This document shows, in pieces, positions 1-64,000 of a stretch of DNA of 64,000 nucleotides. This stretch comes from Pristiophorus japonicus (lineage: Eukaryota). The stretch is from the NCBI RefSeq assembly GCF_044704955.1, contig NC_091995.1, positions 26,660,001 through 26,724,000 on the forward strand, given 5' to 3'. A program made the position numbers and the translations under genes. How positions within the stretch are numbered: position 1 is the first letter of the stretch; each line of letters begins with the position of its first letter. The notes under the pieces were generated by a model. It was given only the letters and a program-made list of their open reading frames with translations, made no database searches and was not told the origin of the DNA.

Positions 1-178
1 AGGAGGCAATAATGGCACCTTTGGTGGAGGAGGACGAGGAGGCACAGAGGGAGGAGGTGCAGGGGGAGGACGAGGAGGTACAGGGGGAGGAGCATGAAGT
101 GGGTGCCCAGCCACACAGGAGGTGGTGTCGCCATCTTGGGAGGCACAAAGCCATCTAATAGCTGCACGGTTCACATAA
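1..178 (+). pseudogene. C-terminal end of a PIF/Harbinger (HARBI1-like) transposase; the gene starts before the window
   Basis: Acidic E/D-rich stretch followed by EAQSHLIAARFT* (TAA 176-178). The transposase at 37904 ends the same way (RQELINDRFA*). AATAAA at 256-261, convergent with a minus-strand Myb-like gene. Confidence 0.6.
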
Positions 179-589
179 CTGAATGGCCTGTTGAGCCTGT
201 ATCTGGCTATGCCCATGGGCCAACCTGTGAGCCCTCTCACACATAATTCCCGCACAATAAAATGAGAGACCTCATCAGAATTTCCAAACAAAACATAAAG
301 ATTTATTAGCACACAAACAATTGATTTCAAAAGCATTAACATAATTAATTTTCACCTTTATGCAACTCTTTATTACTCTTAACCAGACCTATCCTTATAC
401 TACGCCACACTGTCTCCCCTGTGGCTGCCGCATGGCTTTGGAAGGGTACTATGTGTCAGGAAAGGAAGCTACAGATTTCCTTCTCGGAAGCCCTCGACCA
501 GCTGTGGCCCTGGAAGGGCTGACTGCAGACTGGGCCTCTGCGGCTTCAGTCAGAAGTGGCTGGAGTGAAGCCATGGATGGCAGCGATTA

Positions 590-1502
590 ACATAAGAATT
601 AGGAACAGGAGTAGGCCATCTAGCCCCTTGAGCCTGCTCCGCCATTCAATAAGATCATGGCTGATCTGGCCGTGGACTCAGCTCCACTTACCTGCCCACT
701 CCCCGTAACCCTTAATTCTCTTATTGGTTAAAAATCTATCGATCTGTGACTTGAATACATTCAATGAGCTAGCCTCAACTGCTTCCTTGGGCAGAGAATT
801 CCACAGATTCACAATCCTCTGGGAGAAGAAATTCCTTCTCAACTCGGTTTTAAATTGGCTCCCCTGTATTTTGAGGCTGTGCCCCCTAGTTCTAGCCTCG
901 CCTACCAGTGGAAAAAACCTCTCTGCCTCTATCTTGTCTATCCCTTTCATGATTTTAAATGTTTCTATAAGATCACCCCTCATCCTTCTGAACTCCAACG
1001 AGTAAAGACCCAGTCTACTCAATCTATCATCATAAGGTAACCCCCTCATCTCCGGAATCAGCCTAGTGAATCGTCTCTGTACCCGCTCCAAAGCCAGTAT
1101 ATCCTTCCTTAAGTAAGGTGACCAAAACTGCACGCAGTACTCCAGGTGCGGCCTTACCAATACCTATACAGTTGCAGCAGGACCGCCCTGCATTTGTACT
1201 CCTCTCGCAATGAAGGCCAACATTCCATTCGCCTTCCTGATTACCTGCTGCACCTGCAAACTAACTTTTTGGGATTCATGCACAAGGATCCCCAGGTCCC
1301 TCTGCACCGCAGCATGTTGTAATTTCTCCCCATTCAAATAATATTCCCTTTTCCTGTTTTTTTTCCCAAGGTGGATGACCTCACACTTTCCGACATTGTA
1401 TTCCATCTGCCAAACCTTCGCCCATTCGCTTAACCTATCCAAATTTCTTTGCAGCCTCTCTGTGTCCTCTACACAACCTGCTTTCCCACTAATCTTTGTG
1501 TC
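590..1502 (-). mobile_element. CR1 LINE, 5'-truncated 3' fragment inserted in the Harbinger Myb gene
   Basis: RT C-terminus (RPHLEYCVQFWSP...RRNFFSQRIVNLWNSLP) and a CR1 3' tail ending ...CCTAATTCTTATGTT on the minus strand. Confidence 0.92.
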
Positions 1503-3160
1503 AAAATTGAGGAATGGCAGGTCTCAGCTCAGGGCTGCTGTGAACCGGAGAGCCCACATCAGTATCATGGTCCGAGGAGCCAATGACACTCCCGTGGAGC
1601 AGCACCCCACCTCCCCCACCAAACTGCTGGAGCACAGGTCGACAGGGTGGGGTGGCATCATTAGGCCCCTGGTCGACCATGGTGGACCCAGCTGCAATGG
1701 ATCTTGCATAGAGTCTAGCTGAGATTGCATGAGAGCAGCCACACTTTGGAAGCCACCAGAGACAACAACAGTCAAATGCTCCATGGCCTGTTGCCCAGAA
1801 TGCATGAGAGCATTCTGAGCTTCCAGGACAGCAGCCATCCTGGCCAAAGAAGCAAGACACGCTCATTCCCTCACGCCTGTGTAATGGCAGCTGTCACCTC
1901 AGCCAAGAGATGCATCATCGCAGCAGAATACGCACAGTCACTCCGGGATTCCACTAACATCTGCACACTGGCAATGAAGGTCCCCATGGTGTGCACAGAG
2001 CTGTCCTCAATGCAGGAGGCAGATTCCTCCACGCTCCTCACCACTTGCGACAGCTTCTCGGAGACCCCTTGCATTACCACCAAGAGCTCCGATTGCATGG
2101 CCTCCACCCTTTCTCCGTAAGCCCCAAAATTGATCTGCTCATCTGAGTCCTCCTCAGCAAGACTTGCCCCCAGGAGAGATGGCACCCGAGGTTCCCTTGG
2201 TACTTCACCATGCTGCAGCCTGCTCGGCCCCAGTGCTTCACCCAGTGCAGACTCCTCTGCTAAATCTAAGATACCTGACCGCGGACTCCCAGTTTCTGAG
2301 CTGGTGCGTGGGACTGTATGAAGCAGTGATGCGGTGTTGCTGGCAGAACTCTCCCCTTCTCCATCTCCCTCATCTGATGTACCACCAAGATCAGCCAGGG
2401 CATCAATTCTCTGCTCCTGATTGTGGCTGCCAGTCACGTCAAGGGTCTCTGTGTCGCTCAGGCTGAGACTCGGGGTGTCATCTGCTATCATAAATTGGAG
2501 AAGGGGTGCCGTGAGGGTGAGGTGCTTCATTGCACCATGCAGGAGGCAGCTTGCACATAGCCATAAGCAATAGCCAGGTAGGCCATTCCACTGTCAAGAA
2601 GAGATGGCACTGTACAAAGGCCTTAACTTATCCGTGCTACCCCCAGTGCCATCGGAGCCACCAACAGCCTCAGGGATCACTACATGCATGTCAACTAGCC
2701 GCTGCACCCTCTCCTCCATGTCAGTCAGCTGGACATTTTGGGAGTTGCCCCCACCAGTGGCTTGTTGGTCGGCACGATTGTGTGCCACCTTGGCCTGCAA
2801 AGCATTGAAGGACTGATAAGTGGGAGTTTCCAGGGGCTTCGGTAATGAGTGCAAGTCTGGGTCGATTACATGCAGCTGTGAATCTCAGATGCAAGGCATC
2901 CTCCATTATGAGTGTGCGCACATACAGGCTTTAGCAATCAACAGCTACTATGTAGTATTGATGAGAAAAAAGTTAAGGTAAAGGAGAGTGTGGCAAATGT
3001 AATGTGAGGTGTTAGGAGAGCATGTACTCACTTTCATCACTCGAATAAGGTCTGTTAGCCTTTTCGTGCATTGGTTGAGGGGTGATTGTGAATGGAGGTG
3101 CCTGGAACCTCCTCTGCAATCTTTCTCCAAGAATAAGTAAAGATGGTCCTCGTTGGTCTC
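1503..3160 (-). pseudogene. Spliced Myb/SANT-like DNA-binding ORF of the same Harbinger element (degenerate)
   Basis: WRKIAEEV...QCTKRLTDLIRVMK followed by a GTGAGT donor (~3030). Next exon ttgcag|AKVAHNRADQQATGGGNSQNVQLTDMEERV (~2795-2640), then acidic and coiled-coil-like ORFs at 1501-2530. These are typical NAIF1/MSANTD-type Harbinger ORF2 motifs. Confidence 0.7.
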
Positions 3161-3161
3161 C

Positions 3162-5095
3162 CATAAGAACAGAAGAAATAGGAGCAGGAGTAGGCCATTT
3201 GGCCCCTCGAGCCAAGGTGGCAAACAACCGTGATGACCAACAAGCCACTATTGGGGTCAACTCCAAAAATGTGCAGCTGACTGACATGGTACAGGAGGTG
3301 CAGCAGCTAGTCGACAAGCCCACCCATCTCTGTATCATCAGCAAACTTGGCTACATTAGACTCCGTACCTTCATTCAAGCCATGAATATAGGTTGTAAAT
3401 AGTTGAGCCCCCAGCACCGATCCCTGCAGCACCACATTAATTACCATTTGCCAACTGGAAAATGACCCATTTATTCCCACTCTCTGTTTTCTGCTAGTTA
3501 GCCAATCCACTACACATGCTAATATATTATCCCCAACCCCGTGAGCACTTATCTTGTGCCATCAACCTTTATGTGGCACCTTATCGAATGCCTTCTGGAA
3601 ATCCAAATACACCACATCCACTGGTTCCCCCTTATCCACCCTACTCGTTACATCCTCAAGGAACTCCAGCAAATTCGTCAAATATGATTTCCCTTTCATA
3701 AAACCATGCTGACTCTGCTTGACTGTATTATGCTTTTCCAAATGTCCTGCTACTGCTTCCTTAATAATGGATGTCAGCATTTTCCCAACAACAGATGTTC
3801 GGCTAACTGGTCTATCGTTTCCTGCTTTCTGTCTCCCTCCTTTGGTAAATAGGGGCATTACATTTGCGTTTTTTCAATCCGCTGGGACCTCTCTAGAATC
3901 CAGGGAATTTTGGTGGATTACAACCAATGCATCCACTATCTCTGCAGCCACTTCTTTTAAGATCCTAGCATGCAGGCCATCAGGTCCAGGGGACTTGTCC
4001 ACCTTTAGTCCCATTATTTTACTGGGTACTTTTTCTTTAGTGATAGTGATTGTTTTAAGTTATTTCTTCCCTATAGCCCCTTGGTAACTATTATTGGGAG
4101 TTTTAGTATCTTCTATCTTGAAGACAAGTACAAAATATTTGTTCAAAGTTTCTGCCATTTCCCTATTCTCCATTATTAATTAATTCCCCAGTCTCATCCT
4201 CTAAGGGACCAATGTCTACTTTAGCTACTCTCTTCCTTTTTATATATGTGTAGAAGCTCTTATTATCTGTTTTTATATTTATTGCTCGTTTACTCTCATA
4301 ATCTGTCTTCCCTCTCTTTATTGTTTTTAGTCATCCTTTTCTGGTTTTTAAAAATTTGCTAATCCTCTGGCCTCCCACTAATCTTGGCAACTTTGTACGC
4401 CATTGTTTTCAATTTGAGATCATCCTTTACTTTCTTAGTTAGCCATGGATGGTTCTCCCTTCTTTAAAGTCTTTCCTTCTCACTGGACAATATTTTTGTT
4501 GAGACTTATGAAATATCTCCTTAAATGTCTGCCTGTTTTACACTTTAATCTATTTTCACAGTCCACTTTAGCCAACTCTACTTTCATATTTTTGTAGCCG
4601 CCTTTATTTAAGATCAAGACACTGGTTTGAGATGCAACTTTCTCACCCTCCAACTGAATTTAAATTCAACCATCACTCTTTCCTAGAGGATCCTTTACTA
4701 TGAGGTCATTTATGAATCTTGTCTCATTACACAGTACCAGATCCAAAAAGCCTGCTCCCTGGTTAGTTCCGCAACAAAACCATCCCTCTTGAACACTTCC
4801 TCAAGGCTCCCTTTGCCAATGTGATTTGAGCGATCAATATGAAGATTAAAATTGCCTATGATTATTGCCGGAGCTTTCTTACAATCCTCCATTATTTCTT
4901 GATTTATACTCCATCCAACAGTATAGCTGTTGTTCGGGGGCCTTTGGTCTATGCCCACCAGTGACTTCTCCCCTTATTATTTCTTATCTCCACCTAAACT
5001 TCTTGATCTTCTGAGCCAATATAATTTCTCACTAATGCACTGATCTCATCCTTTATTAACAGAGCTACCCCAATTCCTTTACTTTTCTGTCTAGC
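3162..5095 (-). mobile_element. Degenerate CR1 LINE (tail, RT and endonuclease fragments) carrying an inverted Harbinger piece at 3211-3316
   Basis: Tail at 3162-3213. RT motifs YLDFQKAFDKVPH, QGSVLG and FADD. Endonuclease motifs RPPN and GNFNLH. Many stops and frameshifts. Confidence 0.85.
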
Positions 5096-5789
5096 CTTCC
5101 GAATTGTCGAATAACCCTGAATATTCAGTTCCCAGTGTCAAATATCCTGAATATTCAGTTCCCACTATTTTCAGAGAAGAGTAGCCGCCTCCTTCCCTCC
5201 ACAGATTCCAGGAGAGTTTCCAGTTTGGCGCCGGTGAAACAGCTCGCCCTCCTGAAACATCCCCTTGCAGCCATTTCTTCTCAAGCACGTCAGGCCGAAG
5301 TCAAGACACAGCTGCAAAACCTGCCTTTAAAAAGCCCAGTGAGCAGCTGCATCTTCAGCATCAACACACTCTGTCTGTATTATTGCATACTACTTTGATA
5401 TGATGTTATTATTTGTAGCTCAATAGTAAAACTGAGGGCAATTTGGGAGCCAAGAAAATGAGAGTTGGGTGGGGAATCGGAGTTTATGCAGAGCAGGCTC
5501 AGGGGGTGGGACTAAGCCACCATCTCTTGGAAAGAGGGTCTAAGTGCAATGTGACACGTTCACTTTGGAGTTTCCATTACAAGCGTGGACATAAAAGTTT
5601 ATAAAGGAAATTTGACTTAAAGATGGGAGAACGATTGTAACAATAAGACAAACGTTTCATTGACAGGTAAATGAACCTTTGGCAATGAAGGAATTAAAAC
5701 TGATGCAATCCTATCGGATTTAATTTGCTCAGCATTAAATGAGAGTTCATTTGTTCTTTGTTATTTGAAGTCTATTTGTGGGCAGGTAC

Positions 5790-6202
5790 CTGTAAAACAT
5801 ACACACGAGGACATCTGACACATTCATAAAGAATAATAATTAAAGACTTGTGCGAGATCAGTTAATTCATTGATACTTCCCAGCTACAGTTATAGGTTGC
5901 GGGAAATCACAGTAACGGGAGGGCGGGTGGTGAGGGGGAATCTACCTGTTCACAGGAGCCCGGCTGAATGAGACTGAAGATCTCAGGGAATGAGTTGAGC
6001 TTCATTCACTTTAGATCAGTGAGCGATTGAACCCCAGCCCCGATTAAAGACAGTCAGTAAAACAGTCACACAGAGTCAGGGGGAACTCGGAACCAGAATT
6101 ACATTGATACTGGAAGTGAGAAAAAACTTGTCGGAGAGGGAAGTAAAATAACTGATGAAAGTGAAAATGTTGGTGAATTGAAAGATTTATTTCCCTGCAC
6201 AT
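5790..6202 (-). pseudogene. IgSF array copy 1: leader exon remnant only
   Basis: Leader 6202-6132 (MCREINL...) is 71 nt, so frameshifted, and its GT donor is lost. At ~5790 intron sequence joins directly to downstream unit sequence, so the V and TM exons are deleted. Confidence 0.65.
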
Positions 6203-6674
6203 AGTGAGCTCCGGGTCGCCCCGATATCACAATAACAGCGGAAGTGACCAGAACCAAGTGGTGAAATCATTTCGAAATTGAAACATTATCAGATCGTTAG
6301 CATAGAAATGTACAAATCTCACATTTAAAATGATGAATTCAGCCTTTAGTCAATATAGTTTCTTCAAAAACAACTCAAGTGGGTGTGTTTGAGGTATCAG
6401 TAAAATAAGTGGCAGAGTGTGCAGACTGACAGAGGCCTGGGTCCGGGTCCAGTTCCATCTCTCTCTATCTCCAGCCCCAGCTCCATGTGTCCCGGAGAGA
6501 TCCCACCGCCCCAGCCACAATAATCCTGTGCTTCCTGAGCAGGGCCCGGGCCTACTGACCCATTAACCATTTCACCGCTTTCAATAAGCGGCCTCATCTC
6601 GTCCATATAATAAAATCCACAGGACTTTTTAAATTTTAAGAGTTTATTTACGATCCCATGCCCCAAGCTTGGTT

Positions 6675-7290
6675 ATTTTTTTATTATTATTTCAAAATAT
6701 ACTTTATTCATATAAAAAATTGCACAATACATTGGAAGACAGTTCCGTGCATTTGGATGCGGTCAGCAATTCCATACAATACATTTGGATGCTGACGGCA
6801 GTTCCGTTCAATACATTTGCTTGCTTTACATTTCGAGTTACAATTCAGTACAATCCGGGATACATTGTAATACAGTCATTAAATTGCGTTACTATACAGT
6901 ACATTGAATGGGTGAGGGTACAGTTACATTTCTTTGAAACATACATTACTAAACAGAACTTGCATTATAAATGGCACTACATAGGTGTTTTCAGATCATG
7001 GTGCTCTATGTATACAAAAAGTTTACAAGTACAGCCCGAGGGGAGTTTTATACTGATTCCAGCCCCTGGTTTTACCGTGGCAGAAGGGTTTAAAACTGTG
7101 GCTCTTCCCCACCGAGCCTTTGCGGCGACTGCACCAATTTTTAGTGTGTCCCTCAGCACGTACTCCTGGATCTTGGATTGTGCCAGTCTGCAACACGCAG
7201 ACGTGCACATCTCCTTGCTCTGGAAGACCAGCAAGTTTTGGCAGGACCAAAGTGCGTCTTTCACCGAGTTGATAGCCCTCCAGCAGCAGC
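6675..7290 (-). mobile_element. 3' fragment of an L1/Tx1-clade LINE
   Basis: WRAINSVKDALWS..NLLVFQ..CCRLAQSKIQEYVLRD..AAKARWG resembles a Tx1-type ORF2 C-terminus. It is followed by a 3' UTR, AATAAA and an A-rich tail at ~6675-6710 on the minus strand. Confidence 0.75.
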
Positions 7291-8570
7291 AGGAGATGGG
7301 GAGAAGGACAGACTGGTTCACTTCTTTCTGACAGAAGCTCACAGTAACACGGCTTCCAGAGGCTGCAACACATTCAAAACAATAAATCAGCTTCAGAAAG
7401 GGAAAACAAAGCACCTTAGTATTCCTTAGAGAGAGTTTATCTCAGGAGCCTGGTTATAAAGCATCCCATGAGTTAGAAATCACAAAATACCTGCAAGCAC
7501 CAACAAAGAATGCATTTGATAGAATGAACATAACGACCAGTGAGAGAGCATGAAATTATAGAATCATAGATTCATACAGCACAGAGGGAGGTCATTTGGC
7601 CAATTTTCCCTGTACCGGTTCTTTGAAAGCGCGATGCATTAGTAGCACGCCCCCGATCTTTCCCCATGGTCCTTCAAACTTTTCCTCTTCAGCTACATAT
7701 TCCATTCCCCTTGGAAGCTGGCCGTTGAATCTGCTGCCAGCACCCTTTCAGGCAACCCGTTCCACATCACAAGAACAACATTTGAGACTTTAATAATTAA
7801 ATCACCACTATTAAATAAAAACAAAGAACCCAGGAGAAACAATTTTACCCAGTGTGGTGAGAATTGCCAGCACAGGGAATGGTTGAGACCAATTGTATAG
7901 AAGCATTTAAATGGAAACTAGATAAACACATCAGGGAGAAAGGAATAGAAGGATATGTTGTTAGGGTTAGATTAAGTAAATATATTGTGGGGAGGCTCCT
8001 GGGGAGCATAAATACCCAACTTCGAACAGTTTGTCCAAATGGCCTATTCTGCGCTATAAATCCTATGTCAGTCTTTGGTATAACTATTAAATAAAGTCTT
8101 GGCAGGAAACTATTGATCCAATCTGCCAATTTTACACATTTGATAAAACATACGCACGGGAACATCTGACACATCAATAAATAAATAATAATTAAAGATT
8201 TGTGGGAGATCAGTAAATTCATTAATAAATCCCAGCTACAGTTACAGGTTGAGGTAACTCCCAGTGTGGAACAGTAACTGGAGGGCAGGTGGTGAGGGGG
8301 GATCTCCCTGTTCACAGGAGCCCGACTGAATGAGACTGAAGATCTCAGGGAATGAGTTGAGCTTCATTCACTTTAGATCAGTGAGCGATTGAACCCCAGC
8401 CCCGATTAAAGACAGTCAGCAAAACAGTCACACAGAGTCAAGGGGAAACTCAGATATAGAATTACATTGATACTAGACGTGAAAGAAAAAACATTGCCGG
8501 AGAGGGAAATAATCTAACTGATGAAAGGAAACATGTTGGTGAATTTAAGGAGTATTCTTCCCCTGCAGTT
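7291..8570 (-). pseudogene. IgSF array copy 2: degenerate leader plus truncated V-exon stub
   Basis: The leader homologue ends at 8498 with a GC donor and has no ATG. The V exon starts at 7362 (ttgcag|(A)SGSRVTVSFCQKEVNQSVLLPIS) and is cut at 7291 by the Tx1-like fragment. Confidence 0.75.
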
Positions 8571-11500
8571 AGCTCCAGCTCCGCCCCGATATCACAATAA
8601 CGCGGCACCGATTTGAACTGAATGAAATGGAGGGAAGTTTCTAATGGTATCCGAGGTTTCACTTTGCAGCAGAAGTGATCAGAACCAAGTGGCGATATAA
8701 TTTCATAGCAACAAAGAAACATAGAAAATAGGTGCAGGTGTAGGCCTTTCGGCCCGTCGAGCCTACATCACCATTCAATAAGCTCATGGCTGATCATTCC
8801 CTCAGTTCCCCTTTCCTGCTTTCTCTCCATACCCTTTGATCCCCTTAGCCGTAAGGGCCACATCTAACTCCCTTTTGAATATATCCAGTGAACTGGCATC
8901 AACAACTCTCTGCAGCAGGGAATTCCACAGGTTAACAACTCTATGAGTGAAGAAGTTTCTCCTCATCTCAGTCCTAAATGGCCTAATCCTAAGACTGTGT
9001 CCCCTGGATCTGCACTTCCCCAGCATCGGGAACATTCTACCCGCATTTAACCTGTCCTATCCCGTCAGAATCTGATATGTTTCTCTGAGATCCCCTCTCA
9101 TCCTTCTAAACTACAATGTATAAAGACCCAGTTGAACCAGTCCCTCCTGATATGTCAGTCCTGCCATCCCTGGAATCAGTCTGGTGAACCTTCGCTGCAC
9201 TCCCTCAATAGCAATAACGTCCTTCCTCAGATTAGGAGACCAAAACTGAACACAATATTGCAGGTGAGGCCTGTACAACTGCAGTAAGACCTCCCTGCAC
9301 CTCCCCTTTTCCAAATCTGCCGCAATTCAGATAATATTCTGTCTTCGCGTTTTTGCCCCCAAAGTGGATAACCTCTCATTTATCCACATTCTGCTGCATC
9401 TGCCATGCATTGTCCACTCATCTAACCTGTCGAAATCAGTCTGCAGCCTCCCAGCCTCCCCCTCACAGCTCACACCGCCTTCCAGTTTAGTGTCATCTGC
9501 AAACTTGGAGATATTACACTCAATTCCTTCATCTAAATCATTGATGTATATTGTAAATAGCTGGGGTCCCAGCACTGAGACTGCGGCACTCATACATAAG
9601 AAGATAAGATTTAGGAACAGGAGTAGGCCATCTAGCCCCTCGAGCCTGCTCCGCCATTCAACAAGATCATGGCTGATCTGGCCGTGGACTCAGCTCCACT
9701 TACCCACCCACTGCCCATAACCCTTAATTCCCTTATTGGTTAAAAATCTATCGATCTGTGACTTGAATACATTCAATGAGCTAGCCTCAACTGCTTCCTT
9801 GGGCAGAGAATTCCACAGATTCACAACCCTCTGGGAGAAGAAATTCCTTCTCAACTCGGTTTTAAATTGGCTCCCCCGTATTTTGAGACTGTGCCCCCTA
9901 GTTCTAGTCTCCCCGACCAAAGGAAACAACCTCTCTGCCTCTATCTTGCCAATCCCTTTCATTATTTTAAATGTTTCTATAAGATCACCCCTCATCCTTC
10001 TGAACTCCAACGAGTAAAGACCCAGTCTACTCAATCTATCATCATAAGGTAACCCCCTCATCTCCAGAATCAGCTGAGTGAATCGTCTCTGTACCCCCTC
10101 CAAAGCTAGTATATCCTTCCTTAAGTAAGGTGACCAAAACTGCACGCAGTACTCCAGGTGCAGCCTCACCAATACCCTATACAGTTGCAGCAGGACCTCC
10201 CTGCTTTTGTACTCCATCCCTCTCGCAATGAAGGCCAACATTCCATTCGCCTTCCTGATTACCTACTGCACCTGCAAACTAACTTTTTGGGATTTATACA
10301 CAAGGACCCCCAGGTCCCTCTGCACCGCAGCATGTTGTAATTTCTCCCCATTCAAATAATATTCCCTTTTACTGTTTTTTTTCCCAAGGTGGATGACCTC
10401 ACATTTTCCGACATTGTATTCCATCTGCCAAACCTTAGCCCATTCGCTTAACCTATCTAAACCTCTTTGCAGCCTCTCTGTGTCCTCTACACAACCCGCT
10501 TTCCCACAAATTTTTGTGTCATCTGCAAATTTTGTTACACTACAATCTGTCCCCTCTTCCAGGTCATCGATGTATATTGTAAATAGTTGTGGTCGCAGCA
10601 CCGATCCCTGTGGCACACCACTAACCACCGATTTCCAACCCGAAAAGGACCCATTTATCCCAACTCTCTGCTTTCTGTTCGCCAGCCAATTCTCTATCCA
10701 TGCTAATACATTTCCTTTGACTCCGTGTATCTTTATCTTCTGCAGTAACCTTTTGTGTGGCACCTTATTGAATAACTTTTGGAAATCTAAATACACCACA
10801 TCCATCGGTATACCTCTATCCACCATGCTTGTTATATCCCCAAAGATTTCCCCTTCATGAATCCATGTTGCGTCTGCTTGATTGCACTATTCCTATCTCA
10901 ATGTCCCATTATTTCTTCCTTAATGATAGCTTCAAGCGTTTTCCCCACTATAGATGTTAAACTAACCAGCCTATAGTTACCTGCCTTTTGTCTGCCCCCT
11001 TTTTTAAACAGAGGCATTACATTAGTTGCTTTCCAATCCACTGGTACCTCCCCAGAGTCCAGAGAATTTTGGTAGATTATAACGTATGCATCTGTTAAAC
11101 TTCTGCCATCTCTTTTAATACCCTGGGATGCATTTCATCTGTACCAGGGGAATTGTCTACCTTGAGTCCCATTAGCCTGTCCAGCACTACCCCCCTAGTG
11201 ATAGTGATTATCTCAAGGTCCTCCCTTCCCACATTTCCGTGACCAGCAATTTTTGGCATGGTTTTTGTGTCTTCCACTGTGAAGACCGAAGCAAAATAAT
11301 TGTTTAAGGTCTCAGCCATTTCCACATTTCCCATTATTAAATCCCCCTCCTCATCTTCTAAGGGACCAACATTTACTTTAGTCACTCTTTTCTGTTTTAT
11401 ATATCGGTAAAAGCTTTTACTATCTATTTTTATGTTTTGTGCAAGTTTACTTTTGTAATATATCTTTCCTTTCTTTATTGCTTTCTTAGTCATTCTTTGC

Positions 11501-12909
11501 TGTCGTTTAAAATTTTCCCAATCTTCTAGTTTCCCACTAACCTTGGCCACCTGATACGCATTGGTTTTTAATTTGATACTCTCCTTTATTTCCTTGGTTA
11601 TCCCTTCTCTTACTGCCCTTCTTTTTCACTGGAATATATTTTTGTTGAGCACTATGAAAGAGCTCCTTAAAAGTCCTCCACTGTTCCTCAATTGTGCCAC
11701 CATTTAGTCTGTGTTTCCAGTCTACTTTAGCCAACTCTGCCCTCATCCCACTGTTTAAGCATAGTATGCTCATTTGAGACACTACTTCCTCACCCTCAAT
11801 CTGTATTACAATTCAACCATATTGTGATCACTCATTCCGAGAGGATCTTTTACTAGGAGATCGTTTATTATTCCTGTCTCATTACACAAGACCAGATCTA
11901 AGATAACTTGCTCCCTTGTAGGTTCTGTAACGTACTGTTCTAAGAAACAATCCCGTATGCATTCTATAAATTCCTCCTCAAGGCTACCTCGTGCGATTTG
12001 ATTTGACCAATCGATATGTAGGTTAAAATCCCCCATGATTACTGCCGTTCCTTTTTCACATGCCTCCATTATTCCCTTGATTATTGCCCGCCCCACCATG
12101 AAGTTATTATTTGGGGGCCTATAAACTACGCCCACCAGTGACTTTTTCCCCTTATTATCTCTAATATCCACCCACAATGATTCAACATTTTGTTCATTAG
12201 AGCCAATATCGTCTCTCACAACTGCCCTGATATCATCCTTTATTAACAGAGCTACCCCACCTCCTTTCCCTTCTTGTCTATCTTTCCAAATTGTCAGATA
12301 CCCCTGTATGTTTAATTCCCAGTCTTGGCCACCCTGCAACCACTTTTCTGTAATGGCCACTAAATCATATCCATTTGTAATGATTTGTGCCATCAACTCA
12401 TTTACTTTATTTCAAATGCTGCGTGCATTTAGGTAGAGTGTTTTAATACTAGTTTTTCAATCATGATTTTTAGTTTTGACCCATCCTGCAGCCCCTTTAT
12501 ATTCATACATATTTTCCCTTTCTATCACCTTGTGGTTTACACTTACCCTTTTGCATTCTTTCTTGGGGTACTGTTCATATGAGCTCTCACCCACTCTAAC
12601 TAGCTCAGAGCCCTCTCCTGGGTTCTGAATACTCCTTGCATTGAGGCACCGAGCTTTCATGCTTGCCTATTTATTACACTTTGACCCTTTAGAATTTTGC
12701 TGTACAGTGGCCCTTTTTGTTTTTTGCCTTGGGTTTCTCTGCCCTCCAATTTTACTCATCTCCTTTCTGTCTTTTGCTTTTGTCTTCATTTTGTTTCCCT
12801 CTGTCTCCCTGCATTGTTTCCCATCCCCCTGCCATGTTAGTTTAACTCCCCCCGCAACAGCACTAGCAAACACTCCCCCTAGGACATTGGTTCCGGTCCT
12901 GTCCAGTTT

Positions 12910-13770
12910 TCACTGGTCCCATCTTCCCCAGAACCTGTTCCAATGCCCCAGGAATTTGAATCCCTCCCTGCTGCACCACTGCTCAAGCCACGTATTCATC
13001 TGAGCTATCCTGCGATTCCTATTCTGACTAGCTCGTGGCACTGGTAGCAATCCCGAGATTACTACTTTTGAGGTCCAATGTTTTAATTTAGCTCCTAGCT
13101 CCTTAAATTCGTCTCGTAGTACCTCATCCCTTTTTTTACCTATATTGTTGGTACCAATGTGCAGCACGACAACTGGCTGTTCACCCTCCCTTTTCAGAAT
13201 GTCCTGCAGCCGCTCCGAGACATCCTTGATCCTTGCAACAGGGAGGCAACATACCATCCTGGAGTCTCGGTTGCAGCCGCAGAAACGCCTATCTATTCCC
13301 TGTACCATTGAATCCCCGATCACTATTGCTCTCCCACTCTTTTTCCTGCCCTCCTCTGCAGCAGAGCCAGCCACGGTGCCATGAACTTGGCTGCTGCTGC
13401 CCTCCCCTGATAAGTCATCCCCCTCAACAGTACTCAAAGCGGTGTACCTGTTTTGCAGGGGGATGATCGCAGGGGACCCCTGCACTACCTTCCTTGCACT
13501 GCTCTTCCTGCTGGTCTTCCACTCCCTATCTGGCTGTGGACCCTTCACCTGCGGTAAGACCAACTCACTACACGTACTACCCACATCATTCTCAGCATCA
13601 TGGATGCTCCAGAGTAAATCCACCCTCAGCTCCAATTCCGCAACGCAGACCGTCAGGATCTGGAGGTGGATACACTTCCCGCACACGTAGTCGTCAGGGA
13701 CACCGGAAGTGTCCCTGAGTTCTCACATGGTACAGGAGGAGCATATCACATGACCGAGCTCTCCTGCCAT
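12910..13770 (-). pseudogene. CR1 ORF1p with Cys-rich N-terminus and SGNH/GDSL esterase-like domain
   Basis: CGKC motif, then IVIGDSMV and VVVLHIGTNNIG, which match the SGNH blocks known from CR1 ORF1 proteins. Confidence 0.82.
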
Positions 13771-13951
13771 GATTTAACCCTTAGATACACTTAAATTGGC
13801 TACAGCAATGCTAAAGTTTACTCACTGTTATAGAAGAGAAAAAAGAAAAACTACTCACCAATCACCAGCTAATCACTTACCCCCTTGGCTGTGACATCAC
13901 CTTTCTGTTTCTTTCTACTTCTTTTTTGCCTTCTCCCTGTAGCTGCACAAG

Positions 13952-14255
13952 CCACGCCTCTTCACGCACCTCCTAACGCCTCTCATGGCATTTATAGGCC
14001 TCTCGCCAACCCCAGACTCACGCCTCTCCACGCACCTCCCGACGCCTCTCGCGGCCTTTATAGGGCTCTCGCTGACCCCGGACTCACGCCTCAGCGACGC
14101 ACCTCCCGACTGCTGAACTCGCGGCCTTTATAGGCCTCTCGCCGACCCCGGACTCACGCCTCTCCATGCACCTCCCGACGCCTCTCGCGGCCTTTATAGG
14201 CCTCTCGCTGACCCCGGACTCACGCCTCAGCGACGCACCTCACGACTGCTGATCT
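13952..14255 (-). repeat. About four GC-rich tandem monomers (~66-70 bp) at the CR1 5' end
   Basis: Recurrent CACGCCTC..CACCTCCCGAC..GCGGCCTTTATAGGCCTCTCGC.GACCCCGGACT. Confidence 0.85.
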
Positions 14256-16149
14256 CGCAACCTCCACTAGTCACTGCCTGCCATTTTGAAAAGGACCCAT
14301 TTATCCTGAATCTCTGCTTCCTGTCTGCCAACCAGTTCTCTATCCACATCAGTATATTACCTCTAATACTATGTGCTTTGATTTTGCACACCAATCTCTT
14401 GTGTGGGACCTTGTCAAAAGCCTTTTGAAAGTTCAAATACATCACATCCACTGGTTCTCCCTTGTCCACTCTACTCGTTACATCCTCAAAAAATTCAAGA
14501 AGCTTTGTCAAGCATGATTTTCCCTTCATAAATCCATACTGACTTGGATCGATCCTGTCACTGCTTTCCAAATATGCTGCTATTTCATCCTTAATAATCG
14601 ATTCCAACATTTTCCCCACTACTGATGTCTGGCCTACCAGTCTATAATTACCTGTTTTCTCTCTCCCTCCCTTTTTAAAAAGTGGTGTTACATTAGCTAC
14701 CCTCCAGTCCATAGGAACTGATCCAGAGTTGATAGACTGTTGGAAAATGATCACCAATGCATCCACTATTTCTAGGACCACTTTCTTAAGTACTCTGGGA
14801 TGCAGACTATCAGGCCCCAGGGATGTATCGGCCTTCAATCCCATTAATTTCCCAAACACAATTTCCCACCTAATAAGGATATCCTTCAGTTCCTCCTTCT
14901 CACTAGACCCTCGGTCCCCTAGTACTTCCAGAAGGTTATTTGTGACTTCCTTCGTGAAGACAGAACCAAAGTATTTGTTCAATTGGTCTGCCATTTCTTT
15001 GTTCCCCATTATAAATTCACCTGAATCTGACTGCAAGGGACCTATGTTTGTCTTCACTAATCTTTTTCTCTTCACATATCTATAGAAGCTTTTGCAAAAA
15101 CATTTCAAAATTGAAAAAAAATCATCAGATCGTTAACATAGAAATGTAAAAATCTCACATTTAAAACGATAAATTTATCCTTCAGTAAATATAGTTTCTT
15201 CAAAAACAAGTGAAGTGGGTGTCTTTGAGGTATCAGTAAAATAACTGGCAGAGTGTGCAGACCGACAGAGGCCTGGACCCGGGTCCACCTCCTTCTCTCG
15301 CTATCTCCAGCCTCAGCTCCATGTGCCCGGGAGAGATCCCATGCCCCAGGTACAATGATCCTGTATTTCTTGAGCAGGACACAGGGTGCCTGCTGTCCCA
15401 TTAACCATTTCACCGCTTTCAATAAGCGGCCTCATCTCATTCATATAATAAAATCCACAGAATATTTTTCCATTATAATAGTTTATTTACGATCCCATAC
15501 GCCAAGCTCGGGTATTGGGAGAGACCAAAAATACAGAATATATGCTGAGGGTGGGGACTACAAGATACAGATGCGATTTTTCATCAGCCCTTCTGACTTG
15601 AATTTATAAACAGATTTTATTTTTAAATGAGGTTTCAAATCCTTTCTATAGGAAAACTGTTGTCCCTTTAACCATGAGCAATAATGGCTATTTTTATAAT
15701 ATTTCCGTAGATCAAATCCACATTCTGTACATTTACCCCTCAATTAATATCACAAACACAATGTAGTCATTTATCTCCTTGTTATATCTGGAACATTGCT
15801 GAGCACACATTGGCTGCTGCATTTCCTGACATTAAATGGTGACTACACTGTAAATTATTTCATTGTCTGTGAGAGACTTTGTGCCGTCCTGAGGTTGTGA
15901 AAGGTGTAAATCCGAGTTGTTTCTTCCCACATTGATCCACACCGAGAAATTATTTATGTCCCTCTCACTTTGCCCGCTGTTTCTGTCACAATGATCCTTT
16001 GGCTGTGAAGGGACTGAATCTGAATTCAATGCTCTCGGGTTTACTTTGCTCAGCAAACTGAGCATTAAATGAGAGATCATGTGTTCTTTCTGTACTTGAA
16101 GTCCACATGTCGGCAGGTACCAGTAACCGCTATAATAGACAGGTCAGTG

Positions 16150-18209
16150 CTATTTTAATACAAGTTGTTGAAACATTGTGAGGAAGTTATTGCGGTTCCA
16201 GCAGGACTGCCAATGGATTGAATTCTCCAGCCGTTGCCCACCCCTGAACAGCGCGATCCCGGGTGTGGGTGGAGTTCTCCCGCTGTCAGTCGCTCTGCAT
16301 CTCCGGCTCACACACAAGTACAGGCAGGCCCCGAGCACAGTGACAGCGCCAAAGATGAGCACATGGAGCAGGAGAGCGGGTGGGTGGTCGGGGAGTTGTT
16401 CGGTGGTCTCCGCTTGCTCTATGCAGCTCCGGGTCGGATGCTCAGTGTCTGCAACAGGAATATGATCATTTACAGCAACCTGACTAGGTTCAAAAGGCAG
16501 ACTTTAATCATTCTTTATCAATTTGCTGGCAATATTCAGCTTGTTTCCGAGCGACAAGTGCAGTACAGTTAAATACTGTTCCTCTATCAGCAAAGGACAC
16601 TGAGGATTAAATGGGTTCAATAATCAGACTGTGAATTCCTACCTGTCCCGGGATAGACTGTTAACGTCACATTGCCTTCACTGGCGATGTTCCTACCACT
16701 GTAAACCGATATCACATACACACCGCTGTCACTGGGCTGCAGATCCCACAGTAACAGGGATCCATTCTCCGTGTAGATGTGGACTCTCTCACTGTGGGAA
16801 GGAGCGACCCGCTGGTAATCTGAACAGGTATACCCGGGTCTGTCAGGGTCGGCAGAGCAGTTCGATCTGGCCAGTGTCACGAATGGACTGTCTCCGGGGA
16901 ACAAAAACCACTTTATCTTTAGAGTGGAGTCGGGAGTGAGTGTGGAATAGGACACGGGGAGAAGGACAGCTCACTTCTCTCTGACCGACTCTCACAGTAA
17001 CACGGCTTCCAGAGGCTGCAACACATTCACAACAAAGAATCAGCTTCAGAAAGAGAAATAAAACAGCTTAGAATTCCTTATGAAGAGTTTAACTCAGGAG
17101 CCTGGTTATAAAGCATCCCATTAGTTCGAAATTTCAAAATCCGTGCAGCACCAACATAGAATACATTTGATCGAATGAACATAACGACCAGTCAGAGAGC
17201 ATGAAATTATAAAATCATTGATCCATACCGCACAGAGGGACGCCATTCGGCCCATCCTGTCTGTGCCAGCTCTTTGAAAGTTCTATCCAATTAGTCCCAC
17301 TGCCCCGCTCTCTCCCCGGAGCTCTGCAAATGTTTCCTTTTCAAGTATATATTCAATTCCCCTTCCTGTTGTATCTGCTTCCACCGCCTTTTCAGGGAAT
17401 GCATTGCAGGTCATAATAACAGAATGCGAGACTTTAACAATTAAATAGTCACTATTAAATACAAACAAAGAGCTCAGGATAAATACATTTATCCAGACCG
17501 TGGTGAGAATGGGGAACTCGTTACCACAAGGAGTGGTTGAGTTGTATAGCATAGATGCATTTAAGGAGACGCTGGATAAGCACCGGAGGGAGAAGGTAAT
17601 AGAAGGATATGTTGATGGGTTAGATGATGGAAATAGATTGTGGGGTAGGTGGTAAGGAGCGTATACACCGGCTTATAACAGTTTGTCCAAACGGCCTATT
17701 CTATGCTATAAATTCTATGTAATTCTATGTAATAATAATTAAATACAGACTTGGGAGAAAACAATTGATACAATCTGCCAATTTTCCACATTTGATACAC
17801 ACGCGAACATCTGACACGTTAATAAATAATTATAATTAAAGACTTATTGGCGGTCAGTTAATTCATTGATAAATCCCAGCTACCTTTAGAGGTTGAGGTA
17901 ACTCTCAGTGTGGAACAGTAACTGGAGGGCAAGTGGTGAGGGGGAATCTACCTGTTCACAGGAGCCCGACTGAATGAGACTGAAGATCTCAGGGAATGAG
18001 TTGAGCTTCATTCGCTTTAGATCAGTGAGCGATTGACCCCCAGCCCCGATTAAAGACAGTCAGCAAAACAGTCACACAGAGTCAGGGGGAACTTAGAAAT
18101 AGAACAACATTGATACTGGAAGTTAGGAAAAAAACATTGCCGGAGACGGAAATAAAGTAACTGATGAAAATTAAATGGTCAATTGAAGCAGATTTATTTC
18201 TCTGCACAT
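16150..18209 (-). pseudogene. IgSF array copy 3 (leader 18209-18141; V 17015-16643; stalk/TM/tail 16448-16150)
   Basis: The leader has a 4-nt deletion giving an early TAA, and a GC donor. The V exon is 373 nt (17-nt deletion vs the 390-nt consensus) and keeps ENGSLLLWDLQPSDSGVYVISV...GNVTLTVY. TM is ALLLHVLIFGAVTVLGACLYLCV followed by SRR. Confidence 0.85.
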
Positions 18210-18457
18210 AGTGAGCTCCGGGTGCGCCCCGATATCAAAATAAAGCAAGACCAAGTTGAAGTGAATAAAATGGAGGAAAGTTTCTCTTGTGATCCAGGGT
18301 TTGGGTTTGCAGCAGAAGTGACCAGAACTAAGTGGCAAAATTATTGCAAAAACATTTCAAAATAAAAAATATCAGATCATTAGCATAAAAATCTAACATT
18401 TTCACGTATAAATTGGTAAATTCGGCCATTAGTCAATATAGATTCTTTGAAAGCAAA

Positions 18458-19175
18458 AGAACATATGAACATGTGAAATAGGCACAGGTGTAGGCCATAG
18501 GCCCCTCGAGCCTGCTCCCATTTAATACGATCATGGCTGATGGATCATGGACTCAGCTCCATTTCCCTGCCCGCTCCCCATAATCCCTTATTCCCTTATC
18601 GATTAAGAAACTGTCTCGCTCTGTCTTAAATTTATTCAATGACCCAGCTTCCACAGCTCTCCGTGGCAGCAAATTCCACAGATTTACAACCCTCTGAGGG
18701 AAGAAATTCCTCCTCATCTCAGTTTTAAATGGACAGCCCCTTATTCTAAGATCATGCCCCCTAGTTCTAGTCTCCCGCATCAGTGGAAACATCCTCTCTG
18801 CATCAACCTTGTCAAGCCCCCTCATAATCTTATACATTTCGATAAGATCGCCTCTCATTCTTCTGAATTCCAATGAGTAGAGGCCCAAACTACTCAACCT
18901 TTCCTCTTAAGTTAACCCCTTCATCTGCGGAATCAACCTAGTGAATCTTCTCTGAACTGCCTCCAAAGCAAGTATATCCTTTCGTAAATATGGACATCAA
19001 AACTCTACGAAATATTCCAGGTGTGGCCTCACCAATACCCTGGATAACTAGCAAGACTTCCCTGCTTTTATACTCCTTCCCCTTTGCAATAAAGTCCAAG
19101 ATTCCATGGTCTTCCTGATCACTCGCTCTACCTGCATACTAACCTTTTGTGTTTCATGCAATTTTTCACCATTAT
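18458..19175 (-). mobile_element. CR1 3' fragment, co-duplicated with 23545-24310
   Basis: RT C-terminal ORF at 18553-18897; same flanks as the 23.5 kb copy. Confidence 0.9.
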
Positions 19176-20715
19176 TTAATAAATAAACCACTCAAGTGGG
19201 TGTGTTTGAGGTATCTGAAAAATAAGTGGCAGAATGTGCAGACCGACAGAGGCCTGGGCCCGGGTCCATCTCCATCACTCTCTAACTCCAGCCCCAGCTC
19301 CATGTGCAGGGAGAGATCCCACCGCCCCAGGTACGATGATCCTGTGCTTCCTGAGCAGGGCCCGGGGTGCCTGCTGTCCCATTAATCATTTCATCGCTTT
19401 CAATATGCGGCCTCATCTCGTCCATATAATAACATCGAAAATACACGTTTTTTTTTCATTTCAATAGTTTATTTACGATCCCATGCCTTGCTTGGTTATT
19501 GGCAGAGACCAAACATGCAGAGGACATGCTGAGGGCGGGGATTACATTAGACAGACGCGGATTTTCATCAGCGTTGATATCCTTCCGACTTGGGTTTGCA
19601 AACAGACTATTGTAAACAAAGGTTTCAAAAACTTTCTATAAGAAAATAATTGCCCCTTTGACCATGACCAATTATTGCTACTTTTTATCATATTTCGTAC
19701 ATCAAAATACATTCTGCACACTACCCCTCAATTAAGATCACAAAAAAATGTAATTTATCTCTTTGCTATAACTGGAATCTTGCTGAGCACACATTCGCGG
19801 CTGCATTTCCTGATATTAAACAGTGACTACACTGTAAATTACTTCATTGTCTGTGACTGACTTTGTGCCGTCCTGAGGTTGTGAAAGGTGTAAATCCGAG
19901 TTGTTTCTTCCCACATTGATCCACACCCAGAGATTATTTCTGTCCCCCTCACTTTGCCAGCTGTTTGCGTCTCAATGATCCTGTGGCAGTGAAGGGACTG
20001 AATCTGAATCCAATGCTCTCGGGTTTAAGGTGCTCAGCACACTGAGCATTAAATGAGAGATCATGTGTTCTTTCTTTACTTGAAGTCCACATGTCGGCAA
20101 GTACCAGTAACCGCTATAATAGACAAGTCAGTGCTCCCAATAACACTGGGTGTGGTCAATGAGCCGTGAGCTGTACAAACTGGAGCAACTGATGGTCGGG
20201 AGTGAGGCCCTGAAAAACCCACCTCACAGAACAGGCCGGGAAATCATACTGGAAGGCTTGTGGGCAAAATACAAAAGTATCGGAAGGGCGACTCACAACC
20301 GCAGTGAGCAGAGGGCAGGGCAGGAATTCACAGCGGAGAGATTCCAATAGGCGCTTTCGCCAGAGTTACGCTGGGGTTAGGACCGCATTAGTTCCAGTTT
20401 ACAATTCAGAACAAGGGTTTTACTTCCCGATTTTAATCGCTCCACCATTAGTGGCCCTGCCTTCAGCCGCCTCGACCCGAAACTCTGGAATTCCCTGCCC
20501 AAACCTCTCGGCCTACCTCTCAGTCCTCCTTTTTGTCTCCTTAGAACATACCTATTTAGCCAAGCTTTTGGTCATTTGCCCTAATTTTCCTTCTCGGCTG
20601 TGTGTCAAATTTTGTTTCATAATACTCCTGTGAAGCCCCTTGGGACGTTTTACTACATAAAAGGCACTGTATAAATACAAGTTGTTGTTCTTGTTGTTGA
20701 AACATTGTGAGGAAG

Positions 20716-23301
20716 TTATTGCGGTTCCAGCAGGACTGCCAATGGATTGAATTCTCCAGCCGTTGCCCACCCCTGAACAGCGGGATCCCCGGGTGTGGGT
20801 GGAGTTCTCCCGCTGTCAATCGCTCTGTATCTCCGGCTCACACACAAGTACATGCAGGCCCCGAGCACAGTGACAGCGCCAAAGATGAGCACACGGAGCA
20901 GGAGAGCGGTGGGTGGTCGGGGAGCTGTCCGGTGGTCTCCGCTTGTTCTGTGCAGCTCCGGGTCGGATGCTCAGTTCCTGCAACAAGAATTTGATCATTT
21001 ACAGCAATCTGACTAGGTTCAAAAGGCAGACTTTAATTATTCTTTATCGATTTGTTGGCAATATTCACCTTGTTTCAAAGCGAGAAGTAGAGTATAGCTA
21101 CATAATGTTACTCTATCAGCAAAGGATACTGAGGATTAAATGGGTTCAATAATCAGACTGAATTCCTACCTGTCCCGGGATAGACTGTTAACGTCACATT
21201 GCCTTCACTGGCGATGTCCCCACCACTGTAAACAGATATAACATACACGCCGCTGTCACTGGGCTGCAGATCCCACAGTAACAAGGATCCATTCTCCGGG
21301 TAGATGTGGACTCTCCCTGTGGGGATGAGCGACCCGCTGGTAATCTGAACAGGTATACTCGGGTCTGTCAGGGTCGTCAGAACAGTTTGATCGAGTCAGC
21401 GTCACTGATGGAGTGTCGCCTGGGAATAAAAACCACTATCTTTACAGTGGAATAGGGAGTGTCAGTGCAGTAGGAGACGGGGAGAAGGACAGACTGGTTC
21501 ACCGTCCCGCTCACTTCTCTCTGACCGACGCTCACAGTAACACGGCTTCCACAGGCTGCAACACATTCGAAAGAAAGGATCAGCTTCAGAAAGAGAAATA
21601 AAACAGCTTAGAATTCCTTATGAAGAGTTTGACTCAGGAGCCTGGTTAAAAGCATCCCATTAGATCGAAATTTCAAAATCCGTGCAACACCAACAAAGAA
21701 TACATTTGATCGAATGAACATAACGACCAGTCAGAGAGCATGAAATTATAGAATCATAGATTCATACCACACAGAGGGAGGCCATTCGGCCCATCCTGCC
21801 TGTGCCGGCTCTTTGAAAGTGCTATCCAAAGTACTGCTTTGAAAGTACTTACTCACCTTTCATAAGGAAGGATATACTAGCTTTGGAGGGGGTACAGAGA
21901 CGATTCACGAGGCTGATTCCGGAGATGAGGGGATTACCCTATGAAGATAGATTGAGTAGACTGGGTCTTTACTCGTTGGAGTTCAGAAGGATGAGGGGTG
22001 ATCTTATAGAAACATTTAAAATAATGATTCCACTGGTCGGGGAGACTAGAACTAGGGGGCACAACCTCAAAATAGGGGGGAGCCAATTTAAAACCGAATT
22101 GAGAAGGAATTTCTTCTCCCAGAGGGTTGTGAATCTGTGGAATTCTCTGCCCAAGGAAGTAGTCGAGGCTAGCTCATTGAATATATTCAAGTCACAGATA
22201 GATAGATTTTTAACCAATAAGGGAATTAAGTGTTACGGGGAGCGGGCGGGTTAGTGGAGCTGAGTCCACGGCCAGTTCAGCCATGATCTTGTTGAATGGT
22301 GGAGCAGGCTCGAGGGGCTAGATGGCCTACTCCTGTTACTAATTCTTATGTTCTTATATTCTTATGTTCAATTAATCCCACTACCCCGCTCTCTCCCCGG
22401 AGCTCTGCAAATGTTTCCTTTTCAAGTATATATTCAATTCCCCCTTGAAGCTTCCTGTTGTATCTGCTTCCACCGCCCTTTCACCGAATGCATTGCAGGT
22501 CATAACAACAGAATGCGAGACTTTAATAATTAAATAGTCACTATTAAATACAAACAAAGAGCTCAGGATAAATAAATTTACCCAGAGGGTGGTGAGAATG
22601 GGGAACTCGTTACCACAAGGAGTGGTTGAGGTGAATAGCATAGGTGCATTTAAGGAGAAGCTGGATAAGCACCAGAGGGAGAAGGTAATAGAAGGATATG
22701 TTGATGGGTTAGATGATGGAAATAGATTGTGGCGTAGGTGGTAAGGAGCTTATACACTGGATAATAACTGTTTGTCCAAACGGCCTATTCTATGCTATAA
22801 ATTCTATATAATTCTATGTAATAATAATTAAATACAGACTTGGGAGAAAACAATTGCTACAATCTGCCAATTTTACACATTTGATACACACGCGAACATC
22901 TGACACGTTAATAAATAATTATAATTAAAGACTTATTGGAGGTCAGTTAATTCATTGATAAATCCCAGCTACCTTTAGAGGTTGAGGTAACTCTCAGTGT
23001 GGAACAGTAATTGGAGGACAAGTGGTGAGGGGGAATCTACCTGTTCACAGGAGCCCGACTGAATGAGACTGAAGATCTCAGGGAATGAGTTGAGCTTCAT
23101 TGACTTTAGATCAGTGAGTGTTTGCCCCGCAGCCCCGATTAAACATAGTCAGCAAAACAGTCACACAGAGTCAGGGGGAACTTAGAAATAGAACGACATT
23201 GATATTAGAAGTTAGGAAAAAAACTTACCGGAGACGGAAATAAAGTAACTGATGAAAATGAAATGGTTGGTCAATTGAAGCAGATTTATTTCTCTGCACA
23301 T
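20716..23301 (-). pseudogene. IgSF array copy 4 (leader 23301-23229; V 21555-21170; stalk/TM/tail 20977-20716), the least damaged copy
   Basis: Intact 73-nt leader MCREINLLQLTNHFIFISYFISVS-G|GTAAG. All splice sites are canonical and phase 1. The V exon is 386 nt (two 2-nt deletions) and the TM exon has a 1-nt deletion. No in-frame stop remains after correction (241 aa). Confidence 0.8.
21855..22368 (+). mobile_element. CR1 3' fragment in intron 1 of copy 4
   Basis: RT C-terminal ORF at 21883-22254 and tail ...CTAATTCTTATGTTCTTAT. Confidence 0.9.
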
Positions 23302-23544
23302 AGTGAGCTCCGGGTGCGCCCCGATATCACAATAAAGCAAGACCAAGTTGAAGTGAATAAAATGGAGGAAATTTCTCATGTGATCCGGGGTTTGGGTTTT
23401 CAGCGGAAGTGACCAGAACCAAGTGGCAAAATTATTGCAAAAACAGTTCAAAATAAAAAAATATCAGACCATTAGCATAAAAATCTAACATTCTCATGTA
23501 TAAATTGATAAATTCAGCCTTTAGTCGATATAGATTCTTTGAAA

Positions 23545-24310
23545 ACATAAGAACATATGAACATGTGAAATAGCAACAGGAGTAGGCCATAGGCCCCTCG
23601 AGCCTGCTTCCATTTAATACGATCATGGCTGATGGATCATGGACTCAGCTCCATTTCCCTGCCCGCTCCCCATAATCCCTTATTCCCTTATCGGTTAAGA
23701 AACTGACTTGCTCTGTCTTAAATTTATTCAATGACCCAGCTTCCACAGCTCTCCGTGGCAGCAAATTCCACAGATTTACAACCCTCTGAGGGAAGAAATT
23801 CCTCCTCATCTCAGTTTTAAATGGACAGCCCCTTATTCTAAGATCATGCCCCCTAGTTCTAGTCTCCCCTATCAGTGGAAACATCCTCTCTGCATCCATC
23901 TTGTCAAACCCCCTCATAATCTTATACATTTCATTAAGACCGCCTCTCATTCTTCTGAATTCCAATGAGTAGAGGCCCAAACTACTCAACCTTTCCTCAT
24001 AAGTTAACCCCTTCATCTGCGGAATCAACCTAGTGAATCTTCTCTGAACTGCCTCCAAAGCAAGTATATCCTTTCATAAATATGGACACCAAAACTGTAC
24101 GCAGTATTCCAGGTGTGGCCTCACCAATACCCTGGATAACTAGCAAGACTTCCCTGCATTTATACTCCTTCCCCTTTGCAATAAAGACCAAGATTCCATT
24201 GGTCTTCCTGATCACTTGCTCTACCTGCATGGTATCCTTTTGTGTTTCATGCACAAGGACCCCCTGGTCCCGCTGTACTGCAGCACTTTGCAATTTTTCA
24301 CCATTTAGTT
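23545..24310 (-). mobile_element. CR1 3' fragment, co-duplicated with 18458-19175
   Basis: RT C-terminal ORF at 23645-24058. Confidence 0.9.
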
Positions 24311-25763
24311 AATAAATAAACCGCTTAAGTGGGTGTGTTTGAGGTATCTGAAACATAACAGGCAGTGTGGGCACGGGTCCATCTCCATCTCTCTCTATCT
24401 CCAGCCCCAGCTCCAAGTGCCCGGAGAGATCCCACCACCCCAGGTACAATGATTCTGTGCTTCCTGAGCAGGGCCCGGGGTGCCTGCTGTCCCATTGACC
24501 ATTTCACCGCTTTCAATAAGCGGCCTCATCTCGTTCATATAACATCGAAAATACACGTTTTTTTCTCATTTCAATAGTTTAGTTACGATCCCATGCCCAA
24601 GCTTGGTTATTGGGAGAGACCAAACATATAGAGGACATGCTGAGGGCGGGGATTACATTCGACAGATGCGGATTTTCATCAGAGTTGATGTCCTTCCGAC
24701 TTGGGTTTGCAAACAAGGGTTTCAAATACTTTCTATAAGAAAATAATTGTCCCTTTGACCATGAGCAATAATTGCTATTTTTTATCATATTTCCGTACAT
24801 CAAAATACATTCTGCACACTACCCCTCAATTAAGATCACAAAAAATGTAATTTATCTCTTTGCTATATCTGGAACATTGCTGAGCACACATTGACTGCTG
24901 TATTTCCTGACATTAAACGGTGACTACACTGTAAATTACTTCATTGTCTGTGAGAGACTTTGTGTCGTCCTGAGGTTGTGAAAGGTGTAAATCTGAGTTG
25001 TTTCTTCCCACATTGATCCACACCCAGAAATTATTTCTGTCCCCCTCACTTTGCCCGCTGTTTATGTCTCAATGATCCTGTGAAGGGATTGATCCTCTCG
25101 GGTTTACTTTGCTCAGCACACTGAGCATTAAATGAGAGATCATTTGTTCTTTCTTTACTTGAAGTCCACATGTCGGCAGGTACCAGTAACCGCTATAATA
25201 GACAGGTCAGTGCTCCCAATAACACTGGTTGTGATCAGTGAGCCGGGAGCTGCACAAACTGGAGCAACTGATGGTTGGGAGTAAGGCCTGAAAAACCCGC
25301 TTCACAGAAAAGGCCTGGAAATCACAGTGAAAGGCTTGTGGGCAAAAGACAAAAGGGTCAGAAGGGCGACTCACAACTGCAGTGGGCAGAGGGCGGGGCA
25401 GGAATTCACAGCGGGGGGATTCCCAGAGGTGCTTTCGCCAGAGTTAGGCTGGGGTCAGGACCGCATTAGTTCCAGTTTACAATTCAGAACAAGGGTTTTA
25501 CTCCCCGATTATAATCGCTCCACCATTAGTGGCCCTGCCTTCAGCCGCCTCGACCCGAAACTCTAGAATTCCCTGCTCAAACCTCTCCGCCTCTCTACCT
25601 CTCCCCCTACTTTGCGACTCTCCAAGGAACCTCACTCTTTGACCAAGCTTTTGGCCATCTGCCCTAATTTCTCCTCATGTGTCTCGGCATCAAATGTTGC
25701 TTTATACAGCTCCTGTGATGTTATATGAATGCAACTTGTTGTTGTTGAAACATTGTGAGGAAG

Positions 25764-26597
25764 TTATTGCAGTTCCAGCAGGACTTCAAATGGATTGAAT
25801 TCTCCAGCCGTTGTCCACCCCTGAACAGCGCGATCCCCGGGTGTGGGTTGAGTTCTCCCGCTGTCAGTCGCTCTGTATCTTTGGCTCGCACACAATTATA
25901 GGCAGGCCCCGAGCACAGTGACAGCGCCAAAGATGAGCACACGGAGCAGGAGAGCGGGTGGGTGGTCGGTGAGCTGTCCGGGGGTCTCCGCTTGCTCTGT
26001 GCAGCTCCGGGTCGGATGCTCAGTGTCTGAAACAAAAATTTGATCATTTACAGCAACCCGACTAGGTTCAAAAGGCAGACTTTAATCATTCTTTATCAAT
26101 TTGCTGGCAATATTCAGCTTGTTTCCAAGCGACAAGTACAGTGTCGTCAAATAATGTTCCTCTATCAGCAAAAGGCACTGAGGATTAGATGGGTTCAATA
26201 ATCAGACTGTGAATTCCTACCTGTCCCGGGATAGACTGTGAACGTCACATTCCGTTCACTGGCTGTGTTCCCACCACTGTGAACACGCTGCTGTCACTGG
26301 GCTGCAGATCCCACAGAAACAAGGATCCATTCTCCGGGTTTATGTGGACTCTCTCCCTGTGGGAAGGAGCGACCCGCTGGTAATCTGAACAGGTATACCC
26401 GGGTCTGTCAGGGTCGGCAGAGCAGTTTGTTCGGAACAATATCACAAATGCACTGTCTCCGGGGAATAAAAACCAGGTTATCTTTACAGTGGTGTAGGGA
26501 GTGAGTGTGGAGTAGGAGACGGGGAGAAGCACAAACTGGTTCACCGTCCCGCTCACTTCTCTCTGACCGACGCTCACAGTAATCCGGCTTCCAGAGG
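25764..26597 (-). pseudogene. IgSF array copy 5 (V 26597-26221; stalk/TM/tail 26026-25764; leader deleted)
   Basis: The V exon is 377 nt (13-nt deletion in the DSGVYV strand). There is a TAC>TAA nonsense change inside the TM at 25896-25898. Only the leader's donor site survives, at 27718. Confidence 0.85.
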
Positions 26598-27718
26598 CTG
26601 CAACACATTCAAAACAATAAATCAGCTTCAGAATGGGAAATAAAACAGCTTAGAATTCCTTAAGAAGGTTTTAAATCGGGAGTCTGGTTATAAAGCATCC
26701 CATGAATTCGAAATCACAAAATACCTGCAGCACCAACAAAGAATACATTTGATAGAATGAACATAACGACCAGTCAGACAACATGAAATTATAGAATCAT
26801 AGATCCATACCGCACAGAGGGAAGACATTCGGCCCATCGTGTCTGTGCCGGCTCTTTGAATTCCAATTCGTGCCCCTCCCCCGTCCTTTTCCCAAAACCC
26901 TGGAAAGGTTTCCTTTTCAACTATATATTCAATTCCCCTCTGAATCTTTCTGTTGTATCTGCTTCCACCACCCTTTCAGGGAATGCATTACAGATCATAA
27001 CAACAGCATGTGAGACTTTAATAATTAAATCGTCACTATTAAATTAAAACAAAGAGCTCAGGATAAATACATTTACCCAGAGAGTGGAGAGAATGGGGAA
27101 CTCGCTACCACAAGGGGTGGTTGAGGTGAATAGCTTAGATGCATTTAAGGGGAATCTGGATAAACACCTGAGGGAGACGGTAAAAAAGGGATATGTGGAT
27201 GGGTTAGATGATGTAAATAGATTGTGGGGAGGGTGGTAAGGAGCTTATACACCGGCTTATAACAGTTTGTCTGAACGGCCTATTCTGTGCTGTGAATTCG
27301 ATGAAATTTGATTTAATAATCATTAAAAATAGACTTGGGAGAAAACAATTGATACAATCTGCCAATTTTACACATTTGATACACACGGGAACATCTGACA
27401 AATTAACAAATAATAATAATTGAAGAACTGTTGGAGATCAGTTAATTCATTAATAACTGTCAGCTACAGTTATAGATTGAGGTAACTCTCAGTGTGGAAC
27501 AGTGAGGGCAGGTGGTGAGGGGGAATCTACCTGTTCACAGGAGCCCAACTGAATGAGACTGAAGATCTCAGGGAATGAGTTGAGCTTCATTCACTTTAGA
27601 TCAGTGAGCGATTGAACCCCAGCCCCGATTAAAGACAGTCAGCAAAACAGTTACACAGAGTCAAGGGGAAACGCAGAAACAGAATTACATTGATACTGGA
27701 AGTGAGAAAAAAACTTAC

Positions 27719-30144
27719 CGCTGTCAGTCGCTCTGTATCTCCGGCTCACACACAAGTACAGGCAGGCCCCGAGCACAGTGACAGCGCCAAAGATGAGCAC
27801 ACGGAGCAGGAGAGCGGCTGGGTAGTCTTGGAGTTGTCCGCTGGTCTCCACTTGCTCTGTGCAGCTCCGGGTCGGATGCTCAGTGCCTGGAACAAGAATG
27901 TGATCATTTACAGCAATCCGACTATCAATTTGCTGGCAATATTCAGCTTGTTTCCAAGCGACAAGTGCAGTACAGTTAAATAATGTTCCTCTATCAGCAA
28001 AGGACACTGAGAATTTAATGGGTTCAATAATCAGACTGTGAATTCCTACCTGTCCTGGGATAGACTGTTAACGTCACATTGCGTTTACTGGCTGTGTTCC
28101 CACCACTGTAAGCAGATATCACGATGCTGTCACTGGGCTGCAGATCCTACAGTAACACGGATCCATTCTCCGGGTCGATGTGGACACCCTCCCTGTGGGA
28201 AGGAGCGACCCGCTGGTAATCTGAACAGGTATACCCGGGTCTGTCAGGGTCGGCAGAGCAGTTTGCTTGGGTCAGTGTCACTAATGGAGTGTCTCCGTGG
28301 AACAAAAAACACTTTATCTTTACAGTGGAGTAGGGAGTGAGTGTGGAGTCGGAGACGGGGAGAAGGACAGACTGGTTCACCGTCCCGCTCACTTCTCTCT
28401 GACCGACGCTCACAGTAACACGGCTTCCAGAGGCTGCAACACATTCAAAACAAAAAATCAGCTTCAGAATGGGAAATAAAACAGCTTAGAATTCCTTATG
28501 AAGATTTTAAATCAGGAGTCTGATTATAAAATATCCCATGCGTTCGAAATCACAAAATACCTGCAGCACCAACAAAGAATACATTGGATCGAATGAACAT
28601 AACGACCACTCAAGAGCATGAAATTATAGAATCATAGATCCATACAGCACAGAGGGAGCCCATTCGGCCCATCGTGTCTGTTTGAACGTGCTATCCAATT
28701 AATCCCACTCCCCCCCCGCTCTCTCCCCGGAGTCCTGCAAATGTTTCCTTTTCAACTATATATTCAATTCCCTTTTGAATTTTATTGTTGAATCTGCTTC
28801 CACCGCCCATTCAGGCAGTGCGTTCAGATCATAACAACAGCATTTGAGAGGTTAATCATTAAATAGTCACTATTAAATCGATAAAAGGAATTCAGGAGAA
28901 ACATTTTTATCCAGAGGGATGTGAGAATGTGGGACTCGCCAGCACAGGGAATGGCTGAGGCGAATAGTATAGAGACATTTAAGGCGAAGCTCGATAAACA
29001 CATGAGGGAGAAAGCTATAGAGGGATATTTTGTTCGGGTTAGTTGAAGTAAATAGGTTGTGGGGTGGCTCTTGAGGAGCATAAACCGGCTAGACCAGTTT
29101 GTCCAAATTACCTATTCTGTGCTGTATATTCTATTTAGAAACATAGAAACATAGAAAATAGGTGCAGGAGCAGGCCATTCAGCCCTTCTAGCCTGCACCG
29201 CCATTCAATGAGTTCATGGCTGAACATGAAACTTCAGTACCCCCTTCCTGCTTTCTCGCCATAACCCTTGATCCCCCGAGTAGTAAGGACTTCATCTAAC
29301 TCCCTTTTGAATATATTTAGTGAATTGGCCTCAACTACTTTCTGTGGTAGAGAATTCCACAGGTTCACCACTCTCTGGGTGAAGAAGTTTCTCCTCATCT
29401 CGGTCCTAAATGGCTTACCCCTTATCCTCAGACTGTGACCCCTGGTTCTGGACTTCCCCAACATTGGGAACATTCTTTCTGCATCTAACCTGTCTAAACC
29501 CGTCAGAATTTTAAACGTTTCTATGAGGTCCCCTCTCATTCTTCTGAACTCCAGTGAATACAAGCCCAGTTGATCCAATCTTTCTTGATAGGTCAGTCCC
29601 GCCATCCCGGGAATCAGTCTGGTGAACCTTCGCTGCACTCCCTCAATAGCAATTCTATGTTATAATCATTACATAAAGACGTGGTAGAGAACAATTGATC
29701 CAATCTGCCAATGTTACACATTTGCTAAAAGATACACACGGGAACATCTGACACATTAGTATAAAACAATAATTAAAGGCTTGTCAGAGATCAGTTAATT
29801 GATTAATAAATCCCAGCTACAGTTATAGATTGCGGGAATTCCCAGTGTGGAACAGTAACTGGAGGGCAGGTGGTGAGGGGGAATCTACCTGTTCACAGGA
29901 GCCCGACTGAATGAGACTGAAGATCTCAGGGAATGAGTTGAGCTTCATTCACTTTAGATCAGTGAGCGATTGAACCCCAGCCCCGATTAAAGACAGTCAG
30001 CAAAAAAGTCACAGAGTCAAGGGGAAACTCAGATACAAAATTACATTGATATTAGAAGTGAGAAAAAAACTTACCGGAGAGGGAAATAAAATAACTGACG
30101 AAAAGAAAAATGTTGGTGAATTTAAAGTTTATTTTCCGGCACAT
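27719..30144 (-). pseudogene. IgSF array copy 6 (leader 30144-30075; V 28433-28050; stalk/TM 27886-27719)
   Basis: Intact 70-nt leader MCRKINFKFTNIFLFVSYFISLS-G|GTAAG. The V exon is 384 nt and in frame but has TGG>TAG at 28147-28149 and a 6-nt loss in the F strand. The TM exon is 168 nt and its tail is deleted. Confidence 0.85.
29137..29651 (-). mobile_element. CR1 3' fragment in intron 1 of copy 6
   Basis: RT C-terminal ORF at 29234-29638; repeated TAGAAACA tail. Confidence 0.9.
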
Positions 30145-30290
30145 AGTGAGATCCGGGTACCCGCCGCCCCGATATCACAGTAACGGGACACCCAGCTGTG
30201 CCGAATGAGACGGAGTGACATTATTCCATGCGATTCAGTCTCGCAACCCGTGGTTCTTCGCAGGCGGCAGCGGAAGTGACCAATGGTAAA
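30145..30290 (-). promoter_or_regulatory. Candidate proximal promoter of the IgSF gene
   Basis: CpG-rich stretch just upstream of the leader ATG. It has a GC box (CCGCCCCG ~30182), an ETS-type CGGAAGTG (~30271) and an adjacent CCAAT. GCGGAAGTGACC also lies upstream of the leaders of copies 1 and 4. Motif evidence only. Confidence 0.4.
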
Positions 30291-30439
30291 AGTGAATTTT
30301 CAGCATTGCACCTAATTAATAACATTTTATATACCGGCTCCATAATTTCTATTTCGCAATACATCTGCTTAAAGTCGATTGAGTCAAAATGACAGATTAA
30401 AAAAAATACAATCTGTGTTAAAGATAAAGTTGTGCGGAT

Positions 30440-32280
30440 TAATCTCCCGCACACTATCACTCAGTAACCCCTCACCATGCACCCTGTGTCACTAATTGTA
30501 TCTGTACTGATGTTAATCCAGCTCCCTCACACTATCACTCAGTAACTTCCTTCCCCACCCCCTCTCCCGCACCCCCCCCCCCCTTACTTCGGTGCCCTAT
30601 GTCACTGACTGTATCTCTATTAATGACAATCCAGCTCCCTCACACTGTCACTTGGACCATAAGCTTGGTGCCAGATTTGAGGTCCTGCTCTTCAAATACT
30701 CTCTTCCTCAGGCGACCGAAGGTTGCACTGGCATACTGGAGGTGGTGTTGGACCTCGTCATCGATGTCTGCCCTTGTTGACAGTAGCCTCCCGAGGAATG
30801 CTAAATGGTCCACGTTGTTCAAGGCCTCATCGTGGATTTTGATAATCGGGGGCAGTGGGGAGGGGCGGGGGGGGGGGGTGGCGTGCAATGCAGTCAGGTG
30901 GATGGAGGACGTTTGTCTTACGGATGTTTAGTGTAGGGCCCATGCTTTCATATGCCTCGGTGAAGTTGTTGATGATGGCTTCGAGTTCGGCCTCTGAGTG
31001 TGCGCAGATACAAGCTTATGGTCTACAGGGCAGTAGTAATACCCGCCCTCCTATATGGCTCAGAGACGTGGACTCTTTACAGCAGAAATTTCAAAGCGCT
31101 GAAGAAGTACCGCCAGCACTGCCTCCGCAAGATCCTGCAAATCCACTGGGAGGATATACGCACCAACGTCAGTGTTCTCACTCAGGCCGACATCCCCAGC
31201 ATTGAAGCACTGACCATGCTCAACCAGCTCCGTTGGGTGGGCCTCATCATTCGCATATCTGACACAAGACTCCCTAAGCAAGCTACTCGGAGCTCTAACA
31301 TGGCAAGTGAGCCCCAGGTGGGCAGAGGAAACATTTCAAGGACACCCTCAAAGCCTCCTTGATAAACTCGGAGCTCCAACACGGCAAGTGAGCCCCAGGT
31401 GGGCAGAGGAAACATTTCAAGGACACCCTCAAAGCCTCCTTGATAAACTCGGAGCTCCAACACGGCAAGTGAGCCCCAGGTGGGCAGAGGAAACATTTCA
31501 AGGACACCCTCAAAGCCTCCTTGATAAAATGCAACATCCCCACTGGCACCTGGAAATCCCTGGTCCGAGACTGCCCAACGTGGAGGAAGAGCATCTTGGA
31601 GGGCGCTGAGCACCTCGAGTCTCATCGCTAATAGCATGCGGAAATCAAGCACAGAGAGCAGAAGGATGGTGCGGCAAACCAGACTCCCCACCCACATTTT
31701 CCTTCAACCACTGTCTGCCCCACCTGTGACAGAGACTGTAATTCCTGCACTGGACTGTACAATCACCTTGGAACTCACTTTTAGAGTGGAAGCAAATCTT
31801 CCTTGATTTCGAGGGACTGCCTATGATGATGGATGACTCTGCCACTCAATAACCTCTCTGCATAGCACCCTTTATTAATGACTGTATCTGACATTAATCC
31901 AGCTTCCTCACACTGTCATTCAGTAACCCCTCCTCTCAGCACCCTATTTCACTGACGTGCCTGTACTGACATTAATCCAGCTCCCTCACACTGTCACTCA
32001 GTAACCTCCCCGTGTTATTGACTGTAACTCTGCTGATGTTAGTCCAGGTCCTTCACATTGTCGTTCAGCAACCCCTCCCCTCAGCGCCCGGATTTTAATC
32101 CAGGATTCTCACACTGTTACTCAGTAACCACCCACCCTGCACCCTGTGTTACTAACTGTACCTGTACAGATATTAATCCAGCTCCCTCACACCGGTGGGA
32201 TAAGTAACTCCTCTGAGCTAGGATGCTGTGTTATTGACTATAATTATGTTAATCCAGCTTCCGACCAGAACCCCCCCCCC
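30440..32280. repeat. Degenerate ~70-bp minisatellite interrupted by an RTE insertion
   Basis: Recurrent TTAATCCAGCTCCCTCACACTGTCACTCAGTAACCCC...CTGTGTTATTGACTGTA. Confidence 0.8.
30653..31835 (+). mobile_element. RTE-clade LINE 3' fragment with an inverted 5' part and an 81-bp triplication
   Basis: VYRAVVIPALLYGSETW...CLRKILQIHW...QLRWVG and a (TGA)n tail on +. Positions 30655-31008 are upstream RTE sequence on the minus strand. Candidate TSD ACACTGTCACT / ACTCTGCCACT. Confidence 0.87.
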
Positions 32281-33254
32281 CATCAGTGTTATGATGCTTT
32301 CCCAATTTAATTCCAGAGGAAAATGTTCCAACTATTTTTAAATGTTAGCCTCACAATTGTACTGGGTGCTGGAAATACTCCATGATATGTGCGGTTTTGG
32401 GAGCAGGCATGAGGTAGGAACTAACAGCAAAATGGAAATGCTACTCTTGCGATCCCCATGGCCCCACACTACCTGGTGAGATGACGTATAACTGCAGTGA
32501 ATGGTGATTTTATAGTTATTGATTGTATTGAGGAGCTGTCTTACATCAGGAGCCACACTACTGTACCCTACCATACCAGTGGGTCAGGGCCACAAGGTCA
32601 CACGATACCTTCGGATGGAAATCTTTTGACATACTGACCCTACCATCTCCTCATTGCAATCACTGTCCCTTCAATAAACCCAAAGTCCTGCCCTCACCAA
32701 ACCACCCCCCCACCCCCAACCTGTCCCTTGTACCTCATTCCAACTGTTGATCACTTTCTATGTAAAGAAATACATCCTCATGTTTGTTCCTCCTGTTCCC
32801 TGACCCTATCCCTCCCTGTTCCGCTGCCTTGGTGTCTTTGAAATTTTGATTGCAGGAATGTTTTCTCGGTCTTTCTAAGTATGTTATCTACCTCCTCAGC
32901 TTTCCATCTTGAAGATTCATCAGGCTGAAGAGCCACAGCTTAACTAGGAATTCCTCACAGATCTTTCCTCTAGCCGAGGAACAACCTCTCCATCCTCTAT
33001 ACAAACCTGGAATGTCCCCATGTGTCACAGTGACCAAATCTGATTGCAAGTTGAGGAGTATTGACCTGTGAACTCTGACCTGTGACCTCTGGGCATTGGC
33101 ACTGTACTGGCTTGACATTATAACCCATCCTTTTCACTTTGTCTTTGCCTACACTGTTAGACATAGTGAATGTCAAATCAAGTAATACCTTAGATATCCT
33201 TCAACTCCAATCCACCCATGCAATTAACAAGTTAGATCCCACCCATGAAGGCTC

Positions 33255-33675
33255 CTATTTAACATTCCATTTGCCATCCTAATTACTTGCTGTACCTGCG
33301 TGCTAACTTTTTATTTTCATGTAGAAGGAGCCTCAGATCCCTCTGTACCACTTGTAATCACTCCCCATTTAAATAATAATTTGCTTTTTTATTTTTCCTA
33401 CCAAAGTGGATAACCTCACATTTTCCCACATTATTCTCCATCTGCCAAATATTGCCCACTCACTGACCCTGTCTATATCCCTTTGTAGATTATTTGCCTC
33501 CTCCTCACAACTTGCATTGCCACCTATCGTTGTATCATCAGCAAATTTGGCTACATTACACTCAGTCCCTTCATCCAAGTCATTAATATAAAGTGTAAAT
33601 AATTGAGGCTCCAGCACTGATCCCTGTGGCACCCCACTAGTTACAGTTTGCCAACCTGAAAATCACCCATTTCAT
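33255..33675 (-). mobile_element. CR1 RT internal fragment
   Basis: PQGSVL..LFTLYINDL...KFADDT. Confidence 0.85.
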
Positions 33676-34099
33676 GCCTGGTCTCTGCTCTGAAGAGGGC
33701 AGCATTTTATTTGGTGCGCCGCTTGGATGAAGGGCTCAAGGGCGCCTCCTGCTCCTGTTCACCCCTTTCTCCAATCTGCCAGGATGCCAAAATTCGCTTG
33801 AGGCTTTTCGCTTCCTTAAGATCCACCAGCGCACCAGTTATTATGACTGCTTCCTTGAGCCTGGTGCAATGTAGGTAGTGTGTGTGTGTGTGTGTTATTA
33901 TAGCAGGGTCGGGTTTATCAAGTCACGGTTGTGACTTTTATCAAGCCTCACCTAATGGTAACACAGATTGGGAAATCATGGGCGCTTCCCCACAACCTAC
34001 CAATAGGCGATCCCGACAAACAAGATTCCCCACTCACAGCCCAGGTGAGTACAATTGGCCACAGCCTTGCAAACTGATGTGAGGGGCACAATATACACC

Positions 34100-34712
34100 A
34101 GGGCCGAAATACAGGGTCCCTGTAAGGCCCGTTACCGTTGTTTTGCGACGGCCATGTGGCAGAATCGAGTGGCCGCTGCCATCCAGTCCATGGGCCGCCC
34201 CGTCAAAATTCACCTCGGGGATTTTTCAGCCTGTCCTCACTGCTGCCACGCTGCTGCTGACTGCCACGGGCTTGCCATCAAAACACGTACTGCTGCTATC
34301 CCTCACCTCCAGGACACTCCGACCCAAATTCAACTGCCATCCCCTCTTGGGTGCCAGGCCGCTGCCCCGGCCGAAACCCTTCCTGGTGGCCCAGTGGCCG
34401 AAGCTCAAAAATCCCCGATTGTCTCCCCTTTACCGGAGCGGAGAGAGTGTGGTGACACACACGCACAGTGACATCATCACTGCTCCGCCGCTGAGTGACA
34501 GTGGTGGAGACTCGATCCCGCCCCAACTTCAGCCCCTCAGCAGGACTTACCACCGCACTTCCGCTCCCATTATGACGGACTTCCGGTCCGACATCCAAAA
34601 AATTTTGCAATGCCGAAAATCGATCCGAAGGCCGCCTCAGCGCTCCCGGTGGAATAACCAGGTAAACAATCGATGGTGCGCCAGCTTTCTGGCTTGCCTG
34701 AATTTCGGCCCC
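34100..34712. mobile_element. GC-rich non-autonomous Harbinger-type MITE
   Basis: Termini AGGGCCGAAAT / ATTTCGGCCCC, flanked by a 3-bp ACC on both sides. Internal similarity to 61219-62037. Confidence 0.7.
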
Positions 34713-37700
34713 ACCGTATGTATGCAATGATCTGGTCTTCCCAGCACTTCGATAACACACAGAACGCCTGATCATCTCCTCCGACAATGCGAATTAAAGG
34801 GGCAATGGTGAGCAAACCTTCTTTTGACAGTAGGCTGATAGGAACCAGAAGAGGCTACCTTGTGATCGATAGCAACTGTTCATCAAGACTCCTCCTCACT
34901 TCTCCATTTCGAGTTTAAATCGATCCCAGTTATTTTTCTTGTCAAGAATAGGAAAGACAGACTTATATTTTATACAGTGCCTTTCTAAGTGTCCAGCTAA
35001 GAGAGCTCTATACAGTCAGTGCCTCACAGCTAACCTGGCATGCCTTGATGACTCCAAGATGCAGAATGTCCACAGCGCTTGGTCTGTCCTCCAGGTCTCC
35101 ATAACCAGTGCTCGGTCACTCGACCAGGAAACACCAGGATTGGTTTGATGAGAATGATCAGGAGATCCAAGAGCTAATAGATCGCAAGTGCAGGGCTTTT
35201 CTGAGCCTTAAACAATAACCCAACTTGGGAGCAGCAAAGCAGCATTACAGACGGCTCAAAGCTGAGGTCGAACAAAAAGCCTGGGACCTAAAGAACAGGT
35301 GGTGGATGGAGAAAGCACAGGAGATACTGCAGCTGGCTGACAGCCATGATGTGCGAGGATTCCTCATTGCAATCAAGGCCACCTGCGGCCCAAACACCCA
35401 AGGCCCCACCCCACTGCTGGCCAAGAATGGGGAGACACTCATCAAGGACACCGAGGCAGTCAGGGTCCACTGGAAGGAGCACTTCGAAGATCTCCTCAAT
35501 CGAGACTCTGCCTTTGACTCGAGTATTCTCGACTCCATCCCGCAGCATGCTACTTGCCATCACCTTAGTAAAACCCCAACATTGCACGAGGTAGAAAAAG
35601 CTGTAAGACAGCTTAAGAACATCAAGGCTTTGGGAGGGGATGGAATCCCTGCTGAAGGACTGAAGTATGGCGGAGAGGCACTGCTGGTTCAAATACACGA
35701 CCTCATCTCTCTCATTTGGAGGGAGGAGAGCACGCCGGGAGATCTCAGAGATGCAGTGATCGTGACCATCTTTAAAAAAGGGGACAAGTCCGACTGCGGC
35801 AAATACAGAGGATTCTCCCTGTTATCAGCCACTGGGAAAGTCGTCGCTAGAGTCATCCTCAACCGTCTTTTCCCTGTGGCTGAGGAACTCCTCCCGGAGT
35901 CACAGTGTGGATTTCAATCCCTCTGGGGAACAATGGACATGATTTTTGCAGTGCGACAACAACTGCAGGAAAAATGCAGGGAATAGCGCCAGCCCTTATA
36001 CATGGCCTTCTTCGCCCATACAAAGGTCTTTGACACTGTCAACTGCGAGGGTCCATCGAGGGTCCTCCTCTGTTTTGGATGCCCCCAAAAGTTCGTCACC
36101 ATCCTCCACCTGCTCCACAATGACATGCAGGCCGTGATCCTTACAATGGATCCATTACAGACCCAATCCACGTCCAGACCGGGGTCAAATAGGGATGCGT
36201 CATCACCCCAACCCACTTCTCAATCTTCCTCGCTGCCATGCTCCACCTCACAGTTGACAAGTTCCCCGCTGGAGTGGAACTAAACTACAGAACCAGTGGG
36301 AACCTGTTCAACCTTCGCCGTCTTCAGGTCAGGTCTAAGACCACCCCAACCTCTGTTGTCGAGCTACATTACGTGGACAACGCCTTTGTCTGCGCACATA
36401 AAGAGGCTGAGTCGATATATTTACTGAGGTGTACAAAAGCATGGGCCTTATGCTATAGATTAGTAAGACAAAGGTCCTCCACCAGCCTGTTCTCATCGCA
36501 CAGCACTGTCCCACAGTCATCAAGATCCACAACGTGGCCCTGGACACCGTGGACCACTTCCCATATCTCGGGAGCCTCCTATCAACAAGAGCAGGCATCA
36601 ATGACGAGATCCAACACTGCCCCCAGTGCACGAGTGCAGCCTTCGGCTGCCTGAGCAAAAGAGTGTTTGAAGACCAGGCCCTCAAAACTGCCACCAAGCT
36701 CATGGTCTACAGGGCTGTCATAATACCCGCCCTCCTGTATGGCTCAGAAACATGGGGCTAGAACCTCCATTTTTGGGCTTATCGCCCAAAAATGGGCATT
36801 ATTTCTGGCGTGGGCGTTAAAAAGGGTTTTCAGATTGCCGGCTTCTCGCCCATTCTCAAAACCCCTAGTTTCCTTTTTGAAAATGGGTGTTGCCGGGAGC
36901 GATATCAAATGGGCTGTAGCATAACATTTTTTTGACCTTCTGCCATAAAGTGTGGCCATACTTAGCAACGGCATGGTAACGCTCGATTTCCCCCGATTCA
37001 GGAGGTCAAGGGTCATCATGACATGTGCAGAAGAGGAGACAGAGAGAGAGGGAGCTCAGAGGCACTGAAAGCGTGTGTGGCTATGGTGTGTGTTTGTCTG
37101 GCTGATTTGGGAGGAACGACGGAGATTCACCAGTAACAAAAAGCCTACGAAGCATCAAGAACATAGTTAGCACCGAGTTTTTGTCCAACAAATAGGATAT
37201 AACATGGAAGGGATGGAAGAGGTCCTGGAGCTGGTAGCCAGGAACACTGGTGGCAGAGGGCTCCCAGTGGTCCCAGAGCGCTGCCCTGCACCCCAAGGTG
37301 CCGCATCCCCATTGCTAACCACACATGAGAGGCTGCAGCAACATCTTGCTTCTGGCTCAGAGCACGTTCCCCCCCTTGGGACGACCCTCTCCTGCATCCA
37401 TCCAAGCAGTGCTTTAGCCATCACAACCCCCCGCCCCCCCCAATGATGCATCGCCTGAGGACCTCCTAGGCCAGGTGGAAGGGAAGGGGAAGGGGTAGAG
37501 GTGGGGAGGAGAAGCAGGGGCGGGGGAGGTTGGGGGTAGTGTTGGTTTGTACAGAAGTACTGATGATTTCAGACTAATGTTCAGTTTAAATGTTTTTTAT
37601 TTAACAAAACCTTGTAGCAGATTGGCTCAGATGGCTGCACTATTACACACTGGTGGTTCTTTTACATCAAAGGGGATAACTTAAACATGGGGCTAGAACC

Positions 37701-37903
37701 TTCACTTTTGTGTGCTTATCACCCAAAAATGGGCGTTATTTCTGGCGTGGGCAGTAAAAAAGGGTTTTCAGATCGCCGACTTCTTGCCCATTCTCAAAAC
37801 ACCTAAACTTAAACTTTAACTGTCACCAAGGTGATGCCCACCATTGATGTATGACCTGCACACCCAGCAGTGTGTCAGCCTTGTAAATAACACCAACGTT
37901 CTT

Positions 37904-38650
37904 TCAGGCAAAGCGATCATTGATAAGCTCCTGGCGTAAGGTTCCTGCAGTTATCATGCCACCATGGGCCCTTTCATGCGGTCTACAGGAGGGCGGAGGC
38001 ATGGCTTCAGCATCAGCCTGATTGTCTGGCCCGATGTCAGCGTCCGCCTCCTCGTCCTCCTCTTCCTCTCTCTGGTGAGGTGGACTTTCAGACTCATCAG
38101 GCAATTTTTGTCCCCTCCTGGAGCACACCACCACGAATTGAGCTACCTGCTCAGGGTGGTATTGGAGCTGGCCTGCTGATTGGTCCAGGCATCTAAAGCA
38201 CTGCTTCAGCACTCCAATGGTTTTTGCCACAATATTGCGAATTGCTCTGTGGCTCTCGTTGTATCGCCTCTCGGCCTCAGTGTGGGTGTCACGCAGGGGG
38301 CGGGGGGCATCAGCCAGGTCGTGAGGCCATATCCTTTGTCACCAAGCAGCAAGCATTGATCTTGTAGCTCATTGTTAAACAAGTCAGATACAATGCTCTC
38401 ACGCAGGATGTGAGCATCATGGATGCTGCACGGAAATTGAGCATTCACTGCCAGTATCATTTGCTGGTGGTCGACAACCAGTTGGACATTCAGAGAGTGG
38501 AATCCTTGCGGTTCCTGAAAACCTCAGCATCCTGAAAAGGTGCCCACATTGCGATGTGTGTACAGTCTATTGCTCCCTGCACCTTGGGGAAGTTTGCAAT
38601 TCTGGAGAATCCTAGAGCCCTCTCACTCTGTGCCTCCCTGGTCATAGGGA
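37904..38650 (-). pseudogene. Harbinger DDE transposase, catalytic C-terminal half
   Basis: FPKVQGAIDCTHI, FHSLNVQLVVD, HDAHILRES, GDKGY, TIGVLKQCFRCLD, acidic tail, RQELINDRFA*; frameshifted. Confidence 0.9.
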
Positions 38651-39400
38651 AAAAATACTACCGCCTGCCCACGTTTTTGGGGTGGAATCAGCAGAATGGG
38701 CAAATTCAACGCCCATAGGTGGTGAAATTGACACAGGGCAATCTCATGGTCACTAGTTTCGGTAAATATGCTCTTTACGACAAAAGAAAGTGGGCGGGCG
38801 TTAATATTGAATCTTGGCGTTAAATCCATGCGGAAAGTAATGCTGGGAGATATTATGGGTGTTGAATTTGCCCATTCTGCTGATTCTGCCCCCAAAAAGT
38901 GGGCGGGAGGTAATATTTTTTCCCGGCATTAAGCACATGGGGAACGTAATGCTCGTCAATAAGTTTCCGAAAAATTCAGTTTCCATTTTTAATCACATGT
39001 CGCGTCCTTTAAAAGGCTGCTGTGCTTCAATCTCGGTGGAGTTCGGATGTACTCTGTAGGTCGATGGAGTTGATGTGAACATCTGTAAAAACATCTTGAC
39101 CATACTGTGACCGATTGGAATAGAATAGGTGTCTTCGTCGGGGCATTCCTTGTTTGTGTGCAATTGGTGGAAAACAGAGAGCTACTGCATGACCAATTAG
39201 AAATATAGAAACATAGAAAATAGGTGCAGGAGTAGGCCATTCAGCTCTTCGAGCCTGCACCATCATTCAATAAGATCATGGCTGATCATTCTATCAGTAC
39301 CCCTTTCCTGCTTTCTCTTCATACCCCTTGGTCCCCTTAGCCGTAAGGGCCATATCTAACTCCCTCTTGAATATATCCAATGAACTGGCATCAACAACTC

Positions 39401-40081
39401 TGTGGAAATGTATTTTTATCTAAGCTGATACCAAACGGTATTTGTGTGCCTTTTGATTAAAATGGAGTCCTGGCCCTTCCAGAACTTTCTGCATTTTAGC
39501 AGCCAGCTTATTATGAACAGCTAAACCTGCTGTTAGATGGCTGATGGTTATCAGACAGCTAGGAGACAAGTCATGCTGAGACAAGTAACCCCCCATGGTG
39601 CTCTCCTATTGTCTACACTACAGGAGTTCCATGTCACCCCACCCTTATCTTCTAGCCATTATCTCTTTCCTTTACCTCATCCATTTGAAGCAAACAGGTA
39701 AACTGACCAGGAAATGGGATAATCTGTATTCACAATACAAGACAGGTGATAGCCCATTACCTATGACTCATGGAGTAATGGCCGTTTGGCTTTCTGATAA
39801 CCCTGACAAAAGGAAATATCTTGACACCATTTCCGGACCAGGATATAGTAATTAACTCTTTATCTGTATTCACTGACTGTGAGACAGAGCAATACACAGG
39901 GAGAGGCCAGAACTTGGGTTTTACTGTATAAATATCTTGTGAAGCTGTACCATTGCGGAGGTTTCATTTTAGCCCTTGACTGAGTGAAACTTACCCCTTG
40001 CGAGCAAGTAAATTAAAAGGGAAACTTCCATCGGAGCTGTAAGTGTCGGAGTCATTCTTTTCGGAGGTCAAGATTTCGACA
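39401..40081 (+). repeat. ERV 5' LTR
   Basis: Direct repeat of 42875-43555; TATAAATA at 39927-39934 and ATTAAA at 40012-40017. Confidence 0.95.
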
Positions 40082-40086
40082 GTTAT

Positions 40087-40104
40087 TGGAGGTCCCACCG
40101 AGAT
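40087..40104 (+). promoter_or_regulatory. Primer-binding site, tRNA-Gln
   Basis: TGGAGGTCCCACCGAGAT lies 5 nt after the LTR and matches the Gln PBS as I recall it from endogenous gammaretroviruses. Confidence 0.88.
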
Positions 40105-41057
40105 GCATACTCTCTGTTCTGTGAGTAAAACGGATACAGGCATAGTGCCTCTCCAGTGAAAGGCTTCGGTGGCCAAACAAGGTGAGCCTTTGCTCACAAG
40201 AGGTTTCTTCACTGTTGAATCGCAGATGTAATCTGTTGTCCACAGCTGAGGTACTGCATCTACAAGACTCGGCATTTAAAAGTTAAAGGTATTTTTTTTA
40301 TAACCATTTCTTTCTCAGCTCGCCAGCAGAAGAGAACAGGTTCTGGAAAAAATCTCGAGACAGCCCGGGGAAGGTTTCAGTAGGTAAGGAAGCGCTAGTC
40401 GATCGAAAAGGGTTCCAGGTTCTTATATGATAAGATTTTTATTGTTTTTAATTCGGAAGGGGTTCTTATGTGATAAGACTATTAAAAGAAAAGGAAAAAA
40501 AAAAAGAAAGCGCTAATAATCGATCGAAGGTTCTTATGTGATAAGATTTTTATTGTTTTTAATTCGGAAGGGGTTCTTTTGTGATAAGACTATTAAAAAA
40601 AAAGAGCGCAATCGATCAAAGAGTTTGGGTACGGAACCTTAAGTTTTATCAGCTGTTATTAGGATAAGTTAAGGACTCGGTCTGTAGTGGCGTACAACGC
40701 AGACTGAGAATTTGTTTAGAGGTTATGATTTGTGTATTCACGGGAATATTGTTTGTTGTCCTTGTATTACTGTTGTGTGCAATACCTTTGTGAGTCATTG
40801 CCATTAGAGAAACGGGAAGAGTCACTAGGGAAAATTGTGATTCGAAAAAAAAAACACAAGGATTGATTAGGAAAAGAAACAGTAACTGATTGATCAACTA
40901 CGGTTGGTTCGTGCCAACATATCTCACACACCCAGACTGAGCCCGAATTAAGAGCCTTTTCAGGCCACGTAACGGCCAGGAGAAGTGGGCGTAGAGAACT
41001 CGGTTGGCCGAAAGGATTGTGAGATCAGAAACTGTGGGAAAATCTTAATCATCCAGA

Positions 41058-41400
41058 ATGGGTGCCGGAGCAAGTTAAAACACCACAAAAGGCACACCAG
41101 CCTATGTCATGCTCCAGAATTGTGGTCAGTCTTCAATTGACCAAAGAAACAAAAACGGTAAAGTGGACTAAGGGTGAAAACAGGCCATTTCCATCCGATG
41201 GGTCATTTAATTTAGAGAGAACAACTTGTCTCCAGGAGTGTCTTATAAACAGAGATCCAGGTAAAAAAAAAAAGGAAAGTAATAGAAAAGTCCTGGGTTC
41301 CGATTCTTCAAGCCCATGTAAAATTAACAGAGGAAGTAAATCAAATGAAAAAAAAAGAGAACCTGATAGTGACTTATGAAAAAAAAAATGAAGCTAGTAA
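41058..41400 (+). pseudogene. gag: ERV gag matrix remnant
   Basis: MGAGAS (myristoylation-type start), a stop, then GTPAYVM and KWTKG...FPSDGSFNL, resembling class-I MA. Confidence 0.6.
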
Positions 41401-42047
41401 AAGAAAAAGCTTTATTGAATGGAGAGAGACTTGTGAATGTCTTGTCTTTGAATGAGAGTGCGTGAATGTCTTGTCTTTGAATGAGAGTGCTTCTGTCTTT
41501 TTTCCTTGTGTCTGGAAACCTGTTTGGAAAAGTTGTGGAGCTGCCTGTTTGTTTTAGCTCCACCCACTTTTTCAAACAAAGTGAAGTTTTTTTTAACCCT
41601 TCATAGTGTTGTCCTGTATGTGGGAAGTTTAAGACATTTTAAGTTAGAAGCGCAGGTGTGGATTTATTCGGATGAGAGGTTACAGAGCTAGGAAATGCAC
41701 AAAGGGATAGGTTTGTTGAGACATGGTCCCGGTGGTTAAAAGTTGTAATGCCTTTTTTTTTTAAAAGCCTTTGTGGGTCTCTCGAGGTGCAGGCTGGGGG
41801 AGTACACTCTCATTGTCCTTGGTGTAAAATCTTGGTACAAAAGCTTCTAACTCAGTAGGAGGATTTTTTTGGATAAAGAGTGGCAGTACAATAATTGAAT
41901 TGGGATTTTGAGATATTTCAGGTGATCTCCTTGATCAACATTTTGAGTGTATTGGAAAAATCTTGGGTTTGGAAGCCTTTTAATAAGATTAGAAAACAAG
42001 TACTTTACATTCTGTGATCTGTGAATCACTATAAGCATAAATGAGAA

Positions 42048-42815
42048 GTCCGTGTAACACACAGATTCGTCCAGTTCAGAAGCCCACACAAATGGAGGTT
42101 TGTCCATGACCTACGAGCTGTGAATGAATCTACTATATTCTCACAATGCTTAAAGGATGTGGAATGAAGTATTCCGGAATGCTTTCCAGAATCTTAAACA
42201 GTCCCTCACTTCAGCACCAGCCTTGGGATTACCAGATTACACTAAGCTATTCAACTTATTTGTGCATCACAAGTCGGGTTTTGCACAATCTGTTTTGACT
42301 CAGTTACATGGGGACAGGCAGCGACCGGTAGCGTATTTCAGTACCCAACTAGACCCAGTGGCACGCGGACTACCAGGATGGCTTCCTTTGTTGGCAGCAG
42401 CTTATTATGCTATGCAACAGGCTCAGACAATCAAAAATGCAGAACAAGTGGAAAATCTCCTGCGAGCCATTTAATGCCCCTTAAAACTTGCCATTATCAA
42501 ATGCCAAGCACATACAGGCCAGTCGAATGAGGTGGCACTTGGGAATGCCAGAGCTGATAATGCAGCTAAGTCAGCAGCTCTGTTGAAAGGGGGGATGCAG
42601 GTGTCATTGTTCCCACTAAGGAAAAATAATTGCTCAGACCCGCCACCCACTATTAATGACGTGCTGGCCTTTCAGACACAGGCCAGTACGGAGGAGGTGG
42701 TGACCTGGACGAAGGATCAATGTTATAAAAATCCAGAAGGAATATGGGTTCACCATGACGGCCGCGTGGTGGCCCCTAGATCCTTACTTCCATGGATTGC
42801 CCGATGTGTTCATGG
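42048..42815 (+). pseudogene. pol: ERV pol remnants (RT N-terminus, tether, RNase H, integrase start) joined by deletions
   Basis: SPCNTQIRPVQKP, WRFVHDLRAVN, AFQNLKQSLTSAPALGLPDY...RPVAYFS.QLDPVARG, IIKCQAH...GNARADNAAK, GRVVAP. Confidence 0.88.
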
Positions 42816-42874
42816 AGAGACTGTACAAGATCAGAATGGATTGAGTTGTCCTTGTGAAGGACAAAATGGGGGAA

Positions 42875-43555
42875 TGTGGAAATGTATTTTTATCTAAGCT
42901 GATACCAAACGGTATTTGTGTGCCTTTTGATTAAAATGGAGTCCTGGCCCTTCCAGAACTTTCTGCATTTTAGCAGCCAGCTTATTATGAACAGCTAAAC
43001 CTGCTGTTAGATGGCTGATGGTTATCAGACAGCTAGGAGACAAGTCATGCTGAGACAAGTAACCCCCCATGGTGCTCTCCTATTGTCTACACTACAGGAG
43101 TTCCATGTCACCCCACCCTTATCTTCTAGCCATTATCTCTTTCCTTTACCTCATCCATTTGAAGCAAACAGGTAAACTGACCAGGAAATGGGATAATCTG
43201 TATTCACAATACAAGACAGGTGATAGCCCATTACCTATGACTCATGGAGTAATGGCCGTTTGGCTTTCTGATAACCCTGACAAAAGGAAATATCTTGACA
43301 CCATTTCCGGACCAGGATATAGTAATTAACTCTTTATCTGTATTCACTGACTGTGAGACAGAGCAATACACAGGGAGAGGCCAGAACTTGGGTTTTACTG
43401 TATAAATATCTTGTGAAGCTGTACCATTGCGGAGGTTTCATTTTAGCCCTTGACTGAGTGAAACTTACCCCTTGCGAGCAAGTAAATTAAAAGGGAAACT
43501 TCCATCGGAGCTGTAAGTGTCGGAGTCATTCTTTTCGGAGGTCAAGATTTCGACA
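42875..43555 (+). repeat. ERV 3' LTR
   Basis: Direct repeat of 39401-40081 at a constant offset of 3474. Confidence 0.95.
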
Positions 43556-44074
43556 ACTCTTTGCGGCAGGGAATTCCACAGGTTAACAACTCTCTGAGTG
43601 AAGAAGTTTCTCCTCATCTCAGTCCTAAATGGCCTACCCCTTATCCTAAAACTATGTCCCCTGGTTCTGGACTTCCCCAACATCGGGAACATTCTACCCG
43701 CATCTAACCTGTCCAGTCCTGTCAGAATCTGATATGTTTCTATGAGATCCCCTCTCATCCTTCTAAACTCCAATGTATAAAGGCCCAGTTGATCCAGTCT
43801 CTCCTCATATGTCAGTCCTGCCATCCCGGGAATCAGGCTGGTGAACCTTCACTGCACTCCCTCAATAGCAAGAACGTCCTTCCTCAGATTAGGAGACCAA
43901 AACTGAACACAGTATTCCAGGTGAGGCCTCACCAAGGCCCTGTACAACTGCAGTAAAACCTCCCTGCTCCTATACTCAAATCCCCTAGCTATGAAGGCCA
44001 ACATACCATTGGCCTTCTTCACCGCCTGCTGTACCTGTATGCCAACTTTCAAAGACTGATGAACTATGACACCG

Positions 44075-44490
44075 ATTACATGCAGCAGGCTCAACATCGC
44101 CGAAGGAATGTTCCACTGCATTATGTATCGAATGTAAGACGTGACAGACAGATGAGGAGGACCAGACGTTACACCCCCCACAAGTACAAAGAGAAGCATT
44201 TTTACCTCGACTTGCCTGACACCACCTGCCTTCGGAGACTGCGCTTCCGCAAAGAGGTTATCAGTGAGGTATGCCAGCTGATGAGGACAGTTCTGTAGCC
44301 AGCCAGCACCATCAGTACTGCACTGTCCGTCGAGGTCAAAGTCACAGCAGCACTGTTGTTCTACGCCTCGGGTTCTTTTCAGGCCACAGCTGGAGACATT
44401 TGTGGACTTTCTCAGCATGCCATATATTGCTGTATTAGACAGGTCACTGAAGCCCTGAATGCACGCAGGAGGGACTTGATCAGCGTCCAT
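44075..44490 (+). pseudogene. Harbinger transposase N-terminal half (HTH region), on the opposite strand to the C-terminal half
   Basis: YLDLPDTTCLRRLRFRKE...ALSVEVKVTAALLFYASGSFQ...GLSQ...CIRQVTEAL..RRDLIS. Confidence 0.85.
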
Positions 44491-45744
44491 AACGCTGTGA
44501 TTCGTTCCGGTTAGTTACACTTTTTCTGGGTGTTTTTTTGGGCGAGCGATATTGTGGACGATATGTGTGCGAGGTGGTGAAGTTGACACAGGGCAATTTC
44601 TTGGCCGCTAGTTTCGGTAAATATGCTCTTTACGACAAAAGAAAGTGGGCGGGCGTTAATATTGAATCTCGGCATTAAATCTGTGCGGAAAGTAACGCTG
44701 GGAGATATTATGGGCGTTGAATTCGCCCATTCTGCTGATTCAGCCTCAAAAAGTGGGCGCGCGGTAATATTTTTTCTAGGCGTTAAGCACATGGGGAAAG
44801 TAATGCTTGGTGATAAATTTCCCAAAAATTCCCGGCAGTTTCCATTTTGTGCCAAATGGGTGATTTATCGGCGTTGTACATAATTTCAGCGGTAAAATGG
44901 GCGTTAAGTAGGCGTTAAGCATGCAAAAAAAGTGGAGTTTCTAGCCCTTGGACCACGTACAGTAGACACCTCAAGTCGCTGGAGAAATACCACCAACAAT
45001 GTCTCCGCTAGATCCTACAAATCCCCTGGGTGGACAGACGCACCAACATCAACATCCTTGACCAGACCAACATCCAAGGCATCAAAGCACTGAGCACACT
45101 TGATCACCTCTGCTGGGTAGGCCACATAGTTCGCATGCCAGACACGAGACTCCCAAAGCATGCGCTCTACTCGGAACTCCTTCATGGCAAACGAGCCAAA
45201 GGTGGGCAGTGGAAACATTACAAGGTCACCCTCAAAACCTCCATGATAAAGTGCAACATCCTCACTGATACCTGGGAGACCCTGGCCTAAGACTGCCCTA
45301 AGTGGAGGAAGTGCATCCGGGAGGGCGCTGAGCACTTCGAGTTTCGTCACCGAGAGCATGCAGGAATCAAGCGCAGGCAGCGGAAGGAGCGTGCGGCAAA
45401 CGAGTCCCACCCACCCCTTCCCTCAACGACTATCTGTCCCACCTGTGACAGAGATTGTGGTTCTCATATTGGACTGTACAGCACCTAAGAACTCATGTTA
45501 AGAGTGGAAGCAAGTCTTCCTCGATTCTGATGGGACTGCCTATGATGATGATAACAGTGCCTTTCATGACCTCATGACGTCCCAAGCGCTTCGTTTCCAA
45601 TGAAGTCCTTCTGAAGTGCAGCCACTGTTGTTTATTTCTGCTCTTTATTCTATTGTCCATATTCTAGCAGCTGCAAACATGTGAATACATCCTGCCATTA
45701 GATGGAGAGCAAGAGCAATTCTTTCTGAAGAACTTTCTCACAGG

Positions 45745-48700
45745 CATTTTGATTTAAAGGGAAGGGTGCAATTTTATTTATTGTTGGAAAGGGATGACTG
45801 CAAATTTATTTATTGATTTAAAGGGAAAGTTGCAAACTTATTTATTGATTTAAAGGGATGGGTGCACATTTATTTATTGCTTAAAGGGACGGGTGAAGAT
45901 GTATTTATTGATTTGAAGGGAAGGTTGCAAATATATTTACTAATTTAAAGGGACGGGTGCAAATTTAGTAATTCATTTTGGGTGCCAATTTATTTATTGA
46001 ATTAAAGGGAACGCGTGAAAATTTGTTTATTGATTTAAACGGATGGGTGCACATTTATTTATTGATTTTAAGGGGTGGGTGCACATTTACTTGTTGATTT
46101 AAAAGGAAGGTTGCCCATTTATTTATTGATCGATTTAATGGGAAGATTGCAAATGTATTTATTGATTTAATGGGAAGATTGCAAACGTATTTATTGATTT
46201 AAAGGAAAGAGTGAAAATTATTAGTTGACTTCAAGGGAAGGGGACAAATTAATTTATTGATTTAAAGGGATGGTGCACATTTACTTTATTGATTTATAAA
46301 GAGAAGTTTGCAAATGTATTTATTGATGTAAAGTGATGGGTGCACATTTATTTATTGATTAAATTGATGTGTGAAAATGTATTTATTGATGTAAAGGGAA
46401 GGTTGCACATTTATTTATTGAGTTAAAGGGAAGGTTGCAAACTTATTTATTGATGTAACGGGAAAGTTGCACATTTATTTATTGATTAAAGGGACGGCTG
46501 CAAATCTATTTATTGATTAAAGGGAAGGGAGCAAACTTATTTATAGATTTAAAGGGATGGGTGCAAATTTATTGATTGATTTAAAGGGGAGGGCACAACT
46601 TTATTTATTGATTTAAAGGGAAGGGTGCAATTTTATTTATTGATTAAAGGGTTGGGAGAAAAAGTATTCATTGAAATAAAAGGTGGGTTAATATTTTATT
46701 TATTAATTTAAAGGGAAGGTTCCAACTTATTTATTGATTTAAAGGGACGGCTGCAAATTTAGTAATTTATTTTAATTTAAAGGGATGAATGCACATTTAT
46801 TTATTGGTTTAAAGGGATGTGTGCAAATTTATTTAATTGATTAAAATGAAAGTTTGCAAACTTATTTTTTGATTTGAAGGGATGATGCAAATTTATTTAT
46901 TGACTTAAGGGAAGCGAACAAGTTTATTTATTGATTAAAAGGATGGGTGCAAATATATTTATTGACTGAAGGGGAAGATGCAAAAAAAATTAATTGATTT
47001 AAAGGAATGGGGACACATTTATTTATTGATTTAAAGGAAGTGTTCACATTTATTTATTAATTTAAAGGGATGGTTGCAAACGTATTTATTGATTAAAGGG
47101 ATGGGTGCAAATATATTTATTCACTTGAAGGGAATGTTGCAAATTTAGCGATTGATTTAAAGGGAAGGTTGCAAACTTATTTCTTGATTAAAAGTGATAT
47201 AACATTTAATTATTGGTTAAAGGGATGGGTACAAATTTATTTATTTATTCAAGTTTATAAACTTATAAGTTTATAAGTTTATAAACTTATTTATTGAATT
47301 CAAGGGATGGGTGCACATTTATTTATGGCTTTAAAGGGATGGGTGCTGTTATATATGTAAACCTGTATATACCTTGTGTAGCCACCAGAGAGCTCATCCC
47401 CTGGAGTCCAAGAGACCCCACAATCCCTTGGGAGCACAGGTACTTAAGGAGGCCTCACAGGCTGGAGAGGCACTCTGGAGACCTGCAATAAAAGACTAAG
47501 GTCACACTTTACTTTGAGCTGACAGTATCCAGTTAGACTCATTATTCATACATAACAACTGGCGATGAAATACAGATGACGAACCCAACGATGCAGAGAA
47601 CAATGGACATCCTGGAGAAATTCTCAGAGGGAGATGATTGGGAAACCTTTGTGGAGTGATCCGAGTAATACTTAATGGCCAAATGAGCTGGAAGGAGAAG
47701 CGAATGCTGCCAAACGAAGGGCGATTCTCCTCACCGTCTGCGGGCCACCAGCATATGGCCTCATGAAAAATCTGCTTGTTCCAGCGAAACCCACAGAGAA
47801 ATCGTACGATGATTTGTGCACACTGGTCTGGGAGCATCTGAACCTGAAGGAAAGCGATCTGATGGCGAGGTACCGGTTCTACACCTACAAGAGGTCTGAA
47901 GGCCAGGAAGTGCGAGTTATGTCGCCGAGCTAAGACTTCTTGCAGGAAATTACGAATTTGAAGGATATTTGGAGCAGATGCTCAGAGACATTTTTGAACA
48001 TGGCATTGGCCATGAAGTGCTACTTTGCAAACTTTTGACTGCAGAAACCCCAACCTTGAGTAAAGCCATAGCGATAGCCCAGGCATTCATTGCCACCAGC
48101 GACAATACTATCAAATCTCTCAGCACACGAGTGCTGCTACAAGTACTGTGAATAAAGTGACTTTGTTTTCAAAGTGCAGCGTACAGGGCATGCCCCACAT
48201 GCCTGCAGCTGCACGTCCACAGATGTCTCAGAGTCCACCATCAAGGGTGATGAATGCAAGGCCATTAGCACCTTGTTGGCGCTGCAGGGGTGATCATCAT
48301 TTCCATTCATGCCGATTCAAAGAGTACGTTTGCAAGGGCTGTGGAACAAAGGGACACTTCCAACGTATGTGCAGGGGAGCGGCAAACCCTGTTAATCCTG
48401 CAAACCACCATGTTGCAGAGGAGGACAGATCCACGGCGGATCACAATGAACCAGAGCCTCAGACTGAGGAGACAGAGGTATACGGGGTGCACACATTTAC
48501 CACAAAGTGTCCACGGATAATGCTGAAGGTTGAATTAAATAGACGCCCGGTGTCAATGGAGCTGGACACGGGTGTGAGCCAGTCCATTATGAGCAAAAAG
48601 ACTTTCGATAAATTGTGGTGCAGCAAGGCCTCAAGGCTGGTTTTGACTCCCATTTGCATGAAACTGAGAACTTACACAAAGGAATTGATTCCCATAATCG

Positions 48701-51700
48701 GCAGTGCTACAGTAAAGGTCTCCTACGATGGAGAGGTGCACAAGCTACCACTCTGGGTGATTCCAGGTGATGGTCCCACGCTGCTCGGCAGGAGCTGGCT
48801 GGGAAAGCTACGCTGGAACTGGGACGATGTCCGAGCACTCTCGTCCGCTGATGACACTTCGTGTGCCCAGGTCTTAAACAAGTTCCCTTCGCTGTTCGAA
48901 CCAGGCATTGGGAAGTTCCAAGGAGCAAAAGTGCAGATCCACCTAATTCCGGGGGCGCGACCCATCCATCACAAGGCGAGAGCAGTACTGTACATGATGT
49001 GAGAAAGGATCGAGATTGAGCTGGACCGGCTGCAATGAGAGGGCATCATTTCGCCGATCGAATTCAATGAGTGGGTCAGTCCTATTGTCCCATTCCTCAA
49101 GGGAGATGGCACCGTCAGAATCTGTGGTGATTACAAAGTAACTATCAATCGTTTCTCCCTGCAGGATCAATACCCACTACCAAAGGCTGATGACGTTTTT
49201 GCAACGCTGGCGGGAGGAAAGATGTTCAAGAAGCTGGACTTGACCTCGGCCTACATGAAGCAGGAGCTGGAGGAATCATCGAAGGGCCTCACCTGCATCA
49301 ACACACACAAAGGTCTCTTCATTTACAACAGATGCCCGTTTGGGATTCGATCAGCCCCGGCGATATTCCAGAGAAACATGGAAAGCCTACTGAAGTCAGT
49401 CCCATGTACGGTGGTATTCCAGGACGTCATCTTGGTTACAGGTCGGGTCACAGTCGAGCATCTGCAGAACTTGGAGGAGGTTCTTAGTCGACTCAACCTC
49501 GTGGAGCTCACATTAAAATGCTTGAAGTGCATTTTCCTGGCACCTGAAGTGGAGTTCCTGGGGAGAAGAATCGCAGCGGACGGCATCAAGCCCACCGATT
49601 CGAAGACGGAGGCAATCAAGAACGCACCGAGGCCACAGAATGTGACGAAGCTGCAGTCGTTTCTAGGACTCCTGAACTACTTTGGTAACTTCTTACTGGG
49701 TCTCAGCACACTGTTAGAACCACTGCACGCCTTACTGCGTAAAGGAGATGAATGGGAATGGGGCAAAAGCCAATAAAATGCCTTTGTAAAAGCTAGAATA
49801 TTGTTATGCTCAAACAAATTGCTTGTGTTGTATGATCCACGTAAGCGTTTGGTACTAGCATGTGATGTGTCGTCGTACGGCGTTGGGTGTGTATTGCAAT
49901 AACCTAATGAATTTGGGAAATTGCAACCAGTTACTTATGCATCCAGAGGTCTGTCTAAGACTGAGAGAGCATACAGCCTGATTGAAAAAGAAGCATTAGC
50001 GTGTGTTTATGGGGTAAAGAAAATGCATCAATATCTGTTTGGGCTCAAATTTGAATTGGAAACTGACCATAAGCCACTGATATCCCTCTTTTCTGAAAGT
50101 AAGGGGATAAATACGAATGCATCGACCCGCATCCAGAGATGGGCGCTCGCATTACCCCATACAACTACGCCATGCACCACAGGCCAGGCACAGAAAACTG
50201 TGCCGATGCTCTCAGTAGACTGCCATTGCCCACCACGGGGGTGGAAATGGCCCAGCCGCAGATTCGAGAGTGAACAATCACCCGTCACAGCCCGACAGAT
50301 TAGAACGTGGACGAGCCAGTACCCCTTACTGTCCCTAATAAAAAATTGCGTGCTTCGCGGGAGCTGGTCCCATGTCCCAGTGGAAATGCAGGAAGAGATA
50401 AAGTCGTACCAGCGGCGCAAAGATGAAATGTCTTTACAGGCAGACTGCATTCTCTGGGGTAATCGCGTAGTGGTCCCCAAGAAGGGCAGGGACACTTTCA
50501 TCAGTGACCTCCACAGTGCTCACCCAGGCATTGTAATGATGAAAGCGATAGTCAAATCCCACGTGTGGTGGCCCAGTATCGATGCGGACTTAGAGTCCTG
50601 CGTGCACAAATGTAACACATGCTCGCAGTTAAGCAATGCAGCCAGGTCTTGGCCCAAAGCGTGATCCAGGGTCCATGTCGACTATGCAGGCCCGTCTTTG
50701 GGTAAAATATTCCTTGTGGTTGTCGATGCATACTCCAAATGGATTGAATGTGAGATAATGTCGGCAAGCACGTCTGCTGCCACCACTGAAAGCCTGCGGG
50801 CCATATTTGCCACGCACGGACTGCCTAATGTCCTTGTGAGCGACAACGGGCCATGTTTCACCAGTGCCGAGTTCAAGGAGTTCATGACCCGTAATGGGAT
50901 CAAACATATTACATCTGCCCCGTTCAAACCAGCATCCAATGGTCAGACAGAGAGAGCAGTGCAAACTATCAAGCAGGGCTTGAAGAGTGTAACTGAAGGC
51001 TCACTGCAGACTCGCCTATCCCGAGTCCTGCTTGGCTACCGCATGAGACCCCACACGCTCACTGGGATTCCACCTGCTGAACTGCTCATGAAAAGGGCAC
51101 TTTAGACAAGGCTCTCGTTAGTTCACCCTGATCTACAAGAACAGGTAGAGAGCAGGTGGCTTCAACAAAGTATATATCATGATAGTGCAAATGTGTCAAG
51201 CGAAATTGAAATCAATGATCCTGTATTTGTGTTGAACTATGGACAAGGTCCCAAGTGGCTTCCTGGCACTATTGTGGCCAAAGAGGGGGGCAGGGTGTTT
51301 CGGGTCAAACTTCAAATGGACTCATTCACCGGAAACACTCGGACCAAATCAAACTCAGATTCTCGGACTATCCAGAGCAACCCACTTTGGACCCTACCTT
51401 CTTTGAGCCCCCAACATACACACCAGTGGCAACCGGCACCGCAGTTGGCCACGAAGCAGAGCCCATCACCCGCAGCAGCCCAGCAGGACTCACCACACCA
51501 GGCAGCCCAGCAAGGCCAGCTGCACAGCAGCCCAGCGAGGGCCCAACATATGACTCACCAAAACCAGCATTTGCACCGAGATGATCAACCAGGGAAAGAA
51601 AGGCCCCAGATCGACTCACCTTGTAAATAGTTACACTGTTGACTTTGTGGGGGGGGAGTGTTGTTATATATGTAAACCTGTATATACCTTGTGTAGCCAC

Positions 51701-54170
51701 GAGAGGGCTCATCCCCTGGAGTCCCAAGGAATCCCACAATCCCTTGGGAGCACAGGTACTTAAGGAGACCTCACAGGCTGGAGAGGTACTCTGGAGACCT
51801 GCAATAAAAGACTTAGGTTACACTTTACTTTGAGCTCACAGTATCCAGTCAGACTCTTTATTCATACATAACAGGTGCAAATTAATTTATTGATTTAAAG
51901 GGAAGGGGATACATTTATTTATTGTTTTAAAGTGATGTGTGCAAATATATTTATTGACTGAAGGGAAAGCTGCACATTTATTTCCTGATTCAATGGGATG
52001 GTTGCAAAAGTATTTATTGATCTAAATGGAATGTTGCACGTATATTTATTGGATTAAGCTTAAGCGCTGGCTGCAAATTTATTTGTTGATTTGACGGGAA
52101 GGTTGCATATTTATTTTTTAATTTAAGGGGATGGGGTGCATCTTCATTTATTGATTAAAGGGATGGCTGCAAATTTATTTATTGATTAAAAGGGAAGTTT
52201 GCAAACTTATTTATTGATTAAAAGGATGGGTACAAATGCATTAATAATTTTGGGTGCAAATTTAGTTATTGAGTTAAAGAAAATGGGTGAAAATGTATTT
52301 ATTGATTTAAATGGGCGGGTGCACATTTATTGATTTAAAGGGAAGGTTGTACATGTATTTATTGATTGAAATCGCAGGGTGCAAGTAAATTTATTGATTT
52401 AAAGGGATGGGTGCACATTTATTCACTGATTAAAGCGATGAGTGCAAATGTATTTATTGATTTAAGGGGATGGGTACAAATTTGTTAATTAATTTTGGGA
52501 TCAAATGTATTTATTGAATGAAAGGGAATGCGTGAAAATCTATTTATTAATTTAAACCGAAGGTTGCACATTTATTGATTGATTTAAAGGAATGGGGACA
52601 AATTCATTTATTGATTTAAAGGAAAGGGCACAAATTTATTTATTGATTTAAAGGGATGAGTACATATATTTTTTTATTGATTTAAAGGGAAGGTTGTAAC
52701 TTATTTATTGATTAAAGGGATGAGTGCATATATATTTATTGATTCAAAGAGAAGGTGGCAAATGCATTGATTGAGTTAAAGGGAAGGTTGCAAACGTATT
52801 TATTGATTTAAAAGCATATAACATTTATTTATTGATTAAAGGTGTGGGTGAAAATGTATTTATTTATTTAAAGGGAAGTTTGCAAACTTGTTTATTCATT
52901 TAAAGCGATGGGTACAAATTAATTAAGGAATTTTGGGTGCAAATTTATTCATTGAATAAACCGATGGCTGCACATTTATTTATTAATTAAAAGCGCTGAG
53001 TGAAAATGTATTTTATTGATTTAAAGGGATGGGTGCACATTTATTTATTGCTTAAAGGGAAGGTTGCAAACTTATTTATTGATTTAAAGGGATTGGTGCA
53101 CGTTGATTAAAGGAAGTTTACAAATGTAGTTATTGATTTAAAAGGAAGATTGAAAATTTATGTATTAATTTAACGTGAAGTTTGCAAACTTATTTATTGA
53201 TTTAAATGGATGGGTACAAATTTAGTCATTCATTTGGGTGCAATTTTATTTATTGATTTAAAGGGAAGGTTGCAAATTTATTTATTGATTTAAAGCAATG
53301 GCTGCACATTTATTTAATGATTTAAAGGGAAGGTTGCAAACTTATTTATTGATTTAAAGGGACGGGTACAAATTTAGTAATTAATTTTGGCTGTAATTTT
53401 AATTAATCAGTTAAAGGGAAGGTTGCAAATTAATTTATTGATTTAGAGGGAAGATTGAAAATGTATTTGTTGATTTAAAGGAATATGTACATTTTTACTT
53501 ATTTATTTAATGAGAAGTTTGCATATTTATTTATTGACTTAAAGGGATGTTGCAAACATATTTATTGATTTAAAGGGATGGGTGCAAATATATTGATTGA
53601 TTTAAAGGGAATGGAACAAGTTTATTTATTGATTTATAGGGAAGTGGACAAATGCATTTTTTGATTTAAAGGGATGTGTGCAAATATATTTATTGACTGA
53701 AAGGGAAGCTGCAAATTTATGTATTGATTTAAAGGGAAGATGGCAAAAATATTAATTTATTTATAGCGATGGTGCAAATATATTTATTAGTTTAAAGGGA
53801 CGGGTGAACATTTATTTATTATTTAAAGGGATGGTTGCATATTTATTGATTGATTTATAGGGAAGTTTGCAAACTTATTGATTGATTTAAGGGGATGGGT
53901 GCACGTTAATAGATTGATTAAAGGGATGGGTGAAAATGTATTTATTGATTTAAAGGGAAGGTTACAAAGGTTTTTATTAATTTAAAGGGATAGGTGCAAA
54001 TTTATTTATTGATTAAAATGGAATGGGTGAAAAATTATTTATTGAGTTAAAGGGAATAGGGACAAATTTATTTATTGATTTAAAGTGAAGGGAACAAATG
54101 TATTTATTGATTTTAAGGAATGGGTGCAAATTTATTTTTGCATTTAAGGGATGGGCACATTTATGGTAAT
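45745..54170. repeat. AT-rich ~32-bp satellite (45745-47346 and 51874-54170) interrupted by Gypsy
   Basis: Degenerate tandem TTTATTTATTGATTTAAAGGGA(A/T)GG(T/G)TGCAAA. Confidence 0.95.
47347..51873 (+). mobile_element. Full-length decayed Gypsy (Mag/K02A2.6-like) LTR retrotransposon
   Basis: LTRs at 47347-47557 and 51662-51873 (TG...CA, roughly a dozen differences), 5-bp TSD GGTGC, PBS TGGCGA at 47560, G-rich PPT. Two zinc knuckles, protease LDTG, RT, RNase H and integrase (VSDNGP.F, SNGQ.ER), all with stops or frameshifts. Confidence 0.95.
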
Positions 54171-54217
54171 TATTTTCAATGGTGTCTAATGAGAGGCAGC
54201 GTGTGTTATGCAGTGAC

Positions 54218-57200
54218 AGTCAGTGTGTGGTATGAGGGGTCAGTGTGTGTAGTGAGGGGTCACTGTGTGGAGTGAGGGGTCAGTGTGTGGAGTGAGGGCT
54301 CAGTGTGTGGAGTGAGGGCTCAGTGTGTGGAGTGAGGGCTCAGTGTGTGGAGTGAGGGGTCAGTGTGTGGTGTGAGAGGTCAGTGTGTGGAATTAGTGGT
54401 CAGTGTGTGGAGTGAGGGGTCAGTGTGTGGAGTGAGGGCTCAGTGTGTGGAGTGAGGGCTCAGTGTGTGGAGTGAGGGGTCAGTGTGTGGAGTGAGGGCT
54501 CAGTGTGTGGAATGAGGGCTCAGTGTGTGGAGTGAGGGCTCAGTGTGTGTAGTGAGTGTTACTGTGTGGAGTGAGGGATCAGTGTGTGGTGTGAGGGGTC
54601 AGTGTGTGGAGTGAGGGGTCAGTGTGTGGAGTGAGGGGTCAGTGTGTGGTGTGAGAGCTCAGTGTGTGGAGTGAGGGCTCAGTGTGTGGAGTGAGGGCTC
54701 AGTGTGTGGAGTGAGGGGTCAGTGTGTGGTGTCAGGGCTCAGTGTGTGGAGTGAGGGGTCAGTGTGTGGAGTGAGGGGTCAGTGTGTGGAGTGAGGGCTC
54801 AGTGTGTGTTATGCAGTGAGGGCTCAGTGTGTGGAGTGAGGGGTCAGTGTGTGGAGTGAGGGGTCAGTGTGTGGAGTGAGCGGTCAGTGTGTGGAGTGAG
54901 GGCTCAATGTGTGGAGTGAGGGCTCAGTGTGTGTTATACAGTGAGGGTTCAGTGTGTGGAGTGAGGGTTCAGTGTGTGGAGTGAGGGGTCAGTGTGTGGA
55001 GTGAGGGCTCAGTGTGTGGAGTGAGGGCTCAGTGTGTGGAGTGAGGGGTCAGTGTGTGGAGTGAGGGGTCAGTGTGTGGAGTGAGGGCTCAGTGTGTGGA
55101 GTGAGGGCTCAGTGTGTGGAGTGAGGGCTCAGTGTGTGGAGTGAGGGGTCAGTGTGTGGAGTGAGGGGTCAGTGTGTGGAGTGAGGGCTCAGTGTGTGGA
55201 GTGAGGGCTCAGTGTGTGGAGTGAGCGGTCAGTGTGTGGAATGAGGGGTCAGTGTGTGGAGTGAGGGCTCAGTGTGTGGAGTGAGGGTTCAGTGTGTGGA
55301 GTGAGGGCTCAGTGTGTGGAGTGAGGGGTCAGTGTGTGGAGTGAGGGGTCAGTGTGTGGAGTGAGGGGTCAGTGTGTGGAGTGAGGGCTCAGTGTGTGGA
55401 GTGAGGGCTCAGTGTGTGGAGTGAGGGGTCAGTGTGTGGAGTGAGTGGTCAGTGTGTGGAGTGAGGGCTCAGTGTGTGGAGTGAGGGCTCAGTGTGTGGA
55501 GTGAGGGCTCAGTGTGTGGAGTGAGGGGTCAGTGTGTGTGGAGTGAGGGCTCAGTGTGTGGAGTGAGGGCTCAGTGTGTGGAGTGAGGGGTCAGTGTGTG
55601 GAGTGAGGGTTCAGTGTGTGGAGTGAGGGGTCAGTGTGTGGAGTGAGGGGTCAGTGTGTGGAGTGAGGGCTCAGTGTGTGGAGTGAGGGCTCAGTGTGTG
55701 GAGTGAGGGGTCAGTGTGTGGAGTGAGGGGTCAGTGTGTGGAGTGAGGGCTCAGTGTGTGGTGTGAGGGCTCAGTGTGTGGAGTGAGGGCTCAGTGTGTG
55801 GTGTGAGGGCTCAGTGTGTGGAGTGAGGGGTCAGTGTGTGGAGTGAGGGCTCAGTGTGTGGAGTGAGGGGTCAGTGTGTGGTGTCAGGGCTCAGTGTGTG
55901 GAGTGAGGGGTCAGTGTGTGGAGTGAGGGCTCAGTGTGTGGAGTGAGGGGTCAGTGTGTGCTCAGTGTGTGGAGTGAGGGGTCAGTGTGTGGTGTGAGGG
56001 CTCAGTGTGTGGAGTGAGGGCTCAGTGTGTGGAGTGAGGGGTCAGTGTGTGGTGTCAGGGCTCAGTGTGTGGAGTGAGGGGTCAGTGTGTGGAGTGAGGG
56101 GTCAGTGTGTGGAGTGAGGGCTCAGTGTGTGTTATGCAGTGAGGGCTCAGTGTGTGGAGTGAGGGGTCAGTGTGTGGAGTGAGGGGTCAGTGTGTGGAGT
56201 GAGGGGTCAGTGTGTGGAGTGAGTGGTCAGTGTGTGGAGTGAGGGCTCAGTGTGTGGAGTGAGGGCTCAGTGTGTGTTATACAGTGAGGGTTCAGTGTGT
56301 GGAGTGAGGGGTCAGTGTGTGGAGTGAGGGGTCAGTGTGTGGTGTGAGGGGTCAGTGTGTGGAGTGAGGGCTCAGTGTGTGGAGTGAGGGATCAGTGTGT
56401 GGAGTGAGGGCTCAGTGTGTGGAGTGAGGGCTCAGTGTGTGGAGTGAGGGCTCAGTGTGTGGAGTGAGGGGTCAGTGTGTGGAGTGAGGGGTCAGTGTGT
56501 GGAGTGAGGGCTCAGTGTGTGGAGTGAGGGCTCAGTGTGTGGAGTGAGGGGTCAGTGTGTGGAGTGAGTGGTCAGTGTGTGGAGTGAGGGCTCAGTGTGT
56601 GGAGTGAGGGCTCAGTGTGTGTTATACAGTGAGGGTTCAGTGTGTGGAGTGAGGGGTCAGTGTGTGGAGTGAGGGCTCAGTGTGTGGAGTGAGGGCTCAG
56701 TGTGTGGTGTGAGGGGTCAGTGTGTGCTCAGTGTGTGGAGTGAGGGGTCAGTGTGTGGTGTGAGGGCTCAGTGTGTGGTGTGAGGGCTCAGTGTGTGGAG
56801 TGAGGGCTCAGTGTGTGGAGTGAGGGGTCAGTGTGTGCTCAGTGTGTGGAGTGAGGGGTCAGTGTGTGGTGTGAGGGCTCAGTGTGTGGTGTGAGGGCTC
56901 AGTGTGTGGAGTGAGGGCTCAGTGTGTGGAGTGAGGGGTCAGTGTGTGCTCAGTGTGTGGAGTGAGGGGTCAGTGTGTGGTGTGAGGGCTCAGTGTGTGG
57001 AGTGAGGGCTCAGTGTGTGGTGTGAGGGCTCAGTGTGTGGAGTGAGGGGTCAGTGTGTGGAGTGAGGGGTCAGTGTGTGGAGTGAGGGCTCAGTGTGTGG
57101 TGTGAGGGCTCAGTGTGTGGAGTGAGGGCTCAGAGTGTGGAGTGAGGGCTCAGTGTGTGGAGTGAGGGCTCAGTGTGTGGAGTGAGGGGTCAGTGTGTGG

Positions 57201-58680
57201 AGTGAGGGCTCAGTGTGTGGAGTGAGGGGTCAGTGTGTGGAGTGAGGGCTCAGTGTGTGGAGTGAGGGCTCAGTGTGTGGTGTGAGGGCTCAGTGTGTGG
57301 AGTGAGGGCTCAGTGTGTGGAGTGAGGGCTCAGTGTGTGGAGTGAGGGGTCAGTGTGTGGAGTGAGGGCTCAGTGTGTGGTGTGAGGGCTCAGTGTGTGG
57401 TGTGAGGGGTCAGTGTGTGGAGTGAGGGGTCAGTGTGTGGTGTGAGGGGTCAGTGTGTGCTCAGTGTGTGGAGTGAGAGGTCAGTGTGTGGTGTGAGGGC
57501 TCAGTGTGTGGAGTGAGGGCTCAGTGTGTGGAGTGAGGGGTCAGTGTGTGGAGTGAGTGGTCAGTGTGTGGAGTGAGGGCTCAGTGTGTGGAGTGAGGGG
57601 TCAGTGTGTGCTCAGTGTGTGGAGTGAGGGGTCAGTGTGTGGTGTGAGGGCTCAGTGTGTGGAGTGAGTGGTCAGTTGTGGAGTGAGGGGTCAGTGTGTG
57701 GAGTGAGGGCTCAGTGTGTGTAGTGAGGGGTCAGTGTGTGGTGTGAGGGCTCAGTGTGTGGAGTGAGGGCTCAGTGTGTGGAGTGAGGGTTCAGTGTGTG
57801 CTCAGTGTGTGGAGTGAGGGGTCAGTGTGTGGTGTGAGGGCTCAGTGTGTGGAGTGAGGGGTCAGTGTGTGGAGTGAGTGGTCAGTGTGTGGAGTGAGGG
57901 CTCAGTGTGTGGAGTGAGGGGTCAGTGTGTGCTCAGTGTGTGGAGTGAGGGGTCAGTGTGTGGTGTGAGGGCTCAGTGTGTGGAGTGAGTGGTCAGTGTG
58001 TGGAGTGAGGGGTCAGTGTGTGGAGTGAGGGCTCAGTGTGTGGAGTGAGGGGTCAGTGTGTGGTGTGAGGGCTCAGTGTGTGGAGTGAGGGCTCAGTGTG
58101 TGGAGTGAGGGGTCAGTGTGTGCTCAGTGTGTGGAGTGAGGGGTCAGTGTGTGGTGTCAGGGCTCAGTGTGTGGAGTGAGGGCTCAGTGTGTGGAGTGAG
58201 TGGTCAGTGTGTGGAGTGAGGGGTCAGTGTGTGGAGTGAGGGCTCAGTGTGTGGAGTGAGGGGTCAGTGTGTGGTGTGAGGGCTCAGTGTGTGGAGTGAG
58301 GGGTCAGTGTGTGGAGTGAGGGGTCAGTGTGTGGAGTGAGGGCTCAGTGTGTGGAGTGAGGGGTCAGTGTGTGGAGTGAGGGCTCAGTGTGTGGTGTGAG
58401 GGCTCAGTGTGTGGAGTGAGGGCTCAGTGTGTGGAGTGAGGGCTCAGTGTGTGGAGTGAGGGGTCAGTGTCTGGAGTGAGGGCTCAGTGTGTGGAGTGAG
58501 GGGTCAGTGTGTGGAGTGAGGGGTCAGTGTGTGGAGTGAGGGGTCAGTGTGTGGAGTGAGGGCTCCGTGTGTGGAGTGAGGGCTCAGTGTGTGGTGTGAG
58601 GGCTCAGTGTGTGGAGTGAGGGGTCAGTGTGTGGAGTGAGGGGTCAGTGTGTGGAGTGAGGGGTCAGTGTGTGTTATGCA
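54218..58680 (+). repeat. 20-bp G/T-rich satellite
   Basis: (CAGTGTGTGGAGTGAGGG(G/C)T)n over about 4.4 kb, highly homogeneous. Confidence 0.97.
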
Positions 58681-59102
58681 GTGACGGGTAGCACCCTCAC
58701 CTCTGAGTCAGAAGGTTCCACTCCAGGTACCTATATATCTAGGCTAACACTCCCAGTGCAGTGCTGAGGGAGTGCTGCACTGTCAGAATTACCATGTTTC
58801 GGATGAGATGTTAAACCGAGGCCCCGTCTGCTCTCTGGTAGAAGTAAAAGATCCCATGGCACTATTTCGATTGAGCAGTGAAGTTATCCCGGTGTCCTGA
58901 CCAATATTTATTCCTTAATCATCATAACAAAAACAGATTATCTGGTCATTATCACATTGCTGTTTGTGGGAGCTTGTTGTGCACAAATTGGCTGCCGCGT
59001 TTCCCACATTACAACAGTGACTGCACTCCAAAATAATTTTATTGTCTGCAATGCGCTTTAAGATGTCCAGTGGTTGTGAAAGGCACTATATAAATGCAAC
59101 TC
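58681..59102 (+). mobile_element. DeuSINE-type SINE (SacSINE1/AmnSINE1-like)
   Basis: tRNA-like head (GGTAGCAC...GAGTCAGAAGGTT), Deu-domain-like GGATGAGATGTTAAACCGAGG...AAGATCCCATGGCACTATTT, and tail GTGAAAGGCACTATATAAATGCAA. Confidence 0.75.
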
Positions 59103-59162
59103 ATTTTTTCATTCTTTCTCTTTGTTGACTCTATCTAAACCTTCATAATTTTGAACAACTCT

Positions 59163-59470
59163 GCAATTTGCGCACAGCAAGCTCCCACAAACAGGAATGT
59201 GATAATGATCAGATAATCTGTTTTTGTTATGTTGATTGAGGGATAAATATTGACCAGGAGACTGGGGATAACTCCCCTGCTCTTCTTCAAACTAGTGACA
59301 TGGGATCTTTCACGTCTACCTGAGGGGGCAGACGTTCGAGTCGGGAGACAAAGAAACATGGCGGCCCACAACCATTTAATGTCTCATCCGAATGATGGAA
59401 CCTCTGAAAGTGTGGCGCTCCCTCAGCACTGCACTCGAGTGTCAGCCTGGATTTTTGTACTCAAGTCTCT
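59163..59470 (-). mobile_element. Second DeuSINE-type copy, inverted and partial
   Basis: Reverse complement of much of 58740-58990. Confidence 0.7.
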
Positions 59471-59987
59471 GCAGTGGAGTGAGAGGTCAGAGTGTCCGTT
59501 CCAAGGTTTCTTTGGTGTCTTGGCCGCAGCACGGTGTGATGTGTAGATCGGAGGAAAGAATACTGGGAAACTAGTCACCACAGGCCGTTCTCTCATACCG
59601 TCTGGTTTGTCATTAATCGAGCAGCATTGACAGAGGCCTGTAGCAGCTTTCCCAGTACTGGGAACAGCAATAAGATCCCTCGTTGCCATGGCTACGATCA
59701 GCTCACTCTCCACTGACCAGAGATCAAACCTTGTTGATCTGAATGGTTTCATTACCCTACTGGGCAGCATATTCACCCACCAAGCCATCAAGTTGGTTGA
59801 GTCCAGCTTCACTTGCAGCTGACCCTCTACTTAATGGGTTCAAATGAATTTTTGTTTGCAGTGAGTGCTGCCTCCTCTCCCTGGGCCCTGAGGCCTCCGA
59901 ACACCTTCCTGCCACCAGATGGCTGTAAAATCAATTATTCTGTGGTGGGCCCAGCGATTGCTTTCTGTCTCTATTTGTGTCTGTATG

Positions 59988-60710
59988 ACAGAGAGAGAGA
60001 GAGAGACAGAGAGAGCAAGAGAGAGAGGGCGAGAGCGAGAGAATAGAAACAGACAGGGGAGAAAGAGCGCTGAAAGGGCCAGAGAGAATGGGAACGAGCA
60101 CGGAAGAGGGGAAGAGAATGGAAGAGGGAGTGAGAACAGAAAAGGGAGAGAGGACCGAATGGGTGAAAGAATGGTAAAGGGAGGCAGAGCATGGAGAAGG
60201 GAGATGAAACGAATGTGGAGAGGGCACAGAAAAAGGTGAAAGAAGAGAACGGGGGAACGTACAGAAGAGGGAGACAGAACAGAAAAGAGGGAGAGCACAT
60301 AAATGGAGAGAGAGAGATGATTACTTGGCATTGCATTACACAGGAAATATGATACAGAAACAGGCCTTTCAGCCCAACCAGTCCATGCTGGTGTTTATGC
60401 TCCACTCGAGCCTCCTCCCGTCTTTCCTCATCCAAATCTATCAGCACAACCCTCTATTCCCTTCTCCCTCATTTGCTTGTCTAGCCTCCCCATAAATGTA
60501 TCTATACTATTCTCTTCAACCATTCCCTGTGGTAGCGAGTTCCACATTCTCACCACTCTCTGGGTAAAGAAGAGAGAACAGAAAGGGGAGGGAGTGTATG
60601 AAAAGAAAAAGATAAAGAAATAGAGAGGGTGCATTATGAAAAGGGGATGGAGAAAGAGAAAGAGAGAGCACAGGAGGAGGAGAGAGATCATGGAAAGAGA
60701 GAGATGATTG
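59988..60710. repeat. GA-rich low-complexity tract containing an old CR1 3' fragment (~60345-60570, minus)
   Basis: (GA)n and purine-rich sequence; FFTQRVVRMWNSLPQ on the minus strand. Confidence 0.8.
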
Positions 60711-61218
60711 TGACAGTGCCGAATGAACTGATGAGGCTCAGTTGAATGGGAGAGCACGTGTTGAGATGCCCAGATATACTCGCAATTCCTTCAGTGATGA
60801 ACATCTTCTTGTCCCGTTCCCGTCAGTTTATCTGTTTCAACATCACAGCTGCAACATTCACCCAACCCAGACTGGAACCATTCGCAGTGAGCAACGACAG
60901 GACAGAATCCAATCCCACTCCCCAAACCATAGAATCATGGAACCTTACAGCACAGAAGGAGGCCATTCGTCGCATCACGCCTGGGTAGGGCAGGTTAGGA
61001 GCAGTTATACCACCCCGGATTGGTTTACCACCACTGGGAGGGTGGACAATGCAGTGATGTGGCAGCCTTCAACTAGCTGTAGCTTGCCAAAGAATGACTT
61101 GACTTTTGGAAGAGCGGGAAGTGTTAGCGGATGCATTACTTACGATTAGATGCGCTGTCGATTCCTGAGAACAAATATGGTTCTTGAAACGTTGAGGTCA
61201 AGCATTCATGGAATTATT

Positions 61219-62037
61219 GGAGCCAAAATTCAGCTCCCCAAAAAGGCCTTTTGCTGCCAGAAAACGGCAGCCAGGCAGCGAAGTCCAGTGGCCGGCGTCA
61301 GCGAAATTTAGCTTGCCCATTTTTCCAGCGGGTCCCACATCTGCCCCACTGCTGCCGACCATCCTAAGTGCTTCATCAAAGGGCGCGCCGCTGATCTCCC
61401 GCAGCTCCATCTCACCTCCCGCAAAATTTAGTTCCAAAAACCTTTAACCCGCCATGCGTTGCCCCGGACAGATTTTTCACTCAGTGCACCTGGCTTTCAG
61501 TCTTTGAACTGTGGCAGCGTGGTGGCCCTTCAAGGGGAGGGAGCACTGCTGCGGTCACCATGTTTTTTTTTCGGTCGACTGCCAGGTCGGACCAACTATT
61601 ATGCCCCCGGATTCGGCCGGGCCGCCAACATGCAGCCAGGCCCCCCCCCCCCCCCCCCCCCGCCCCCCGCTCTTGGGTGCCAGACCACTGGCCCGGCCAA
61701 AACTCTCCCTGGTGGCCCGGTGGACCGAAGTTTCGAAGTGCCGAAGGCTCCCCCCTTTAAGTGAAGGGGGGAGTGTGGTGACACACACGCGTCGTGATGT
61801 CATCTCCCTCCACTGCTGACTGACAGAAGCAGAGACTCCGTCCCACCTCCACTTCGGCCCCTCTCCAGTATTTACCACCCCACTTCCGTCCCCATTATGA
61901 CCGACTTCCGGGCCGCTTCAACAAAAATGACAAAGAGCTGAATTTATCAAAAGGGGCGTCCTCATCCGACACGGTGGAAAAAACACTTCAGGAGCGGAAG
62001 GTGCGACCTGTTTCGAGCAGAGGTAAATTTCAGCCCC
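61219..62037. mobile_element. GC-rich Harbinger-type MITE related to 34100-34712
   Basis: Termini GGAGCCAAAATT / AATTTCAGCCCC, 3-bp ATT on both sides. Shared internal motifs GTGTGGTGACACACACGC and CCCATTATGAC.GACTTCCGG. Confidence 0.72.
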
Positions 62038-62374
62038 ATTGAGTCTATCATACATGCAATAGTACTTGAGCGTACACTGAAGATACGACTTCCAACCACA
62101 CTGGCCAATGACGGTCGGAGACTCTCACACATTACAAGTTCTGAGCTCAGTTTTCAGCCTGATCGAACACTACAAATACAAATTCCCATTCCAAATTGTT
62201 CCCTTTTTAACCTTCCCCTTACTCCTGTTACATTACAATTACCCTGTCTGCCCGTTTACATGGCAACATCAAAAGTTAAAAACAACTCCATTTCAGAAAT
62301 GACTGAGCGACCTGTACCTTGTCAATAACTCAGTCAATGAGTTGAATTACACAATAACGAGAGCCTCTACCTTT

Positions 62375-62936
62375 GAGGAGTTAGAGGGGACTCCAAAAGG
62401 CTGCGTTCCTGATTATTGTTGTGGGCCTCGGGAGTGCCCTCCTGCTCCCCTGAGAGGTAATGAGGTGACAATAACACCTTACTCTTGTTATCACACATCT
62501 ACCTTCCTGCTGCACTCAAGCGCTGCTGGACAATGTGAATTTATTGCACTGATTCTGCACCCCCTGAATTCCTTGTTCTCTCACCTTAAACAGCTTCCAT
62601 TAAAAAGTTAATGGGGGTTAATTTATACCCCGCCCATTACCAGCGGCCATTCCACATAGCTCCATTTTGAAAGAGGGCCTGCAGCCGGGTGTCCAAAGTG
62701 CCCACCTGTATCAGGCAATACTTCTCTTTAATATGGAAATAGGTCACTAAATAAGCCCCAATGACCATTTTCGTTTGGAACCAGTAACAGTATGCACCAT
62801 GCAGTCCCGATAGAATTGAAGAGGCACAAAGGTAGGTGTAGGTTCATTATTGCAGTCTCAGGGGAGCAGGAGGGCACTCCCGAGGCCCACAACAATAATC
62901 GGGAACGCAGCCTTTTGGAGTCCCCTCTAACTCCTC
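62375..62936. repeat. 81-bp inverted repeat pair (62375-62455 / 62856-62936)
   Basis: 80 of 81 positions match as reverse complements; 400-bp spacer. Confidence 0.93.
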
Positions 62937-62959
62937 GATCGTGACTCCTAACATCCGCT

Positions 62960-64000
62960 CAACTCATCCCCGGAACTCCGCACAACTCACCCCCTGATCC
63001 CCGCACAACTCATCCATTGACACCGCACAACTTACAAACTTACACCCTGATCCCATCATAACTCACCCCCTGACCCCATCGTAACTCACCCCCTGATCCC
63101 CGCACAACTCACCCACTGACCCCGCACAACTCACCCATTGACCCCCGCACAACTCACCCCCTGACCCCGCACAACTCACCCACTGACCCCTGCACAACTC
63201 ACCCACTGACCCCCGCACAACTCACCCACTGACCCCCGCACAACTCACCCCCTGATCCCCGCACAACTCACCCACTGACCCCGCACAACTCACCCACTGA
63301 CCCCCGCACAACTCACCCACTGACCCCGCACAACTCACCCACTGACCCCGCACAACTCACCCACTGACCCCCGCACAACTCACCCACTGACCCCCGCACA
63401 ACTCACCCACTGACCCCCGCACAACTCACCCACTGACCCCCGCACAACTCACCCACTGACTCCCGCACAACTCACCCCCTGACCCCGCACAACTCACCCA
63501 CTGACCCCCGCACAACTCACCCCCTGACCCCGCACAACTCACCCCCTGACCCCGCACAACTCACCCCCTGACCCCGCACAACTCACCCACTGACCCCCGC
63601 ACAACTCACCCACTGACCCCCGCACAACTCACCCACTGACCCCCGCACAACTCACCCACTGACCCCCGCACAACTCACCCCCTGACCCCGCACAACTCAC
63701 CCCCTGACCCCGCACAACTCACCCACTGACCCCCGCACAACTCACCCCCTGACCCCCGCACAACTCACCCCCTGTCCCCGCACAACTCACCCACTGACCC
63801 CGCACAACTCACCCACTGACCCCCGCACAACTCACCCCCTGACCCCCGCACAACTCACCCCCTGTCCCCGCACAACTCACCCACTGACCCCCGCACAACT
63901 CACCCCCTGACCCCGCACAACTCACCCACTGACCCCCGCACAACTCACCCACTGACCCCCGCACAACTCACCCACTGACCCCGCACAACTCACCCCCTGA
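62960..64000 (+). repeat. ~22-23-bp C-rich satellite running off the window
   Basis: (CCCCGCACAACTCACCC(A/C)CTGAC)n. Confidence 0.97.

What the first reader, a model, noticed from the sequence alone, without database searches (positions are those of the whole stretch)
5700..30300. Six-copy tandem family of a single-V-domain Ig receptor gene, each copy broken independently
Seen: a three-exon minus-strand gene with all phase-1 junctions (70/73-nt leader, 390-nt V exon, stalk+TM+short tail; 241 aa reconstructed from copy 4), repeated six times. The lesions differ in every copy: whole-exon deletion, LINE-linked truncation, -17 nt, -2/-2/-1 nt, -13 nt plus TAA, and TAG. Known: V domains with LLP in strand B and DSGxYxI rather than YxC in strand F belong to the CD2/SLAM/CEACAM/HEPACAM/VSTM5 type, and one V + TM + short tail matches VSTM5 architecture. 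Inference: a lineage-specific birth-and-death expansion of a cell-surface family that the ORF track shows only in fragments.
Basis: partly seen in the sequence, partly recalled or inferred. Interest (0 to 1): 0.75.

Follow-up and report, generated by a model that had tools for sequence, protein, structure and literature searches.

The report
Unnamed paired immune receptor, dead copies
These are six broken tandem copies, likely in a shark genome, of a one-Ig-domain surface-protein gene whose intact relatives run from chimaera to birds and platypus and, in sharks, rays and birds, come as same-species pairs with near-identical outer domains but different membrane and tail parts, so they likely form an unnamed activating/inhibitory immune receptor pair, of which these copies would be the activating member.

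Summary
The array is real: six minus-strand units at 5.7-30.3 kb. Four keep V and transmembrane (TM) exons, two are fragments, and none is intact as assembled. The V domain is Pfam V-set, lacks the B-F cysteines and has its own Cys pair. The VSTM5 reading misses the main feature: an arginine at the outer side of the TM helix (ALLLRVLIFG). Intact, uncharacterised relatives occur in chimaera, sharks, rays, gar, lungfish, amphibians, turtles, birds and platypus. They fall into two classes: uncharged TM with a two-tyrosine (ITIM/ITSM-like) tail, or Arg/polar TM with a mostly short tail. V domains group by species (87-99% identity in 8 of 8 pairs), while stalk/TM parts group by class (98/99, 100/99). 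That is the signature of paired receptors with homogenised ligand-binding domains. The window holds the Arg class only, expanded by unequal crossing-over (copy C is a D/B hybrid) and then decayed. Ten literature searches found no description of the family. A possible ITIM-like last exon lies inside a decayed repeat and is not beyond chance. Adaptor, ligand and expression are untested.

The parts
30075..30144 (-). Copy A leader exon (70 nt, open, GT donor); ETS-like CACTTCCG at 30278
28050..28433 (-). Copy A V exon (384 nt): TAG stop, 6-nt in-frame loss in strand F, W-to-C in strand C
27719..27886 (-). Copy A stalk+TM exon with TM arginine, cut and fused in phase 1 to copy B intron-1 donor
26221..26597 (-). 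Copy B V exon, -13 nt; B has no leader of its own
25819..26026 (-). Copy B stalk+TM exon (208 nt to the GT at 25818), TAA inside the TM
24913..25077 (-). Copy B candidate tail exons 25077-25050 (holds a TAA) and 24969-24913 (ITIM-like VIYSVV, inside a decayed repeat); unproven
23229..23301 (-). Copy C leader exon (73 nt, open); CACTTCCG at 23411
21830..22369 (.). Dispersed-repeat (LINE-like) insert in copy C intron 1
21170..21555 (-). Copy C V exon, -2 and -2 nt
20771..20977 (-). Copy C stalk+TM exon, -1 nt before the TM; read-through frame stops at about 20716
19816..19980 (-). Copy C candidate tail exons 19980-19953 (28 nt) and 19872-19816 (57 nt, ITIM-like, repeat-derived); AATAAA at 19473; unproven
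18141..18209 (-). Copy D leader exon, -4 nt, GC donor
16643..17015 (-). Copy D V exon, -17 nt; the rest is the best-preserved V piece (Pfam V-set 3.1e-08)
16242..16448 (-). Copy D stalk+TM exon, R-to-H in TM, -1 nt after the TM
15832..15996 (-). Copy D candidate tail exons 15996-15969 and 15888-15832 (IIYSVV); AATAAA at 15487; unproven
8706..15091 (-). LINE material (GDSL esterase, endonuclease, RT pieces) splitting the 5' flank of copy E
8498..8570 (-). Copy E leader remnant, ATG lost, TAG
7286..7362 (-). Copy E V-exon fragment, cut by an insert; 3' UTR remnant at 6368-6677
5670..6202 (-). Copy F: leader 6202-6132 (-2, dead donor), intron 1 to 5799, joined to an intron-3 remnant 5795-5670

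Best explanation
The window holds six broken tandem copies of the arginine-in-membrane member of an unnamed single-V Ig receptor family, a member that is likely the activating half of a paired activating/inhibitory leukocyte receptor system. Shown: exon anatomy, lesions, V-set domain with its own Cys pair, TM arginine, two TM/tail classes among intact relatives, V domains grouping by species and TM parts by class, and copy C as a D/B mosaic. Inferred mechanism: the inhibitory partner (uncharged TM, LTYSLL-like plus TIYAF-like tail) would bind a self ligand and recruit SHP-type phosphatases. The Arg partner, kept nearly identical in its V domain by gene conversion, would pair through the arginine with an ITAM adaptor (CD3-zeta or FcR-gamma type) and fire when the same surface is engaged, most likely by a microbe exploiting the inhibitory receptor. 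Such activating partners are useful only while the threat lasts, so they would amplify by unequal crossing-over and then decay, which is the state seen here. Step odds: class assignment 0.9, activating via an adaptor 0.7, pathogen-driven 0.5.
For: V-set. Homologues: 17 hits of 146 candidates, 15 of them sharks or rays at 55-77% identity; 140 hits of 7999 candidates, 120 listed, mostly birds; chimaera, gar, lungfish, frogs, newts, turtles and platypus among 20 representatives named. TM and tail census. V identity 87-99% within 8 of 8 same-species pairs against 26-45% after the V; across species within a class, V 64-71% and post-V 38-76%. V tree: 6 of 6 bird pairs are starred sisters; stingray pair 100/99, catshark 99/78, epaulette shark 86/40. 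Stalk/TM trees split by class, 98/99 in sharks and rays (window copy A inside the Arg class) and 100/99 in birds. Window TM exon scores 131/80/65 against three Arg-class exons and 23-44 against eight inhibitory ones. No inhibitory-type TM or tail matched in the window. Copy C: 105 sites shared with D against 18 with B in intron 1, and 19 against 66 in the 3' UTR. TM-exon dN/dS 0.86-1.21 in 5 of 6 pairs. The same pattern is described for KLRC, Ly49 and PIR pairs (PMC3210942, passages). TM arginine binding FcR-gamma is stated for KIR2DL4 (PMC8149889, passages).
Against: No expression, adaptor or ligand data. Class labels were assigned by me from the sequences, and the 51 tree rows were my choice from about 260 fetched proteins. 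Homologue tails are automatic gene models; the catshark Arg-class tail looks mispredicted. In birds the arginine sits at the helix edge and is missing in 1 of 5 partners (P0095), and the emu partner is uncharged. The stingray Arg-class exon scores only 29 against the window's. Two of three shark/ray V pairs fall short of full support. A 2014 survey found no FcR-gamma in shark genomes (PMC4016189, passages), so the adaptor's identity is open. V-exon dN/dS of 0.33-0.63 among B, C and D shows that part of the divergence was under constraint.
Confidence: 0.68

Rival explanations
1. The copies descend from a dual-signal receptor like KIR2DL4: TM arginine plus an ITIM. The TM exon would splice (phase 2) to a 28-nt exon and then (phase 0) to a 57-nt last exon ending in VIYSVV, an exon taken from a decayed SINE-like repeat.
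For: Phases fit 2-2-0 with AG/GT ends in B, C and D. The 28-nt exon's donor is the only GTRAG in 1041 nt of copy D, and one of three in B and in C. A 6-nt loss in B leaves an in-frame acceptor. AATAAA follows about 345 nt after the stop in C and D. The motif resembles the first tyrosine motif of the inhibitory class.
Against: The last exon and its acceptor lie in a dispersed repeat: 69-71% identical to 58906-59083, also like 45560-45629, with summed depth above 6000 in the DNA run. ITIM-like motifs follow 43 of 459 acceptor-like sites in the window (these three included) and arise in 3-4% of simulated decays of that repeat in this frame. The two exons are no better conserved than their introns. 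None of four annotated shark or ray Arg-class models has such a tail. The TM-exon donor (GTGGGC/GTGGAC) is weak.
Confidence: 0.17
2. A VSTM5/HEPACAM-like adhesion molecule (homophilic, neural or epithelial) that was amplified and decayed in a repeat-rich region, with no immune pairing.
For: The Atlas structure search lists HEPACAM and VSTM5 clusters first (TM by query 0.39-0.43). Several homologues carry automatic HEPACAM-like names.
Against: It does not explain the TM arginine, the two-tyrosine tails, or V-only homogenisation repeated in sharks, rays and birds. The automatic names conflict (HEPACAM-, CEACAM3-, CEACAM4-, CD276-like). The Atlas feature search puts an uncharacterised cluster first, then CEACAM19, pIgR-like and TIGIT-like clusters.
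Confidence: 0.08
3. Not all copies are dead: copy C is intact or polymorphic, and its three small deletions are assembly errors or one haplotype's alleles.
For: All three C lesions sit in short homopolymer or dinucleotide runs, and C has no stop codon apart from those frameshifts. DNA run X1 has V and TM pieces matching no window copy: record 7 has 7 differences, none making a stop; record 4 has 6 differences.
Against: Two-base losses at two sites are unusual for a polished assembly (inference). A, B and D carry stops or 13-17 nt losses that are not of that kind. X1 contigs match C exactly at 19500-19660 and 21011-21157. The indel table was cut short, so the C sites could not be read.
Confidence: 0.1

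Closest known systems
Paired Ig receptors with homogenised ligand-binding domains (PIR/LILR, KIR, KLRC, Siglec-11/16, CD300A/C, PILR)
   Same: Near-identical ectodomains within a species, opposite signalling modules, charged-TM activating partner, fast turnover (PMC3210942 passages; the other families from search listings, or recalled).
   Different: No sequence kinship found to these families; this one has a single cysteine-less-core V with its own Cys pair and is kept from chimaera to platypus.
CEACAM family (CEACAM1/CEACAM3; Xenopus ceacam pairs; CEACAM19)
   Same: N-type V without B-F disulfide (recalled for CEACAM). Weak profile hits to CEACAM6/8/7/1 chains (E 2e-07 to 1e-04). ITIM/ITSM-like inhibitory tail.
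   Different: CEACAM activating partners carry ITAM-like motifs in their own tail (PMC5112662). Fowl lack intact CEACAM genes (PMC13278318), yet chicken, duck and quail have this family. Extra Cys pair here.
NKp30/NCR3
   Same: One V plus a TM starting LLLR with a short tail (NKp30 features recalled).
   Different: No B-F cysteines here; an inhibitory twin exists.
VSTM5 / HEPACAM
   Same: Similar V fold in the Atlas; single V + TM architecture as in VSTM5.
   Different: TM arginine or two-tyrosine tail; multi-copy and homogenised; no homologue named VSTM5.
CD2/SLAM family
   Same: V without B-F disulfide; weak hits to CD48 (E 2e-04 to 5e-04); ITSM-like TEYASI/TEYTSI motifs in turtle and chimaera members.
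   Different: No C2 domain; the partner uses a TM arginine.
KIR2DL4
   Same: TM arginine plus one ITIM, only if the candidate last exons are real (PMC8149889).
   Different: Unrelated ectodomain; the ITIM exon here would be repeat-derived and is unproven.

Membership tests
Ig V-set domain | Pfam PF07686 above the curated cut-off; V-type fold | tested here: met
   34.2 bits (D) and 26.4 bits (B) against cut-off 26; a model of homologue P0004 matches V-set structures, Z 13-16.7
Paired activating/inhibitory receptors (as a kind) | Near-identical ectodomains within a species | tested here: met
   87-99% in 8 of 8 pairs; species-wise grouping. Shown in other species; no inhibitory twin lies in the window
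Paired activating/inhibitory receptors (as a kind) | Opposite signalling modules that predate speciation | tested here: met
   Two TM/tail classes, split 98/99 and 100/99 across species; by sequence only
Paired activating/inhibitory receptors (as a kind) | Partners clustered in the genome | tested here: inconclusive
   Equal contig lengths and neighbouring LOC numbers for partners; no genomic DNA of relatives could be fetched
Paired activating/inhibitory receptors (as a kind) | Adaptor binding, phosphatase recruitment, shared ligand, leukocyte expression | not testable with these tools
   needs experiments
VSTM5 | Single V without B-F disulfide plus TM | tested here: met
VSTM5 | Conserved orthologue with uncharged TM (recalled) and VSTM5_C tail domain | tested here: not met
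   TM arginine in A, B and C (His in D); no homologue named VSTM5. The tail domain itself is unsettled: no such hit, and that model may not be in the local Pfam copy
CEACAM | N-type V lacking the core disulfide | tested here: met
   weak CEACAM hits
CEACAM | Activating member signals through an ITAM-like motif in its own tail | tested here: not met
   Arg-class tails show no ITAM; definition from PMC5112662
CEACAM | Locus between LIPE and BCL3 | not testable with these tools
   Only transposon domains were found in the window's other ORFs (9 of 30 ORFs with Pfam hits). Indirectly against: fowl lack intact CEACAMs (PMC13278318) but have this family
CD2/SLAM | V plus C2 ectodomain | tested here: not met
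   V exon is followed directly by the stalk/TM exon; no C2 in single-V homologues
NKp30/NCR3 | TM arginine near the outer face | tested here: met
   ALLLRVLIFG in A, B, C; NKp30 motif recalled
NKp30/NCR3 | Canonical V with B and F strand cysteines (recalled) | tested here: not met
   0 of 55 with Cys at the F position

The most novel reading that the evidence does not exclude
An undescribed paired immune-receptor system as old as jawed vertebrates, with a CEACAM/SLAM-type V domain but NKp30-style arginine signalling, kept from chimaera to platypus and possibly lost in therian mammals. In this shark lineage its activating arm also gained a brand-new ITIM by exonising a SINE-like repeat, turning into a KIR2DL4-like dual receptor before the copies died. 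The family-level part alone I put at about 0.55; the probability given is for both parts.
Probability: 0.13. Interest if true: 0.85.

Novelty: new variant of a known kind. Interest (0 to 1): 0.6.

Why it matters
Paired receptors mark places where pathogens exploit a host inhibitory receptor, and few such families are known to reach back to cartilaginous fish. This one is hidden under 'uncharacterized' and 'HEPACAM-like' labels, yet it has members in chicken, duck and Xenopus, where expression, adaptor and ligand can be tested directly. It would add a candidate checkpoint/activating pair for poultry and comparative immunology, and bear on which ITAM adaptor sharks use. The six copies themselves are ordinary pseudogene debris; their value is as a snapshot of the activating arm turning over and as the pointer to the family.

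Tried and rejected
No genome is held for the window, so paralogues and synteny could not be searched. PDB sequence search with copy A's V gave 2 irrelevant TPR hits. A search with copy A's TM exon against longer proteins found 0 of 85 candidates, so no independent tail for the Arg class was obtained. No RNA holder was listed. Runs X5-X7 covered only the 7 of 30 repeat bins; this says nothing on expression. Rfam gave 0 matches. tblastn of 12 homologues found no inhibitory-type TM or tail in the window. I first read the 28-nt and 57-nt pieces as true ITIM exons (note) and lowered that after finding the repeat origin; the coordinates for those pieces were off by 1-2 nt and were corrected. The top structural match, amphioxus VCBP3 (Z 16.7, rmsd 2.3-2.4, 122-124 aligned, 18% identity), is taken as shared long V loops, not kinship. 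No complex was predicted: no adaptor sequence was in hand. Earlier scan findings: 3 look-ups, nothing. Literature: 10 searches, including seven LOC identifiers, found no description of the family. The library lacks most subscription journals, and no supplements were read; gene tables there could name the family. Absence from therian mammals and teleosts is not established: only 120 of 140 hits were listed, and only 20 unnamed representatives were named.
Full report
Observation. Self-comparison of the window shows a tandem array between about 5.67 and 30.3 kb with units about 85-95% alike. I call the copies A-F from high to low coordinate, all on the minus strand. A, C and D have leader, V and stalk/TM exons; B has V and TM but no leader; E has a leader remnant, 77 nt of V and a 3' remnant; F has a leader and flanks only. 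A's TM exon ends at 27719 directly on B's intron-1 donor, a deletion that removed A's 3' part and B's leader and leaves an in-phase but stop-broken V-TM-V arrangement. About 6.4 kb of LINE material splits E's 5' flank. The other ORFs with Pfam hits are transposon pieces (9 of 30 ORFs scanned), so the window gives no synteny.

How the array formed. The four V domains form one clade (100/94), nearest Heptranchias perlo (86/89), so the expansion is recent and the host is likely a shark; I did not identify it further. Copy C shares 105 informative sites with D and 18 with B across intron 1, but 19 with D and 66 with B in the 3' UTR. It lies between B and D, which is what an unequal crossover would give (inference). 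TM-exon dN/dS is near 1 in 5 of 6 pairs; the sixth has only 0.5 synonymous changes. V-exon values run from 0.33 to 1.21, so decay is recent or V exons were exchanged with constrained paralogues. A DNA run of apparently the same species has contigs identical to C at two places, and V and TM pieces that match no window copy, so further alleles or paralogues exist. Their frames could not be read in full.

The protein. Pfam V-set passes its cut-off for D and B and fails for A. In 55 aligned V domains, none has Cys at the strand-F position, 53 keep the strand-C Trp, and 44 have a second Cys pair at positions 83 and 94 of P0004, including all four window copies. An AlphaFold model of the horn-shark homologue P0004 has a confident V domain and one TM helix and matches V-set structures at 12-25% identity; a disulfide between the two cysteines is inferred, not measured. 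The TM begins ALLLRVLIFG in A, B and C, with His for Arg in D.

The family. Copy D's V finds 17 proteins among 146 candidates, 15 from sharks and rays at 55-77% identity. A profile finds 140 among 7999, of which 120 are listed, mostly birds including chicken LOC771657. The wider profile search gave 2273 hits at E<=0.001; 20 that I looked up come from chimaera, sharks, rays, gar, lungfish, frogs, newts, turtles and platypus. Names are 'uncharacterized' or conflicting automatic labels. Members fall into two classes. One has an uncharged TM and a 70-120 residue tail with two tyrosine motifs (LTYSLL...TIYAF in sharks, TIYARI...VVYTSI in birds, TIYARI...TEYASI in turtle, VTYAEI...TEYTSI in chimaera). 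The other has Arg or polar residues at the outer part of the TM and mostly a short tail without those motifs. Within 8 of 8 same-species pairs the V domains are 87-99% identical and the following 60 residues 26-45%; across species within a class the V is 64-71% and the following part 38-76%. Trees agree: V domains pair by species, stalk/TM parts split by class with 98/99 in sharks and rays and 100/99 in birds, and window copy A sits in the Arg class. The 51 homologue rows and their class labels were my choice.

Mechanism. This split pattern is the 'merohomogenization' described for opposing leukocyte receptor pairs (PMC3210942, passages read). A TM arginine recruits FcR-gamma in KIR2DL4 (PMC8149889, passages); the same for NKp30, NKp46 and LILRA is recalled. 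I therefore infer an inhibitory receptor for a self ligand and an activating twin that senses the same surface, likely when a microbe exploits it. A study of Xenopus CEACAMs suggests that such clusters degrade fast once the pairing is no longer selected (PMC5112662, passages), which fits the dead array here. Against this: no functional or expression data; the bird partner's arginine is marginal and absent in 1 of 5; and a 2014 survey found no FcR-gamma in sharks (PMC4016189, passages), which leaves CD3-zeta as the other candidate (my inference). Overall confidence 0.68.

The possible ITIM exons. In B, C and D a weak donor at the end of the TM exon could splice to a 28-nt exon and a 57-nt exon ending in (V/I)IYSVV, with fitting phases. 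But the last piece and its acceptor sit inside a very abundant dispersed repeat. Such motifs follow 43 of 459 acceptor-like sites in the window and arise in 3-4% of simulated decays, the pieces are not better conserved than introns, and no annotated shark Arg-class model has this tail. I give it 0.17. If real, it would be an ITIM born from a repeat.

Comparison and novelty. It works like a paired receptor and is not a member of VSTM5, CEACAM, CD2/SLAM or NCR3 by the tests listed. Fowl have no intact CEACAM gene (PMC13278318, preprint, passages) but do have this family. A kittiwake gene model named TMLHE contains this family's V-TM-tail (P0120), hinting that the bird locus lies beside TMLHE; that this is the X-homologous part of chicken chromosome 4 is recalled, not tested. 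Ten full-text searches found no description; apart from the five papers named, I saw search listings only, subscription journals are mostly missing, and no supplements were read. The genes are annotated as anonymous models in NCBI, so the sequences are known; their reading as one paired family appears not to be. Verdict: array confirmed and ordinary in itself; family a likely new variant of a known kind; interest 0.6.

Noticed in passing
window 30278, 23411, 18320, 8677, 6246 (minus strand): An ETS-like CACTTC(C/T)G motif lies 44-134 nt upstream of the leader start in 5 of 5 leader-bearing copies, with no TATA box; fits a TATA-less promoter, motif identity recalled.
   Followed up: partly
window 27719/27718: The A/B deletion junction puts a leader-type GT donor in phase 1 behind A's TM, which would allow a V-TM-V-TM read-through were it not for the stops.
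   Followed up: partly
window 47343-51873: Gypsy-like LTR retrotransposon (protease, RT, RNase H, integrase pieces; 216-nt direct repeats at 47343-47557 and 51658-51873, 93.5% alike) inserted into a 32-nt satellite array.
   Followed up: partly
window 39401-40081 and 42875-43555: A 681-nt perfect direct repeat (100% identity): a very recent duplication, terminal repeats of a young element, or an assembly artefact.
   Followed up: no
window 54220-58673 and 62955-64000: Long minisatellites (20-nt unit, 225 copies; 23/45-nt unit) with strong GC skew.
   Followed up: no
window 37907-38338: DDE_Tnp_4 transposase fragment.
   Followed up: no
proteins P0126, P0127, P0128, P0207 and others: Amphibian-type members show tandem V repeats and many Arg-TM forms (FIRTVLCF-like) that have lost the extra Cys pair; a duck-like model P0125 has six V repeats.
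   Followed up: no
proteins P0015, P0026, P0191: Ray inhibitory members have duplicated two-tyrosine tail units, giving four or five motifs.
   Followed up: no
protein P0178 (lungfish): TM arginine together with a C-terminal LVYSEK, a possible independent dual-signal member.
   Followed up: no

Follow-up and report, generated by a model that had tools for sequence, protein, structure and literature searches.

The window, that is the whole stretch of 64,000 nucleotides of Pristiophorus japonicus DNA that was analysed, contains an endogenous retrovirus (ERV) lying inside a LINE and on the opposite strand to it (Table 1). The element is organised as a provirus, with two direct LTRs ending in TG...CA, a short target-site duplication, a primer-binding site (PBS) for a tRNA and a polypurine tract (PPT). 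Alignment of the LTRs gave 681 identical bases of 681, as the initial annotation had stated. This is the only pair with 100% identity among 64 non-satellite repeat pairs of at least 250 bp in the window (satellite rows were filtered out of the comparison), and the next pair has 94.7%.

Table 1. Features of the element and of the LINE that it interrupts (positions in the window)
Feature	Positions	Strand	Basis or remark
Host LINE, left-hand part	39198..39400	-	LINE-copy comparison
Left target-site duplication, ACTC, 4 bp	39397..39400	.	Flank and LINE-copy comparison
5' LTR, 681 bp, TG...CA	39401..40081	+	Repeat comparison
Spacer from LTR end to PBS, 5 nt	40082..40086	+	
Primer-binding site	40087..40104	+	18/18 against the tRNA-Gln3 PBS
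Long leader	40105..41057	+	
Putative gag start: ATG, stop, frameshifted fragments beyond	41058..41274	+	Stop at 41076-41078
Unassigned interior piece common to the family in public contigs	41275..42043	+	
RT N-terminal remnant, frameshifted	42047..42128	+	
RT connection (tether) remnant, open frame	42160..42429	+	
C-terminal end of RNase H, linker, start of integrase	42430..42813	+	
3' untranslated remnant and PPT-like tract	42812..42874	+	Preceded by the loss of env and of the remaining integrase
3' LTR, same sequence as the 5' LTR	42875..43555	+	Family-rare letter at 43308 (39834 in the 5' LTR)
Right target-site duplication, ACTC	43556..43559	.	Flank comparison
Host LINE, right-hand part	43556..43971	-	LINE-copy comparison

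The target-site duplication stops at 4 bp, the fifth base being different, and this is the typical length for class I elements. Two other copies of the host LINE, which we take to be CR1-like, cross the site in the window (8706-9302 and 29135-29652), and the left and right flanks overlap by four bases. Because these copies are continuous over the site and the flank overlap is four bases, the element is a true insertion. The uninterrupted LINE of public contigs runs on into sequence that by eye resembles the left flank; run X1 has 481 such contigs, which are unassignable to the insertion locus because the LINE is very high-copy. A LINE-made retrocopy and a tandem duplication were both considered and are ruled out by full LTRs at both ends, the 4-bp duplication and the lack of a polyA tail. 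The ORF1 of a neighbouring LINE has 90% and 86% identity with proteins of the sawshark Pristiophorus japonicus and 46-58% with ray proteins. The cartilaginous-fish host proposed from the sequence is thus a shark, probably a squalomorph, given the protein match of 90% to sawshark.

The 5' LTR has TATAAA at 39927 and candidate polyA signals at 40007-40017, to which roles are assigned by consensus. The usual spacing between LTR and PBS is 2 nt, and the spacer here has 5 nt. The PBS 18-mer is used in PMC1592299 as complementary to tRNA-Gln3, and the Gln assignment follows that source; PMC3564811 labels the identical 18-mer as Thr. At the other end, the PPT-like tract (42863-42872, with one pyrimidine) is followed by AA and then by the 3' LTR. 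The target-site duplication, the Gln PBS and the PPT had been described as intact, and each of them was recovered at the right junction. The leader likely holds packaging signals. It contains an internal duplication of 77 bp (40417-40493 and 40528-40604, 96% identity), and the predicted fold of 39950-40420 was not significant (z = -1.64). Rfam gave no match, and no tRNA gene was found in the window.

Coding remnants and retroviral class

The interior comprises 2793 bp, and comparison with related pol proteins places 736 of these bases in three collinear remnants of pol, so the patchwork reported earlier stands. After the RT N-terminal remnant, 211-214 residues are gone, including the RT catalytic core. 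The tether remnant matches Pfam RT_RNaseH_2 at 1.3e-12 and MLV/XMRV RT at 7e-21, with 67% identity in the best protein match. The N-terminal half of RNase H is missing upstream of 42430, and the remnant that follows has an in-frame stop at 42472-42474. Most of the integrase and all of env are missing. The element is therefore unable to code for RT, RNase H or integrase and is non-autonomous.

A search of the six frames, with X at stops, found no env, gag or integrase family, and in the same domain search the env of L002, used as a control, matched TLV_coat at 4.9e-08. The claimed absence of env is thereby borne out. A segment at 41291-41535 was tried as an env end on the basis of L002 (E 0.006, reached in 2 of 100 shuffles) and rejected as a post hoc choice from 16 queries that lies upstream of pol. 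The initial annotation was only partly right on gag: the short ORF exists, with an ATG and five codons before the stop (41058-41078), and the gag identity is without database support. The gag label would rest on a putative likeness of the frameshifted fragments beyond the ATG to matrix motifs. The gag-bearing proteins P0009, P0015, P0027 and P0030 gave no match, nor did Pfam and ESM Atlas searches. The representative protein library gave two matches, both to unrelated repeat proteins, and the score of the L002 gag against the interior was equalled by 11 of 100 shuffles. The interior outside pol, which includes a 29-bp tandem duplication at 41433-41490, has no match among the other repeats of the window.

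The pol remnants place the element in class I (ERV1), as had been proposed, with a gamma/epsilon-type pol in which a tether domain stands beside a separate RNase H. All four PDB matches are gammaretroviral RT or Gag-Pol, and the matching proteins carry RT_RNaseH_2 and RNase_H, several of them together with Gag_p30 or MLV integrase C-terminal domains. A tree of 38 rows built on 90 amino acids puts the element outside the starred clade of 18 rows that holds most amniote rows (support 96/91). The nearest rows include coelacanth and reedfish, and with 90 residues the element falls in no supported clade. Judged from this placement, it may well be epsilon-like within class I.

Copies of the family in public contigs

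The element was found in eight sequencing runs. Seven of them belong to organism A (four samples from two studies, with shares of 0.42-0.80) and one to organism B (0.15); no RNA run was among the runs listed with the element. Logan contigs of four of the eight runs (X1, X5, X6 and X8) were compared over 40082-44300, and 30, 30, 30 and 29 of the 30 bins were covered, with many variants. X8 lacks coverage at 40646-40786. In X5, a run with no more than 136 Mb of contigs, individual interior contigs reach depths of 383, 715 and 910; depth summed over contigs does not measure copy number and was not taken for it. Several high-depth contigs differ by 0-1% from the window, other family pieces by 4-10%, and the pieces of organism B by 71 of 1506 bases (4.7%). 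By these depths and distances the family has many copies, which are of mixed age.

The three deletion junctions of pol differ in how they are represented. A contig of organism B in X8 (record 28, 381 nt) is collinear with 41881-42258 and extends 248 letters to one side of the RT junction and 99 to the other, including the same upstream join near 42044; its depth is 103 and that of its neighbours 93-185. The sharing of the defective structure is established for the RT deletion, by this one contig in one run, and among the 32 pieces listed no contig of organism A bridges the RT junction by 31 letters on both sides. For the RNase H junction (42430) and the 3' junction (42812) there is no bridging contig among those listed. 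Contigs instead leave the path of the window at the RNase H junction, with tails of 102 (X5), 408 (X8) and 46 (X1) letters, and at the 3' junction, with a tail of 302 letters in X5. Since contigs run on past both breakpoints, the family includes fuller forms, and both deletions are either private or less frequent. Taken together, the losses look nested.

Age, decay and mobilisation

The initial annotation called the element very young and its helper recently active, and the slow mutation of shark DNA leaves neither term secured. With zero differences in 2 x 681 bp and the shark rate assumed in PMC4422223, 2.2e-10 per site per year, the mean wait to a first difference is 3.3 Myr and the 95% upper age 10.0 Myr. 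Counted in generations at 7e-10, the shark mutation rate per generation measured in PMC10587355, the mean is 1.0 million and the 95% bound 3.1 million, with 1.6-15.7 million over the rate interval. Since shark DNA mutates very slowly, identical LTRs place the element no more closely than within about the last 10 million years. On these rates the insertion falls between now and about 10 Myr ago, which is young for a shark ERV, and identical LTRs in sharks are not to be equated with a recent insertion.

It had also been claimed that the decay preceded integration. This holds for the loss of RT, because the same deletion is present under a second organism label. Point changes can be compared as well: five high-depth contigs of organism A show 7 differences in 914 bases (0.77%) from the interior element of the window. 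Had this divergence arisen after insertion, 10.4 differences would be expected between the LTRs and the probability of seeing none is 3e-5; if only half of it had, the probability is 0.005. Among 40 sites listed, five in the interior are strictly private to the window (41194, 42381, 42389, 42472 and 42584), and for these alone the probability is 0.09, at which a post-insertion origin is not rejected. Both LTRs also share a letter (39834/43308) that makes up 329 of 152147 in depth in X1 and does not occur in X5, X6 or X8. About 1.2 such shared rare sites are expected if the parent had already diverged. An interior 0.8% away from abundant contigs, between LTRs with 0% and a shared rare letter, favours copying from a decayed parent, and the point changes thus probably preceded integration. 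The claim of prior decay does not extend in the same way to the RNase H and 3' deletions, which were not seen shared among the contigs listed. Large interior deletions leave LTR identity untouched, so that this identity cannot time them, and both could be post-insertion events.

These observations are most readily explained by an internally deleted class I ERV of a multi-copy shark family that was copied from a decayed parent and mobilised in trans by an intact relative, a reading that we hold with considerable confidence. A defective parent copy would have been transcribed from its 5' LTR, and the RNA packaged through its leader into particles of an intact class I relative. Priming by tRNA-Gln and reverse transcription by borrowed enzymes would follow, the strand transfers giving identical LTRs, and a borrowed integrase would insert the copy and create the 4-bp duplication. 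The deletions would have come stepwise: RT would have gone first, and a sub-lineage would later have shed RNase H and the 3' region, with template jumping at 2-base overlaps as the probable cause. If copying takes place within germ cells, env is dispensable and a non-infectious helper would do. The locus itself displays the cis signals and the product; transcription, packaging and the helper are drawn from general retroviral biology. The proposal of mobilisation in trans made in the initial annotation is likely to be correct, since the RT deletion is older than the insertion and the interior is diverged while the LTRs are identical. As to the autonomous partner, fuller copies exist at two breakpoints, and the databases searched, which are poor in shark ERV sequence, yielded no intact relative with RT at more than 67% identity; the best protein matches have 67% and 49%. 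None of 13 pattern matches in the viral contig collection were relatives, and 3 of 259 in metagenome contigs were, all distant (43-47%).

A fuller provirus could have lost RNase H, integrase and env in place, its LTRs having stayed or been made identical. Such a course would fit the insensitivity of LTR identity to deletions, and the contigs listed bridge neither the RNase H nor the 3' junction; both the age bound and the test on private sites leave room for it. Gene conversion can moreover homogenise LTRs, and PMC7251063 gives candidate tracts in 25% of plant LTR pairs. Decay in place is nevertheless improbable: the RT deletion occurs in organism B, so that even the parent was without RT and needed a helper, the interior divergence predicts 5-10 differences between the LTRs, and conversion would need to span all 681 bp. 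The identity would say nothing about age if the two LTRs had been collapsed or polished alike in assembly, as might happen in a highly repeated family, and of the sampled words no more than 0.80 occur in X1. We give very little credence to such an artefact because polishing to the family majority would have erased a letter that both LTRs bear at 0.2% of depth. The window is moreover without N and resolves kilobase satellite arrays, none of its other non-satellite repeat pairs exceeds 94.7%, and the duplication, PBS and PPT each lie at the correct junction.

Mobilisation in trans by a relative is also compatible with a move that took place millions of years ago, the helper since extinct and the insertion fixed. 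That reading competes only with a recently active helper, and its chances come close to even without reaching it. The mean wait to a first LTR difference allows it, the distances of the family pieces and of organism B indicate that the family is old, and no near-identical intact pol was found in the protein databases. Against it, the high-depth contigs within 1% of the window suggest a burst that is relatively recent, the PBS has kept all 18 matches, and other elasmobranchs have intact candidates with identical LTRs (PMC10435555).

Relation to other ERVs and significance

The element is a shark example of an already known strategy, the non-autonomous ERV, which is well known in mammals. Mouse VL30 is coding-dead and helper-dependent and relies on gammaretroviral (class I) proteins. 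MaLR is named as a non-autonomous LTR element in PMC10089650. The shark element resembles both in being coding-dead and presumably helper-dependent, and differs in that it keeps recognisable pol remnants. Defective ERVs complemented in trans include the D-type of bovine ERVK[2-1-LTR], ETn/MusD and IAP I-delta-1 of the mouse and RecKoRV of the koala (PMC10924933), and nonautonomous ERVK are described in the deer mouse (PMC10089650). The family criterion in PMC10089650 is at least five defective loci of full length and without gaps; the Logan contigs that represent the shark family are fragmentary. Like these elements, the shark element occurs in many copies, with LTRs, PBS and PPT intact, no ORF that works and short remnants of gag or pol ends. 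Unlike them it belongs to class I and to a shark, and it seemingly arose by nested deletions of its own pol and not by exchange of its centre for a foreign segment, although the piece at 41275-42043 is without assignment.

Nearly all known retroviruses of sharks are either old fossils or candidates yet to be tested. Lineages II and III of the elephant shark CmiERVs are epsilon-like and near-complete, with an LTR divergence of 0.024-0.033 and an age of 55-75 Myr (PMC4422223). By description, they resemble the present element as class I ERVs of a cartilaginous fish dated from LTRs by a slow clock, and they differ from it in that its LTR divergence is 0 and it is without RT. Of the 13 cartilaginous fishes in Supplementary Data 1 of PMC10435555, two are marked as having intact ERV candidates with identical LTRs, namely Amblyraja radiata and Scyliorhinus canicula, and one run of the latter is listed there for testing. 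In the available portion of that source neither candidate is confirmed as polymorphic or has an entry in the final ERVi file, and no cartilaginous order is among the 37 orders with confirmed invading ERVs. The present element shares identical LTRs in an elasmobranch host with these candidates, which unlike it are intact; it has no intact ORFs of the kind by which invading ERVs (ERVi) are recognised there. ERVs with identical LTRs hint that retroviruses were active in elasmobranchs in relatively recent times. As intact elasmobranch candidates were already known, the implied helper is less new than first claimed. The screen in PMC10435555 requires an RT match of more than 100 aa and would miss an element without RT. 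The literature at hand, including the accessible text of PMC10699275, yielded no description of a shark family of non-autonomous class I elements, and the family may be in Repbase or Dfam.

A high-copy family without RT would mean that helper-dependent ERV parasitism occurs also in cartilaginous fishes, and that screens based on RT undercount ERV activity in sharks. The LTR and PBS provide a ready probe for the helper in the assembly. A bolder reading, which we regard as unlikely, is that a class I parasite lineage without RT has persisted over a split of shark species, is still shedding parts of its genome and inserts today by means of a living undescribed retrovirus. If that were true, cartilaginous fish would have in this element a first marker of retroviral mobilisation in progress, and one invisible to RT-based surveys.

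Repeats and mobile-element remnants along the window

Features located in the window and in the control contig L002
Feature	Location	Strand	Description
LINE ORF1	window 12910-13722	-	esterase-like domain
Tandem duplication	window 17288-21817 and 22369-26860		4.6 kb, 89% identity
LTR retrotransposon	window 48064-50664	+	broken gag-pol ORFs
G-rich array	window 54220-58673		20-bp unit, about 225 copies
C-rich array	window 62955-64000		23-bp unit, extends past the window end
Distant class I ERV	L002 1074-8465		extended ORFs resembling gag, pol and env; metagenome assembly contig

The LINE ORF1 is 90% and 86% identical to two Pristiophorus japonicus proteins and 46-58% identical to ray proteins; the host was assigned to the sharks on this comparison. 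Partial copies of the duplicated 4.6-kb unit continue to about 30200. The LTR retrotransposon, which we take to be Gypsy-like from its motifs, is flanked by blocks of a 32-bp satellite with the same unit on both sides (45749-47249 and 51874-54155), and no LTR pair of at least 250 bp was found for it among the non-satellite repeat pairs of that length in the window. GC skew is strong in the G-rich and C-rich arrays and of opposite sign in the two.

Control ERV and the ends of the class I ERV

The ERV in L002, which served as a control only, has a zinc knuckle and TLV_coat; the pol remnant in the window shares 47% identity with it. In the window ERV, five nucleotides (40082-40086) separate the terminal CA of the 5' LTR from the PBS, and on the PPT side there are two nucleotides up to the 3' LTR. 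Integrase usually trims two bases, and at the side with the 5-nt spacer more than two would have been trimmed. The LTR/PBS joint in a contig from organism B, a second organism label among the public sequencing runs, suggests a shorter spacer there.

Deletion junctions in the ERV interior

When public contigs were compared with the window, those from either side overlapped by about two bases both at the RNase H junction (42430-42431) and at the 3' junction (42812-42813). Short overlaps of this kind are what a deletion process guided by microhomology would be expected to leave.
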